Below, piece after piece: positions 1-64,000 of a stretch of DNA of 64,000 bases. Position numbers and translations under genes: made by a program. The DNA comes from Leucoraja ocellata (Eukaryota). Where the stretch lies: assembly GCA_036785375.1 (NCBI GenBank), contig JAWMAR010000026.1, positions 7,998,001-8,062,000 of the forward strand, read 5' to 3'. The notes under the pieces are model-generated. The model was not told where the DNA came from. It searched no databases and saw nothing but the letters and a program-made list of their open reading frames with translations. Numbering within the stretch: the first letter of the stretch is position 1; each line of letters begins with the position of its first letter.

Positions 1-415
1 TCACGGCTCCTATATCATTTCAAGTAATCCGGGGCAATCAGAAGTGTGACCAAACTTATACTACGATTAAACATGGTACCAATTGAGCAAGTGCAAAAGA
101 GGTTCACCACAATGTTGACTGAAATAGAGGACCTTTTTTATAACGAGACATTTGGTGAACTGCGTTTATTCTCAATGGAAGGAAGGAAGCAGAGGAGTAA
201 CTTAATAGACGTTTTTGTTTTTAATATCGGGGCCACTCATAGCATAGACGGGGTCTTTCCCCCTGAATAGTGGAATTAAGAACTATGTGGCAGGGTTTTT
301 AGGTCAAGCGAGAAAAATGTAAAGGAGAAGAGGACGTTTTGCATACCTGGAACATCTACCACCGGAGAGGGTGCAGTACAATAATACCATTGACATTGCG
401 TTAGACCGGTAATTG

Positions 416-585
416 CGCCAAGGTTTTCGTGCGGTTCCCGGAGGTTTTTGTCAGTCTCCCTACCTGCTTCCACTACCTGCAGCCTCCGGCACGCACCTGC
501 AACCTCCGGGAACCGCGCGAAAACCTTGGGCGGGGCGCAAAGTCTCCAGAGGTTTCCGTTCAGATTTCCTAAGTGGGACAGGGGC
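416..585. mobile_element. Truncated Harbinger-type MITE
   Basis: Ends in cctaagtgggacaggggc, matching the TIR of the 54653-56535 element. Has an internal inverted repeat and is absent from paralog copy 2. Confidence 0.6.
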
Positions 586-1001
586 AATACACTTGTAATT
601 CGTTACACTTTAGATAAAACAGATGGCAGATGCAAATAAATCAATTAAAAATAATAATCTCCTTGATCAGTACCACATTCGGAACTCTACATATTTTCAA
701 TCCCAACTACCCGTGTCGTTGGTTTCCGTTCCCGCTGTGTTAAAGCAATTCTAACATATACGCGAAAGGTTTTATAATTCTGTCAAGCAGGAGATGTGGA
801 AGGCGTCATTTACTCTCTCAATCAGTCTATTCGGATTCTTTGGTAATTGCGTCAAAAATACTCTCTAACCAATCACACAAATCATGTTATTTCAAAGGAC
901 ACAGGTGATGAATAACGCGGAATTTCTTCAACGTGATTGAGCTAATCGCTTTGAGGTGGTGAAGTTAACCGATCTGGCTCACTCCTCTCCCCGAAACTCA
1001 C

Positions 1002-1313
1002 CGTAAACTACCAGCTTTGTACCAGTCCCGTTTAAAACTTTGGAACGGGTCAAGCTGCAGAAATAGAGCCCGGCGTCCTTCACTGTCACGTCCTCCACCC
1101 GTAAGACAGCGTTTCCCCCTCTCAGGAAATAAAACTGGATTCGTCTATCTGCACTTTCATCCAGGAATCTATTATCCCCATCTCTCCACCAATGCACTTT
1201 GTACGGCTTGTTGTCTGAGAACATTGGATAAATGCAATAAAGCACTGCCGAGTCACCCCGCATCAAAACTGCTTCTGGAACTTGTGTTACGGTCAACGGA
1301 CCATCCCCACCAG
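1002..1313 (-). CDS. Gene A exon 2: V-set Ig domain with germline-joined J-like G strand; remainder of the gene lies left of the window
   Basis: Acceptor ttcccgacag|, donor G|gtgagt, 312 bp, phase 1-1. Hallmarks LYC, HWWR, DAGLYFC, NGTGTKLVV. Confidence 0.92.
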
Positions 1314-1484
1314 CTGTCGGGAAACGAAAAATCAAACTATAAGGTTTAGGATTAAAGCGAGGTATTGACCAAATTAATTGAAAATTGCACGAAAGGAGAA
1401 AATAAATAAAGATAAAGGATCAGCAAACATATAAACTGATAATTAACTTTCGGTCGGACTGTCTATAGCAAGAGTAAAATATAC

Positions 1485-1536
1485 CGGCGCAGCTGATGTG
1501 GAGAACAATCAATTGCAGTAAGACCCGTGTCATCAT
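1485..1536 (-). CDS. Gene A exon 1: signal peptide (MMTRVLLQLIVLHISCA) of a VJ-C1 IgSF receptor
   Basis: ATG at 1536, 52-bp hydrophobic leader ending G|gtatat (phase 1). Encodes the same peptide as the gene C leader. Confidence 0.85.
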
Positions 1537-2419
1537 TCACGGCAAAACTGCAGAGAACAGTCGACTGAAACAAGTGTCGAATAAATAGTGAGCGAGGAAT
1601 ACCGCGAGTATGCCTGGGTTCAGTGGGTGTGCCGGAAAGTGAGTTTGCTCATGCTCATCTCGTGCATGAGCTGCCTCTCTGCGCATTGACGCGGATCAAA
1701 GGTGAAGTTAGTGGCTGCTCACACGTTTCCGAAAACTTCACAAAGCATTTGCTGAACAACTACAGACATTCAATGCAGCTAGAAATGGCTGCCATTGCGC
1801 TTTTGCCCATGCGATCTATTAAGCAATGTCCTCGTACTGATCGTCACGAATGTGGTGTCCACTTTGGTGTCCACGGTCGACCTTTGTGAAAATACAGTGA
1901 CGTGTCGCAGATGCGCCCTGCTTTGATTGCGCCAATACTTTCCATTCAACACGCCATGATGCTAGCAAAGTTAAGTCATCATGGAGTATCAAGTAAGTGC
2001 ATGAGTGCGTGCCTTTCTCGAAACAGTTCAGCTACCTCCTCCTCCTCTACCCCTTGCCCAGCCTTTGCTACATTTAACTGCCGTATGACATGCAAAGCGC
2101 CAGAGGTTCACATTGTTGAGTTCATTGGCAAATTGAAAGGCGAGCGGTTCACATCATGGTCAAAACTGGCAATTAATCGAGGATGTACATAAGAGAGTAT
2201 TTCTCTGTCATCGAAACAGACCTCAGATCGGCAAGATTTTGCAGTTCTGCGATGGTCCGCGTACATCCGAGCTGAGGCAGGAGTGGGATGTCGAGCATAA
2301 TTCCGCCTGGATGATAGGACCAATTTAACGCCATTCCCATTTCTCCGTGTAACAGGATTAAAAAAAAAAGATCGCTTTCGATTCGGGAAAAACGGTAGGA
2401 GTCAAAAGACCAAGAAATA

Positions 2420-2795
2420 AAACTGAAGATACACACAAAATGCTGGAATAACTCAGCGGGACAGGCAGCATCTTGAGAGAAGGAATGGGTGACGTTTCGG
2501 GTCGAGGCTGAAGAAGGGTCTCGACCTGAAACGTCACCTTTACTTCTCCCCAGAGATGCTTCCCAGCCCACTGAGTTACTCCAACATGTTGTGTCTACCT
2601 TCGATGTAAACCATTATCTGCAGTACTTTTTGACACATTTTGCGCGCTCCACTGTGAAATCTCCTCAAGGTATGTCTAGTTTGAAGAAGTAAAACTGTCT
2701 GAAGAAAGGTCTCGACCTGAGGTGTCACCCCTCCCTTCTCCCCGGAGATGCTGCTTGTCCCGCTGAGTTACGCCAGTTAATTGCATCTATCTTCC
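2420..2795. mobile_element. Penelope-derived hairpin plus an extra monomer (paralogous copy at about 39170-39505)
   Basis: gaagggtctcgacc(c/t)gaaacgtcacc...gagatgctg...ctgagttactcc motif in inverted and tandem arrangement. Confidence 0.7.
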
Positions 2796-3049
2796 GCAAA
2801 ATTTAAGCGTTAGGAACAGGGAATATGCTATCTGAACACTGAAGGCTGCCCGCCATTCAGCAAGTCCTTAATCCACCCTTGCCTCCAATTCTCCTTCTAT
2901 GCCATTTCCCCATAGCCTTCCATCCCCTGGTCTTTCACATCAAATATCGGTAATTCAATTAAATGCTTTCAATAATCTCCCATCATAACTCCATAGGGAG
3001 TTCCGTGAAAAGCAATTCCGATGCGACTCGATTTTAAATAGCTGTCCTT

Positions 3050-3432
3050 ATGTACATTCACTCATTCATTCATGCATTCATTCAATCACTCACTCACTCA
3101 ATCATNNNNNNNNNNNNNNNNNNNNNNNNNNNNNNNNNNNNNNNNNNNNNNNNNNNNNNNNNNNNNNNNNNNNNNNNNNNNNNNNNNNNNNNNNNNNNNN
3201 NNNNNNNNNNNNNNNNNNNNNNNNNNNNNNNNNNNNNATTCAGTCATTCATACATTCAAGCATTCATTCATTTATGCATTCATTCAATCACTCACTCAAT
3301 CATTCACTCACTCACTCATTCATTCCTTCAATCATTCACTCATCATATACTCATTCACTCACCCATTCACTCATCCATTCACTCATCACTCACCCATTCA
3401 CTCATTCATTCACTCACTCATTCACTCAATCA
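3050..3432. repeat. (TCAT/TCAC)n microsatellite spanning an N gap
   Basis: Direct inspection. Confidence 0.9.
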
Positions 3433-3857
3433 TGAAGTTGAGGGCCTAAACTATGTGTATCCATAACACAAGGTAAATTAAACATTTTCAGTAATGCCAG
3501 CTTGTTATAGATAATAAATCTTTAACATCTAATCTCGGAGCTGCCTGCGATAAATTACCGGGAAAAAGTGCTCCGATCGCGGGGCCTATGTATTAAAATG
3601 ATAAAGCCGCGGTCTCAATTAAGAAGCGGCCGATTCGCGATCATCTCCGCGGGCGGGCGGGCGGGCAGGCGGGGGGTGGGGGGGGGGGGGGGGGGTGGGG
3701 GGTGGAAGGCTGTACATAGTGGCTGTACACAGTGCCGGCCGTAGCGGCTGTTTCAAGGCCCCGACCACGGGAGAAAAACGGAAGAATATTTATTGCACTT
3801 TATAGGCTACCATTGCAGTGAGAAATGGCCAGAAATGGCTGATGTTTATGTAGAAAT

Positions 3858-6370
3858 TGTAGATCAGTGCATGCTCCTTTAACATAGTGACCTCACCACT
3901 ACTAACCACTCCCCATTATCTTCAGTATAACTGTAGCCTCCCCACGTCTCTCTCCCTCTCTAGCTCCAGTGACAGACCACGGACAGCTAGGGCACTGTAT
4001 GTGTTTTATACCAGTATCTATAATAAAACATGTAGTGAAGACATCACGTGTTTGGAAGTCTTTACATGGTGTCAGAAGTGGGATCACTCACTTCCTTGAG
4101 TATGCCCGTGGCCACCATGTGGCGCAGAGTCGACTTCACCCTGTCCTTCATGGCAAAGGAGACGTGGTGAGCCGGGCGGATTACCGGATCGACCTGCGGG
4201 TCCACAGCGATCTTGTAGTTGCAGGGTAACTTCCCCAACACATCACCAAAACGATCGGGGTACTCGATCATGGGGTCCATGGGGGCCTGCACCAGGTAGA
4301 TACCGCGGTGGAAGGAAACCAAACCGAGGTCCTGGCATGCACGAGCGCCCAACAGAGTTACATTCTCAGAGTCTAGCAGGAGGAAAGTGAGGGGCCGAGA
4401 GGTCTGCAGAACTGTGCAGATAAGGGTTGTTTTTCCGACTGGTGTGAGCACTCCTCCCCCATAGGCATGAAGACGGGAGTCGTTGGGAGTAACCTTCTCA
4501 CCAGATCTTATCTGCTTGAAAAGGCTCCTTGACATAACATTGGCGAAAGCTCCATGTCGACCTTCGCAGTAAAGGTCGCCCCATTCACGGTAACACGTAC
4601 AGAGGGATCCTTTATCAAAGCAGGTGCACCCAAGAGCGAAAAAATAGACGATTCATCATGTGAGGAGCCGTTATCTGAAACAAGTTCGTCTGAATGGTGC
4701 TGGGAACCAAGAGCGCTATCAGTCTCAGCAAGGTTGTTTAGGCTCCTCCGTGGAGCAGGGACCGGCCTTCCAGTGGAACGACAAGCTGCAGAAAAGTGAT
4801 TTAGCTTTCGGCAGAAATTGCAAGTTTTCCCCAGCGCGGGGCAAACATTAAACTGATGACTAGCGAAGTTGCAGTTGGGGCAACGACGCGGGCCATCCCT
4901 CGTGGGTGCGGGAGCGCTACGCTGGCGTGGCGGGCCATCGTTCCGCCTGCGCCCAGCAGCACTGGCATAGTGAACGTCCTGAGCAGCAGGTGTAGATACA
5001 GAGGCAACAGCAGCAGCCATACGAGAGGAATGCAAAGCCTCGTTTAAAGTCAGATCAGGCTTCCTTAAGAGCTCAGCCCGTACTACTGCCCACCCTCACA
5101 TCTGCTGCTATCATCGGGAAGCTGCGCCGCCACTTTGCGACCTTCGGCTCTCCAGTTACTTTGCAGTCTGACAACGGCGGCCAGTTCTCCAGTGCGGAGT
5201 TCCGCACCTTCGCTACATCCTGGAACTTTCGCCACATCACCAACAGCCCGGAGTACCCGCAGAGCAACGGCCTTGCTGAGCGCGCCGTCCGCAGTGCAAA
5301 GGAGTTGCTGGAGCATTGCAGACTTTCGCGGTCGGACTTGTACCTGGCCATCCTCAACCTCCACAATATTTCCCGTGACCCTGCCCTGGGCTCGCCTGCT
5401 CAGCAGCTCATGTCCCGCACCACACGCCCTCCGATCCCTGTCTCACAGCGATCTCTGCAGCCCGCGGTCCTCAGCCCTGCCACTGTCCAGGAGCGATTTG
5501 CCCAGAAACAGGCCATCCAGAAGCGCTCTCACGCCAGGTCCTGTCGTCCCCTTCCGCGTCTCTTCCCGAATCAGGTGGTCCGGATGCGGTCCCCCTCCGG
5601 CCACTACCGGCTAGCCGTGGTCATCGGCTCTGCGGCTCTCCTTGGTCTTACCTCATTGAGTATGAGGGTACCATCTACCGCCGGTCCCGCCAGCATCTGC
5701 TCCTGGTCACCGAGCCCGCTCCACCCCCTGCAGCCCCCTTTGGCCCTCCGGTTCCTTCCACTCTGCCCTCCGCTCCTCGCATGCCCAGGGCTCTGCCGTC
5801 TCAGCTTTGTGTGCCCCGTTCTCCCCCGGCTCCTCCCAGTCCACCTTCTCCTTCCTCGCCCGCTCCCGTGCCCACTTCTCCCGCTTCTCCTCCCCGCTTT
5901 CCTCGTCCTCCCTCTCCGGCAAGTTCTCCTGCCGTTCCCCTATCGCCGGCCCGGCTCTCGTCCCTGCGGGGGGGGGGGGGGGGGGGGGAGGGTGGGCTGT
6001 GCACCCGCTCCGGGCGGTTGGTCAAGCCGCCTGTACGTTACGGGGAGTTTGCTTGAATGTGTTAACTGTTTCTTGCCGGTGTACGCGCGGAGGGTGTTTC
6101 TAGCGTATGAGTCGTGGTCGCACTGTCACTGCTATAATACTTTGTTTTCCGAGGGGAAGGATATAGATAAGTGCATGCTCCTTTAACATAGTGACCTCAC
6201 CACTACTAACCACTCCCCATTATCTTCAGTATAACTGTAGACTCCCCACGTCTCTCTCCCTCTCTAGCTCCAGTGACAGACCACGGACAGCTAGGGCACT
6301 GTGTGTGTTTTATACCAGTATCTATAATAAAACATGTAGTGAAGACATCACGTGTTTGGAAGTCTTTACA
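3858..6370 (+). mobile_element. Defective Ty3/Gypsy LTR retrotransposon with internal inversion and deletion
   Basis: 209-bp direct LTRs (3858-4066 and 6162-6370, about 4 mismatches). PBS TGGTGTCAGAAGTGGGAT (tRNA-Leu type) at 4067. PPT at 6151-6161. Integrase core (SDNGGQF, YPQSNGLAER) on plus; gag CCHC knuckles, frameshifted protease and RT start on minus. Confidence 0.92.
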
Positions 6371-7076
6371 TAAATGAATTGGTGTATTTGAACAAACTTG
6401 AACTAATTTATCTATGGTAGTAACAGTGGTATTCTCATTAACATTAAGAAGAGGTTGAAGTGTTATGAATTGAAGTCGATGCAGACTTAATGACTATGAG
6501 ATGTTTTTTTTGGCCTCTGCTTGACCTTCCACTTGGACTTGAACTATCTTATCAATGGACTTATCAAAACTTATCAAAAGACTTGGAATCTGATGAAGAA
6601 TATTCAGATGACGATCAGATGTAATGTAAACAAATAAATTGTGGAAGTAAATGATTATATAAAGTTTTATTTTAGTGTCGATCGTTTCACTGTTTATTTG
6701 GTAAAATTATTTAAACAATGAGTGAATTACTTATGATAATGGTGTGCTGGTGAATGACAGTGCAACCGCCCACCCATCCACACATACATACACACATCCA
6801 CACACACATCCATCCNNNNNNNNNNNNNNNNNNNNNNNNNNNNNNNNNNNNNNNNNNNNNNNNNNNNNNNNNNNNNNNNNNNNNNNNNNNNNNNNNNNNN
6901 NNNNNNNNNNNNNNNNNNNNNNNNNNNNNNNNNNNNNNNNNNNNNNNNNCCACAGATACACGTTTGACAGGTATACACAGACACACACGCACAGACTACA
7001 GATACTCAAAGAATGCAACACTTTTAGGGTTATTTTAGGTTAAAGGCAATAGCCCTCATTTGCAAGTGGGGTCTTT

Positions 7077-7079
<3 letters not shown>

Positions 7080-7162
<83 letters not shown>
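7080..7162. repeat. (TA)n microsatellite
   Basis: Direct inspection. Confidence 0.95.
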
Positions 7163-7164
<2 letters not shown>

Positions 7165-7792
7165 CTCATTGTAGCTTAAAATTAATACTCATCGAGTAAA
7201 CATCAGAGTATTCGATTCTTGGTCAGGATGTGACAGTTACATCAGAAATAAGACAGGTCTCTTACAGGTCTGCCACCCAGCCTGGCACTGCCACAGTCCC
7301 ACTATGGCCATTGTCCCCACTATCCCCACTATGGCAGTCAGTGGGGTTCAGTAAAACGGGGAACCCAGAAGATCTGTCCTGACCCTTTAATTGGGCAGGT
7401 TCGTGAACCCTTAAAACCTGGGACCTCTGCTGCAGTCTCATTACATTTCCTGTTAAAGCGACTGGAAGATGCCTTGCAGGACTGTCCCCCAGCCTGGAAC
7501 TGCCCCAGTCCCACTATGGCCGTGACCACACTCTGCACACTGGCAGTCAGTGGGGTTCAGTAAAGGGAGGAACCCACAAGAACTGCCCTCACCCATTAAT
7601 TAGGCTGGTTCAGGAACAGGACCTCTGCGACAGTGTCATTAAAAAAACACTCACAATTATATTAATCATATTATTTTCATATAATATAATTATACTTAAT
7701 TATACATGATTACAGTCATATTTACGTCATATATATATAGGTATAATAATATAGTTTAAATGGACTGCAACACGGAAATAAGCAGCCTGTGG

Positions 7793-7824
7793 TGCAATAT
7801 GAGAATGGGCCACTAGATGGCGCT
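7793..7824 (+). promoter_or_regulatory. Candidate CTCF site with upstream motif
   Basis: Core GGCCACTAGATGGCGCT with a TGCAATAT upstream element a few bp before it. Confidence 0.6.
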
Positions 7825-9097
7825 TACTTTCCCGATTTCATTTTCAAATTAATTTAATTAATTAATGTGCAACTTTTGACACTGACGAGTTATGACTTCC
7901 TTCTCACTTATATTTCATCTAAATCTATGGGAAATTGCTTGTAGTTCGGTGACTTGAGGCACGAACCCGATTTCTAGACACATTTTTGATGCTCGGCCCA
8001 CAGCCTAATTTCCATTGGTGACGAGCTGCCACATTGAGAAGTGTCTGTCTATTCCGATTCATCGCTTTCGAATCATTAACCAAATCACAATTCACTCGTC
8101 TCTGCTGATCCCTATTCCATGTGCTCTTTTCGCCGAGCCCCAATTTTGAAAAGCCTTCGGAAGATTGAAAGTCCGAGGAAACCCCCAAAGAAGCAGCCGC
8201 CACGTGCAGACGTGCCACGATGTGCACAACAAGAATTACAAGGCAGCACGTGTTTGCTATGACATTTGATCTAACCTTCCCGTTTCGCGGCGATCCTATC
8301 CCTCTCTTTCTCTCGCTGCCCGAAACGCAAGGTTCACATTTGCTATTCAGAACTATCCAGGAATAATTACTGAATCTATAGAACTACGGAGGATAATATC
8401 CAATATATATATTTCAAAATTCTACAAATCTGTGAGTATTGAAGACCAGCCGATTGGAATTCATCAATGCTTGGGCGCATTTTCGAGGAGCATTTTCAAA
8501 ACAACTCCGACCGCAGACGCATGTGGCAAAGCATCAAGTCCATTTCCGACTACAATAAAGTTAACCCACCCCCAGACAACGCCGCCCTTCCTGACGAGCT
8601 AAACTAGTTCTATGCTCGTTTTGATCGGGACAATAAAACACCGGCCATCAAAGCTGCCCCACCCCCGAATGGACAACCCCCCCAGTCTCTCCACCTCTGC
8701 TGTACTGAGCAACGTGAATGAGCACAAAGCTGCCGGTCCCATGACATCCCGGGCGTGTGCTCAGTGCACGTGCTGGACAACTATCCCTGGTCTTCACTGA
8801 CATTTCCAATCTGTCACTGGCCCAGGGTGTCGTCTCTACTTGCCTCAAGACCTCAACCATTGTGCCAATGCCCAAACAGTCAGCTTCAGGGAGTCTCAAT
8901 GACTTTTGCCCAGTGGCACTCACCCCTGTCATCGCGAAGTGCTTTGAGCGACTGATCTTGGCTCACCTCAAATCCAGCCTCCCTCCCACACTGGACCCCT
9001 ATCAGTTTGCCTACCGGCCCAACAGGTCTACAGAGGACGCCACATCTGCGGCCCTACACTCTGCCCTGACCCACGTGGACAATAACAACATCAGGTT

Positions 9098-9329
9098 TAA
9101 GAGGGAACTGCAGATGCTGGAGAATCGAAGGTTACACAAAAAAGCTGGAGAAACTCAGCAGGTGCAGCAGCATCTATGGAGCGAAGGAAATAGGCAACGT
9201 TTCGGGCCGAAACCCTTCTTCAGACTGGGGAAGGTCTGAAGAAGGGTTTCGGCCCGAAACGTTGCCTATTTCCTTCGCTCCATAGATGCTGCTGCACCCG
9301 CTGAGTTTCTCCAGCTTTTTTGTGTAACC
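9098..9329. mobile_element. Penelope-derived palindromic element with two inverted hammerhead-like motifs, inserted in the Rex1 RT
   Basis: Long inverted repeat flanked by a 14-bp target-site duplication aacaacatcaggtt (9084-9097 and 9330-9343). Confidence 0.75.
9232..9267 (+). ncRNA. Minimal type I hammerhead ribozyme motif (Penelope type)
   Basis: AGGT-CTGAAGA-A-GGGTTTCGGCCC-GAAAC-GTT-GCCT: core boxes, helix II stem, palindromic helix III, helix I AGGU/GCCU. Confidence 0.6.
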
Positions 9330-11248
9330 AACAACATCAGGTTGCTGTTCATCGACTTCAGCTCCGCATTTAATATTGTCATTCGCGCCAGTTTGATCAC
9401 CAAACTTAGCGGATTTGGCATCACCACCTCCCTCTGCAATTGGACACTGGATTTCCTCAGCAACAGGTCCCAGTCTGTTAGGATCAACAACCTCACCTCC
9501 TCCACTCTGACACTGAACACTGGCGTGCTACAGGGCTGTGTGCTCAGCCCTCTCCTCTACTCCTTCTTCACCCATGACTGTCCCTATGTATGGCTCCAAC
9601 GCCATCATAAAATTCGCCGATGACACCACGGTGGTAGGACTGATCAGAGACAATAACGAATCAGCCTACAGGGAGGAGGTCGAGAACCTGGCAGCCTGGT
9701 GTACCAATAATAACCTCTTCCTCAACTCAAAGAAGACGAAGGAAATCATCGTAGACTTCAGGAAGACCAAAGGTGCCAGACATACCCCCATCCACTTAAA
9801 CGGGACTGAGGTGGAGCGCGTCTCCAACTACAAATTCCTCGGGGTACATATCTCAGAGGATCTGTCCTGGTCCCTCAATACCACCAAACTGATCAAAAAG
9901 ACACAGCAGCGCCTTTACCTTCTGAGGAGGCTTAAGAAAGTTCACCTGTCACCCCAGATCCTGCCCAACTTCTACCGCTGTACCATTGAAAGCATCCTGA
10001 CCACCTGCTTCACGGTATGGTACAGCAGCTGCACAACAGCTGACAGGAAGGCACTGCAACGGGTGATGAAAACCACTCAGCACATCATCGATGCCCTGCT
10101 CCCTGCCATGGATGCCCTCCACCGCAAACGGTGTCTGAGACGGGCGGGAAAATCATTAAGGACCGCGGTCACCCTAACCGCGGTACAAGAGCCTCAGGTC
10201 TCGCACAAGCAGGCTGAGGAACAGCTTTTTCCAAAATACCATCACCCTGCTGAACTCACAGGCCCGACGCTAGCTATCTTTATACTCTTTTATCTGTATA
10301 TTTTATCTGTATATATTTATTGCCTATGTTCTAGTTTAATTCATCCACATTGCACATATTGTTTTAACCAGTATTTTTACTACCTTGCACTCTGATTAGA
10401 TGCTAAACTGCATTTCGTTGTACTTGTACTCGTATTTGTGCAATGACAATAAAGTTGAATCAAATCAAATCAAATCATAAACCTCTTCAATGGTGGCAAC
10501 TGGTCGAGATGCTGCCTCACATTGCCGGAGATCCTCGTTTGATCCTAACCTAGTTCGGTGCTGTCTGTGTGGAATTTGCAAGTTCTCCTTGTAACCACAT
10601 GGGTTTTCTACGTGTGCTCTGATTTCTTCCTACATCCCAAAGAATTGCTGCTTTGTTGGCTGCTGTAAATTGCCCTTAACATGCAGGTAGTGGGTGAGAA
10701 AGTGGGATAACATGGAACTGGTGTCAAGAGGTGATCGATGGTTGTCGTGTATTCGATGCTCCGATGGGACTGTTTCTATATTCTCTAAATTCTAAACGCT
10801 TTAGTAACATTTTGGTTTTGAAAGTATTTATTTTTGTCTATCCTCTGCGCCCGTCCTTTTTTTCAACGGCATATCCATAAGCCTTATTTGTCTTTTTCCC
10901 AAGGCAGAGATAATGTACAGTATATGATTATTTGTTCTACGCGTTGGTTTTCCTCTCCCATTCTAACTGCTGCAGTATCTGTAAAACGCTTAGATTTGGC
11001 TGGCGAGGCATTTCCCTTCGACACTTTTTACGAATTCTATGTATGTATTTCACGTTGCGTTACCTTGATATTCTTCTTTCGATTGGCCATATCATTTAAA
11101 CCATCTGTAAAGGTTAACCGGGTTTGTGACATAAGCGAAGCTGCATCAAATCAAAACTTTCCATGATGCACAAAAATGCGCCATAATCTCTAGATAATAT
11201 CTGCAACGTCTGTGTTCTCCGTGACACTAAGTGTGCTTTCCAGCGCTA

Positions 11249-11270
11249 TGACGTCAAAGTGAAACGGAAC
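11249..11270 (+). promoter_or_regulatory. CRE palindrome plus adjacent IRF-like element in the gene B promoter
   Basis: TGACGTCA (11249-11256) directly followed by AAGTGAAACGGAAC, about 100-120 bp upstream of the ATG. Confidence 0.45.
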
Positions 11271-11371
11271 CATTGGGGCCACGCGGTATTGCTGCAAGGC
11301 GCTCGCCAACAAGCTTCACTGCTTGACTCGCTCTCAGAGAGGAAACATCGTTTTCATCATCTTGGTTCAGA

Positions 11372-11426
11372 ATGTTTATGTTTGCCGTGCTGCTGTGTCT
11401 CTCGACCCTTCATATGAGTTACACAG
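11372..11426 (+). CDS. Gene B exon 1: signal peptide (MFMFAVLLCLSTLHMSYT)
   Basis: ATG at 11372, 55-bp hydrophobic leader, donor G|gttaac, phase 1, 168-bp intron to the V exon. Confidence 0.85.
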
Positions 11427-11594
11427 GTTAACATATTTCCCTCTATTAAAGGAAAATAACAGGGAAAAGGTCAATCCGCGAAAAGTATAAGATGTACAAC
11501 TTACTTTTGGGTCGAGCTATTTCAGCTATTTGCATTTTTATCAATCCGTTCATTGTCATTTCACATGTTTAACGTTTGTTTTTAATTTTGACAG

Positions 11595-11918
11595 TTACTG
11601 AAGAGGCCTCCTCGTTCAGGGTGCGTCAGATTCCTGATGAGGTAACGAAAGTGAAAGGTGAAAATGTATCCCTATACTGTACTTTCCCGAACTTCGGTCA
11701 GAATGCACTGGTGGATGTATACTGGAAGAGAGACGGTCAAGAAGGGACGTTGAATCCCACCGCAAACAGGAGGATGACAATGCACAATGTCCTGAAGGGA
11801 TCTGCCGAATTACATCTGTTGAACGTGAGCTTCCGTGACTCCGGGATCTATTATTGCAGTGTGAGAGGCGGGAATGGAAAGATTTCCAAAAGCAATGGCA
11901 CGAGGATTATTGTACACG
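11595..11918 (+). CDS. Gene B exon 2: V-set Ig domain (VJ-type)
   Basis: Acceptor ttttgacag|, donor G|gtgagt, 324 bp. Hallmarks LYC, VYWKR, DSGIYYC, SNGTRIIV. Confidence 0.92.
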
Positions 11919-13365
11919 GTGAGTCTTACTTGATGTTTCGAATCACAATACTGTCACACCGTAATAGGCCCTTATCATTCTCTATACCTTATCCCCAATG
12001 CATCCGTCGAAATGTCTGGTAAAAGTTGTAGCTGCCTCAGCGACCTCATCTGGCACCTCCTTCCATATACCCACCAGCATCTGCATGAAAAGGATGCCCC
12101 TTAGGTTCTTGGTAAGTGTTCCCCTCTCGCCTTCCCCGGAATTTAGTCCGCAAAATACAATATTCCACCATCACCCTTTGCTTCCTTACATGAAGCCATT
12201 TCTCTATCCAATGGCGAGCTCTCCCTGGACCACATGGGATCTAATGTTCCAGAGCAATGTACAAGTGCGCAACCTTGTCAAAGTCATTTCTGGTCCGCGC
12301 AGACAACGTCCACTACTTTGACCAAATTCGTTTATCCTAATAAAATTTATCACACTACTTTTAAAAGTTCATCTTAAACATTTTCAAACATGATCGGATC
12401 TTCCCACAGATTCCCAGTATTGTTTATTGTTGCTCCTAAATCTACCCTTTTCACTCTAAACTTTATTTATTCTCCGGGTAACATTAGATACAACTCCATA
12501 TGTCAAACGTATACATTATTCTGCGCGTTGCCTCTCACAAGACTTTTACGCATACATAAAGCTGCATCTCCCGTTCAGCGTGTTTTGCATATAATACAAA
12601 AATAACTCGCTTTACGAGTTAATTAAAGCAATTTTCTGTTTGATTGTACCACTTTGAACTCTGCATTGTCTGGTGTAGCACCATTGCGTTCCCAGCAGAT
12701 ACCCAACCCCGTCCTGTCACCAACTAGAGAGAGGTCAAGTCCTACCATCTACCTTACTGGAGATTCTCAAACTATCTTTTTCATCGGACTTCACTCGACT
12801 TTATCTTGAACTAAACGTTATCCTGTAATCCTGAATCTGTACAATGCGGCCGGCTTAATTGTAATCATGTTTAGTATTTTCGCTCAATGAATAACAAACA
12901 ACAAAAAGCATTTCACTGTGGCTCGGTACACGTGATAATAAACTAAAACTGTTTAGCATTAAAAAAGAAGAGAATCGCCCATGACAAGGAAATCCCAGAG
13001 GCAAGGTAGCTTTATTAGAGAGAGATGACCGAATGCTCTGTGCTCTATTTCAGAGACTTGGCTCACCCCTCGTCCCCAGACTGCTGCCCATGCCGATAGT
13101 TTCTACATTCCTCGCATGGACAGAATGGAGGCATTGGGGAAAGTGATAGGTGTTGACATCTGCCTCAACTAGCCCTCAGATACAGTGCTCCTGTCCAACT
13201 GCGTTATAACGCCGGTTTACTGTACTATATATTTCCAACAACATAATTAAAATACTTTGCTATTAAAGGAACGCCCAAGAGGTATGGTATTACACATTTC
13301 GAAAGCGATTATATTATCTTATAAAGATATAGGGGTACTTACTCCTTTGTCTTAAATCGTTTCAG

Positions 13366-13647
13366 TGTCACCGACGCCTTTGAAGATAAAACAGATGAAC
13401 GCTCCTTCCCTGGCCCTAAACTGTACAACTGCTCCGTTTTTCCCGGCGGACTGTGAACTCACTTGGTATAAAGATGACCAAGAAATAACTTCTGGAATAA
13501 ATACCACTAAAATACGGAACGAAGAGGGATTATACGTTGCTTCCAGCTTCCTGTATGTAGTGGATCGCCGATCGGTTTATAGTTGCCACGTGTTTCACGT
13601 CACCCTCCTGGTTCCGACCGTTGAAACTCACAGTTTTCCTGGAATGG
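13366..13647 (+). CDS. Gene B exon 3: C1-set Ig domain
   Basis: Acceptor cgtttcag|, donor G|gtatga, 282 bp. C1 motifs LNC-TTAPFFP-x6-W, GLY, YSCHVFH. Confidence 0.92.
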
Positions 13648-16600
13648 GTATGAGGTTTATACCTTCAATAACGTCCTGAGATATATCACTGTTTTATGTC
13701 AAGACATTTCATGAATTCCCACCCAAAACTTACGCTAGACCGTTTTTAAGTATTTGGATGGAGATTGCGGGCATGTCTTTGTTGTAATGGAAAGGTATGA
13801 CAGTCTACGAAACTAGATACGGGTTAGTAAGAGATATCGCGCAAAGATGACAGTTGTGTTTGCATGTTTGTGTAATAGGGACGCTGGAACTCGCTGTTTA
13901 TCTCCGATCATATAGAGCTCTACAGCATGGAAGCAAGGCCCTTCGGCCCGCCCCGTCCACGTCAAGCAAGTTGGCATTCTGGCCTAGACCCATCTCTCCG
14001 CATTTGACCATTTCCCTTCTAAATCTTTCCTATCCAAATATCTATCCAAAATTCCTTTGAAAATCACAATTGTGTACGCTTCTGTAGCTTCCTCGGAAAG
14101 AAATTGCCCCTTGGACCCCTCGTAACCTCGTAAAACGACTGTAAGCATTCACTTTCTCTACGCCCATCATAATTTTATATACTTGAATTAGGTAAACCTC
14201 CCATGCCTCATGGGAAGAGCTCACAACCTGCTCAGCATCACCGGATAACTCCATCCATGAATTCCAGGTAATACCTTGGTGAATCCTTACTGCACCTTTT
14301 CCAACATAATGACAATCCAAGGATGATCAGGACTGCACACAGAACACCAACAAGTCGTCTCAGCAAATACTTGTAAAGCTGTTTCCCTGCATAATAAGGA
14401 CATTGCTTAAATGTAAAATAATGTGTAGTCGTATCGCTGTAACGTTGGAGAGGGATGGTAATCCAACATGGAAACAAGTTCCACGGGACCAAACCAATGA
14501 ACCGGAGGGCAGAGACCAAGGGAAATTTAGTAACATACGCGGTCATTAACTCAGATATTTTTTTTAATCATCGTTGCTGATCTGTGATGGGATTCAAATA
14601 GAAGAGGAAAATGAAAATAAAGGAGAAATAAGAAAATATGCGAACACAATACGGATAAACGATAATTCCAGCTGATGGTTTCTATGTTTAGTTAATTTTA
14701 TGCGCCCAGCATCTGGAATTTATTCCATTATTTTCATTCATAGAAACTGCCAGTTTTCATCCAATTTTCTGAAATTGGTGAATTCATTGCTCAGGTCTAA
14801 GGTTGCTTGCAGTTAGAAGAGATTCCATAACACATTCTTGTGACTTCGTTGAGGTAGGACGAGAAGTAAAGGAAACAAATTGAAAATGTAAGATGGATTA
14901 CGATTTTAGGTACAATTGGAAATTGAGTTAACATCTTCATATTGACAGTGTTAGTTTTAGAGATACCGCGTGGAAACGGAGCCTTCAGCACACCAAGTCC
15001 ACGCTGATCATCGATCACCAGTATATAGTTCTCTGTTAGAACACTTTTTCATCCACTCCCTGGACACTGGCGACAACTTACATAAGCCAATTAGCCTACA
15101 CACTTGCACATCCATTCTATGTGGGATGTGCGAGGAGACCATATCACCCGAAGAACACCAACGCAGTCACATTGAGAACGTACACCTTCCACACGGACAG
15201 CATTCATGGTTCGGATCAAACCTGTGTCTCTCGCGCTGTGATGCAGCAGCTCTATAGCTGCGCCGCTGTGCTTTCGCAGCTCTCGTTTGCATTTGGTGTT
15301 TCCCAACTAAAATAGACCTTACCAAATATACTGGAGCAATTGAAATCTGAAAAGGTGAACTGTGGCGGGAGTACGCAGATCACTGGATGGTGTTAATGGA
15401 AGTTTTGAATGGACAAACATTATAATATCTATCGCCCAATGCGCAGGTACGGTGAGAAGGCAAATAGGTGTTCGCGGATACAGGACAGTGAAGATGGTTT
15501 GTGGTGAAATAATGCCTTTGCGAGAAAGAAAGTGGAGGGAGATCAGCAGTCAGGCGGTCCGATGGTCGCTTAATGATTCATTGAAGTTAGAGGGTAGTAG
15601 CATGGAAGAAGTTTACAAGAATGGACCCGGGAATGAGTAGGTTAAATTATGATGAGCGTTTGTCGGCACTATTCGCTAGAGTTTAGAAGATGAGACGGGA
15701 CCTCATTGAAACATACAGAATAGTGAAAGGCTTGGATAGAGTGCATGAGGAGAGGATATTTCCATTCGCGGGCGAGTCTAGGACCAGAGGTAATAGCCTC
15801 AGAATTAAATAATTAAAATAAGGCCGTGGAGGCCGTCAGTGGATATTTTTTAGGCAGAGATTGATTAGTACAGGTGTCAGAGTTTATGGGGAGAAGGTGG
15901 GACCGTGGGGTTAGGAGAGAGAGAAAGATCAGCCACGTTGGAATGGCGGACGGCCGAATGGCCCAATTCTACTCCTATCCCCGATAACCTCTCCTGCTGT
16001 CTCGATTGCTGCCGCATAAATCCACACGTCTTTGAGATGTTGGAGAAACCTGGAGCACCATGAGGAAACCCAAATGATTACAGGGAGAGAGTGCAAACTC
16101 CACATAGACAGGGCCCAACGCCCAAGTTAAAATTGAACCTGTATCTCTGGTGCTGTGAAACAGCAGCTCTACTAGATGTGTCGCTGTTGAGCACAAGGTG
16201 GTGATTGCCCTTCTCAGGGAACCCAAGGCCTGTTAAATCATCCTACGGAATGTTTCTGTGCCTTGCACTTGCTAAATGGCACCCATTGGTCTGGGAGTTG
16301 CAGGTTACCAATTGAAATAACGGGATTTTTTCGAACGCATTACTAATTGTGCAGCACTTAAAATTACTTAAGATTACTTACAGATTAACGGTGAATCTGT
16401 GGAATAATTTGCTACAGAAGGCTGTGCAGGCCGTCAGTGGATATTTTATAGGCAGAGATAGATAGATTCTTGATTAGTACAGGTGTTCGACGGTATGGGG
16501 AGAATGCAGGAGAATGGGGTAAGGAGGAAGAGATAGATCAGATATGATTGAATTGTGGAGTAGACGATGGACCGAAAGGCTTAATTCTACTCCTATTCCT

Positions 16601-18853
16601 TGTGACCGTATGAGCTTATGGACAAGGAGAAAGCTGGTCTTGTTCCAGGTGGGTGTTGGGACTAGATATCAGAGCAGCAGACTGATAAATTGAGCATGCA
16701 TGGTTGTGGACCAAACAATGATGGAGGCAAACACGTTGAGGTAAAGGGTGCTTATAGAAACAGCGATTCAAGGTTTCAAGGTCCGTTTATTGTCACATGT
16801 ACCAACTAAGGTCCAGTGAAGTTTGCGATTACAGAACGTGCGATTATCAGAAAATGCCAAACAATGTCTCAGAAAATACATATAGGTAATGGAGCCCGGT
16901 CACCTGGCTGAGTCGGAGGAAATGCGCTGGAGATAACGGTGCCAGTACGAGAGCTTGTAATGTGAATTAACGCAATGGCACAACCTCCTCGCTTACATGT
17001 TAGTTCTTTCTTGATAAATAATAAGATTTCCATTAGCTAAGTACCTGCTTTAACTTTAGTCACCATTATGAAATTCTCTCGACAGGTACCCCCCATTGTA
17101 TATTTTGTTCTTTTGTTTGATAAACCCAATCGTTTAATCTTGGTTGTCTCTTCATCGTTTGAGTTTTCATAAGGTACAAATGATAAATATAAATTTCCAC
17201 TTCCCCACTATTATGAATAATAAGCTCAATCGCAGCGACGGAGACTGTATACTTTTCTCCAGCCCCAAACCCAACGGTTCTAGTGTACACATTTTATGTA
17301 GTTAGAGGAAGAAAACAGGTGCTTGGGATCAGCTACCCCAATTGTACAAAACCTACTGTCGCCCCATTTCATTCCCTGCACAGTTCCACCAACTCCCCAC
17401 AAAATGACCATCACATTAATGACAAGGATAGTCACAAAATTCTGGCGTAGCTCAACGGGACAGGCAGCGTCTTTGGAGAGAAAGAATGGGTGACGTTTCG
17501 GGTTGAGACCCTTCTTCAAACTTAATGACTACGTATAATGGCAAATTAACCAACAATCCTGCAAGTGGTTGAGATTTGGGAAGATGTTAGAGTACCCTAC
17601 GAAGTAACGTGATCACCGTAGCAATATCAAAACCCCGGAGAACACTGGAGGCCAGATTTGATCCAGGGTCTCTGCAGATGTGAAACAGCAGAGTTAATAA
17701 CTGCGAAGATGTGCCAGAGTGTCACTTTCTCGGGGTTGTATAACGTGACTTACGTCTATATTGTTCAAACGATTTTGAAAGCTGGGATAGTGCATGTGCA
17801 ACACATCAATGGTGAATCAATGATTGGTCCGCCAAACCCTCTCAGAGATATATCACAACTCAGAATAATTCTGATCTTGTGTTGATAAATGAACCCTATC
17901 TACTGCAGTTATCTTTCCAAAATTTCAACAGTCGGTCGATATTTCAATTAAACAGCCTTTACGATATTAATGATCCCAAAACAGAAGACACAGTCCCGAA
18001 ACCCAGTAGAATAATCTATTTTACCGAATACTAAGTACATTACAGATCGTGCACGAGAAATCGTGTTTTTATTATGCGCAGTGGAATATATTTTTGATGT
18101 TTTCATTCCAGGTAATTCGTTTCCTTAATGTTTATATTTTGATTGCCGGAGAGTTGGGAGCTTCCTCCCTGTCACCAGTAACACGGCGAAACGGGGAGAG
18201 GGGGTGACAAGCGCATCCGTACAATGTCAAAATAGTATGTAGACATAAAGTGCGAAGGAGAAACAAGGGGAAATGTTTGAGATACTCAACAATCAGACAG
18301 TATGAAGAGTAAAAAAAAGCTCAATCTTTATAGGCTACTGATTGACATTTTTAAATTTTAGAATCCGTATTAAGGATGCATTTTGTTTGGAATTTTGACG
18401 AGATGCCACACGTGAGGCCGCTGAATAAAATAGAAGCGCAAGGCATTAAAGGCAAGGGATTAGCACGGATTAGAGATTGGCTGACTGGCAGAAGGCAAAT
18501 TGTGCCAATAAAGGGCCCTTTTGTGGTTTGTAGCGGTTGACTAGTGGTGTTCTGCAGGGGTCGGTGTTGTGTCTGCTACATTTTACATTATATGTAAATC
18601 AGGATGATGAAATTGATGGCTCTTTCGCCAATTTTTCAGATGACATTAAGGTGGGTACAGGGGCAGATAGTGCTGAGGAGGCAGGGAGGACTTGGACAGC
18701 TTGGGAGAGGGGGTAAATAAGTGGCAGATGGAATTCAGCGTAATAAAGTGAAAATGTGGAACCCATTCTGTAATCCCTGGTTCGTGTACTCTGATTATTT
18801 AATGAAGATAACCTCTGAAAAGTTATAATATTCAGCTTTTATTTTCCCTTTAG

Positions 18854-18964
18854 GAACACGCGTTAAACTCGTCTGCTTTCTGGCGGGTGGATTTGCCATA
18901 TGCGTGCTAATTATTCCAGCGTTGGTATGTTATGTCAGGCGGTACAAATTACACAGTACTGAAG
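18854..18964 (+). CDS. Gene B exon 4: transmembrane exon (GTRVKLVCFLAGGFAICVLIIPALVCYVRRYKLHSTE)
   Basis: Acceptor ttttccctttag|, donor G|gtaaga, 111 bp, phase 1-1. Uncharged hydrophobic stretch followed by basic stop-transfer residues. Confidence 0.85.
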
Positions 18965-19583
18965 GTAAGAAGTGATTTGATCCTTGTACGAAATTAGCGA
19001 CACAGTGCTGGAATAACTCTGCGGTTTGGCAACATCTGAATAGACAATGGATAGGGGACTTTTGGGGGCTGAGCCGGAACTTCGACTATCGATGTCCCCC
19101 GTAGATGCTGCCTAACCCGCTGAATTACTTCCGAAAATAGCAATGTTCAGTTGAAGGTGGAACGAGAAGTGCTGAAATAACGATTTAGACCACAGGGCCT
19201 TTTGCCGGCCGCAGCATTCTGTGGCAAACATCATTTTAACCGGTTTAAGCCGTTGGTTGCAAAATCATTGTTTTTGTTTGTTCTAAAAGAAGGCGTTTTT
19301 AAACACTTGGTGAAATGCTGCAAAGGTCGGGTTGTTTAAATAGGGGCAGTTATCACAGGAAAGCGGAAGCAAACAATAGGGTTTCAACTTTTCCGTGCGC
19401 TTTTCCTTAGCATTAGGACTAACGAGGAGAGGATTTGTTTAAATAACAAGATAGCATGATCGCAATGGTCAATTTCTGCAGCCGAACGAATCTGGTCACA
19501 ACTCGATTATTAACTGATTATCGGCAGGCAGGTTGTGATACGTTGATGATTAAATGTGGTCGTTTTATTATGTTCTCTACTAG

Positions 19584-19627
19584 CACCAGAAAATATTGAG
19601 GCCAGAACCTACCATTTCGAAACACAG
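19584..19627 (+). CDS. Gene B exon 5: short cytoplasmic exon (APENIEARTYHFETQ)
   Basis: Acceptor ttctctactag|, donor CAG|gtaatt, 44 bp, phase 1 to 0. Same length and phase as gene C exon 5. Confidence 0.72.
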
Positions 19628-20263
19628 GTAATTGTTTTGATGGTTTAACAGGATATTGATGGGACAACAGGATGGATTCACTTTTCGAGAAACTCTCTAT
19701 GTGCACCGTTTGCACTTTTCCTTATCCTCCCATATTCTTATGATATAGCCCATTATCGTCAGCGACGTGTACTTGCGTATCCTTCGAGTTATCCTAAATA
19801 GTTTATGTCTAATCCGTCTGTGTCGCGCGGATTATTTACTTAGTGAAGCATCACAACCGAGGCCCATCCTGTTCCAATTCAAAATTCACACGTCATATTT
19901 TTTTCGGAGTAGCTCGTTCTGATATATGACGGAAAATCTGCTAACATGTCTGAGCCCAGAAATCGCGTCAACTCTATATTTTCCTCGAAGTAATCATCCA
20001 ACACACTTCCGGTCAGTGTTTTGCCCCATGCGTTTCACGATTTGGCTAATAGTTCACTAATTATTCAGGAAACTCAAACCAATTAGATACGAGTTGCTTC
20101 CGTTTACTTTTTTAGTAATCTCATCATAGGGAAGTAACCATATATAACGATGGAATGACTGGTCGTGCAGACCCAGCTTCCACCCGCTTGTTGTGTGTTT
20201 GCTCGTCTTCGCAGTTGTTTGTAAATGCGGAGTTTATTCCCTTTCAAATAAATGTTCCCTCAG

Positions 20264-20350
20264 TATCCTTCGTATGCAGATATGAACTTCAGCGGACAGA
20301 AGAAAACTACGAAAAACAAACGCCACGAAGAACGAACAACCTATGGCCAG
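20264..20350 (+). CDS. Gene B exon 6: cytoplasmic exon (YPSYADMNFSGQKKTTKNKRHEERTTYGQ)
   Basis: Acceptor gttccctcag|, donor CAG|gtatgg, 87 bp, phase 0-0. Aligns by eye to gene C exon 6 (EERTTYGQ vs EESTVYAQ). Confidence 0.75.
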
Positions 20351-20446
20351 GTATGGTAAAAGCGGAAGTGTATTGCAAGGAAAATCCGTGTACGTCGCCC
20401 ATATGGGCGAATCAGCAGCTCATGATCTCTGATTATTTTTCGACAG

Positions 20447-20569
20447 GTCAAAGAAGTGTCAGAACATAAACTGACCTATGCAACTCTGGATCTCGCCGCT
20501 TCTCTGAAGCATTCAAGAACGGCGAAGAACAATGAAACAGAGTATGCAGGAATCAAGATTTTTCAATAG
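20447..20569 (+). CDS. Gene B exon 7: terminal coding exon with ITIM (LTYATL) and ITSM (TEYAGI)
   Basis: Acceptor tttttcgacag|, reads VKEVSEHKLTYATLDLAASLKHSRTAKNNETEYAGIKIFQ*, TAG ends at 20569. Confidence 0.85.
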   Translation, partial: VKEVSEHKLTYATLDLAASLKHSRTAKNNETEYAGIKIFQ

Positions 20570-20754
20570 CTGTGAAACCAGCTAGCGTCCATTCACTCTG
20601 AAGCGAACGATATTTCAATTACATAAACCTGATTAACATTGTGTCACAGATCGTACAGACAATCATTTACAAGACAATGCGCAGTGAGCAGGGAATTTTA
20701 ATGAGAGATGATCTACTTTGATGAATGTTACCCTTGAAAAGGGCTGTTCGGCAC

Positions 20755-20760
20755 AATAAA
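20755..20760 (+). promoter_or_regulatory. Candidate polyadenylation signal of gene B
   Basis: AATAAA about 185 bp after the stop codon. Confidence 0.55.
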
Positions 20761-21709
20761 CGCCTTTCACCGCAAATCCTAGCCAACCGCATAAGATCAT
20801 CGCTCTACCTTTTTCCTATCTAAGTGCCTGGGGAAATGCAAGTGAAAGGCTGTATTTTTGTCAGCTCGTCCATGGTAGTAACCACATTCTGTGTACATAA
20901 TTATCCCACGCTTTTCCACTCATCTAATTTTAAGCATACCCTCGCCAGTTAAACATATCTCCACAATATTAAGATAAAGACCCTGAACATCTATCCTGTC
21001 TGTACTCCTCATAGTTTAAGAAAACTGAACATATGCATCGTATGAAGCATTTTATCGGGATGTATCACAGGTGGCGTGGGAATAGCTCCATCCTAGACCG
21101 TAAGAAATAGCAGAGAATCGTGGACCAGCCCAGACCGTCACGCAAACCATCTCCCTGCCATTAACTCCATCTACACTGCGCGCTGCCTCGCAAAGCCATC
21201 GGTATAATCAAGGTAGGGTCTCAACCAGAACACTCCATCTTCTCCCCTCACCCACCAGGCAAGAGGGACAGAGTATGAAAACGCATACGTCCAGATCCAG
21301 TGACAGTTTCTTCCCAGCTGTGGTCGTGTCATTTGGATGGGAACATACAGGGCAAGATTAGCAAGTTTGTTGATGATACAAGTGAGTGGTTTTGCAGATA
21401 GTAAAGATTGTTGTGAAAGATAGCAGCAGGATCTGGATCGATTAGCCAGGTGGGCTGAGGAATGGTTGATGGAATGGAATACAGAGAAATGTGAGGTGTT
21501 ACATTTTAGAACACTTATGGGGTGAAATTTGATAGAATTGTCATGTATACCTCAAGCGTATGAGGCTGAATGGCGACCTGCTACACGTGTGTCAAATTAT
21601 TGAAGGAATAGACATTGACGATAGTCAGAATAGATTTCCAACTCAAGCCATATGAGAATCAAGAAGGCAGAAATAATAAGCAACACTGACATTCAAGAAG
21701 TAAAACGGA

Positions 21710-21715
21710 TTTATT
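21710..21715 (-). promoter_or_regulatory. Candidate polyadenylation signal of gene C
   Basis: AATAAA on the minus strand about 1.1 kb after the stop, at the edge of unique-looking sequence. Confidence 0.4.
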
Positions 21716-22829
21716 GATTCACAGAGATTAACAGCAAAAGTAATTACTACGATATATTGGTATTATATAGATTTAGCACGGAAATGTTCACCCACAATAA
21801 AAAGATGACGTCCATGCTGCGGACAATTCAATTGACGAGGAAACACCGACTGTATCGACTGTACATGTCCCAGTCGTACTAAAAAAAGCCGCATGTACCC
21901 GGCTTCTACTCTTGCCGATTAGCGGTCTAACCTGAAGAGTCTATTTTTAATTCTTGCAACATTTACTGTTCGATAAGATATGACCCCTGAGTACAAAAAC
22001 ATCTCCACGTCAGTTCACATACAGATCCTTACGTTAGTTAATGGACAATTTGCATGATCTGAAAGATGAATACTATTGGAAAATTCATAATTGGTGCTGT
22101 CACTGGGCCGGTTGGGTACAAAAGAGCAATTGTTTAGTCAGTAAGAGCTTGAAATAATCCATATTGTTTGCAGAATATTCGAATTTGTGTTTTCAATAAG
22201 GAAAGCATGGATCCATAAATAAACTGAACAGAACCCAACAAATACAGAACTTCCAGCGATAATGTTCCAAATGCACTGGAAAATATGGCGGCTTGACACT
22301 ACTCAACATTCCTGCGAATTTTGCAGTGTGAGGCAGATTACGATTTTACACTTTGGTTGATGTTTCCTGTATTGATATTCATTTCTTCAGCCATGCGTTC
22401 AGGTCGGCCATGTATTGTCTGTAAAATAGTGTTTCATAACATAGTCGTCAATTCATTTCAGCTTTTGCTTTGACAGCTGTCCCTCAGTAACTACGCCACC
22501 AAAATAAATGCAACGTTTTAATTGATAGACATACTCGTCCAATGGAATACAAGATATAAAACAGCCACATGGTCTTTGCCACTGATCATTTGCAACTGAA
22601 TTGTGCGTTTACTTTCACCTATGATATAATTTGTCATGTTTAATAGAAGTGTTTCAGTCGACAATCTGCGCATTTCAAGAATTCACTGAATTGAAAAATC
22701 TCCTATCTCATCGCTCGAACAATGTATTGGTAAATTATCCTTGATCAGCTTGTTTTCATATTGATTAATTCCTTTCTTCTTATAATTATTTCAACATTTC
22801 GTGACTAAGAAATTATAAGGTTTTAGCTT

Positions 22830-22889
22830 TTAGCCGTCTACTACTGTATAAATTATCTTCTTGGTGCTTCCTGTCCAGAATAATTGAAT
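22830..22889 (-). CDS. Gene C exon 7: terminal coding exon (IQLFWTGSTKKIIYTVVDG*), completes the ITSM and adds ITIM IIYTVV
   Basis: Strong acceptor ttttctctctcgcag|. The phase-0 frame supplies the Ile of TVYAQI and a further IxYxxV motif. Confidence 0.68.
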   Translation of the reverse strand: MQLFWTGSTKKIIYTVVDG

Positions 22890-23954
22890 CTGCGAGAGAG
22901 AAAACATGCTATTTGGCCGATCTTATCCATGCTGGTCATCAACCAGCTCTATGTACTTCACCGTCCCCAGCATCCTCACCATTTAAAGCATCAACATGAG
23001 GCATTTCCTCAAGATGGTGGCATCTACCGTCTAGGCTCCCAACCATAAGGTACATGCCGTCTCACGCCTCTACCATCCTGCAGGAAGCGCAAAGGCCTAA
23101 AACCCCACGCCACCAGGTTTAGGACCAGGCACTTTCCTACAACCATAAGGTTTTTGAAGTAGCCTGCTCAATCCCAATTCTACCTCACCAATAAAACACG
23201 ATGGCACAACTATGAGCTTGTTTTTTAAGGGTGTTTTGCAATCATCTCTTTTTTTCTGCCATATTGCTTATTTTTTCTACTGCCCAGCAGAAGTTACTTA
23301 TGACTTAAGTATAATTATGTATGTCATGTTGTAGTATGCCTCCTGATTCTTGGTGCCGGTGATGCTGCTGCGAGTAAGGTTGTATCTGGCTATCCCTGTG
23401 CAAATGATAATAAACGCAAATTCAGTCCATATGACACCATGAAATCTTTCCTCCATTTCAAAGCAGAAGTTAAGTATATGAAAAAACCCCAATTCCATTT
23501 GTCTGGATGAGTTCCAGTAACTCCACGGAAACGACATAATTCCGGAAAAAGCAGTCCATCTCAGCAACACCAGCCCATCGCCCTACGCACATTTCTTCCA
23601 ACGCTGGAAGGGCAGTATGGAAATACTTGGCAGGTTTCTGTCAAGATCACACACCACCCTGACATAGGGATTTTATCATTAGTCCTTCACCGTCATTGGG
23701 TCTACTTTTCTGGACTGCCTCCCAATAACAGCGCGAGTCTAGCAAGTAGATTGCAGAAGTTCAAGGATGCGGCTATTACGATCTCCTCAATCGCCGTTAG
23801 GAATGATCAATAAATATTGGCTTGGCCGAGATGACGAAATCCATCCAAAATGATCGAAGCAAAGAGAGAGCGAAAGAGCCAATGTTGGCGGTTATATCTA
23901 CATGTTCTTGATTTCATTCTACTGGTTGTAGCTGGGGAGGGGGGGGGGGGGGGT

Positions 23955-24846
23955 AGATGAGGGAATTAAAAGTAACAATATTTACATGAGGGAACTAAAA
24001 GTAACATTAGCAAATTTGCAGATGACACAAGTCTGGGTTGCAGTATAAACTGTGAAGAGGATGCTATGAGGATTCAGGGTGACTTGGACAGGTTGGGCGA
24101 GTGGGCAGATGCATGGCAAATGAAGTATAATGTGGATAAATGCAAGGATATCTACTGGTGGAAAGAACAGGAAGGCAGATTAGTATCTGAATTATGTCAG
24201 GTTAGGAAAAGGGGAGTACAGCGAGACCTAGGTGTCCTTGTACATCAGTCACTGAAATTAAGCATGCAGGTACAGCAGGCAGTGAAGAAAGCTAATGGCA
24301 TGTTGGCCTTCATAACGATAGGAGTTGAGTATACGAGCAAAGAGGTCCTTCTGCTGTTGTACAGGGCCCTGATGAGACCACAACTGGAGTATTGTGTGCA
24401 GTTTTGGTCTCCTAATTTGAGGAAGGACATTGTTGCTATTGAGGGAGTGCAGCTTAGGTTCACAAGGTTAATTCACAGGATGGTGCGACTGGAGCGACTG
24501 AGCTTGTATTCACTGGAATTTAGAAACATATAAAATTATTAAGGGATTTGCTAGATGCAAGAAACATGTTCCCGATGTTGGGGGAGTCCAGTCCTTAAAG
24601 GGACCACAGTTTAAGAATAAGGGGTAAGCCATCTAGGACTGAGATGAGGAAAAACGTTTTCACCCAGAGGGCTGCAAATTTGTGGAATTGGAGGCAGTAG
24701 AGGGCGATTCCATTGGATGCATTCAAAAGAGAGTGAGATAGAGCTCTTTGGATGATCAGCCATGAACACATTGAATGGCGGTGCTGGCTCGGGGGACCGA
24801 ATGGCCTACTCCTGCACCTATTGTCTATGCATCTATTCATCTATGT
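23955..24846 (+). mobile_element. CR1 LINE 3' fragment in gene C intron 6
   Basis: KFADD region, RPQLEYCVQFWSP, CR1 3' UTR and tctatg-type tail. Confidence 0.88.
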
Positions 24847-24936
24847 AACGACAGTCACCTTGCATAGATAATTGGTTAACATGCATTCTTCTTTGATTCG
24901 TGAGTTATTCCATTAATTGGCTCTTGTTACACTTAC

Positions 24937-25047
24937 CTGGGCATACACCGTGCTTTCTTCAACGTATCTGCATTTAGTAGATGGTTTTAGACCAGCGATG
25001 TTTAGAGTAGTATACGTTAACTTTGGATCACATTCGGATTGCATTGT
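24937..25047 (-). CDS. Gene C exon 6: ITIM (LTYTTL) and first part of ITSM (TVYAQ)
   Basis: Acceptor taactttcag|, perfect donor CAG|gtaagt, 111 bp, phase 0-0. Reads TMQSECDPKLTYTTLNIAGLKPSTKCRYVEESTVYAQ. Confidence 0.82.
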
Positions 25048-26049
25048 CTGAAAGTTATCACAATTTGTTATAATTATTACATCAATCAACATATTTCCAA
25101 AAATACACCACCGCTGCTAGTAATGAACATTGTAAATTGTAGCAAAATACCAATGCCTTTATTAATATGAAAAATGTTATTATATTAATATTATATTTTC
25201 TTCTGCGAAAGAACAAATTGATTCATTTATTGCTGCTCTGGGTTGTCCAGTGATCATTGGCTAAACATAAGACTATGCATTAGCATCAAGCCAAACAAAA
25301 TATACTGCTAAGTAGAGTGATTTAATTTCTTTTTAATGTTCTTGCATGGAAATAGTTGCTGAAGGCCTCATCTGCATCATTTCCCAATGTTGATCGAATT
25401 GAAAGTAAATGTTCTCTCTTGTGTCTTTAAATTCAACTAGCTAGGGTTTATTTGAACGGGGGCGCCTTCTCTTACTGGTCCCCGTTTTGTGCATTTATGT
25501 GTTATATTTTATTTATTTGGCCACAGACTAGTTTGCCAGCCTTCTGTCTGCACTTAATTAAAAGCTTACTTGGGATGTTTCCCTTTCATTAAGCTTCTCT
25601 GCTGTATCATCGAAAAATACAAGTGAGAGAAAAACATTTTCTATTTACCATTTTCTGATGGTTCTCAAATTTATCAGTTCAAACATTTTCCAATACCGAA
25701 TATCCTTACTTGTTTATTTGCCATTGAGAGCATCAAACTATTGTGCATGGTAACCAGGCCACAATTGGAAACTTATTTTATTATTACTGTCACGGAGTGG
25801 CCCATGGAAACACCAATTTCCATTCTAAATTTGACTTTACTTAGTATTGCACCACTGTCTACTTAGCCACCAGAACTGATTTTCCTGCCGACTTTCATTT
25901 AACATGAAACTCAATGAACAAAATTAAACTGTCCTTCCATCTTAACCCCACTGCTTAAAAATCACATCTTTAAACCTTCAAGTACAGACCCCGCATTCAA
26001 AACTTGGCATGGTAACAGTATCAGTAGTATCAAAAACCTATACAAGTTA

Positions 26050-26632
26050 NNNNNNNNNNNNNNNNNNNNNNNNNNNNNNNNNNNNNNNNNNNNNNNNNNN
26101 NNNNNNNNNNNNNNNNNNNNNNNNNNNNNNNNNNNNNNNNNNNNNNNNNNNNNNNNNNNNNNNNNNNNNNNNNNNNNNNNNNNNNNNNNNNNNNNNNNNN
26201 NNNNNNNNNNNNNNNNNNNNNNNNNNNNNNNNNNNNNNNNNNNNNNNNNNNNNNNNNNNNNNNNNNNNNNNNNNNNNNNNNNNNNNNNNNNNNNNNNNNN
26301 NNNNNNNNNNNNNNNNNNNNNNNNNNNNNNNNNNNNNNNNNNNNNNNNNNNNNNNNNNNNNNNNNNNNNNNNNNNNNNNNNNNNNNNNNNNNNNNNNNNN
26401 NNNNNNNNNNNNNNNNNNNNNNNNNNNNNNNNNNNNNNNNNNNNNNNNNNNNNNNNNNNNNNNNNNNNNNNNNNNNNNNNNNNNNNNNNNNNNNNNNNNN
26501 NNNNNNNNNNNNNNNNNNNNNNNNNNNNNNNNNNNNNNNNNNNNNNNNNNNNNNNNNNNNNNNNNNNNNNNNNNNNNNNNNNNNNNNNNNNNNNNNNNNN
26601 NNNNNNNNNNNNNNNNNNNNNNNNNNNNNNNN
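26050..26632. other. Assembly gap (N run) within gene C intron 5
   Basis: Run of N. Confidence 0.99.
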
Positions 26633-28912
26633 TTTGTGACCATCCTTTATTCTCTCTTCTCCAATATATGTTCCTACCATCTCCCCATGTAGCAAAACCG
26701 CAAAGATCAATCAGGCGAATGTTCCCTGCACTATTTCTATCACGGGTATATTCCAATTACAGTATAATTGGGTTCTGTATAACTGGAATCACGCGGTGCA
26801 CTGGTTGTTATTGCTCCAGATGAACTATCCGAGAGCGTTACCATCACCACGGGAAATATTATGGGCTGTATCGTAGGCTCATACATGTTAACTTGCTCAT
26901 AAATGACCTCCAGTCCATCTTAAATCACATCTGGGGTGTTATTCCGTTCCGCTTGCAAATTCTCAGAAATTCAAATAGTCCATCCCTGTTGGCAATTTCA
27001 CGACCGGATAGACTAAAGGTGTTGGATGACACCACAAAATGTTTAGTCCAACCGATTACCCTGAACATCAGTGGCATTGCGGTCACTGAATCCTCCAACA
27101 TCAACTCTTTAGTACTCATCATAGATCACAAATGCACGAGGATTAGCCTCATAAATAGTAGAGCTGCAAGAGTAGGCGGTGTATCCTGCGAAAAGCTACT
27201 CCAATCACTGACTCCGAAACAGTTTCTCATCGTCGAAGCATAATTTGAGCATGTGATAGAATGACTTTCATCTGGCTAGCTGAGTGCAGTTCCAGCAAAT
27301 GTTCCAATTCCAGACAACTGACACCATGCAGGTCAAATCGGTGCATTTGGTTACCAACCCAGCTACCGTAAGCAGTTATTCCCTTCACCAGTGTACTATT
27401 TACTACGTACACTGCAGCTATTCATCCCATCCATTGCATAAGCGCAAAGCAATCTTTTGATCTCCACTCCTAGAGAACAAAGTTTGAATGGGATCACTGC
27501 CACGTGTAGGTTCCTCTCCGAGTCATACACGTTCTTTACTTAGAAATTGGTTGCCAGTCCTCCCTCCTCGTTGTGTCTAAATCCCCCAAGCTTCTACACG
27601 AAGCAATATGACAGCACCTTTATCTGAAGCACGAGAGAGATTCAAGATTATGCCCTTTAATCACCACCTGAATTTCAGTTAGTGGTGTATTATGGATTAT
27701 AGCCTCGCTTATTCACGAAAAGTAAATTAAACTAAAGCAAAGGCCCTCAATTCTGCCGTTTCTATTAGATTTCCCCCCTTTTTGAGTGTATTTTGTTAAT
27801 TGCAATTAGACAAAGCTACGAACGAAGCACTCAGTTACATCTTGAAATTCCATTCAACTGTGATTCATTCGCTGCTCCGTGAAATGGCGCATGTTGCATA
27901 TACCTGGGTATATATTGTGCTCGGTTCTGCATATTTATCTTCGGCAGATCGCTTTGCATCAGCGATACGGAAATCACTGTAAACAATTGCTTCATTGGAT
28001 TCCAAATGCTTAGTCTAAAAAACAGTATTATGTTAGAATTATTTCCTACCAATCAAAATATTTTCCATAAATTTACCACAATAGTCAAAATTAAACATCG
28101 TACATTCCAGCAGCATGCCAAATTCGGATGAAAAAAGCTATCGGAAAAGGAATGTATCGACTTGCATAGACCTTGATGACTGGTCTCCTTGAGAGGCGTG
28201 CGTTTCTTTGACTGTGACGAGATCTTCCTATGATGGGGTGAGCTCAGTGAGATTTCAACAGACTGATAGACTGTCAAGTCTAGCGTATGCATTGGGTTAA
28301 ATTGAGGTAATTTCACTAAAATTTGGACGCATGAGAAGGCAGCCAGACAATTGTTTACAAATCCACGGTATAGGAGAGATATGATGGAGTCATGTAATTT
28401 CCCATTGATGTGAAACCCAGTACCAGGAACCATTGTAAAATAATACGGGAAAAACGATTTCAAACTGTAATGGGGACAGCGTTCTTCTCCAGGAGAGAAG
28501 AAAATCTATCTCACAAATCACTCGAATCCAAATTATGACATTTATTCAAAATGATGTGAACATTGTTATAATATGAGAGAGAAGTACAGCGCGAAACAAG
28601 TCTCAGGGATCAAGGGACAATGGGAGAAAGTATTGAACGACCAAGAAAGGTCGAAGGACCATGTCGCGTATTCCTTCTCCCAATTCTACGTTTCTATCGC
28701 CATGCTTCCATTAACAAACATCAAGTACACAGATGGGCCTGCAGTAGCTGTGTTTGCATTTGAAGGCATCACTGAGGAATTTCATGTTTCATGTTGCTCC
28801 AATTTCATCACGCGTTGACTTGGAGAATTTTGTAATTATCCAAACGAAGGTAATAATTGGGAGGGTGTCCGAGTGCTGTTTGAACGTCTCTGCAGTATTA
28901 TACATGTCTTAC

Positions 28913-28956
28913 CTTCGTTGTATGCCCTGCACGTCCTTTCGATTTTCTGCACGTCC
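28913..28956 (-). CDS. Gene C exon 5: short cytoplasmic exon (GTCRKSKGRAGHTTK)
   Basis: Acceptor cctcactctag|, donor AAG|gtaaga, 44 bp, phase 1 to 0. Confidence 0.72.
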
Positions 28957-29616
28957 CTAGAGTGAGGCAATTTTGAATACAAAACTTTTGACCATTACAA
29001 AGAATCGTAGTAGCCAGTAAATCTGGCAGCATATACATTTTTTTAAAACTTTTGAGTTTGTATACATGTATGTAGTAAAACTAATATCACGATACCAATT
29101 GTTAAAAATCTACAGGATATTAGTCCTCTTCGAGTCGGAGCACATTCAATTACAGAATGTGTTTCTGCATCACCGACCCATTTTTCACACTCAACCCCTT
29201 ATCCCACAACCTGCCCCAAAACACCAAGCATCTATCCTGCATGAACAAATCGGTGACTAACTCAAAAGTTAGCTTCCGAGAAACGATGCACTCAGTGAGA
29301 TGGGGCGTATGTACCACAGACTAGCTAACGCATGCAGTGTCCGATCCAATATAACTCTCCAATATTATTTTCTCCTGCATCTCCGTTTCTTCCCACTCTC
29401 CAAAGACGTACAGATTTGTAGATTAAATGGTTTGGTATAACTGTAAATTGTCCCTAGTGTGTGTACGATAGTGTGACTATGACGGGGTCGCTGGTCGGCG
29501 CCGACTCGGTGGGCCGAATCACCTGTTTCCGAGCTGTATTTCTAACTAAAGTATTGCTGAATTTTGATTGGTTAATTTTATAACAATCTCGAGATCAAAA
29601 AGTTTAGGAGCCTTAC

Positions 29617-29715
29617 CTTTCCGTTTCACAATGAAAATAATGATTATGAGAGGTATCAATCCTGCTCCGATGCAACCAAAAATCCAGTTATGAAATGGAT
29701 TATCGGGTAATGGAA
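29617..29715 (-). CDS. Gene C exon 4: transmembrane exon (VPLPDNPFHNWIFGCIGAGLIPLIIIIFIVKRK)
   Basis: Acceptor ttgtttacag|, donor G|gtaagg, 99 bp, phase 1-1. Uncharged TM followed by KRK. Confidence 0.85.
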
Positions 29716-31256
29716 CTGTAAACAATAAAATAATGACCAGTTGTAATATATTTATAGTGTTAATAATAGGGCAGGCTGCCATTTCAAAAGCATAATTCTG
29801 TCTTTGTTTATATCGAGTTGACGTCGACGGGAATAAACACACATGAACATTGCCCATGAACGCAGTTGCTGTCTTTTTCATTTTTGTCTCATGCTAGTTG
29901 TGTGTAAATAACATATGATCAAAGAATCATTGAGGTGCAGAAGAACCAAATATTTGCCTGCAACCAATTCTAAACAGTATATAAGTATGTAGCTTGGATA
30001 GGTCGCAGAGCGTAACAAGTAGTGATTTATAGCTGTGTCGGTACAACAAGACATTTTGTGGAATGTCTACGAATGGGAAGGGATAAAGAGTTATATACTC
30101 TTCACCTTGTGATTCAACAGTGTGGCTGGAAAAAAATCTCCACCGTCATTACGTTTATTGGCGGCCCTGGTGTGCTCGAGGCAGAATTATAGACGATGCA
30201 GTATTCATGGAATATTGGGAATGTAATTAAGGAAGTTGAAATTTGCTGTGAAATCCGATCCCAAATAAAATTAATTTCAAGAGAGTGGTAGGAAAATCGA
30301 AGGTAGATTTCGCTCGCTGTGACTGAACAGTGGAAATACCATTCGTGACAAATGATGTGCTGTACAACACAGAAACACATAATCATTTGTTTTTTAAATC
30401 CAGAGTATCGATGGAACCCGATTTTTTGGAACCGTCCATTCTAATGATGTGCATGACCTTGTAGTCTACTTCCAAAGGCGAATTGATGTCCGCTGTATTC
30501 AGGATGGCACGGCGACCATCGAAAATCCATACAGAACACAGACGAAAATGCTCCTTTGACTTAGAATATCAGTGAGCAACCTGGAGGGGTTAGGCATGGC
30601 AGCAGATTCACGCTATCTTCCTCAAACACAAGAAACATTCCATGAATGATTTTATTGATTTGCGGTAATGATTCGATTAAATTTGTCAAGAGGCCCATTA
30701 ACACGTAAAATATGCAATGGTTTGGGACGGCACAACGCGCAACTCTAGTGAAAGGACGCGCACATATCACTTTCTGGCCTGTCTTTTGATTTTACTTCAA
30801 ATGCATCAAATGGCAACTTACATGGGTCAGCTTTTATGTTTGGTTACAAGTTTTGTAAGAACCATAAACTGATTACTGCACTGAATCTTATTCCACCCAC
30901 GCTTTCCCATCCGATAATTGAAGAGCAACATCCTATATCCAGCTTTTTCTCTGTAAAACTCTCTTCATTACTTCGTATGCCTTCTTGAAAGCTTGTTTAT
31001 TGATTAGTTGACTGGTTTCATTCTATGAGCGACAGCATTAATAACCAACATTTTGATTGAAGCTTTGTCGAATCTTTTTAATTCAAAACTCTTCATTGAC
31101 GTCAGCTACTGCAATCATTCCTCAAAATGTCTTGTTACCTCTTTACAAAATAAGTCTATCCAATATTTAGACAAACGCGAATTAATGATATAACTCTTAT
31201 AAGAAGGAGGTACAGATGTTTGATAAAACCGAAGATAGACACAAAAAAACTGCAGT

Positions 31257-32268
31257 AACCATATAACCATATAACAATTACAGCACGGAAACAGGCCATC
31301 TCGGCCCTACAAGTCCATGCCGAACAACATTTTACCCTTAGTCCCACCTGCCTGCACTCATACCATAACCCTCCATTCCCTTCTCATCCATATGCCTATC
31401 CAATGTATTTTTAAATGATATCAACGAACCTGCCTCCACCACTTCCACTGGAAGCTCATTCCACACCGCTACCACTCTCTGAGTAAAGAAGTTCCCCCTC
31501 ATGTTACCCCTAAACGTCTGTCCCTTAATTCTGAAGGCATGTCCTCTTGTTTGAATCTTCCCTATTCTCAAAGGGAAAAGCTTGTCCACATCAACTCTGT
31601 CTATCCCTCTCATCATTTTAAAGACCTCTATCAAGTCCCCCCTTAACCTTCTGCGCTCCAGAGAATAAAGACCTAACTTATTCAACCTTTCTCTGTAACT
31701 TAGTTGTTGAAACCCAGGCAATATTCTAGTAAATCTCCTCTGTACTCTCTCTATTTTGTTGACATCCTTCCTATAATTGGGCGACCAAAATTGTACACCA
31801 TACTCCAGATTTGGTCTCACCAATGCCTTGTACAATTTTAACATTACATCCCAGCTTCTATACTCAATGCTCTGATTTATAAAGGCTAGCATACCAAAAG
31901 CTTTCTTTACCACCCTATCTATATGAGATTCCACCTTCAAGGAACTTTGCACGGTTATTCCCAGATCCCTCTGTTCAACTGTATTCTTCAATTCCCTACC
32001 ATTTACCATGTACGTCCTATTTTGATTTGTCCTCCCAAGGTGTAGCACTTCACATTTATCAGCATTAAACTCCATCTGCCATCTTTCAGCCCATTCTTCC
32101 AAATGGCCTAAATTACTCTGTAGACTTTGGAAATCCTCTTCGTTATCCACAACACCCCCTATCTTGGTATTATCTGCATACTTACTAATCCAATTTACCA
32201 ACCCTTCATCCAGATCATTGATGTACATGACAAACAACGAAGGACCCAACACAGATCCTGAGGCACCC
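31257..32268 (-). mobile_element. CR1 LINE 3' portion nested inside a Penelope hairpin (gene C intron 3)
   Basis: Open RT C-terminus (SVLGPSLF, KYADN, RPNLEYGVQFWSP) with an (ATATGGTT)n tail. Hairpin halves at about 31222-31260 and 32269-32415. Confidence 0.88.
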
Positions 32269-33559
32269 CAGCGGAACAGGCAGCATCTCTGGAGAGAAGG
32301 AATGGATGACGTTTCGGGTCGGGATGAAGAAAGGTCTCGACCCGAAACGTCACCCATTCCTTCGCTCCGGAGACGCTGTCTTTCCCGCTGAGTTACTCCA
32401 GCTTTTTGTCTATCTTTAATTTTATAACTTGGTTGTTAGATTTTCTCCATTATATACAAGAGTTTCCAATGTACAAGCAATGCCCATTATTCGGGCAGGA
32501 AACAGCGTGTCCTCAAAATATTCGCAAAAATTCTGTCATTGATTTTCTAAAGCAGTTATTTTTCTTAATTTTGCCAATGGTAGATCAGGCCAAGATATAC
32601 GTCTCCCCCCCCCCCCCCCCCCACCGATGTTGAGCGTCTACTACTCTCAACAGTCAACGAATGTCGTGAAATGCTCCCCACCTATTGGCACAAGGGACTT
32701 CTTAACATCTTGTCCTGTGTACTTGATTCAGGTCACCATGACAAAATAAATGTTCAAATGTCTCAGAGAATCTATTAAATTGAAACCATTTGATGGATTC
32801 GTTTACGCGTGGGCGGAACCTGCCATCTTTTTGCAAAGTACATTGGAATTCATTGCAAATTGAATTCTAACAAATAGTGTCAGTGATCTTGGAATTGCGG
32901 ACCATCATTCATTTTAAAATGTCAATTATAACCAATGCTGCGAAATCTGCATGCTTGGGATTAAGGCTCGATGTAAAAAGTAAAATATGGAGAGGATAAA
33001 GGATCAAGAATAATGGCAATTAAGAGAAGGACACACAGCAGTACTTCGTGAAATGGTGTCATCCACCGCCCCCTTTACCTCGACAGGTTTAAAAATCCTT
33101 CAACAGGCATGAGTGAATCACTTGTAAAGTTTAAAGAATCTCGCTGGGTGCTGATCGGCTTGATCGCATGGGGAGAATAAATTCCAGTGCAAATCTGGAG
33201 GAATCCATTGGAAGGGTAAATTACAGACCGGGTGAATCCAACGTAATATGGCAGGAGGTTATTTGCACCATAGGCGAGGCCATATGAAGAATGTATAAGT
33301 ACGTGATGTATGGCGGGGAAGGAAGCGCGCAGTTTCAACAAAGCAAGCTCTTGCAAATTACAATGCGATCATTTCTGTTTTCGTAGTTGTCTTGGCTAAT
33401 CAATAATTATTGTCTATCCATTAAGATATGCTGGAAAATCTTGGAGTTTTAACTGTAGATTCCATTGTAGACGGCTAAGGGAAATATACAAGGCTGGTTG
33501 GGAAGCATAGTAACATGGGGAATGGTTCGTCAGTGAAAGGGAATTTATTGAAGAGTATA

Positions 33560-34420
33560 ATTCAGGATTGGATTTATTGGCAGAAAATTGATTAATTACG
33601 GTCAGTCACCTTGGCTTAGTCCACGGCAGGACAGGCTGATCCAGAAAATTGAGATGGATCGGATTCAGGGTGACTTGGTGGTATGGATTCAGAACTGGCT
33701 TACTCAAACAAGACAGAGTGTTGAGGTAGAAGAGTGTTATTATGGTTGGATCTCTGTGATAAGTGCACTTCTACCAGGATCAATGTTTGTGATTTCTATA
33801 TGAATGACTTGGATGTAAACGTAGATGAGTTCATGCGTATGTTTGCAAACGATGCCAAAATGGGTGAAGTTGCGGACATCCAGCAGGGCTGTCAAAGGAT
33901 ACAGTGGAAATATATATCAGCTGCAGAAATTGGTGGACAAATGACAGATGGAGTTTTATCCGAGGTAGCGTGAGGTGTAGCACTTTAGGAGGTCGAATGT
34001 AGGATGGACGCATACAGTAAACAGCATTGATGTACAAACGGGTCTTGGCTCCGTCGACAGCTCCGTCCATTATCAGCGCCACAATGCTGCCTTTAACCAG
34101 GATGCTGTCTAGATTAGAGGGTATTTGGTACACGGAGAGGTTAGAACAGATTTGATTGTCTTTTCCAGAGCAGTGCAGGCTGAAAGGATTCTGGATGGAA
34201 GTATATAAAATTATGAGTGGCACAACTGGTCAGAGCCTTTGTTGGTGTAAAAACGACTAGAGTAGGTTTAGGTTAGATGGACAAGTTTAAAGAAGAGATG
34301 CCGGGCAAGTGCTATGCACAGAGCGTGGTTGGTGCCTGGAATGTGCTGCCAGACGTGGTAGTGGATAAAGATACCAAGATACAAAGGAACAATAATGACA
34401 TTTAAGAGGTTTTTACGGAA
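33560..34420 (+). mobile_element. Old degenerate CR1 fragment
   Basis: WIQNWL, NDLD, FAND remnants. Confidence 0.7.
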
Positions 34421-35213
34421 TGCAAAAGGTCGACCTGAATAACTTTAGGAGGCGTGGATATGGTAGACCATCAGATTCATTCTCCAGGGCTTGACATTAT
34501 CATTCTTAGACTGCATAGCTATACGCTGAGATGGGGAAGGTTTCTTGGAGATGTGCGGGGCAAGACTTTTACTAAGTGTATTGAGATCCTGGGACGGATT
34601 GCGAGGGGTGGTGGTGGAGACAGACACTGTAGTGGCGTTTAGGAGGCTGTTAGACAGGCACACGAGGAAGGATCGTGACCCAAAACGTCACCCATTCCTT
34701 CTATCCAGAGATGCTGTCTGTCACGCTGAGTTATTCGAGCATTTTGTGTCTATCTTTGGTGTAAACCAGCATCTGCAGTTGGCAGATGGAATCGAGGGAT
34801 ATGGATCATCTACAGGCAGATGAGACATCATGTCGTGTGCAATCATTGTCGGATGAAGGGCCCTCTCCTGTGCGGTACTATTGTATGTTTTACGTTCAGC
34901 CTCCTGTACACTAGGGGGGGGGGGGGGGGGGGGAGGCCCAGCCAACCACCTCTGTCTCTCAGTAAGTCAAATTACTCCTGACCTTACCATAGCGTGGTGT
35001 TTTGACACGAAAATATACTTTCATGAGTATAACGTTCATGAGACACACACAAGTATGGACATTTGTCCCAACATCGCCAATTGTTGTGGTACACACGTGT
35101 CAACGGTTACACAACGGTGCTAAATGGACAATATGGTTTATTAACCACACCTTATCCTGAGGTAATAATGGATATGTGGCCAAATTGCATTGAAAATGTA
35201 TCGTTATTCTTAC

Positions 35214-35516
35214 CTCGACTGTAGAAAGTATAACTGATATTGGTTGGATTCGGAAGAGAAATATGAGACACCTGGCAGGTATAAACTGTCCCGCTCTCCA
35301 CATCGTCTGTCTCGGTCAGGCAGCTCCAAGCTTCGTACAGTCCTGCTGATGTCTGCGTTTTGTTTGGCTCAATCTTCTGTATAATATCTGACCCATTTTT
35401 GTACCAGGTAATATTCAGATCAAGAGGAAAGAACGTTGCTGTTTTACAAACGAGAATCAGAGTAACCGATGTGTTCTCCGGCAGCATGGTGGTCAAGCTC
35501 AGAGGAGTTGGGGGGT
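35214..35516 (-). CDS. Gene C exon 3: C1-set Ig domain
   Basis: Acceptor ttttattttccag|, donor G|gtaaga, 303 bp. LVCKTATFFPLDLNITW, GLY, YTCQVSH. Confidence 0.92.
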
Positions 35517-36572
35517 CTGGAAAATAAAACGATTCTTTTAAATTTCACCAGTCCCGTAATTTTCGTGACGAATCAAATTTCATTGCAACCTCGAAAACAA
35601 TCTTAATTGAATTATATTTGTTTTCAGCCTGGTTTTATAACCAATGCACTTACAGTGAGTTCAAACTGTTAAGTATTTTCCTTGTTGTGGTATTATCTAA
35701 CGACTAATTTCCTTCCTTTTAATCCTCGTTGTCGTATGCCTTGATTTTACAATTGTGGTATATTGTACAACAACTTACTTCATAAATATGGCGTTTCCGC
35801 TACTACTCGCAGCGCATGTAAATGATGCGTTCCGCTCTGTGCAGGGACATTCGGAGCCAAAGCATTAACTTGTTTTTTTTTAATCGTGTTCGCGATTTTG
35901 ATTATAATTTTGTGTTAATTGTACAAAATGTAATCAATAATAACAGCTCGACTATCCAAATTTTACAAATAAATTCTTTCTCGTTGTTCAAATAACTAAC
36001 TCGGGCAGAAGGTTTATTCAGAAGTAACTTGAGGTTAAAAAAAAAGCTTTAATTTACAAGGTCAGAAAAATGTGAGAAAACATATTGTACATCTGGACCA
36101 GAGGGAACAGCTCGCTATTTAGAGTTCCATTAAGCACAGAAGAAAGTGTTGCATTACTTCGAGCACAATTATCCCAGCACCATCACGTTGCCTTAAGAAT
36201 TTTGGATGGTATGTAAAGGCCTCTGAGACGATATCAATGACATTCATTCATGAAAATGTCACTACCCCATCCATTTACAATAGCTCGACAGTGATAAGCT
36301 TCTGCGTAAACCGCCCAAAATGTAGGCTGGTGATTCAAACTACAAGTACATTTGCACCATTTAAAAACAAACCGTTTTCAATATCTACATGATCTTAATT
36401 TTATTTCCATTGCTGCTATCGCTACAACCATAAGTGGAAAGTTAACGGAAAATATATGTTAATGTAACAATGTGTAGGAAGGAACTAGAGATGCTGGTTT
36501 AAGCCGAAGGTAGACATAAAAAGCTGTAGTAACCAGCGGGTCAGACAACATCTCTGGATAAAATGAGTAGTT

Positions 36573-36600
36573 GACGTTTCGGGTCGAGACCCTTCTTCAG
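36573..36600 (-). ncRNA. Minimal hammerhead ribozyme core (Penelope type)
   Basis: Minus strand reads CTGAAGA-A-GGGTCTCGACCC-GAAAC-GTC. Helix I is imperfect. Confidence 0.5.
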
Positions 36601-37583
36601 ACTAAATGTAACAATACAGATCTTTATCCCTCAATGACTGACTCGCTTCACGGCTCCTATATAATTTCAAATGGCATCCGGAACAATCAGAAATGTGACC
36701 AAACTTATACTACGGATCAACATGGTACCAATTGAGCAAGTGCAAAGGAAGTTCACCAGAATGTTGACTGAAATAGAGGGGCTAGTTATAACGAGACACA
36801 GATGATGAATAAAAAATGAGACATTTGGTGAACTTGGTTTATTCTCAGTAGAACATAGGAGGCAGAAGAGTAACCTTGTAAAAGGTTATTTTTTTAAATA
36901 TCGGGGCCACACAGACGGAGTCCCCCCCCCTGCGTGGAATCACGCACTGTGAGGCACGGTTTTTAGGTAAAAGTGGAAAATGTAAACGAGGAAGGTTTGC
37001 ACACTTGGAACATCTGCCACAGAAGAGGGTGCAGTACAATAATAACATTTAAATCGCGTTAGACTGGTAATTACTGAGAAGCGTTATAGAGGGATATGGT
37101 CCTAATGCAGGCAAACGCCATCAACATATATAAGTAGCACGGTCGGCAGAGACGACGTGGGCAGAACGGGCCAGTTGTTGTGTTGTATGATTCTATAATT
37201 CTGTAATTCCTTACAATTTAGATAAAAAAAATATGACAGGTCCAAAGAAATCAATTAAAAAATCTCCTTGATCAGTACCACACTCGGAACCCTGCATACT
37301 TTCACTCTCAACTACCTGTATCGTGTGTTGTTGGTTTCAGTAACAACCTTCCCTCGGCGTTGAAGCAATTCTAAACTATACGCGAAAGGTGTTTTAATTC
37401 TGTCAAGCAGAAGGTGTGGAAGGCATCATTTACTCTCTCAATAAGTCTATTCGGATTCGTTGGTAATTGCGTCAAAAATACTATCTAACCCATCACAAAA
37501 ATCATATTATTTCAAAGCACACAGATGATGTAGAAAGCGCAATTTCTTTAACTTGATTGAGCTAATCGCTTTTAGTTGGTGAA

Positions 37584-37902
37584 TAGACAGTAGACAGTAT
37601 GTGCAGGAGTTAGCCATTCGGCCATTTGAGCCAGCACCGCCATTCAATGTGATCACGGCTGATCATCTCCAATCAGTACCTCGTTTCTGCCTTCTCCCCA
37701 TATCCCCTGACTGCTATCTTTAAGAGCCATATCTTGCTCTCTCTTGAAAGCATCCAGAGGACCGGCCTCCACCACCCTCTGAGGCAGAGAATTCCACAGA
37801 CTCACAACTCTCTGTGTGAAAAAGTATTTCTTCGTCTCCGTTCTAAATGGCTTACTCTTTATTCTTAAACTGTGGTCCCTGGTTCTGTTTTCCTCCAACA
37901 GT
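37584..37902 (-). mobile_element. Short CR1 3' end inserted just downstream of the gene C V exon
   Basis: FFTQRVVSLWNSLP plus CR1 3' UTR. Absent at the paralogous site (about 960). Confidence 0.88.
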
Positions 37903-37944
37903 TGAAGTTAACCGATCTGGCTCACTCCTCTCCCCGAAACTCAC

Positions 37945-38256
37945 CGTAAACTACCAGCTTTGTACCAGTCCCGTTTAAAACTTTGGAACGTGTCAAGCTG
38001 CAGAAATAGAGCCCGGCGTCCTTCACTGTCACGTCCTCCACCCGTAAAACAGCGCTTCCCCCTCTCAGGAAATAAAACTGGATTCGTCTATCTGCACTTT
38101 CATCCAGGAATCTATTATCCCCATCTCTCCACCAATGCACTGTGTACAGCTTGTTGTCTGAGAAGATTGGATAAATGCAGTAAAGCACTGCCGAGTCACC
38201 CCGCATCAAAACTGCTTCTGGAACTTGTGTTACGGTCAACGGACCATCGCCACCAG
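37945..38256 (-). CDS. Gene C exon 2: V-set Ig domain (VJ-type)
   Basis: 312 bp, canonical AG/GT. 8 nt differences from the gene A V exon by manual count. DAGLYFC and NGTGTKLVV present. Confidence 0.92.
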
Positions 38257-38427
38257 CTGTCGGGAAACGAAAAATCAAACTATAAGGTTTAGGATTAAAG
38301 CGAGGTATTGACCAAATTAATTGAAAATTGCACGAAAGGAGAAAATAAATAAAGATAAAGGATCAGCAAACATATAAATTGATAATTAACTTTCGGTCGG
38401 ACTGTCTATAGCAAGAGTAAAATATAC

Positions 38428-38479
38428 CGGCGCAGCTGATGTGAAGAACAATCAATTGCAGTAAGACACGTGTCATCAT
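38428..38479 (-). CDS. Gene C exon 1: signal peptide (MMTRVLLQLIVLHISCA)
   Basis: ATG at 38479, 52 bp, donor G|gtatat. Two synonymous differences from the gene A leader. Confidence 0.85.
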
Positions 38480-41400
38480 TCACGGCAAAACTGCAGAGAA
38501 CAGTCGACTGAAACAAGTGTCGAATAAATAGTGAGCGAGGAATACCGCGAGTATGCTTGGGTTCAGTGGGTGTGCCGGAAAGTGAGTCTGCTCATGCTCA
38601 TCTCATGGATGAGCTGCCTCTCTACGCATTGACGCGGATCAAAGGTGAAGTTAGTGGCCGCTCACACGTTTCCGAAAACTTCACAAAGCATTTGCTGAAC
38701 AACTACAGAAATTCAATGCAGCTAGAAATGGCTGCCATGTAATCTATGTAATCTATTGAGCAATGTCCTCGTACTGATCGTCGCGAATGTGGTGTCCAAG
38801 GTCGACCTATGTGAAAATACAGTGACGTTTCGCAGATGCGCCCTGCTTTGATTGCGCCAATACTTTCCATTCAACACGCCATGATGCTAAGCAAGCTAAA
38901 TCATCAGCAAGTAAATGGAGCCTTTCCAGACACCGTTCAGCCCCCTCCTCCTCCACCCCATGCCCAGCCTTCGCTGCAGTTTACTGCCGTATGACATGCA
39001 ATGCGCCAGAGGGTCACACTGCTGAGTTCTTTGCTAATTGAAAGGGTCATTCGTGATTGGCGATTCGTCGAGGATGTATATCCCTATTTCTCCGTTGTCA
39101 CAGAATTAAACAAAAAAGATCGCTTTCGATTCCGGAACTACGTCAGGAGTCAAAAGAACAAGAAATAGAACTGAAGATAGACACAACATGCTGGAGTAAC
39201 TCAGCGGTACAGCAGCATCTCTAGGGAGAAGAAGGGTCTCGACCCGAAACGTCACCCATTTCTTCTCTCCAGAGATGCTGCCAAGCCCGCTGAGTTACTC
39301 CAGCATTTTGTGTCTACCTTCGATTTCAACCAGCATCTGCAGTTCTTTCTGACACATTTTGTCCGCTCCACTGCGAAATCTCCTCAAGGTATGTCTACTT
39401 TGAAGGAATAAAACTGTCCGAAGAAGGGTCTCGACCCGAAACGTCACCCATCCCTTCTCTCCAGAGAGGCTGTTTGTCCCGCGGATTTACTTTGTGTCTA
39501 TCTTCCGCAAAATCAAAACGTTGGGAACAGGAAATATGCCGTCTGAACACTCAAGGCTGCCCCACCTTTCAGCAATTGCTTAATCCACCCTTGCCTCGAA
39601 TTCTCCTTCTATGTCACTTCCCCATAGACTTCCATCCCCTGATATATCAAACCAAATATCGGTCATCCCATTAAGACTTTCAATAATCTACCTTCATAAC
39701 TCCATGGGGAAATGAGATTCAAGGGGAAGAAGAAAGGAAAAAGGAGGAGGTGTTGTGTGTGCCTGGAATGCGCTGAGTGGGGTGGTGGAGGCAGATACGA
39801 TAGCAAGGGAGTTTACCTTTGCTTTGGATCCCGGGTCACTGTTGTGACTGGTTCAGAGCTCAATTCTACGTTCTTCTCGTGATGGCAGGTGGTGATCAAC
39901 CATGGCAATCTGTTCGGTGTAGAAATTGTGAGTCGAGAGCTGTTCTTGAGATGTACATTTCTGTGTTTTACGGTCTTAGAGAAAAGTTGTACAACCAGTC
40001 ACTTATTTCCATTAGTTCAAACATAATTTATGCTAATACGCAAGACTTCTCGTTGTTCGATTTCGGGGAGCAGAATTCCCATCTTCAGAGATGTAGAGCC
40101 TTTGATCGTTCACGCTGACCTGTTATATTGAATGCTGCGGCGTAGTGGCATTGTAAATTGCAAGGGTTATCATTTGCGATGTCACCACTGGATTACATTC
40201 CAATTCGTGCCAGACACCGGCATTTCTCAAGAAAATAAGGGAACTGTTGAAAACGGCGCCAATGTTATCTGGTGCCTTCTGCCCTCACAACTATCTTCCA
40301 CCAACAGTGGTCATATATTCCCTCGCAGATTTTTGCTTCTCATGTGCTCGCTTTCAAGAGTGAGTTAGATTTAACTGTTGGGGCTAAGGGAATCAAGGGA
40401 TATGGGGGGAAAGTCGGAACGGAGTACTGATTTTGGATGACTAGCCATGATCATATTGAATGGCGGTGCTGGCTTAAAGGGCCGAATGGCCTACCCCTGC
40501 ACCTATTTTCTATGTCTCTATGTCCTATGCTTCTTTGAATCCGGAGGCGTAGTCAGCCTTAAAAGCAAAGTTCCCAGTGTCTTGTTTTAGGTCGTGAGTC
40601 ATTGATGTGGCGGGTTCTGGGATCAGTTCCACGTTCTTCAGGTGATGACTGGTTAATGGAGAAGGGTTCAAGAACAGAACCAATAACAAGGATGGCTGAA
40701 GCAAGGAGGTGAATGCAGAATTGAATGTTAAAGAATCTACAACCAGGCTTCGTCAGTGGTGCCAGCGCATGGTCCACCTTAATTTCCTTTCTGAAATCCT
40801 CGACAACCTGACAATCCCAATCATTCTGCGTGATCTAAAGGAAAGGTTTAGTGCACATGATGGAGCAAAGAATGAGGAACCAGAAAACATCCAGTCTGCA
40901 GTCCAAGGATTTGTAATCTGGAACTAATTACATTTTGAATTAAATTGCAGATCTGTGCAGCCAAGTACTTGCATTTACCTTCCAATTTGAAAACACATCC
41001 ATTCTGCTCATTGGTCGGTTTTCAATATGCCGTTTCCCAAACAGCGTATACCATCTATAACGTGCGTAACGTTACTTGCCTGTGCTGGGCTGACTACGTC
41101 ACATCCACCTCTGCAAACCACAGAATATGTAATTTGGAAGTAGATTAAGATTAGCCCATTGTCGTTATATCTAATTGCTGGAGCACCCAATAACACTATG
41201 ACAACGCTATTAGCAGGCCAGTTGTGATTTGTGTTTCAATGGTTCAATTGTTCTTTATTTTCACGTATGCATTGCACAGTCAAATTATTTTTGCACAACT
41301 CACACACACACAGTCACCATGTTTTGGCGCCTCTTACAAAAAGAAAAAGACGGAAGTCCACATGCTGGATGCATGGGAGCGCACCCGATCCAGATGAGGC

Positions 41401-41778
41401 GAAGTGTGCCCCAATCTGATGCAGTGCCTCCTCCATTGCCCTTGACGGGTTTGGTCGTGAACCGACATCCCTCCCTTCGCCAGACCCGCGGGCGCTTCCC
41501 GCAGCTGACCTTGATGTTTAGGGATGGGCAGTGAAATGGGCCTTGCAGTGAATCAACAACATATAAAATCAATGAGTAAAATTAATTATCCCAAATTTCT
41601 GGTCACGAGGAAAATGGAATCCTACCAAATCTAAGTCGGTTCCAATAACGTAATGCCTCTAATTCCACCCTTTGTTGCTATCTGAAAGCCTTGAAACGTA
41701 TTTTCTCGCAAGTGTCTATTCAGGGTCATCTTAAAGGATAAAAGCAATGAGTTGGCTATAATCTTTCATGTTATCTGT

Positions 41779-43281
41779 AAACATAGAAACATAGAAACAT
41801 AGAAATTAGGTGCAGGAGTAGGCCATTCGGCCCTTCGAGCCTGCACCGCCATTCAATATGATCATGGCTGATCATCCAACTCAGTATCCCGTACCTGCCT
41901 TCTCTCCATACCCCCTGATCCCCTTAGCCACAAGGGCCACATCTAACTCCCTCTTAAATATAGCCAATGAACTGGCCTTAACTGCCCTCTGTGGCAGAGA
42001 GTTCCAGAGATTCACCACTCTCTGTGTGAAAAAAGTTCTTCTCATCTCGGTTTTAAAGGATTCCCCCTTTATCCTTAAGCTGTGACCCCTTGTCCTGGAC
42101 TTCCCTAACATCGGGAACAATCTTCCTGCATCTAGCCTGTCCAACCCCTTAAGAATTTTGTAAGTTTCTATAAGATCCCCTCTCAATCTTCTAAATTCTA
42201 GAGAGTATAAACCAAGTCTATCCAGTCTTTCTTCATAAGACAGTCCTGACATCCCAGGAATCAGTCTGGTGAACCGTCTCTGCACTCCCTCTATGGCAAT
42301 AATGTCCTTCCTCAGATTTGGAGACCAAAACTGTACGCAATACTCCAGGTGTGGTCTCACCAAGACCCTGTACAACTGCAGTAGAACCTCCCTGCTCCTA
42401 TACTCAAATCCTTTTGCAATGAAAGCTAACATACCATTCGCTTTCTTTACTGCCTGCTGCACCTGCATGCCTACCTTCAATGACTGGTGTACCATGACAC
42501 CCAGGTCTCGCTGCATCTCCCCCTTTCCCAATCGGCCACCATTTAGATAATAGTCTGCTTTCCTGTTTTTGCCACCAAAATGGATAACCTCGCATTTATC
42601 CACATTATACTGCATCTGCCAAACATTTGCCCACTCACCCAGCCTATCCAAGTCACCCTGCAGTCTCCTAGCATCCTCCTCACAGCTAACACTGCTCCCC
42701 AGCTTAGTGTCATCCGCAAACTTGGAGATATTGCCTTCAATTCCCTCATCCAGATCATTAATATATATTGTAAATAGCTGGGGTCCCAGTACTGAGCCTT
42801 GGGGTACCCCACTAGTCACTGCCTGCCATTGTGAAAAGGACCCGTTTACTCCTACTCTTTGCTTCCTGTTTGCCAGCCAGTTCTCTATCCACATCAATAC
42901 TGAACCCCCAATGCCTTGTGCTTTAAGTTTGTATACTAATCTCTTATGTGGGACCTTGTCGAAAGCCTTCTGGAAGTCCAGATACACCACATGCACTGGT
43001 TCTCCCCTATCCACGCTACTAGTTACATCCTCGAAAAATTCTATAAGATTCGTCAGACATGATTTACCTTTCGTAAATCCATGCTGACTTTGTCCAATGA
43101 TTTCACCACTTTCCAAATGTGCTGCTATCCCATCTTTAATAACTGACTCTAGCAGTTTCCCCACTACCGATGTTAGACTAACTGGTCTGTAATTCCCCAT
43201 TTTCTCTCTCCCTCCCTTCTTAAAAAGTGGGGTTACGTTTGCTACCCGCCAATCTTCAGGAACTACTCCAGAATCTAAAGA
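41779..43281 (-). mobile_element. Young 5'-truncated CR1 LINE with an uninterrupted 439-aa RT portion
   Basis: NYRPVSLTS, YLDFQKAFD, GVPQGSVLGP, KFADD; (TTTCTATG)n tail. Confidence 0.95.
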
Positions 43282-45245
43282 TTCGTAGAATCGACCAATT
43301 CAAGATGCGAAGTAGGATGGGGGAAATTGAGGGGATGTCTTATATCGAGGACAAGCAAAGGAGGGGGAAAGATACATTTTAGAGGGGCAATAGTCCAGTC
43401 CCGACTAGATAGGCCAAATGGCTGCATCTATATATCTTTGCAATTTTTTGGAGGAGCTTAGAGGAGCTGTTCCCAAACAATGCTGTAATGCACCCCGATA
43501 ATATGCTTTCTACAGCACATCTGTTGAGGTTGGTGAGAATTGTTGAGGATGTGCTGAACTTCCTAAACCTTTTGAGGAAGTAGAGGGGTCAGTGTGCTTT
43601 CTTGCCCATGACTTTGATATGGCTAGTCCAGGCCAAGTTGCTAATGATATTTACTCCTAGAAACCTGAAGTTTCAACCATCTCTACTTTGGTGCCATCAA
43701 TGTATACTACTTTGCTTCCTGTGGTTGATCACTATCTCTTTTTTATTGTAATTATATGTCATTATTTGATATGTGGCCCACTGTGGTGGTGTCGCCCACA
43801 GCGGGATGCTCTCAGGAAGGTTTCAGTGAGAGCAAAATTGTTAACTCTGAATGTTGCCTTTAGGATGCCTGCGATGCAGGCACGTCAATTTCCCTGCCTC
43901 TGGGGCCTGATGGGGAAGCCTATTGTCTCCTTTCAATGAGCCTGAGGTTAGGCAACCTCAGCAATGCAGCAGTGAGTACCAAATTATGAGCAGCGGCAGA
44001 GATCAAGAGCAACAACCTGGAATGATCCTTAAACTTGCAAGGTGAGAGTGGTTGTGACATGAAATTCCTATCTTTTTGTAGCTTATCTCCACTTTGGAGT
44101 AGACCAGCAGAGCGCTTTTATAGTTCAAGTTCCCGTCTTTCCCAACACAGACAAAAATACACACATACAAGAGCACACATTGCAGAACTTCCGATCTGAG
44201 TGCTGGTTTCCACTCAATCCTCGGTGATCTTCTGCTTCATTCATACAGGATTTTTTACTTGTAAATATTCCCGATCCTTTTTATTGAATTGTTCAGCTAC
44301 AGATGGGTTAAGTGTAACATTCCTTGGCAGGAAATTTGCAGGAGAGGATTCTGCGAGATAAGATATACATGCATTGAGAGAGATGGGTTGATTAAAGGTT
44401 GGTTTTGTACAAGGGAGATTGTGTCTCAGGAATTTATAGCGTCATAGTCATACAGGATGGAAAGCGGTCCTTTGACTCAGCTTGTCCCTGCCAACCAATG
44501 TACCCTACCTGCACTAGTCCCACCTATCTTTAGCCCATATCACTCCTAACCAATCCAATCCATGTGCTTATCCAAAAGTCTCTTAAATGGTGTTATATTT
44601 TCTGATTCAACTACCTCCTCCACAGCTCATTCTATATATCCACCGCTCTCAGTGAAAAAGTCACTTGTCCGATTCCTCTGCTCTGAGTAAAAGACTATGT
44701 GCATCTATCCTGTTTCCTTCATGATCTCATACACATTTCATCCTCCTATGCTCAGAGTATTCCAAATCTACCCTTCCCAACCTCTCCTTATACCTTCTTA
44801 AAGCTCAGGTCCTCAAATCTTGGCAACATAACATAAGAAACAGGAGGCAAAGACCAATTCACTCCTTGAACCAGGTCTGCCTTTAAATAAAACTAGACTA
44901 AGTGGGTCCCAACGGGTCCCTTTCACACAGGAGACTTGGTCCCCCAGCATATTATTCCACCACTCACCCATAGCACCCAACTGCACAGGCGCAGCTCATT
45001 TCCCCTCATCCCTAGCACTCTCTCCCCCTCCCTCTCCTTTACCCTCTCCTCCTACCCTCCAACAATCCCTCCCTCACCTCTCTCTCACTCTCTTTTCCCC
45101 ACCCTCAGTTACTCCCTCCCTCCATAACCCCTATCCCCTCCCTACCCCCCTCATGTCCCTCTATCCCCCACCTCCCCCACTCCTCACATGCCCTATCCCC
45201 CCACTATCCCTCCTCACGCCCCCCACTGCCCTCCCCTCCCTCTAT

Positions 45246-48200
45246 TCAGTTAGAAATTGGCAAGTATGATGTTGTGGGAATTACAGAGACATGGCTGCAA
45301 GAGGGCCAGGGCTGGGAACTGAAGGGTGCACCTCCTATCGAAAAGACAGACAGGTGGGCAGAGGGGTTGGGGTAGCTCTGTTGGTGAGGAATGAAATTCA
45401 GTCCCTTGCAATGGGTGACATTGGAACAGGAGAAGTGGAGTCAGTATGGATAGAACTAAGGAATTGTAAGGGTAAAAATACCCTAATGGAACATCTACAG
45501 GCCCCCAAACAGTAGACTGGACATAGGGTGCAAGTTGAATCAGGAGTTAAATTTGGCATATAGCAAAAGTAATGCTGTGCTGTTATGGGAGATTTCAACA
45601 TGCAGGTAGACTGAAAAAAACAGGTTGGTACTGGACCCCAAGAAAGGGACTTTGTTGAGTGCCTTTGTGATGGATCCATAGAGCAGCCTGTATTGCAGTC
45701 TACCAGGGAGAAGGCAATTCTGGATTTAGTGATATGCAATGAACCAGATTAGATAAAGGAACTTGAGGTTAACGAGCCATTAGGAGGCAGCGGCCATAAT
45801 ATGGTCAGGTTTAATCTACAATTGGAGAGGGAGAAGGGTAGATCGGAGGTGTCAGTGTTACAGTTGAATAAAGGGGACTATAGGGTCATGAGGAGGAGCT
45901 GGCCAAAGTTGACTGGAAAGATAACCTAGCAGGGATGACAGTGGAACAACAATGGCAGGTATTTCTTGGAATAATACAGAAGGTGCAGGATCAGTTCATT
46001 CCTAGGAGAAAGAAAGATTCCAAGGGGAGTAAGGGGTGACCGTGGCTGACAAGGGACATCAGGGATAGTATAAAAATAAAAGGGAAGAAGTACAATGTAG
46101 CATAGATGAGCGGGAAACAAAAGGATTGGGTAATGTTTAAAGAGCAACAGAAGATAACTAAAATGACAATATGGGGATAAATGATGAGGCACGAAGGTAA
46201 GCTAGCCAAGAATATAAAGGAGGATAGTAAAAGCTTCTTTAGGTATGTGAAGAGGAAAAAATTAGATAAGACCAAAGATGGACCCTTGAAGACCAGTTGA
46301 GTTGAACAGGTACTTTGGATCTGTCTTCACTAAGGAGGACACAAACAATCTTCCTGAAATAGTAGTGCCCAGAGGATCTGGGGTGAGGGAGGAACTGAAG
46401 GAAATGGTGTTGGGTAGACTGATGGGACTGAAGGCTGATAAATCCCCAGGCCTGATGGTCTGCATCCCAGGGTACTTAAGGAAGTGGGTCTAGAAATCGT
46501 GGATGCATTGGTGATAATTTTCCAATGTTCTATCGACTGAGGATCAGTTCCTGTGGATTGGAGGGTAACTAATGTTATCCCAGTTTTTAAGAAAGGCGGG
46601 AGAGAGAAAACAGGGAATTATAGACCAGTTAGCCTGACATCAGTGGTGGGGAAGATGCTGGAGTCAATTATAAAAGATGAAATAGCCGCACATTTGGATA
46701 GCAGTAACAGAATCGGTCTGAGTCAGCTTGGATTTACAAAGGGGAAATCATGCTTGACTAATCTTCTGGAATTTTTTGAGGATGTAACTTGGAAAATGGA
46801 CAAGGGAGAGCCAGTGGATGTAGTGTACCTGGACTTTCAGAAAGCATTTGATAAGGTCCCACATAGGAGATTAGTGGGCAAAATTAGGGCACATGGTATT
46901 GGGGGTAGAGTGCTGACATGGATAGATAATTGGTTGGCAGGCAGGAAACAAAGAGTAGGGATTAACGGGTCCCTTTCAGAATGGCAGCCAGTGACTAGTA
47001 GATACCGCAAGGCTCGGTGCTGGGACCGCAGCTATTTACAATATACATCAATGATTTGGATGAAGGGATTCAAAGTAACATTAGCGAATTTGCAGATGAC
47101 ACAAAGCTGGGTGGCAGTGTGAACTGTGAGGAGGATGCTATGAGAATGCAGGGTGACTTCGACAGGTTGGGGGATATGAAGTTTAATGTGGATAAATGTG
47201 AGGTTATCCACTTTGGTATCAAAAACAGGAAGGCAGATTACTATCCAAATAGTGTCAAGTTGGGAAAAGGGGAAGTGCAATGGGATCTGGGGGGTCCTTG
47301 TTCATCAGTCTATCCAAGTAAGCATGCAGGTACAACAGGCAGTGTACAACAGGCAGTGAAGAAAGCGAATGGCATGTTGGCCTTTATAACAAGAGTCGAG
47401 TATAGGAGCAAAGAGGTCCTTCTGCAGTTGTACAGGGCCCTAGTGAGACCACAGGCAGTGTACAACAGGCAGTGAAGAAAGCGAATGGCATGTTGGCCTT
47501 TATAACAAGAGTCGAGTATAGGAGCAAAGAGGTCCTTCTGCAGTTGTACAGGGCCCTAGTGAGACCACACCTGGAGTATTGTGTGCAGTTTGTGTCCTGT
47601 AATTTGAGGAAGGACATTCTTGCTATTGAGGGAGTGCAGCGTAGGTTTCCCGGGATGGCGGGACTGTCATATGCTAAGAGAATGGAGCGGCTGGGCTTGT
47701 ACACTCTGGAGTTTAGAAGGATGAGAGGGTATCTTATTGAAACATAGAAGATTGTTAAGGGTTTGGACACGCTAGAGGCAGGAAACATGTTCCCGATGTA
47801 GGGGGAGTCCAGAACCAGGGGACACAGTTTAAGAATAAAGGGTAAGCCATTTAGAACGGAGATGAGGAAACACTTTTTCTCGCAGAGAGTTGTGAGTGTG
47901 GAATTCTCTGCCTCAGAGATTGGTGGAGGCCGGTTCTCTGGATACTTTCTTTTTTTATAATTTTATTTATTAGAAGTAAGTACAATACAGTGGTACCTTT
48001 TTACAAGTACCCAAAATTATGTTAACATATTACATTCACTGTACGACTTCCTTTTTTTTTAAAGAGAAAAGTAAGAAGAGGAAAAGGAAAAAGAGGTTGG
48101 AGAAAGTAAAGGATAGGCTAGTGAGCGTGAGTGAAAGGCAGATAGAAAAAAGTGAAGAAAATAAATCAGTGAAGAGGGAAAGCAGGAGGGAGTTTATTCA

Positions 48201-49100
48201 ATCACCACAAGGAGATGATTTTTAATGTTCTAGATCGTCTTTCACCCATACATGAAACTTTTAATTTTCACGATTTTAAATGTTGGTATGTTAGCATTTT
48301 TCCAAAATTTAAGTATGAGTTTTTTTGCTATTATTAACCCATAATTGAAGAATGAGTTTTGGTGTATATTTAATTTGTTCCCATCTCCACTTACTCCAAA
48401 TATAATCATTTCAGTATTAGGATCAATTTTTTTAAATCTTAAATAGCTTTGAGAATATATCAAATATGTTACACCAAAATTTATAATGTTTTGTACAAGA
48501 AACAAATGAGTGTGTAATATTGGCATTTTGAGAAAGACATTTATCACAGATGGGAGAAATATTTGGATAACATTTATTCAACCTAGTTATTGAATAATAT
48601 AATCTATGTAACATTTTAAATTGAATTAAATTATGTCTAGCATTGCTCGAACATTTATGTATATGTATCAAATACTTTTCCCATGTTTCTTTTGAGATTT
48701 TTGTCATCAATTATTTTTCCCAGCCTTCACCAATTGCATCTGTTGATGGTAATTCTATGTTTAAAATACTGTTATATAGGTATGATATTATTTTTTTTTA
48801 CTCCGCCTTGATATACATTGCTTCTCCCAGTGGATCTAAAATTATACTTTGAAATCTTGATATATATTTCTTCATAAAATCACATACCTGTAGATATTTA
48901 AATTATTGGTTGTTATTCAATTTAAATTTTGCTCTGGATACTTTCAAGAGAGAGCTAGATAGGGCTCTTAAAAATAGCGGAGTCTGGGGATATGGGGAGA
49001 AGGCAGGAACGGGGTACTGATTGTGAATGATCAGCCAATATCATATTGAATGGTAGTTCTGGCTTGAAGGACTGAATGGCCTACTCCTGCACCTATTGTC
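45246..49100 (+). mobile_element. Near full-length degenerate CR1 ORF2 (APE endonuclease plus RT), interrupted by an L1 fragment
   Basis: GITETWL, ESVWIEL, MGDFN, NYRPVSLTS, FADD. The 3' UTR resumes at 48946. Confidence 0.9.
47950..48931 (-). mobile_element. 5'-truncated L1-clade LINE fragment with poly(A) and 14-bp TSD
   Basis: Cys-rich C-terminal domain (QFKMLHRLY, CDKC, H, C). TSD ctctggatactttc at 47936-47949 and 48932-48945. Confidence 0.85.
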
Positions 49101-50022
49101 TATTCCCCCCCTCCCTACCTCCCCCACCCCGCCTTCTCTACTCCCCATTCTCTCCCTCCTCACCTCCTCCCTCTTCTTTTCCTTCTCCTCATACCCTCCC
49201 CAATTCCTCCCTCACCTCTCCTTTCCCCTACCCTTAGACACTCCCTCCCTCCCTCCCTCCATAACTCCTCCCCATCCCTACTTCCCTTCTCTCCCTCTAT
49301 CCCCTCTCCTCCCCCACTCTCCCTGCCCAGGATCTCGAGGTTGCCGCTCCTCTCCCTTCTTGCGTGCCCCGGAGGAGCATCAGCCGTTGGCGTGGACCCT
49401 CGGCTTGTCCCGGAAGCGCCAGCAGCTACGGCCATGCTGGCGTGTGGGGGGAGGAAGGGGAGGGTGGAGAGCTCGGAGAAAAGACGGGGAAAGAGCCATG
49501 GGGTAGAGGGAGTATCATGGGGAAGGGGGACAGGAGCCAGCGAGGGGGACCCGAGGGGAAGGGGCTGGAGCTGCATGGTGTTATGATGGCGCTGCGGTTG
49601 GGACTGATAGCAGGCACTGGATGCTATCCTGCACCGGGATCAGATTCTCCGCTTTCCGTTTGGCGACGTCTCCCGGGCCAGGCCTGGCCGCTTCCGGTCC
49701 CTCCAAAAATGATGTGTGGTTTGAGACTTCCGCTGGCCACCCACAGCGCCCCTCAGCTCCAGTAAAGATTTAATGGCGCAGGATGGGGCGGACCGTCCCG
49801 GAGAGTGACAGGTGAAGAGACTAATTTTAAGATTTTAAACCTCGTTAACTTTTACAATAAACCACTGATCGAAACGAAACCTGTTGCACACGCAACACAG
49901 GAGAACGGTGAGTAAGGTGGTGAAAAATCGTAGCGCTATAGCATACCTTTTTGCGCAAATAGGAAAAACGCGCAAACTGGAAGAGCACAAGATCAGAGTT
50001 TTAGTTACAGTATGTATTATGT

Positions 50023-50110
<88 letters not shown>
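50023..50110. repeat. (ACAG)n microsatellite
   Basis: Direct inspection. Confidence 0.95.
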
Positions 50111-50111
<1 letters not shown>

Positions 50112-50691
50112 GGCTGAATCAATCTTGGTCTCAAAACAGCTGCCTTAGTGTCTCCCCATACCATTCAACCTCTTGTAATTCAAATGTCCAGCAGCCACAC
50201 CTCCAGCATTAGCCAAGACAAGCATATGAACAGGCACAAATTGGAGTGATATGACCATGTACAGGCAGATGGGATTAGTTTGAATTGGTATCATTGGCTG
50301 TGCAGACATTGTAGGCTGAATGTACTGTTCCGGTGCTGAACTATGTTTTATGTAAAGTGCAGGCATTAGTTAATCTGTGAATTTACTGAGCAGTGCAAGC
50401 TGACTGCGGGCTTGTCAATAGTTATGGGAGGGTAGAACCAGCTTCCAAACACACCATCTGATGCTTCCTTTCATGTTCTGAGAATCCAGGGAAAACAATT
50501 ATATTTTACCGTGGAACATCCACATTAACAAGAAAGTTAAAATAACAACTGAAAACTCTGGAATTATTTTCAGCATTTCTGTTTGTATTTCCTTCATGCT
50601 CATGCGACAGTCATCTCGGAGAGTCTCCATGCAGAGGATGCAGTCAAACGCTGCCAGCAAATTGTTGCTGTGGGAAATATAAAGACAATAT

Positions 50692-51576
50692 AGGTGGTTT
50701 GCACGTAAGGTCACTGGGTCATAGGGCTTGACGCACGGAGCCGCTCAATCCAGCTGGAGGACATCCGTCACTTCCGGTATATGTTATTAATGCTAGAAAC
50801 GCGTACTTTCCTACCTGTTAAAAACCGCCAAAATGTTGAATTTATATGCTGAAAAAAATTGTGGAAGTTGGGGTAAGTGTGAGAGACATGTACCCAACTT
50901 TAGAATTCCAAACGTGAAGCAAAATGAAGGTAAAGAGAAGCGAGAGCTGAAGGAACTACAGCAGCTAAAGTGCTTGGCGAACATTGGCCGTGCAGATATC
51001 GGAATTGAAAATATTGGGAATTATCACGTTTGCTCACTGCATTTCATCAACAGTAAGGCATTATTTGTGTGTTTTCTTGATTCCTTTGGTATCTAAAAAG
51101 TCTCAGAAGTGATCAATCTGGCTGTAAATTTTTCTTCAGATGCGTTTTTATTTTGTATGTAAAAACCCACTTGAGAACTATGGGCGATTTAAAAAAATTA
51201 CAGCCAGATTGATCACTTTTAGATGCCAAAGAAATCAAGGAAAAACACAAATAATGCCTTAGTTGATGAAATGCAGTGAGCAAACGGCCAATGTTCGCTA
51301 AGCACTCTGGCTGTTGTTGTCCCTTCAGCTCTTGTATATACTGTCATTTTTCCTCACTTTTGGAATTCTAAAGTAGAATAAATGTCTCACACGCTTATCC
51401 CGATTTCCATAATTATTTGCAGCGCAAAAATTGACATTTTCGGCGGGTTTTAACGGGCCCGCTACGCTGGAAACAATGTAAATGCTTACCTGCAGTACAT
51501 CGCGTGTAATCCATTTGGAGTAGCCTAGCAACAGTACGGGTCATGGGTCGTCACCCGACTGCCGTGAAACCTCCCT
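50692..51576. mobile_element. Palindromic non-autonomous DNA transposon built from two inverted THAP-domain remnants
   Basis: Plus arm encodes FRIP...CLANIGR...VCSLHF; minus arm encodes VNFCAANNYGNR...FRIPKV. Imperfect terminal repeats flanked by caatat/atattg. Confidence 0.72.
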
Positions 51577-51954
51577 ATATTGCAGAATCCACAATCTCTA
51601 ATCTCCTTCAATTTTTTTACACTACAATTGTTACGCTCTATCAATTGTGTATGATTTAGTTAGGTCTAGTATTATTTCACTCGATCATATGCAAAATAGA
51701 ACATTTCATGGAATCTAGGTATACATGACAATAAAATAACTATTGAACTTTTGAACTAATGGAAAAATGGAGCTCATCCATGAACAAATGACAAGCAACT
51801 AATATGAGGACAGAGTATGTGAGTTTGCAAGGTGGAGCTGTGTGCATTCAGAACACCTATCTGGGCACAAAGGACTGGAAATGCTGATTTTCAAAAAAAG
51901 ATACAAAGTGCTGGAGTAACGCAACTGGACAGGCAGCATCTCTGGAGAACACAG

Positions 51955-52213
51955 TGGCGACATGGTGGCACAGCAGTAGAGTTGCTGCCTTACAGCGCCA
52001 GAGACCCGGGTTTGATTCTGACTATGGGTGCTGTCTGTACGGAGTTTGTATATTCTAGCCGTGACTGCGTGGGGTTTCTCCAAGATCTTCACTTTCTTCC
52101 CACACTCCAAAGACATATAGGTTTGTACGTTAATTGGCTTTGTTATAAATGTAACCTACATTGTCCTCATGTGTGTAGCGTAGTGTTGGCGTGCGGGGAT
52201 TGCTGGTCGGTGG
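51955..52213 (+). mobile_element. tRNA-derived V-SINE (HE1-like). Further copies at about 10490-10790, 14950-15270, 15990-16190, 29280-29550, 59950-60230 and 63200-63505
   Basis: Box A/B-like head followed by the gctgtctgtacggagtttg...ccgtgactgcgtggg central domain. Confidence 0.75.
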
Positions 52214-52217
52214 TTTC

Positions 52218-52233
52218 TGCTGCCTCCTGGTGG
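52218..52233 (-). promoter_or_regulatory. Candidate CTCF site (reverse orientation)
   Basis: Minus strand reads CCACCAGGAGGCAGCA. Confidence 0.45.
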
Positions 52234-54652
52234 TTGAAAATGTATCAGCTTCTTCAAAAGGGCTGGTTTATCCATATATACTGACAATTAATCATCACAA
52301 AATCGATGATCTTTGTTTCAACATCTTGTGACCATTCCTGAGATTCATTATAAATATTTGTTCCATTCTTTAAAAATAACTTGCTTTTAAAACAAACCTC
52401 TGTGAGGTTTGTAGAAACAAGGAACCCCAGATGCTGGTTTCCAAAAAAAGATACAAAGTGCCGGACTAACACAGCGGGTCAGGCAACATCTCTGGAGAAC
52501 ATTGATGGGTGACATTTTGGGTCGGGACCCAAAATAGTCTGAAGAAACATCCCGATCTGAAACATTACCTATCCGAGTAGTCCAGAGATGCTGCTGACCC
52601 GATGGTTTACTCCAGCACTTAGTGTGTTTCTTTTGTTTATGAGGTCAATGTGCTGCTGTATTCTTGTATTCTTGTATTCAAATTTTATTGTCGTTGCCTC
52701 ACTTTGAGACAACGAAATGAATTTCCCGTACAGCAGTATCGTTAAAAAAAAATCACAAGAAAAATAATAAAAATAAATAATAAATAAATAATAAAACATA
52801 TTAAAAAATAAAATTGAAATTGAATTAAAAATTTAACAAAAGCACAAACACAAAAAGTCCACAACACAACATAACATAAATGGCACCCAGGTGAGGACGG
52901 CACCATAGTCCAGCCAGCCTCCCCTCCGTGTCCATCCGTAGTCGGGGCCTTCCGAGCACCCGCAGTCGCCGCCCCGGGTGGCCCGATGTTCAGGCCCTCA
53001 CGCCGGGCTGGTGGAACGCTGACGCCGAACCCCGACGGTGAGCATCCTCCTCCTCAGCGGCCCGGACCTTCTGATCAGCCGCCTCCCGCTGCCGGAGTCT
53101 GCAGCTCCTGAGTCCACAGGTCGAGCCGGGCAGAGTCACAGGACTCCGCGTTGATTAGTCAGCGCCGCCCGCGTTGGGAGCTCTGCAAACCGCAGCTCCG
53201 TGATGTTGGTGCAGCAGGTCCAGCACTCCGGGCTCCAAACGGCGACCCCCGGTAAGGCATCGCCAGCCCCGCGATGTTTCAGCGCTGTCCCGCCGCTGCT
53301 GGAGCTCCGGTCGATCCTGGCAGGAAAGGCCGCGCCAATCCAGGTAGGTAGGCTGCTGTGGGGGGGGGGGGGGGGGGGGGGAGGACGCGACTCGAATAAT
53401 AGTCGCGTCCTCACCAGGAAGCGGCTGAAGTACGGTATCCCCCGCACCGTGCCCTCTTCCCCCACATAAAAGCACAAAAAAACACAAAAAAATACACTTT
53501 TAACATAACAAAATAAACAAAAAAAAAAAAAGATACCGGGCTGTAGGTGGAGGCTGCTTGCACCAGCGCCACCGGAAGTACAAGAACTGTCACAGTCAAC
53601 ATATATCTGTGAGATTACCTATAATATCTGTTCAGTTTTCAGTCGCTGATGTTGCTAGAATTTCCAATCTGGTGAAGGAAAGTTTAATTCGCTTGGGTGA
53701 GCACATTGGGCAAAATAAGCATCTGCTTGCTAAAATGATGAACTGCACGAAATGTGCAATCTAGATTCAGGAGAGTTCACACAACAATTGAGGCGAGGGT
53801 TGCAAGAACAGTTAGAGAGCAGACAGCAGCTCTTGGAATGGAGCAATAGCAAGTAGGAAAAATATCCAAGTTAGAAAAAAAAAGAACAATTGCAAAGGTG
53901 AAATAGTTAATTGGAAATTAAGAGAAAGGAGCCAACTATCAGAAAACAATGAACAAATGATGATAGACAGGAAACAGCAGTTCAGGAAATGTGTTGTGAT
54001 CTTTACAAAGAAAACAGGAGGTTAACATTTCACATAAACTCTTGTACCAAACTGTGAGCGAATATTGGTGTTGGTCTGGGGCAGAGAAGAGAGCAGGGAG
54101 GGAAAAGAGATATATTTCTGACATTTCACTAACAAATTTGCCCTTTGAACTACTGGTTAAAACTGAGGGGGGTCAGTATCAGAATTCTAAATTATCAGTG
54201 AGGGTAAGAGAAGGATTCTGGATGAACAGAAGGATAAAATGTATCTGTTCATATAATCATACCCATTCAGTACAGAAACAGGGCATTCCACTCACCATAT
54301 CTATACTCATTCTGTGCTGTCTGACCATAACTCTGGGAACCGCAGTTCTTTTATCTTTTCACATTTTATGAGTTTTTTTGAAGTGGGGCTGACTATCTAA
54401 TGAATAGATAAGCATCCAATACTGGAACAGTATCTTCCCATCTCCACCCATTTCCGCCTTCAGCAGAGACAGCTCCCTCCGCAATTCCTTGGCTCGGTCA
54501 TCACTTCCCACCCAAACCACCCCCTCCCCAGGTAGTTTCTCAGGTGGATGTAACAGTGAAAGACCATCCATGTCAAAGCAGCCCATCTGATTGGTGCCCC
54601 AGCCACTGCCCTAGCCAAGCATTCCCTCCACCAATAGCACAATGTAACTATT

Positions 54653-56535
54653 GGGGCTGTCCCACTTCGGCGATTTTTTAGGCAACTGCAGGCGACTTGG
54701 CTGTCGCCACATGGGTGTCACCTGTATGGTCGTGAGTAGTCTCCTCAGTCGCGCAAAGAGTCGTAGCGTTTTTCTGGTCGCCGCAAATTTTTCAACCTGT
54801 TGAGAAATATTCGGCGACAGTGGGTTTGACCCATATGAGCGTAACTTGAATTCTCATGATGTAGGTTCTATTGTAGGTTGTCGCCAGTGATGTATGTTCC
54901 CGATGGTGCTGACCGATAAATTTCATTGGCACATTGGAAAAACCCACAGCCCCAGACACCACATGAGAGGGCTGTTGCCACCTTCCTGGCATTCTTGAAT
55001 AGTGAGCTGCTGAAGGTACTATTGTGGTCCAACTTCACTATGGCTACCATGACGATGGTCTATAACTTCTCCCAGCCGTTAAATATATTAAGCAATTTTT
55101 GTGGAATTTAAGGAACATTGGACTTTAATATTTTACCTTTAAATTAATGTTTTTGATTGAAATATTCACAATGAATTAATGTGTGTTGCAGACTCTGCAG
55201 CTGATGGGACACATAGGACAGCAACAGATGGGACCACTTCAATAGATGCCACTTATGGGACCACCATATCAGCAGGCATACCAGGTATCTAATTTCATAA
55301 TACTTTTTGTGAATTGGACTTGAAATTCTTTGTCACACACAGCTTGTGAAAAGTTTTCATTTATTTACCTTCCACTTAATATTGATATGTTTCTGTGTTG
55401 CAGCCATAGTCACTGATGGGACCACCACAGATGCCACCACCAGTGATGTTATGCTCACCGATGGCCACCTTACCAACAGCAAGGTCACCCTGTTCCAAAG
55501 CATAGCAGGTAGCCACTACTTCCACATACACTTGCTGGCAGCCTGCAAAATCTAGTGGCTGCTCTGCACTCCCATCTGCATTCACAGACTACCCCAGCCT
55601 TGATATGCCCAGATCAGCACCAGTGACAACAGGGGGTACCCCCACAACAGAGACCCAGGACGCAAGTGGGCACTTGAGTCTGGATTCTACAGGATTAATT
55701 GACACAGATCACACATAAGTGTAATGTGTCCATAAATTATGTGAAGTCCTGTATGATTTTGTACTTGTATTACGTTTGAAGTTTAAATTAAAATGTTGAA
55801 GTTTATTGAAACACAACAACACTTTTTGGGGTATGGGAGTACAATTTTATGTGATTATATCTTTATATGCACAGTTTTTATAATCTAATAATAAATCAAA
55901 CTTTCTTTGTTGTTAAATTTATTCTTCCTAGATTTATTATAGATAATTTCAATTTTAATGTGATTATAATATTTTTATATGGACTTTTTTTAATCAACTT
56001 TTTTTGTTGTAAAAACTTTTGTTTGTTTCAATATCAATAAAAGAAATGCTTGACATTTTGACAGCAAATTGGTGTATGAAGATATTATATTTCAGATTAG
56101 TGTCTCATGGAATTACTTTCGAATATATAAATTTCATATATTTTGACCAATAAAACAAACACAAGCATTGCACTGCATTGAAAAGCAGACTCTTTTCATA
56201 TATTTTCATCAATAACACAAACACAAGCATTGTACTGCATTGTAAATTATAGGAAAACTGAGATTCCATTGTTTTAAAGGCTTCATTTGTCGCCGACAGG
56301 ATCTTAGCTTGTTGTAGCTTGTTGACTTTGTCTGTGTTGTTGTAGGTGTCGTCGAAGGTTGTCGTAGGTGGACGTCCTAGTCGCGGAGATTGTGGTTGGC
56401 GGTAGCTAGGTGGTAGGTTGTTGTAGCTTGTCGTAGACATTGTTTTGGGGGTGGAGGGGGTTTAGTCGCTGGTTTCTTGGCGACCTGCTACGACTATGAC
56501 AATCGCCTAAAAAATCGCCTAAGTGGGACAGGCCC
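54653..56535. mobile_element. PIF/Harbinger-type non-autonomous DNA transposon
   Basis: About 30-bp TIRs gggctgtcccacttcggcgattttttaggc / gcctaaaaaatcgcctaagtgggacaggccc with subterminal tcgcc/gtcgta repeats. TSD is not clean. Confidence 0.75.
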
Positions 56536-56689
56536 ATTAGTGAGTAACATACACAAAATGCATTGCACACATACACACAGGCCATTCCAACAGCACCTCT
56601 GATACCCAAATAATTTGAGTGATCCCTCACATACTCAGGGAAGTAATGGGCGGAGAGTGTCATGTCAGTTGGAGGGAAGCTATTAAAGG

Positions 56690-59120
56690 GGATTCTTTGG
56701 GATAGGATTTAGTCCCATTTGGTTGGCCTAATGAGGGACAGTCAGCATGTTGCTGTATGCGGCAAGTCATGTCTTACTAAATTGTTCAAGCTTTTGAGCT
56801 GAGGAAGGTGATTGATGGGGGTAGGGTGGTGGATTTTAGTAAGGCATTTGATTAAGTCTCTGGTCCATAGGTTGATCCAGAGCATTAAGAGGCTTTGGGA
56901 TCCATGGTGTTGATCAAATGTTTTCCGAACTAGCTTATAGAAGACAGAGGGCTGTGGTGTAAGGGCAAGATGCTGGCTGGAGGTCTGTGACCAGTAGTGT
57001 TCTGCTGGGATCTGCATTAGGACCTCATTAGGACCTGCATTTGTGATATACGTAAATGACTTGGACACAAATATGGATGTGTTGGTTAGTAAGTTTGTAG
57101 TCAACACCAACATTTCTGCTGTTGAGGTAATCCGAACAAATGTGAGGTGTTACACTGTCTAGGATCTGCATGTTCCTGTTAGAGTGAAGGGCAAAGCAGG
57201 TGGGTGCAAGGAATCTTGGATGATGTGGGAAATTGAGGCCCTAGTCAAAAGTAAGTAAAGGAGGTATGGGGCAGATACAGGCAGCTGGGATCAAGTGTAT
57301 CCCTGGAGGAGTTTTGGGAACTGAGAAGCACATTAAAAAAAGAAATCCAGAAATTAATAGGGCAAAAAGGGGACAGGAAATAGCTCTGGCAGATAATATT
57401 AAGGATAATCCCTAGAGATTGTATGTACATTAAGGGAAAAGGGTAACCAGCAAGAGAATGGGCCCCTCACAAATCAAAGCGGTAAATTCTGCATGGAGAC
57501 ACAGGAGATGGGAAAGGTCCTTGATGAGTATTTCTGCTCTGTTTTACCATGGAGAAAGGTATGAGGATCGGGGAACTTAGGTCAGTCAATGAAAGTGTCT
57601 TGGGGACAGTCAATATGACGGTCGTGGAGGTGCTGAAGCTCCTAACACTTATGAAGGTAGACAAATCTCATGGGCCTGATGAGATATATCCAAGGACATT
57701 GTGGGAAGCTAGTGGAAATTGCAGGTATCCTGGCTTTGATTTATGAGTCATTAAATAAGGGTTAGGTGCCGGAAGATTGGAGGGTGTCTAGTAATGTGTC
57801 TCTTTTTAAAAAAGGCTGCACAGAAAAACAGGGAATTACAGGCCAGTGAGTCGAACATCTCTGGTCAGATAGTTACTAGTTTATTCTAAGGGAAAAGATA
57901 TACAGGCATCTTAATGTACAGGAGCTGATTAGTAATAGTCAGCATGGTTTTGTATGTTGGAGTTCATGTTTTATGAATCTGATTGAGCTTTTTGAAGATG
58001 TGACCCAAAACGGTTGATGGGGCTGAGCTGTTGATGTTGTGTATATGGATTTCAGCAAAGTATTTGACAAGGTTCCACGTGGTAGGCTGCTCTGGCAAGT
58101 TAGCTCAGATCCGAGGAGAGCTCACCGACTGGATAGAAAATTGGCTTCATGGAAGGAAAGGTGATGGTGTAAGGTTGTTATTTCGGACTGTAATTCTGTG
58201 ACCAGTGGTGTGCTTCAGGGTTTAGTGCTGTTTAGTGTTGACATCTACATCAATAATCTGGATGAAAACGTACAAAACATGATTAGTAAAATTGCAGATG
58301 ACATCAAAGTGCGTGGTAAAGATAGCGAAGATAGTTGTCAAAGATTGCAGCAGGATCTTGATCCATTGAGGAGGTGGGTTGAGAAATGGTTAATGGAGTT
58401 TAATGCAGAGAAGTGCGAGGTGTTGTATTTTGGGAAGTCGAACATGGGAAGGACCTAATTAGTGAATGGCAGGGCTCTGCGGAGCATTGAAGAGATGTGG
58501 GATCTCGACGTGCAGGTACATATCCTTCAATATGGCTTCACAAGGAGATAGGGTGGTCATGAAGGCTTTCATCTCATTGGCCCTCATCTATCAGAGTATT
58601 AAGTATGTAATTTGGGAGGTCGTTCATGATCATCATGTTATAGAAAAGATGTTCTTAAACTGGAAAAGGTGCAGAAAAGATTTACAAGAATGTTATCAGG
58701 ACTCTTGAGACTGAGCTATCGGGAGAGGTTGAGCAGGCTAGGACTTTATTCTGTTGAAATTCAGGTAGAGGAGGGGTGATCTTATAGAGGTGTATAAGAT
58801 CATGAGCAGAATAGATTGCATGGTAAATGCAGATTTTTTTTTACCCTGAGTTGAGGAAACAAGAACCAGAGGGCATAGGTTTTAAGGTGATGGAGGGAAA
58901 ATTTAATAGGAAGCTGAGCGGCATATTTTTTTAATGGTGGTAGGTATATGGAACAAGCTGCTTGAGAAGGCAGTTGAGGCAGGTACTATCACAATGTTTA
59001 AGAAACATTTAGACAGGTACGTGGGTAGGATGAGTTTAGAGGCATATGGGCCAAATGCAGACAGGTAGGATTAGTGTAGAAGGGCATGAGAAGCTATTTG
59101 GGCCAAAGGGCCTGGTATGA
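56690..59120 (+). mobile_element. Old degenerate CR1 fragments
   Basis: DKSHGPDEIYPR, TSGVLQG, KIADD, WLMEFNAEKCEV remnants. Confidence 0.8.
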
Positions 59121-61759
59121 CTTTATCCATCCTCTTGAGTTTCTTGGCTCCTTGTCTACACTTCCTATCCCATGTTCATCTGATGCCATCATCCTACAAT
59201 TATCTGGTTCTATCTAAAACCTTCCGACCTCTATCTCCACCTCACTCCTCCCTACCCCTACCTTGTTCCACCTGTCAATCATCCCCCTCCCCCACCTGTT
59301 TCCACCTTACACCGACCAGCCCCAATGTTACCCCTCATTCTAACTTTATACTGGCTATGTTCCCTCAAAATTCCCAGTCCTTGCTGAAATCAACTGCTAC
59401 AATATCAACAGCCCTGCCCTAATCCTCCCTTGCAGGGCCTTCACCAACAACATCAAGCAGTCCTTTACTTCCACAGATTCTGCCTGACCAGCTGATTTCC
59501 TTTGGCAGTTCGCTTTTGCTCAAGATTCCAGCATCTGCAGTCTCTTATGTTACCAGCTAACATTTGTTGAGCAACACTGGCCTCTGGTGGTTAACTAGCA
59601 AAGTTCAGACATTTTAATAAACGGATGCTTTTTCTTCCTCTTCTTCTTCTTCTTCTTCTTGCGAATGAAACATAAACCAAAGGAATAGTTAGGTCTCAAG
59701 CCAGGTGTTGAGCAGCCAGGTTGTTGGCCTGGGTGCTCATCGCCCTGTAGCCAGTCATCAACCAGGAACGTTAACTCTGTTTTTCGACAGATGCTGTCTG
59801 ACCTGCTGAGTGCTTTCAGCATTTTCTGTCGATATTTCAGATTTTCCTCATCTGCAGTCATTTGTCGTTTAATTACTAATTTCACTGGCTGAATTTAATT
59901 TGCCTTTGAGCCAGTCATTGGTGTGACATTGGACATTTTTTTGTTTAAATTGATTGAAAGGTAAAGCATGGAAATAGACCCATCACACTAACCATTCACA
60001 ATAGTTCCATGTTATCCCACTTTCGCATCCACTCTATACACAAAATTTACAGAGGCCAATTAACCTACAAACCCGCATGTCTATGGTGGGGAAACTGGAG
60101 CACCTGGAGAAACCCCATCCATCACAAGAGCAACGTGGAAGCTCCACATATAATGCACTTGAAGTCAGCATCTAACCAGGGTCTCTCCTGCTGAGAGGCA
60201 GCAGCTCTGCTAGATACATCACGGTGCCCAATTTCACTGGCATATTTAATTGTTATTTTTAGGCAGACTAAAGTCAGATTGTAAGACTGAAGTGAAATAC
60301 AGAGGGGTGCTGGAATCTGAAATACACACAGGAAATGTTGCCGGTGTTGGGCAGGTCACATGACAATTGTGGTTGATTACAGCAGAGGGGAACATTTGGC
60401 CCATCATGTCCAGACCAACTCTCTACCAGAGCAACACAAGCTCCACCCTCAATTATGTCCCTCTTGCCATGCAAGCATTAAAAGTTCTGAACTGAAAGAT
60501 GCTTTATCATGTAACGTGGCCCACTGGCCCTTCTCTGGCTTGCTGAGTGGATGCAGCATTTCCTCTTCCCAGCAGAGACATTGGAATTTGTCACTGAGGC
60601 ACAGCTTGATGTCTTTACTAGTTTTATCTTCACTGAGCTCAGGTGAGACTCTGAGGACAGGCTTCCATATAGGGAGATGCTAGATAGAGGGAGAGACAAC
60701 CTCTGGTGAGGAGGGCTTCCCATCCCCCCAGAAGTAGCAGACCTAACTCCATGTCTCCGAGAAGCAATGTACCTGGGGCTGAGTTTCCAAGCACCTGGAA
60801 AGGCCACCTGCCATGGGCAGAGCTCCGACCATGGACTCTGTCCAGGTTGCTCTGGCCATGCAATGGAGGTCACACAGACACTGACATGCTTAGCATCATA
60901 GGGAGGCTTTACAGGCATCACTGCAGACCACAAGCTACACCACATTACCTTGGCACGATGATGGAAGTAGCTTCACCCTGTGCAGAGCATGTGGCATCAT
61001 GACCACGGGCACACCCAGGGAGTGAAGGTTCAGGGAGACCTGAACTGTGTGCAGGTACAGACCATAGACTGCTGAGTTATTGATTAATAAATAACTCCAT
61101 CTCTCTACAAGAGCGAATGTAAAATGTGATCCTCACATTACATTCTGATGCTAAATGTCGCTTGCGTCAGAAATCACGTCAATTATTCTCTGCGAGAATT
61201 ATTCTCACATATAATTTGCTTATATGCAAAGTATGTGCAAGAGATGGGTGGATCCAGGTGAGGGGAGTTAAATTGGCAGACAGGTACAGAAAGTGACATT
61301 GGCCAGAGGTGAAAAGGAGACAAAAGGGTGAGGAGGAGTGAAATTTACAGCCGGAGGGAGAAATGTGGATGGAAGGGAAAAGAGGAGAAAAAGTTCAATA
61401 AATAACAAATGTACTCCAATAATAACATGGTATTTTGCAGTTCAGAGGAGGGGAAGGCGGGATGCGTAAAGGGAAGTGAGGACTCGGGGATGGGAGATGA
61501 GTATACAGAGGGGAAAGGAGCGAGGTAAGTTGGGGGAGGTGGGATACAGTGGGAGAATTGGGAGTGCAGTATTATGGGGGTGAGGAATGAAAAAGAGTCT
61601 AAAAGGTAGTTATCACTCAGTTAGAAAACTCAGTTCATTTGTGGAATTTGTGGTGGTATTTCTCCAGTTTGTGTACAAAACATAAGAACTGGAGAAACAT
61701 TACCACAAATGGAGGCAATGTAAGAAACCTGATATGTATGTGCATGGGAAGGAAAGCTA

Positions 61760-61897
61760 AAATGATTGGGAACAAGGAGATCCAGCAAGTATGCTGGAGT
61801 GCAAGTATTCAGTGAAACTGGTGACTAGTTTATGTTTGGTCTTGCCAATGTAAAGGAAGTCACACTGAGAGCACCAAATGAAGCAGACTGCAGGATA
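61760..61897 (-). mobile_element. Penelope-like element GIY-YIG endonuclease remnant
   Basis: CFIWCSQCDFLYIGKTKHKLVTSFTEYLHS resembles the Penelope pattern C-x2-C-x3-YIGET-x-R-x-L-x2-RF-x-EH. Confidence 0.7.
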
Positions 61898-61899
61898 TT

Positions 61900-62290
61900 C
61901 AAGAGTCAAGAGTGTTTTAATGTCAAATGAAATCCTTACTTGCTGCAGGAAAACAAAAAATGTGAATATGTAAACACAGTACATAACGGGGGAGAGAAAA
62001 ACACAGAAAAAGTTCAATAAATAACAAACCTACTGCAATTATAATATGGTATTTTGCAGTTCAGAGCTCAGATCTTATTCGCTGTTGTCTTTAATAGCCT
62101 GATGGCTGTAGGGAAGAAGCTGTTCCTGAACCTGGACGTTACAGTTCTCAGACTCCTGTACCTTCTTCCTGATGGCAATGATGAAACAATTGTGTGGCCA
62201 GGAAGGTGTGGGTCTTTGATGATTTTGGATGCCTTTTTTGAGGCAACGACTATGATAGATCTCTTTGACGGTGGGGAGGGCAAAGCTGGT
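61900..62290 (-). mobile_element. Rex1/Babar-type LINE 3' fragment
   Basis: KIIKDPHLPGH...LPSGRRYRSL...RFRNSFFPTAIRLL and a short tandem tail. Confidence 0.75.
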
Positions 62291-64000
62291 GATTGACAGG
62301 GACAGTTACTTTCTGCGGATTCACTCTCAGGAAGGCCGATTTTACAACTGCCAGCATTGATACAGGTGCACCCGAGACTGACGGGGCGAATGGCATTCCA
62401 GCACTGAACTTCTGTTCAAAGCAGGAGGCTTTTAGCGGGTGCAGAAGACGTTTATCAGAATATTGCCTGGATTAGAGGGTATTAGTTATAAACAGAGGTT
62501 GGACAAATTTAGATTGTTTTCTTTGAATCTTTAGAAAGAATGGGGAGACCTGATAAAGGTATATAAAATTATGAAAGGCATAGATAGGATAGGCAGTCAG
62601 AACCTTTTTCTTGGGATGGAAATATCAAAGACTAGATGACATAGCTTTAACATGATTGGGGTAATGTTTAAAAGGGATGTGTGGGGCAAGTATTTCGCAC
62701 AGAGAGTGATGAGTGTATGGAACAAACTACCCGAGATGGTAGTGGAAGCAGATATGATAGTGGCATTTAAGAGGCTTTTAGATAGGCACATGGATATGCA
62801 CGGAATGGATTTGAATCGCATGCAGGCTAAGTGGTTTAGTTTAATCTGGCATCATGTTCGGCACCGATATTGTAGGCTGAAGGGCCTGTATCTCTGCTGT
62901 ACTGTTCAATGTTCTGTAAAACTCAGTCTCTGAGCCCCAACTATCCCCGGCTGGTATCCCTACTTCCTCCTGCTCATTTCAATCCGAGGATCTTATGACC
63001 CAACCTCGGCTCTTTGATGCAATATTGAGTCACAGTTTGTTCTTTTTTGATGAAGAATTTGAAGTATGAAAGTCATGATTAAGGTGACGGGGATAGATGT
63101 AATGGGAACCTCATGGGCAACTTCATCACACACAGAGAGTGATAGGTAAATGACAGAAGCTGCTAGAGAAGGTAGTTTTGGCATTATACTATAGTTTACT
63201 TAGGTTTAGACATACATCACGGAAACAGGCACTTCAGAGCACCTAGTCTGCACTGACCAGCGATCATCCCATACACTAGCACTATCTTACAAACTTGGCA
63301 TAATTTACTACTTTTTCCGGAGCAGATAACCTACAATCCTGCACATCTTGGGAATGTGGGAGGAAACCGGGGCACCCGGAGAAAACCCACGCAGTCACAG
63401 GGTGAAAGTACAAACTCCGCACAGACAGCACCCCAAGTCAGGATCGGACCTGTGTTTCTGGCACTAACACAACAGCTCTAACACTGCATCACTGTGCTGC
63501 CCCAAAAAGATTTAAAAGTCATTTGGATAGATATATAGTTAGAAAGGTTTAGAAGGATATTGGCCAAATGCGTGCAGGTGGGACTAGCATACATGGGGCA
63601 TCTTGGTTGGCATAGGCAATTTGAGTGAAGGGCATGATTCCATGTTGTATCACTCTATGACTATGTTGTTTGCATGTTTGCCCAAGAGACAATTAGTTGT
63701 GAAGAATCTTTACTATTATCATGAAGAAACATGTTAGTAAATTGATGCACAGCAAACTTGCACAACAATCAGGTAAATATGCCAAAACTTCCTTTGTGCA
63801 GGTTGAGTTATTGACAGACAGACTGAAAGATTATATTTCAAAAGGGAATGCCTGCTGCTCTCTTGCACTTCCTCCTGCGGATCTTCTACGTGGTCTGTGG
63901 AGTGATGACCATTTGTATGAACAGCTGGCTTGAATTGGCCAAAGGGCCAGGGAGTTATAATCAATGAGATCGAACTGGGACTATGTCCCAAATGTTTGCA

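What the first reader, a model, noticed from the sequence alone, without database searches (positions are those of the whole stretch)
1002..38479. Cluster of non-rearranging VJ-C1 inhibitory immune receptors with antigen-receptor-like ectodomains
Seen in sequence: two complete 7-exon genes (B plus, C minus) and part of a third (A). B and C have leader / V / C1 / TM / 44-bp exon / two tyrosine-motif exons, with matching intron phases. The V exon already includes the J-like G strand (NGTGTKLVV; SNGTRIIV), and I found no RSS beside it. Established: C1-set domains are largely confined to Ig, TCR, MHC, tapasin and SIRP-type proteins; one V plus one C1 is the layout of a TCR or Ig light chain; canonical SIRPs are V-C1-C1 and NKp30 is V only. 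Inference: this is an expanded family of germline-encoded, single-C1, ITIM/ITSM receptors in a cartilaginous fish. It could be a little-described checkpoint or 'self' receptor system relevant to the origin of rearranging receptors. I cannot confirm novelty without a search.
Basis: partly seen in the sequence, partly recalled or inferred. Interest (0 to 1): 0.9.

Follow-up and report, generated by a model that had tools for sequence, protein, structure and literature searches.

The report
Skate VJ-C1 inhibitory receptor gene cluster
Three neighbouring genes in a skate-like genome encode cell-surface receptors that look like an unrearranged antibody light chain joined to an inhibitory signalling tail; they belong to a large shark, ray and chimaera family that databases name only automatically.

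Summary
The core observation holds. Gene B (+, 11372-20569) is an intact 7-exon gene: leader / V with a germline J-like strand / one C1-set domain / TM / 44-bp exon / two tyrosine-motif exons. All its splice sites are AG/GT and the phases are 1,1,1,1,0,0. Gene C (-) has the same first six exons. Gene A has leader and V only. No RSS lies near any V exon and the window holds no second C1 exon.

A better cassette exon (24937-25047) lies beyond the N gap at 26050-26632, so C's 3' end and its only canonical ITIM are unproven.

Four RNA runs gave zero depth on the tail exons laid, so no transcript evidence exists.

The genes are not unique to this genome. They belong to a multigene family found in sharks, rays, skates and chimaera. 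RefSeq names its members inconsistently (SIRP-alpha-like, tapasin-related-like, Ig lambda-like).

B and A/C are separate orthogroups, each holding both sharks and rays.

The ectodomain scores about equally against SIRP-alpha d1-d2 and Ig light chains.

Ten literature searches found no description, but four key papers were not held.

First-stage notes of this scan flag further members in neighbouring windows and on another piece.

The parts
1485..1536 (-). Gene A leader exon (52 nt, phase 1)
   Evidence: Translation identical to C's leader in tblastn; 2 of 52 nt differ from C; GT donor seen.
1002..1313 (-). Gene A V exon with germline J-like strand (NGTGTKLVV). The rest of gene A lies off the window's left end.
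   Evidence: ORF; 96% aa identity to C's V exon; 8 of 312 nt differ from C, 4 synonymous and 4 not; family HMM E 2e-32.
11372..11426 (+). Gene B leader exon (55 nt, ends phase 1)
   Evidence: aligns to residues 1-18 of the Mobula hypostoma model P0163.
11595..11918 (+). Gene B V exon including the J-like strand (SNGTRIIVH); AG acceptor, GTGAGT donor, phase 1/1
   Evidence: Pfam V-set E 1.5e-13; 61/105 identical to P0163 residues 21-125; no RSS.
13366..13647 (+). Gene B C1-set exon (phase 1/1)
   Evidence: Pfam C1-set E 6.2e-12; 50/85 identical to P0163 residues 128-212.
18854..18964 (+). Gene B transmembrane exon (no charged residue in the hydrophobic core; phase 1/1)
   Evidence: Hydropathy scan; aligns to P0163 residues 220-255.
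19584..19627 (+). Gene B 44-bp exon (shifts phase 1 to 0)
   Evidence: aligns to P0163 residues 258-270, 5/13 identical, a weak match.
20264..20350 (+). Gene B tyrosine exon 1 (PSYADM ... TTYGQ|; the ITSM is completed by V of the next exon)
   Evidence: family HMM E 8.9e-6; aligns to P0163 residues 280-303.
20447..20569 (+). Gene B tyrosine exon 2 with stop (LTYATL ITIM, TEYAGI ITSM). AATAAA lies 186 nt after the stop.
   Evidence: family HMM E 8.3e-7; 21/34 identical to P0163 residues 311-345; polyA signal.
38428..38479 (-). Gene C leader exon
37945..38256 (-). Gene C V exon with J-like strand NGTGTKLVV
   Evidence: Pfam V-set E 2.6e-8; 55-56 of 101-102 identical to shark and ray orthologues P0124, P0176 and P0132.
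35214..35516 (-). Gene C C1-set exon
   Evidence: Pfam C1-set E 1.2e-12; 99% identical to Leucoraja erinacea P0184.
29617..29715 (-). Gene C transmembrane exon
   Evidence: aligns to P0124 residues 233-254.
28913..28956 (-). Gene C 44-bp exon
   Evidence: aligns to P0132 residues 224-235, 6/12 identical, a weak match.
27904..28014 (-). Gene C tyrosine exon 1 (IVYSDF is non-canonical; TIYTQ| is an ITSM only if V or I follows)
   Evidence: family HMM E 0.038, a weak match.
24913..25047 (-). Probable gene C tyrosine exon 2 beyond the N gap (LTYTTL ITIM; TVYAQ followed by a GTAAGT donor at 24936, or read-through VSVTRAN-stop ending at 24913)
   Evidence: tblastn E 1.8e-4 and 4e-4; sequence; family HMM E 5.8e-5 on the same profile positions as B's exon 7; 22/37 identical to the Mobula birostris orthologue P0132. 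Linkage to C across the gap is unproven.
26856..26915 (-).
   Evidence: Length deduced; its peptide has no ITIM/ITSM and no family similarity.
26050..26632 (.). Assembly gap inside or just 3' of gene C
   Evidence: Not filled and not looked up.

Best explanation
The window holds three members (A partial, B complete, C complete at least through exon 6) of a Chondrichthyes-wide multigene family of type I membrane receptors. Each ectodomain is one germline-joined VJ-type V domain followed by one C1-set domain. B belongs to one elasmobranch orthogroup; A and C are recent duplicates within another.

Shown: exon structure, domain types, absence of RSS, family membership and motif content.

Inferred mechanism: the V domain binds an unknown ligand. 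Src-family kinases then phosphorylate the tail tyrosines. In B these are one ITIM, two ITSMs and one YxxM; in C, one ITIM if the exon beyond the gap belongs to it. The phosphotyrosines recruit SH2 phosphatases (SHP-1/SHP-2) and dampen activation of the cell, as SIRP-alpha and other ITIM receptors do. Family members with short tails in other species suggest a paired inhibitory/non-inhibitory system. Whether the family is orthologous to tetrapod SIRPs is left open.
For: Exon models and phases. Pfam V-set and C1-set above the gathering score. No RSS. Only one C1 exon per gene. B's seven exon peptides align colinearly with the Mobula hypostoma RefSeq model P0163 (residues 1-18, 21-125, 128-212, 220-255, 258-270, 280-303, 311-345). 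Family breadth: 40 of 40 hits and 46 of 48 hits are chondrichthyan; 27 of 30 looked-up clusters are chondrichthyan. V tree: the B clade has 22 rows (SH-aLRT 99) and the A/C clade has 6 rows (99), each with sharks and rays. The C1 tree gives the same partners (supports 90-94). The family tail consensus has alternating YAxL and T/E-YAx motifs. SIRP-alpha d1-d2 scores 63.9 bits in one envelope. Protein-language-model neighbours are SIRP-alpha clusters at 0.96 (a lead only).
Against: No RNA support. In 4 of 4 RNA runs, depth on B's last three exons and on C's exon 24937-25047 was 0, apart from single-read traces of 0.1 and 0.05 in X10. Tissues are unknown and only 5-25% of each run was read. C's canonical ITIM lies beyond an assembly gap. 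C's exon-6 motifs are non-canonical. No binding, phosphatase recruitment or ligand was tested. The homologue models are automatic predictions. The V domain alone is closer to NKp30, TCR and VNAR V domains than to SIRP V among solved structures.
Confidence: 0.7

Rival explanations
1. The genes are simply the cartilaginous-fish orthologues of the SIRP family, that is, members of an already characterised family that lost or never gained the second C1 domain.
For: RefSeq's automatic name for many members is 'tyrosine-protein phosphatase non-receptor type substrate 1-like'. The family profile aligns SIRP-alpha d1-d2 in one 63.9-bit envelope and d3 at 41.7 bits. Atlas neighbours are SIRP-alpha clusters. 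An Amblyraja model has V-C1-C1. The tail has four tyrosines; the likeness to SIRP-alpha's tail is recalled, not tested.
Against: Lambda (65.4 bits) and kappa (62.9 bits) light chains score the same as SIRP-alpha. No SIRP V domain appears among the 60 best solved chains shown for either V exon, while NKp30 does. The same family also gets the names tapasin-related, Ig lambda, NCR3LG1 and CD276, so the naming is unstable. The two C1 domains of the Amblyraja model are near-identical, so they reflect a recent duplication or an assembly artefact, not an old d2/d3 pair. No synteny was available.
Confidence: 0.25
2. The family is a surviving relative of the non-rearranging VJ-C1-TM precursor of antigen receptors, a sister of UrIg/UrIg2 or of light-chain/TCR-type chains. 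Its chains pair through their C1 domains as homo- or heterodimers.
For: One V with a J-like strand, one C1 and a TM region is the layout of a TCR chain. The family aligns colinearly with light chains through V, J and C. UrIg2 V-C1 scores 55.4 bits. UrIg and UrIg2 show that such relics survive in elasmobranchs (PMC12227049, sections 7 and 13 read).
Against: UrIg2 scores lower than SIRP-alpha and light chains. No stalk cysteine is evident between C1 and TM in B or C (by eye, 11 peptides). Linkage to the MHC or the antigen-receptor complex was not examined.
Confidence: 0.1
3. In this genome the genes, at least C, are silent or decaying copies rather than working receptors.
For: Zero RNA depth in four runs. 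C's tail is interrupted by a gap. C's exon 6 has degenerate motifs. The introns are full of LINE reverse-transcriptase fragments.
Against: All 7 B exons and 6 to 7 C exons are open, with intact AG/GT sites and conserved phases. B and C are each 50-60% identical to orthologues across the shark/ray split, which implies long purifying selection. Immune receptors are often absent from non-immune tissue libraries.
Confidence: 0.12
4. The genes are NKp30 (NCR3) co-orthologues that acquired a C1 exon and an inhibitory tail.
For: NKp30 is the best solved single-V chain aligned end to end for both V exons (E 6.3e-5 for B, 4.1e-4 for C). One V-only isoform in Pristis is auto-named NCR3-like.
Against: The E-values are weak and close to those of TCR and VNAR V domains. 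The architecture differs in C1 and in the ITIM tail. NKp30 is described as a VJ single-exon MHC gene in elasmobranchs (PMC12227049 section 7) and is treated there as separate from VJ-C1 genes.
Confidence: 0.08

Closest known systems
SIRP family (SIRP-alpha / SHPS-1, PTPNS1)
   Same: Type I receptor. The N-terminal V domain has a J-like GxGT-L-V strand and is followed directly by a C1-set domain. The tail carries several tyrosine motifs. The family forms a multigene cluster holding ITIM-bearing and tail-less members. The family profile aligns SIRP-alpha d1-d2 at 63.9 bits. RefSeq auto-names many members SIRP-alpha-like.
   Different: One C1 here against two in SIRPs. The V exon alone is not closest to SIRP V. 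Orthology, CD47 binding and SHP recruitment are untested. A 2022 review says SIRP homologues are known from mammals, birds and lizards and that their evolutionary origins are unknown (PMC9652883, passage read).
Ig light chains / TCR chains
   Same: V, J strand and one C1 in the same order; lambda scores 65.4 bits and kappa 62.9 bits against the family profile; split leader and phase-1 introns.
   Different: V and J are one germline exon with no RSS. The tail carries ITIM/ITSM motifs. No interchain cysteine is evident.
UrIg / UrIg2 (elasmobranch non-rearranging antigen-receptor-like genes)
   Same: VJ encoded by one exon, C1-type domains, elasmobranch genes. UrIg2 V-C1 scores 55.4 bits, and UrIg2 scored E 1.3e-12 against B's C1 exon.
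   Different: Nurse shark UrIg2 has nine C domains and is expressed mainly in gill and liver (PMC12227049 section 7). I found no ITIM mention in that paper's text (term search: 'inhibitory' occurs 0 times). The genes here have one C1 and a signalling tail.
NKp30 (NCR3)
   Same: Non-rearranging VJ-type V domain; best end-to-end solved V match.
   Different: From recall: NKp30 has no C1 domain, no ITIM tail and signals through a charged TM residue.
PRARP and NITR (VJ-type innate receptors of bony vertebrates)
   Same: Germline VJ domain plus a second Ig domain plus ITIM. Both are listed with SIRP and NKp30 among VJ-joined IgSF genes (PMC11599192, passage read).
   Different: The second domain is reported as C2 or I type and the families are reported from bony vertebrates. 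This is recalled from the abstract of Fu et al. 2019, which was not held. No sequences were available to compare.

Membership tests
Immunoglobulin C1-set domain | Match to Pfam PF07654 above the gathering score, with the YxCxVxH signature | tested here: met
   46.1 and 48.5 bits against a cut-off of 21. VYSCHVFH in B and VYTCQVSH in C.
VJ-type (germline-joined) V domain | V-set domain whose G strand carries the J motif (GxGT-x-L/V-x-V), encoded in the same exon | tested here: met
   GTGTKLVV in A and C is the full motif. NGTRIIV in B keeps only the second glycine. Both lie inside the V exon, before the GT donor.
Rearranging antigen receptors (Ig/TCR) | RSS (heptamer, 12- or 23-bp spacer, nonamer) flanking separate V and J segments | tested here: not met
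   No heptamer-plus-nonamer within 300 nt of any V exon.
SIRP family | V-C1-C1 ectodomain | tested here: not met
   One C1 exon per gene. No further C1-like exon in the 64 kb. One relative (Amblyraja P0150) has two near-identical C1 domains.
SIRP family | Cytoplasmic tail with four tyrosines forming SHP-1/SHP-2 docking motifs | tested here: inconclusive
   B has PSYADM, TTYGQ|V, LTYATL and TEYAGI. Binding was not testable, and SIRP-alpha's own tail was not available for alignment.
SIRP family | Orthology: conserved synteny or monophyly with tetrapod SIRPs | not testable with these tools
No SIRP sequences were stored for a tree.
SIRP family | CD47 binding by the V domain | not testable with these tools
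   Needs an experiment.
ITIM/ITSM inhibitory receptors | (S/I/V/L)xYxx(I/V/L) and TxYxx(V/I) in the tail, and no charged residue in the TM core | tested here: met
   B: one ITIM and two ITSMs, with an uncharged TM core. C: ITIM LTYTTL only in the exon beyond the gap. The motif definitions are recalled.
UrIg / UrIg2 | VJ followed by several C domains | tested here: not met
   Single C1. UrIg2 architecture taken from PMC12227049 section 7.
NKp30 | Single V domain only | tested here: not met
   A C1 exon follows V in B and C.
Chondrichthyan VJ-C1 family (unnamed; RefSeq 'SIRP-alpha-like' and other names) | Significant match of the V, C1 and tail exons to a profile of 18 full-length members, and placement inside its clades | tested here: met
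   HMM E 1e-32 to 1e-44 for V and C1, and 8e-7 to 6e-5 for the tail cassettes. Clade supports 99 in the V tree and 90-94 in the C1 tree.

The most novel reading that the evidence does not exclude
This family, one germline VJ, one C1, a TM region and a signalling tail, present in every chondrichthyan lineage sampled, is the surviving representative of the pre-RAG VJ-C1-TM receptor lineage. Both SIRPs and the single-C1 chains of rearranging receptors would descend from that lineage, and its chains would pair through C1. It would then offer a second candidate, simpler than UrIg2, for the type of gene invaded by the RAG transposon, and would answer where SIRPs came from.
Probability: 0.12. Interest if true: 0.85.

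Novelty: new variant of a known kind. Interest (0 to 1): 0.5.

Why it matters
Germline VJ domains joined to C1-set domains are rare outside Ig, TCR, SIRP and the recently described UrIg genes, and they are central to ideas on how antigen receptors arose.

A 2022 review states that the evolutionary origins of SIRPs are unknown and lists homologues only from mammals, birds and lizards (PMC9652883).

This family is conserved in sharks, rays, skates and chimaera. It has at least two orthogroups that predate the shark/ray split, a SIRP-like tail and a light-chain-like ectodomain. That makes both questions testable with ordinary phylogeny, synteny and binding assays.

For genome annotation, it shows that one family is spread over at least seven unrelated automatic names.

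Tried and rejected
Searching the V exon alone with the search for homologous proteins found nothing, because that tool only sees proteins 0.55-1.75 times the query length.

The exhaustive search was run with B's V exon only. No exhaustive C1 search was possible because the cap is one job.

Absence outside Chondrichthyes is therefore not shown. The profile search is word-seeded. Its two non-chondrichthyan hits (Mytilus E 5.4e-6, Esox E 5.9e-4) are weak generic Ig matches. The nearest non-family V hits are generic Ig proteins, for example a perlecan-like protein and a Varanus CEACAM1-like protein.

A reading frame at about 26741-26916(-) with VIYEQV and NYTVI motifs was considered as C's last exon. 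I set it aside because it needs a phase-1 donor, which exon 6 lacks, and because the family HMM does not match it at E<5.

A TM-like ORF at 14238-14546(-) and a VTYAVI ORF at 14530(+) inside B's intron have no Pfam or family match.

MHC linkage could not be tested. White shark MHC is on chromosome 19 (PMC10751288, legend of Fig. 2), but I could not map contig lengths to chromosome names. Earlier notes on MHC genes in this genome all lie on other pieces.

Structure prediction, and so fold search, were unavailable.

Rfam at gathering score found nothing in the window.

Literature: 10 searches found no paper describing this family.
- Read in part: PMC12227049 (outline, sections 7 and 13, term passages); PMC10751288, PMC11599192, PMC9652883 and PMC3964593 (term passages only).
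- Not held: PMC3709836, PMC10530332, PMC6761025 / 10.4049/jimmunol.1900597, and 10.4049/jimmunol.1801305. Any of these may mention such genes. Supplements were closed and may too, for example Supplementary Note XI of the elephant shark genome paper.

Whole-protein questions were asked with natural homologues (P0007, P0172, alignment A1) as proxies.

Full report
WHAT IS IN THE SEQUENCE

The window has three N runs, at 3106-3237, 6816-6949 and 26050-26632. Six-frame ORFs show three V-like and two C1-like open exons. I fixed the exon ends from the printed sequence and checked them by script.

Gene B (+):
- Leader 11372-11426, V 11595-11918, C1 13366-13647, TM 18854-18964.
- A 44-bp exon at 19584-19627, tyrosine exon 1 at 20264-20350, and tyrosine exon 2 with the stop at 20447-20569.
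- Every intron is GT...AG and the exon-end phases are 1,1,1,1,0,0.

Gene C (-):
- Leader 38428-38479, V 37945-38256, C1 35214-35516, TM 29617-29715, 44-bp exon 28913-28956, tyrosine exon 1 at 27904-28014.
- The phases are the same as in B.

Gene A (-) has its leader at 1485-1536 and its V exon at 1002-1313. The rest lies off the window.

Pfam puts both V exons in V-set (E 1.5e-13 and 2.6e-8) and both C exons in C1-set (E 6.2e-12 and 1.2e-12), all above the curated cut-offs.

The J-like strand sits inside the V exon, directly before the GT donor. It reads NGTGTKLVV in A and C and SNGTRIIV in B.

An RSS scan found no heptamer-spacer-nonamer near any V exon. The only heptamer inside a V exon, at 38138, lies in the codons for YTVHWW and has no nonamer.

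tblastn of every exon peptide against the window, and a family HMM run against all 3144 stop-to-stop pieces, find exactly three V and two C1 exons. Neither gene hides a second C1 exon.

THE GAPS

The first two gaps lie between genes A and B, in low-complexity sequence judged from the ORF translations, and touch no exon.

The third gap matters. The only one I could find that fits is 26856-26915. Its peptide has no ITIM/ITSM and no resemblance to any family tail.

tblastn with B's and C's tail exons instead finds a 111-nt phase-0/0 exon at 24937-25047(-), with E 4e-4 and 1.8e-4:
- It encodes LTYTTL and TVYAQ, followed by a GTAAGT donor.
- The family HMM matches it at E 5.8e-5, on the same profile positions (316-356) as B's last exon. 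C's exon 6 matches the preceding cassette, positions 282-317.
- It is 22/37 identical to the tail cassette of the Mobula birostris orthologue P0132, against 13/37 for exon 6.

The best model of C therefore runs across the gap and ends either by read-through (VSVTRAN-stop at 24913) or in an unidentified terminal exon. Because the gap may be a scaffold join, this link is unproven.

EXPRESSION

The look-up of sequencing runs listed three runs that hold the DNA (none on record as RNA; kind not recorded) and a set of 2026 RNA runs with the same species label. I laid four RNA runs from three studies on 19500-25499, a stretch chosen to hold B's last three exons, both 3' ends and C's candidate exon.
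- All four runs were laid.
- Depth was 0 in every 200-nt bin from 19500 to 20699, and in 24900-25099, apart from traces of 0.1 and 0.05 in X10.
- Reads piled up only at 21300-21499 and 23900-24899. There, 82-98% of them ran on into unlike sequence and most were 95-99% alike, which is the signature of dispersed repeats.

So there is no transcript evidence. The tissues are unknown and only 5-25% of each run was read, so this is weak evidence against expression and does not refute the genes.

RELATIVES

The exhaustive HMMER search with B's V exon gave 579 hits at E<=1e-3. The best single-V hits are 260-450-aa proteins with V, C1, TM and tails carrying repeated YAxL and T/E-YAx motifs.

Exact look-ups of 30 clusters gave:
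- 27 chondrichthyan proteins, from Scyliorhinus, Cetorhinus, Heterodontus, Mustelus, Heptranchias, Carcharodon, Chiloscyllium, Mobula, Hemitrygon, Hypanus, Pristis, Amblyraja and Callorhinchus;
- 1 unnamed ENA fragment;
- 2 unrelated generic Ig proteins, which match only the V exon at an internal domain.

Searches with the natural homologue P0007 and with an 18-member alignment A1 gave 40 of 40 and 46 of 48 chondrichthyan hits. After E 4e-45, one search's list drops to a mussel protein (5.4e-6) and a pike protein (5.9e-4).

RefSeq names the members variously: SIRP-alpha-like, SIRP-beta-1-like, tapasin-related-like, Ig lambda-1-like, NCR3LG1-like, CD276 homolog, H-2 class I-like, or uncharacterized.

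Within each species, all members for which a contig is on record report the same chromosome-size contig. This suggests one cluster, or at least one chromosome, per genome.

A Leucoraja erinacea protein (P0184) is 99% identical to C's C1 exon and 96% identical to its V exon. The window is therefore from that skate or a very close relative.

TREES

These are quick IQ-TREE runs with SH-aLRT support only, on short alignments and without an outgroup.

V tree (66 rows, 107 columns):
- B sits with Mobula (95), inside a 22-row clade (99) that also holds seven shark species.
- A, C and the Leucoraja protein sit with Mobula, Heterodontus and Heptranchias in a 6-row clade (99).

C1 tree (65 rows, 101 columns):
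- It gives the same partners: B with Mobula (92) inside a 21-row clade (90), and C with Leucoraja (91), Mobula (94) and the two sharks (91).

B and A/C are thus distinct orthogroups older than the shark/ray split, and V and C1 have evolved together.

B's seven exon peptides align in order along the Mobula hypostoma model P0163. This supports the 7-exon model independently of my splice-site reading, although P0163 is itself a prediction.

A and C are recent duplicates:
- Leader, intron 1 and V differ at 11 of 535 positions.
- The whole block from V through the promoter is 92% identical, and the flanks are only 76-83% identical.

WHAT IT RESEMBLES

Solved structures, by V exon alone. The best chain aligned end to end is NKp30 (E 6.3e-5 for B, 4.1e-4 for C). 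TCR, VNAR, light-chain and amphioxus VJ-C2 V domains score close behind it. No SIRP V domain is in the 60 rows shown.

Solved structures, by C1 exon alone. The top rows are multi-domain chains whose scores sum several domains: Ig heavy-chain constant regions (mu and other isotypes), MHC class I chimeras, and (for B's C1) UrIg2. MHC class II beta is the best single-domain match for B's C1. SIRP-gamma and SIRP-alpha appear at about 2-3e-11 for C's C1.

Solved structures, by whole-family profile, per-envelope scores:

| Target | Bits |
|---|---|
| Lambda chain | 65.4 |
| SIRP-alpha d1-d2 | 63.9 |
| Kappa chain | 62.9 |
| UrIg2 V-C1 | 55.4 |
| VH-CH1 | 49.4 |

SIRP-alpha d3 adds 41.7 bits.

The ectodomain is therefore about equally like a light chain and the first two SIRP domains.

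The ESM Atlas places the chimaera member P0172 next to SIRP-alpha clusters (0.96). That is a lead only.

One skate relative (Amblyraja P0150) has two nearly identical C1 domains in tandem. Some members lack the C1 (P0004, P0008) or have short tails.

MECHANISM (INFERRED)

B's TM core is uncharged. Its tail has PSYADM (YxxM), TTYGQ|V (an ITSM completed across a phase-0 intron), LTYATL (ITIM) and TEYAGI (ITSM).

By analogy with ITIM/ITSM receptors, ligand engagement would lead to tyrosine phosphorylation and recruitment of SHP-1/SHP-2.

C has one canonical ITIM, and only if the exon beyond the gap is its own. Nothing about ligand, dimerisation or signalling was tested.

NOVELTY

The genes are already present in public annotation of other species as unnamed automatic models.

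In ten full-text searches I found no paper that describes a chondrichthyan VJ-C1-ITIM family. The papers on UrIg2 and on the elasmobranch MHC discuss UrIg, NKp30 and PRARP as the non-rearranging VJ genes, and neither contains the term SIRP. A 2022 review says the origins of SIRPs are unknown.

Four key subscription papers and all supplements were out of reach, so prior mention cannot be excluded.

I rate this a new variant of a known kind: a SIRP-like, VJ-type inhibitory IgSF receptor with a single C1 and an NKp30-like V.

First-stage notes of this scan flag further members just upstream of this window and on another piece. These are unchecked leads and I give them no weight as evidence.

LIMITS

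Noticed in passing
window 1002-1536 versus 37945-38479 (flanks 1-3000 versus 36600-39700): The leader, intron 1 and V exon of genes A and C differ at only 11 of 535 positions (V exon 8/312, 4 synonymous and 4 not; intron 1/171). The wider block from V through the promoter is 92% identical and the outer flanks are 76-83% identical. This looks like a recent conversion tract or partial duplication.
   Followed up: partly
window 26741-26916 (-): An open frame encodes DGLEVIYEQV...NYTVIGIYP-stop, with ITIM-like motifs. It starts at an AG acceptor that fits only a phase-1 donor, such as the TM exon's. The family HMM does not match it. It could be an alternative tail or chance.
   Followed up: partly
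window 21300-21499 and 23900-24899: Heavy RNA read pile-ups on both strands in all four runs. Most reads are 95-99% alike and 82-98% of them run on into unlike sequence, so these are transcribed dispersed repeats (a LINE reverse-transcriptase-like ORF lies at 24066-24533), not exons of B or C.
   Followed up: no
window 4000-6200: A GC-rich block (GC 0.586) holds long ORFs on both strands. By eye these look like a zinc-knuckle gag and an integrase of an LTR retroelement, but Pfam gave no hit at E<=1e-3. The identity is unverified.
   Followed up: partly
window 9538-10395, 31338-32357, 41881-43200, 46553-47122: LINE-type reverse-transcriptase fragments (Pfam RVT_1, E 1e-4 to 6e-34) lie in the A-B intergenic region, in C's C1-TM intron and 3-9 kb upstream of C. 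No other gene was recognised in 38.5-64 kb.
   Followed up: partly
window 14238-14546 (-): A TM-like ORF (LVGVLCAVLIILGLSLCWKRCSK) lies on the opposite strand inside B's C1-TM intron. It has no Pfam or family match.
   Followed up: partly
P0150 (Amblyraja radiata), residues about 111-310: This skate relative has two nearly identical C1 domains in tandem, a V-C1-C1 layout like SIRP's. It is either a very recent exon duplication or an assembly or annotation artefact.
   Followed up: partly
P0019, P0165, P0072, P0024 (shark relatives): These short-tailed family members have a TM segment ending in an acidic or His pair (IVDH, IVEH, IIMD) rather than the basic residue usual in activating partners. 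They may be non-inhibitory counterparts with an unusual adaptor logic.
   Followed up: no
whole window: Rfam at gathering score found no RNA family on either strand. The hammerhead-like hairpin noted earlier at 9084-9343 is therefore not supported at that threshold.
   Followed up: partly
relatives: Within each species, all family members for which a contig is on record report the same chromosome-size contig (for example 99,651,266 bp in Heterodontus, 66,547,297 bp in Heptranchias and 18,121,395 bp in Callorhinchus). This suggests one cluster or chromosome per genome.
   Followed up: no

Follow-up and report, generated by a model that had tools for sequence, protein, structure and literature searches.

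Immune receptors that occur in pairs and carry ITIM/ITSM tails are well established, and the birth of activating twins from inhibitory genes is a pattern familiar from KIR, Ly49 and Siglec genes of mammals. Little is known, by comparison, about the receptors that inhibit or activate the innate immune cells of sharks and rays. We analysed a window of 64,000 nucleotides of Leucoraja ocellata DNA (contig JAWMAR010000026.1, here C26, positions 7,998,001 to 8,062,000) containing gene B, a member of a family that is antigen-receptor-like outside and SIRP-like inside and whose cluster represents a large set of candidate receptors of these cells.

Among described systems, the SIRP family, as portrayed in the relevant parts of PMC3716694 and PMC2785349, resembles gene B in its V plus C1 ectodomain, uncharged transmembrane (TM) segment, two ITIM-ITSM cassettes and clustered pairs. 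It differs in having two C1 domains where gene B has one, in forming a separate clade and in occupying another gene neighbourhood; furthermore, SIRP-beta uses DAP12, whereas the twins of gene B carry Arg. All four tyrosines of human SIRPA lie in a single last exon, while gene B has one cassette per exon.

NKp30 (NCR3) shares with gene B a single-exon VJ domain and was among the top Foldseek matches to it (29-30% identity, small margins). It also shares with the gene B twins a TM Arg, and the passages of PMC6514059 on NKp30 and NKp46 describe this residue as pairing with CD3-zeta or FcR-gamma. In contrast to gene B, which has a C1 domain, an uncharged TM segment and a four-tyrosine tail, NKp30 is described in the corresponding part of PMC12227049 as MHC-linked and as lacking both C1 and an ITIM tail. 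PRARP, Xenopus VJC1 and UrIg likewise have a VJ exon followed by C1, with V and J unsplit; UrIg differs in having several C domains and an MHC or antigen-receptor complex location, according to the section of PMC12227049 that treats it. Finally, PD-1 has an ITIM followed by an ITSM, yet consists of V, stalk, TM and one cassette, whereas gene B has a C1 domain and two cassettes; cartilaginous-fish orthologues of PD-1 are described separately (PMC11599192, in the part used for this comparison).

Gene B is a non-rearranging V-C1 receptor gene

A seven-exon model with AG/GT boundaries, running from 11372 to 20569, gives gene B an open frame of 341 amino acids comprising a leader, V domain, C1 domain, TM segment and three tail exons (Table 1). 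The structure model of the V domain has a pLDDT of 90.8, and the C1 domain contains the FFP motif and a Cys-to-Trp gap of 13 residues. Rearranging antigen receptors carry V and J on separate segments; in gene B the J-like strand lies within the V exon and is followed by a GT donor, and the gene therefore does not rearrange.

Table 1. Features of gene B and its relatives. Positions are those of the window unless prefixed with C26.
Feature	Position	Strand	Remarks
Gene B exon 1, leader	11372..11426	+	ATG start, phase-1 GT donor
Gene B exon 2, V domain with J-like last strand, non-rearranging	11595..11918	+	Pfam V-set E 1.5e-13
Gene B exon 3, single C1 domain	13366..13647	+	Pfam C1-set E 6.2e-12
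Gene B exon 4, TM segment, core without charged residue	18854..18964	+	
Gene B exon 5, 44-nt tail linker	19584..19627	+	Phase 1 to 0; AG/GT ends, frame kept, aligns with paralogues
Gene B exon 6, cassette 1	20264..20350	+	Phase 0, AG/GT ends
Motif 1, PSYADM	from 20267	+	Y276, codon 20273-20275; ITIM-like; cassette 1
Motif 2, TTYGQV	from 20336	+	Y299, codon 20342-20344; ITSM-like only via V supplied by exon 7; cassette 1
GT-AG intron separating the cassettes, 96 nt	20351..20446	+	Absent from X2 contig
Gene B exon 7, coding part, cassette 2	20447..20569	+	Phase 0; stop included
Motif 3, LTYATL	from 20471	+	Y312, codon 20477-20479; strict ITIM; cassette 2
Motif 4, TEYAGI	from 20537	+	Y334, codon 20543-20545; strict ITSM; cassette 2
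Gene B 3' untranslated stretch	20570..20984	+	AATAAA at 20755; in same X2 contig
Twin of gene B	C26:7,978,911-7,989,236	+	Just upstream of window
Twin copy	C26:8,475,866-8,486,204	-	
Gene A V exon (matched part)	1003..1293	-	C1 and Arg-bearing TM exon left of window
Gene C, same family	24937..38236	-	V ~37946-38236, C1 within 35155-35544, TM 29617-29715
Gene C cassette exon, single	~24937-25047	-	Last exon not found

The splice between exons 6 and 7 was seen in one 602-nt contig from a single run (X2) of unrecorded type. This contig equals 20289-20347 plus 20444-20984, with zero mismatches and no extra letters; it omits exactly 96 nt, and with GT..AG at the cut +3 the omitted stretch is intron 20351-20446. 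It fits gene B because a 99% identical duplicate has three differences in exon 7. The junctions 5' of exon 6 are based on splice sites, open frame and homologues rather than reads, exon 5 resting on the model and its paralogue alignment. Three of 12 raw RNA runs (X7, X11 and X14, at 5-25% per run) gave no cover of gene B exons, a result without weight, while runs X1, X3 and X4 showed DNA-like coverage across introns. Exon 6 starts about nine codons downstream of its start in ray and shark relatives, and a longer form is ruled out by an in-frame stop just upstream of 20264.

Between genes A and B, the window holds an LTR-type element (3900-6370) with matching ends and gag/pol-like pieces. LINE reverse-transcriptase pieces were found at ~8500-10400, 31341-32435, 41884-43299 and 46541-47962.

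The tail carries four tyrosine motifs in two cassettes

The four motifs reported in the initial annotation are all present in a single forward frame, and its assignment of one pair to each of exons 6 and 7 agrees with the phase of both exons and with the splice in the X2 contig. The tyrosines are spaced 23/13/22, and two further upstream tyrosines (Y267 and Y273) match no motif. Three of the four motifs fit the strict ITIM/ITSM patterns, and when the 87-residue tail was shuffled 100,000 times this count was attained 20 times; all four fit a looser pattern, which no shuffle of 100,000 matched, although this pattern was widened post hoc with the sequence already known.

The first ITIM had been described as degenerate. 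We read it instead as a conserved variant because P-S-Y opens motif 1 in most of the gene B subfamily, in sharks and rays alike, and a paralogue has P-T-Y-A-D-L. Motif 2 is the unstable site: its Y+3 residue in gene B is the valine encoded by the first codon of exon 7, whereas relatives mostly have T at this position, and Mobula and Hemitrygon have lost the motif. A donor after Y+2 likewise seems to mark the end of the first cassette in other skate paralogues. Proteins of the sharks Heptranchias and Heterodontus have four tyrosines at 23/13/23, and this conservation, together with the motifs, supports the proposal of a phosphatase-recruiting inhibitory tail. Judged by these features, the tail of gene B is real, conserved and of inhibitory type.

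It had also been suggested that the two cassettes derive from exon duplication. This holds at the level of the family but leaves no significant mark within gene B: when exon 6 was compared with exon 7, the observed score was reached by 393 of 5,000 shuffles at the protein level, by 902 of 5,000 for the spacer only and by 766 of 3,000 at the DNA level. Profiles of 14 first cassettes and 15 second cassettes from the family, in contrast, match by spacer alone (p=5e-5). Duplication is further supported because family tails vary in copy number, with 7 of 37 hand-picked tails having no cassette, 14 having one, 13 having two and 3 having three. By this comparison of sequences, the cassette is a duplicated module predating the shark-chimaera split, the trace of which has faded within gene B itself.

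Predicted activating twins have arisen repeatedly in the cluster

The V exon of gene B found 56 matches among 100 scored genome candidates, five of them at 80-100% identity, and its tail has five copies in the genome. Fourteen V exons lie within 7.83-8.04 Mb of C26. Further family clusters were observed about 4 Mb away (C26 11.96-12.15 Mb) and on two small contigs, C578 and C1270. An inverted copy of nearly the whole window lies at C26 8.40-8.47 Mb (95-98% identity), with NECAB-like and Hydin exons doubled as well; two explanations fit, a segmental duplication or the presence of a second haplotype in this assembly.

The twin of gene B is 94% identical to it in the V domain at the amino acid level (97.5% at the nucleotide level). 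Its TM exon is intact but only 67% identical, with a Leu-to-Arg change near the outer end. The exon 5 donor is broken, and read-through meets a stop soon after. Relic tail exons persist whose splice sites are intact and whose frame is still open; in them, three of the four motif tyrosines are changed (P=0.028; 11 changes, 51 sites) and only the last ITSM is kept.

Comparable changes were found elsewhere. Gene A is 96% identical to gene C in V, has a Gly-to-Arg change in TM and has no copy of the gene C cassette exon, and is predicted from these features to be the activating twin of gene C. Gene A was also matched at 982-1419 of the window (minus strand), and its TM exon is 6 nt shorter. The gene at C26 7.910 Mb has a Gly-to-Arg change in TM and a stop directly after it. 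Arg gain with tail loss thus occurs in three subfamilies, and four other genes have an Arg-TM exon of a different type. The changes in the gene B twin could reflect pseudogene decay, a reading disfavoured by the three separate Arg gains accompanied by tail loss.

Among 83 family proteins, 34 have at least two motifs, 9 combine Arg with a short tail, and the other 40, which include partial models and isoforms, belong to neither class. The short Arg-TM forms of Mobula and Heptranchias are 88-95% identical in V to an inhibitory form of the same species and ~50% identical to each other, a pattern that suggests sequence exchange within pairs. In RefSeq relatives, the Arg-TM exon type differs from that of the skate twin.

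The part of PMC3716694 that sets out what defines a paired-receptor family gives three features, and each has its counterpart here in sequence: similar ectodomains (V identity of 91-97% in five skate pairs), clustered separate genes, and both inhibitory- and activating-type members, with tyrosine tails and Arg-TM short tails, respectively. The cluster accordingly reads as a paired-receptor system that has repeatedly made predicted activating twins from inhibitory genes. What appears new at this level is a gene B twin that has so similar a V domain with a TM Arg and tail loss, and the recurrence of these changes in two other subfamilies, offering a codon-level view of the repeated birth of such twins.

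Gene B belongs to a separate cartilaginous-fish family

Relatives of gene B were found in rays, sharks and a chimaera, and those modelled in RefSeq include P0002 (Mobula), P0010 (Heptranchias), P0011 (Heterodontus) and P0039 (Callorhinchus), the Callorhinchus protein having three cassettes. Compared with gene B, the RefSeq ray relatives lack tyrosine 2 and have an added C-terminal tyrosine.

A V+C1 tree was built from 43 rows and 199 of 254 columns, leaving out NKp30, four rows that lack C1, and P0094 of lungfish, whose V domain had not been picked up. Support was 97/97 for the family and 95/88 for SIRP from coelacanth to bat, with an open fork between them. Gene B fell outside the SIRP clade and grouped with two ray and three shark proteins (96/95), the gene B subfamily in the tree consisting of P0002, P0005, P0010, P0011 and P0015. 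Presumed PRARP/VJC1-type genes also lie outside the family clade, joined to it by the open fork, in a tree that has no named PRARP row. Gene B is thus a member of a clustered, separate cartilaginous-fish V-C1 receptor family. We found no description of the family in the literature searched; it may be covered by Ohta 2019, Kinlein 2021 and Flajnik 2012.

The coelacanth entry P0192/P0150 has a V-C1-TM layout and one tyrosine pair at a spacing of 24, and its C1 domain scored highest (68.8 bits) among non-shark proteins. It is a candidate bony-fish relative by sequence and sits outside the family clade in the tree.

Domain scores point in the same direction as the tree. With the family V profile, SIRP V domains scored at most 33 bits, compared with 45-52 bits for V-C1 proteins of frog, turtle, coelacanth and bichir, whose labelling as PRARP-like is a guess, and 51-58 bits for three turtle multi-V proteins or similar. 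When the V model of gene B was used in Foldseek, NKp30 took ranks 1, 2, 4 and 7 by small margins, and a second structure aligner left many V and I domains tied. NKp30, VNAR, CD79b and NCAM topped the lists of both fold searches, again by small margins; SIRP chains were absent among the matches listed and may still lie below them. In gene B and the scanned cluster genes, the TM exon is preceded by a single V exon and a single C1 exon, and no V-C1-C1 ectodomain was encountered among them.

The gene neighbourhood differs from that of SIRP

Neighbour exons were picked by a crude scan and then checked against Pfam. To the left of the cluster lie PTB, COQ9, anamorsin (CIAPIN1), GST, LRR and septin genes, and to the right ABM and Hydin genes; we read PTB as DOK4, LRR as DNAAF1 and ABM as NECAB2, and take these neighbours to be genes of human 16q. 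The neighbours read include no MHC gene, and a genome-wide MHC search was insensitive. At C26 7.70-7.75 Mb lies a tandem repeat whose unit contains part of a 7TM receptor alongside a GST gene.

SIRP adjoins NSFL1C and FAM110A on human 20p13. In the skate, contig C667 carries a SEP/UBX gene and FAM110 within 240 kb containing no V or C1 exon, the family and SIRP profiles used there being ones that do detect the C26 cluster. Gene B is therefore absent from the SIRP site, since the NSFL1C-FAM110 locus has no Ig exon and gene B lies elsewhere. At 270-430 kb of C667, the FAM110 gene and its flanks appear to be tandemly repeated upstream of the NSFL1C-like gene. A SEP gene on contig C14 was rejected as NSFL1C because a P450 exon adjoins it; we read it as UBXN2B, presuming the gene order.

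Together, the tree, the V-domain scores and the neighbourhood indicate a separate family and lend no support to the suggestion that gene B is possibly a basal SIRP-alpha relative lacking one C1 domain. Another route to the similarity would make the family a whole-genome-duplication sister of SIRP, both descending from one VJ-C1 receptor with a two-cassette tail and residing on sister chromosomes. A constrained family-plus-SIRP clade was not rejected (p-AU 0.277), and the two cassettes are shared with SIRP, whereas the likeness of the tails outside the motifs is weak. Where gene B has a spacing of 23/13/22, SIRP-alpha proteins of bat and bird have 24/17/26, and a lungfish protein shows 23/15. 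Eight SIRP spacers with a proper second motif beat their own shuffles (p 0.004-0.064), but once Y+4, Y+5 and the position preceding motif 2 were taken out, only one of the eight stayed below p 0.05, and two unrelated tails behaved alike. SIRP-alpha also ranked 5 of 9,087 when the full-length family profile was run against the PDB, although this ranking adds up several domains; in PDB searches with V-only and C1-only profiles, multi-domain chains drowned out other matches. Duplication links human 16q and 20 as sisters, and the paralogy of 16q with 20 and 8q (NECAB and DOK pairs) keeps the sister reading alive, but our literature search found no paper supporting the 16q/20 paralogy. Set against the low V scores of SIRP, this evidence leaves a sister relationship unlikely. 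We would venture only as speculation that the family is the surviving sister of SIRP, a VJ-C1 paired system as old as jawed vertebrates, with a cassette exon ancestral to the SIRP-alpha tail, at least three Arg-twin conversions in skate, and a role as the main self/non-self cluster of shark and ray innate cells.

Predicted signalling of gene B and its twins

We consider it probable that gene B encodes a spliced V-C1 receptor whose double docking tail recruits SHP-1/SHP-2, accompanied by Arg-bearing activating twins. The structure, exon 6-7 splice, conservation, clade, neighbourhood and twins form the observed part of this proposal. Binding of a ligand at the V domain would lead Src-family kinases to phosphorylate the tail tyrosines, and each Y-x22/23-Y pair could then bind the tandem SH2 domains of one SHP-1/SHP-2, cassette 2 presumably being the stronger phosphatase site. 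Such docking would damp immune-cell activation. The Arg twins might pair with an ITAM adaptor, either FcR-gamma or CD3-zeta, and signal in response to ligands, or to pathogen mimics, recognised by the same V domain. Gene B thus likely works like SIRP-alpha in mechanism while descent from SIRP is not supported by our analyses, and the system as a whole would work like SIRP-alpha/beta and is probably not a SIRP orthologue.

ITSMs may also signal positively through SAP-type adaptors, and the tail could be a SLAM-like switch or adaptor dock, turned on or off by the SH2 protein present. Two of the four gene B motifs fit the ITSM, and the relic exon of the twin keeps the last ITSM alone. We regard this alternative as very unlikely: motif 2 fits the ITSM in the gene B lineage alone, an ITIM followed by an ITSM at a spacing of 22-23 is the SIRP-alpha/PD-1 design, and since Arg twins exist, the form with the tail should be the inhibitory partner.

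The least likely alternative makes gene B a genuine SIRP-alpha orthologue and CD47 binder in which one C1 was lost or had never been acquired: despite the likeness of the tails, the RefSeq name 'tyrosine-protein phosphatase non-receptor type substrate 1-like' given to several relatives, and a coelacanth SIRP query that found no better SIRP candidate in the skate genome (122 of 575 candidates scored), the separate clades, the non-SIRP neighbours, the other loose names and the NKp30 fold ranks all oppose it. A search of the genome for the CD47 family was blank, but so was one for MHC class II beta, and this result carries no weight.

Returning to the predicted phosphatase-recruiting family, its members are already modelled in databases under loose automatic names only, including SIRP-alpha-like, tapasin-like, CD276 and H-2-like. 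Such inconsistent naming carries no orthology, and a label of 'SIRP-alpha-like' should not be taken for it. By eye, a neighbouring gene is close to a letter-for-letter match to a named Amblyraja radiata protein. Finally, models P0006, P0009, P0020, P0013 and P0001 omit cassette 1, C1 or the exon for the TM segment, and such models hint at isoforms that are V-only, soluble or limited to one cassette.
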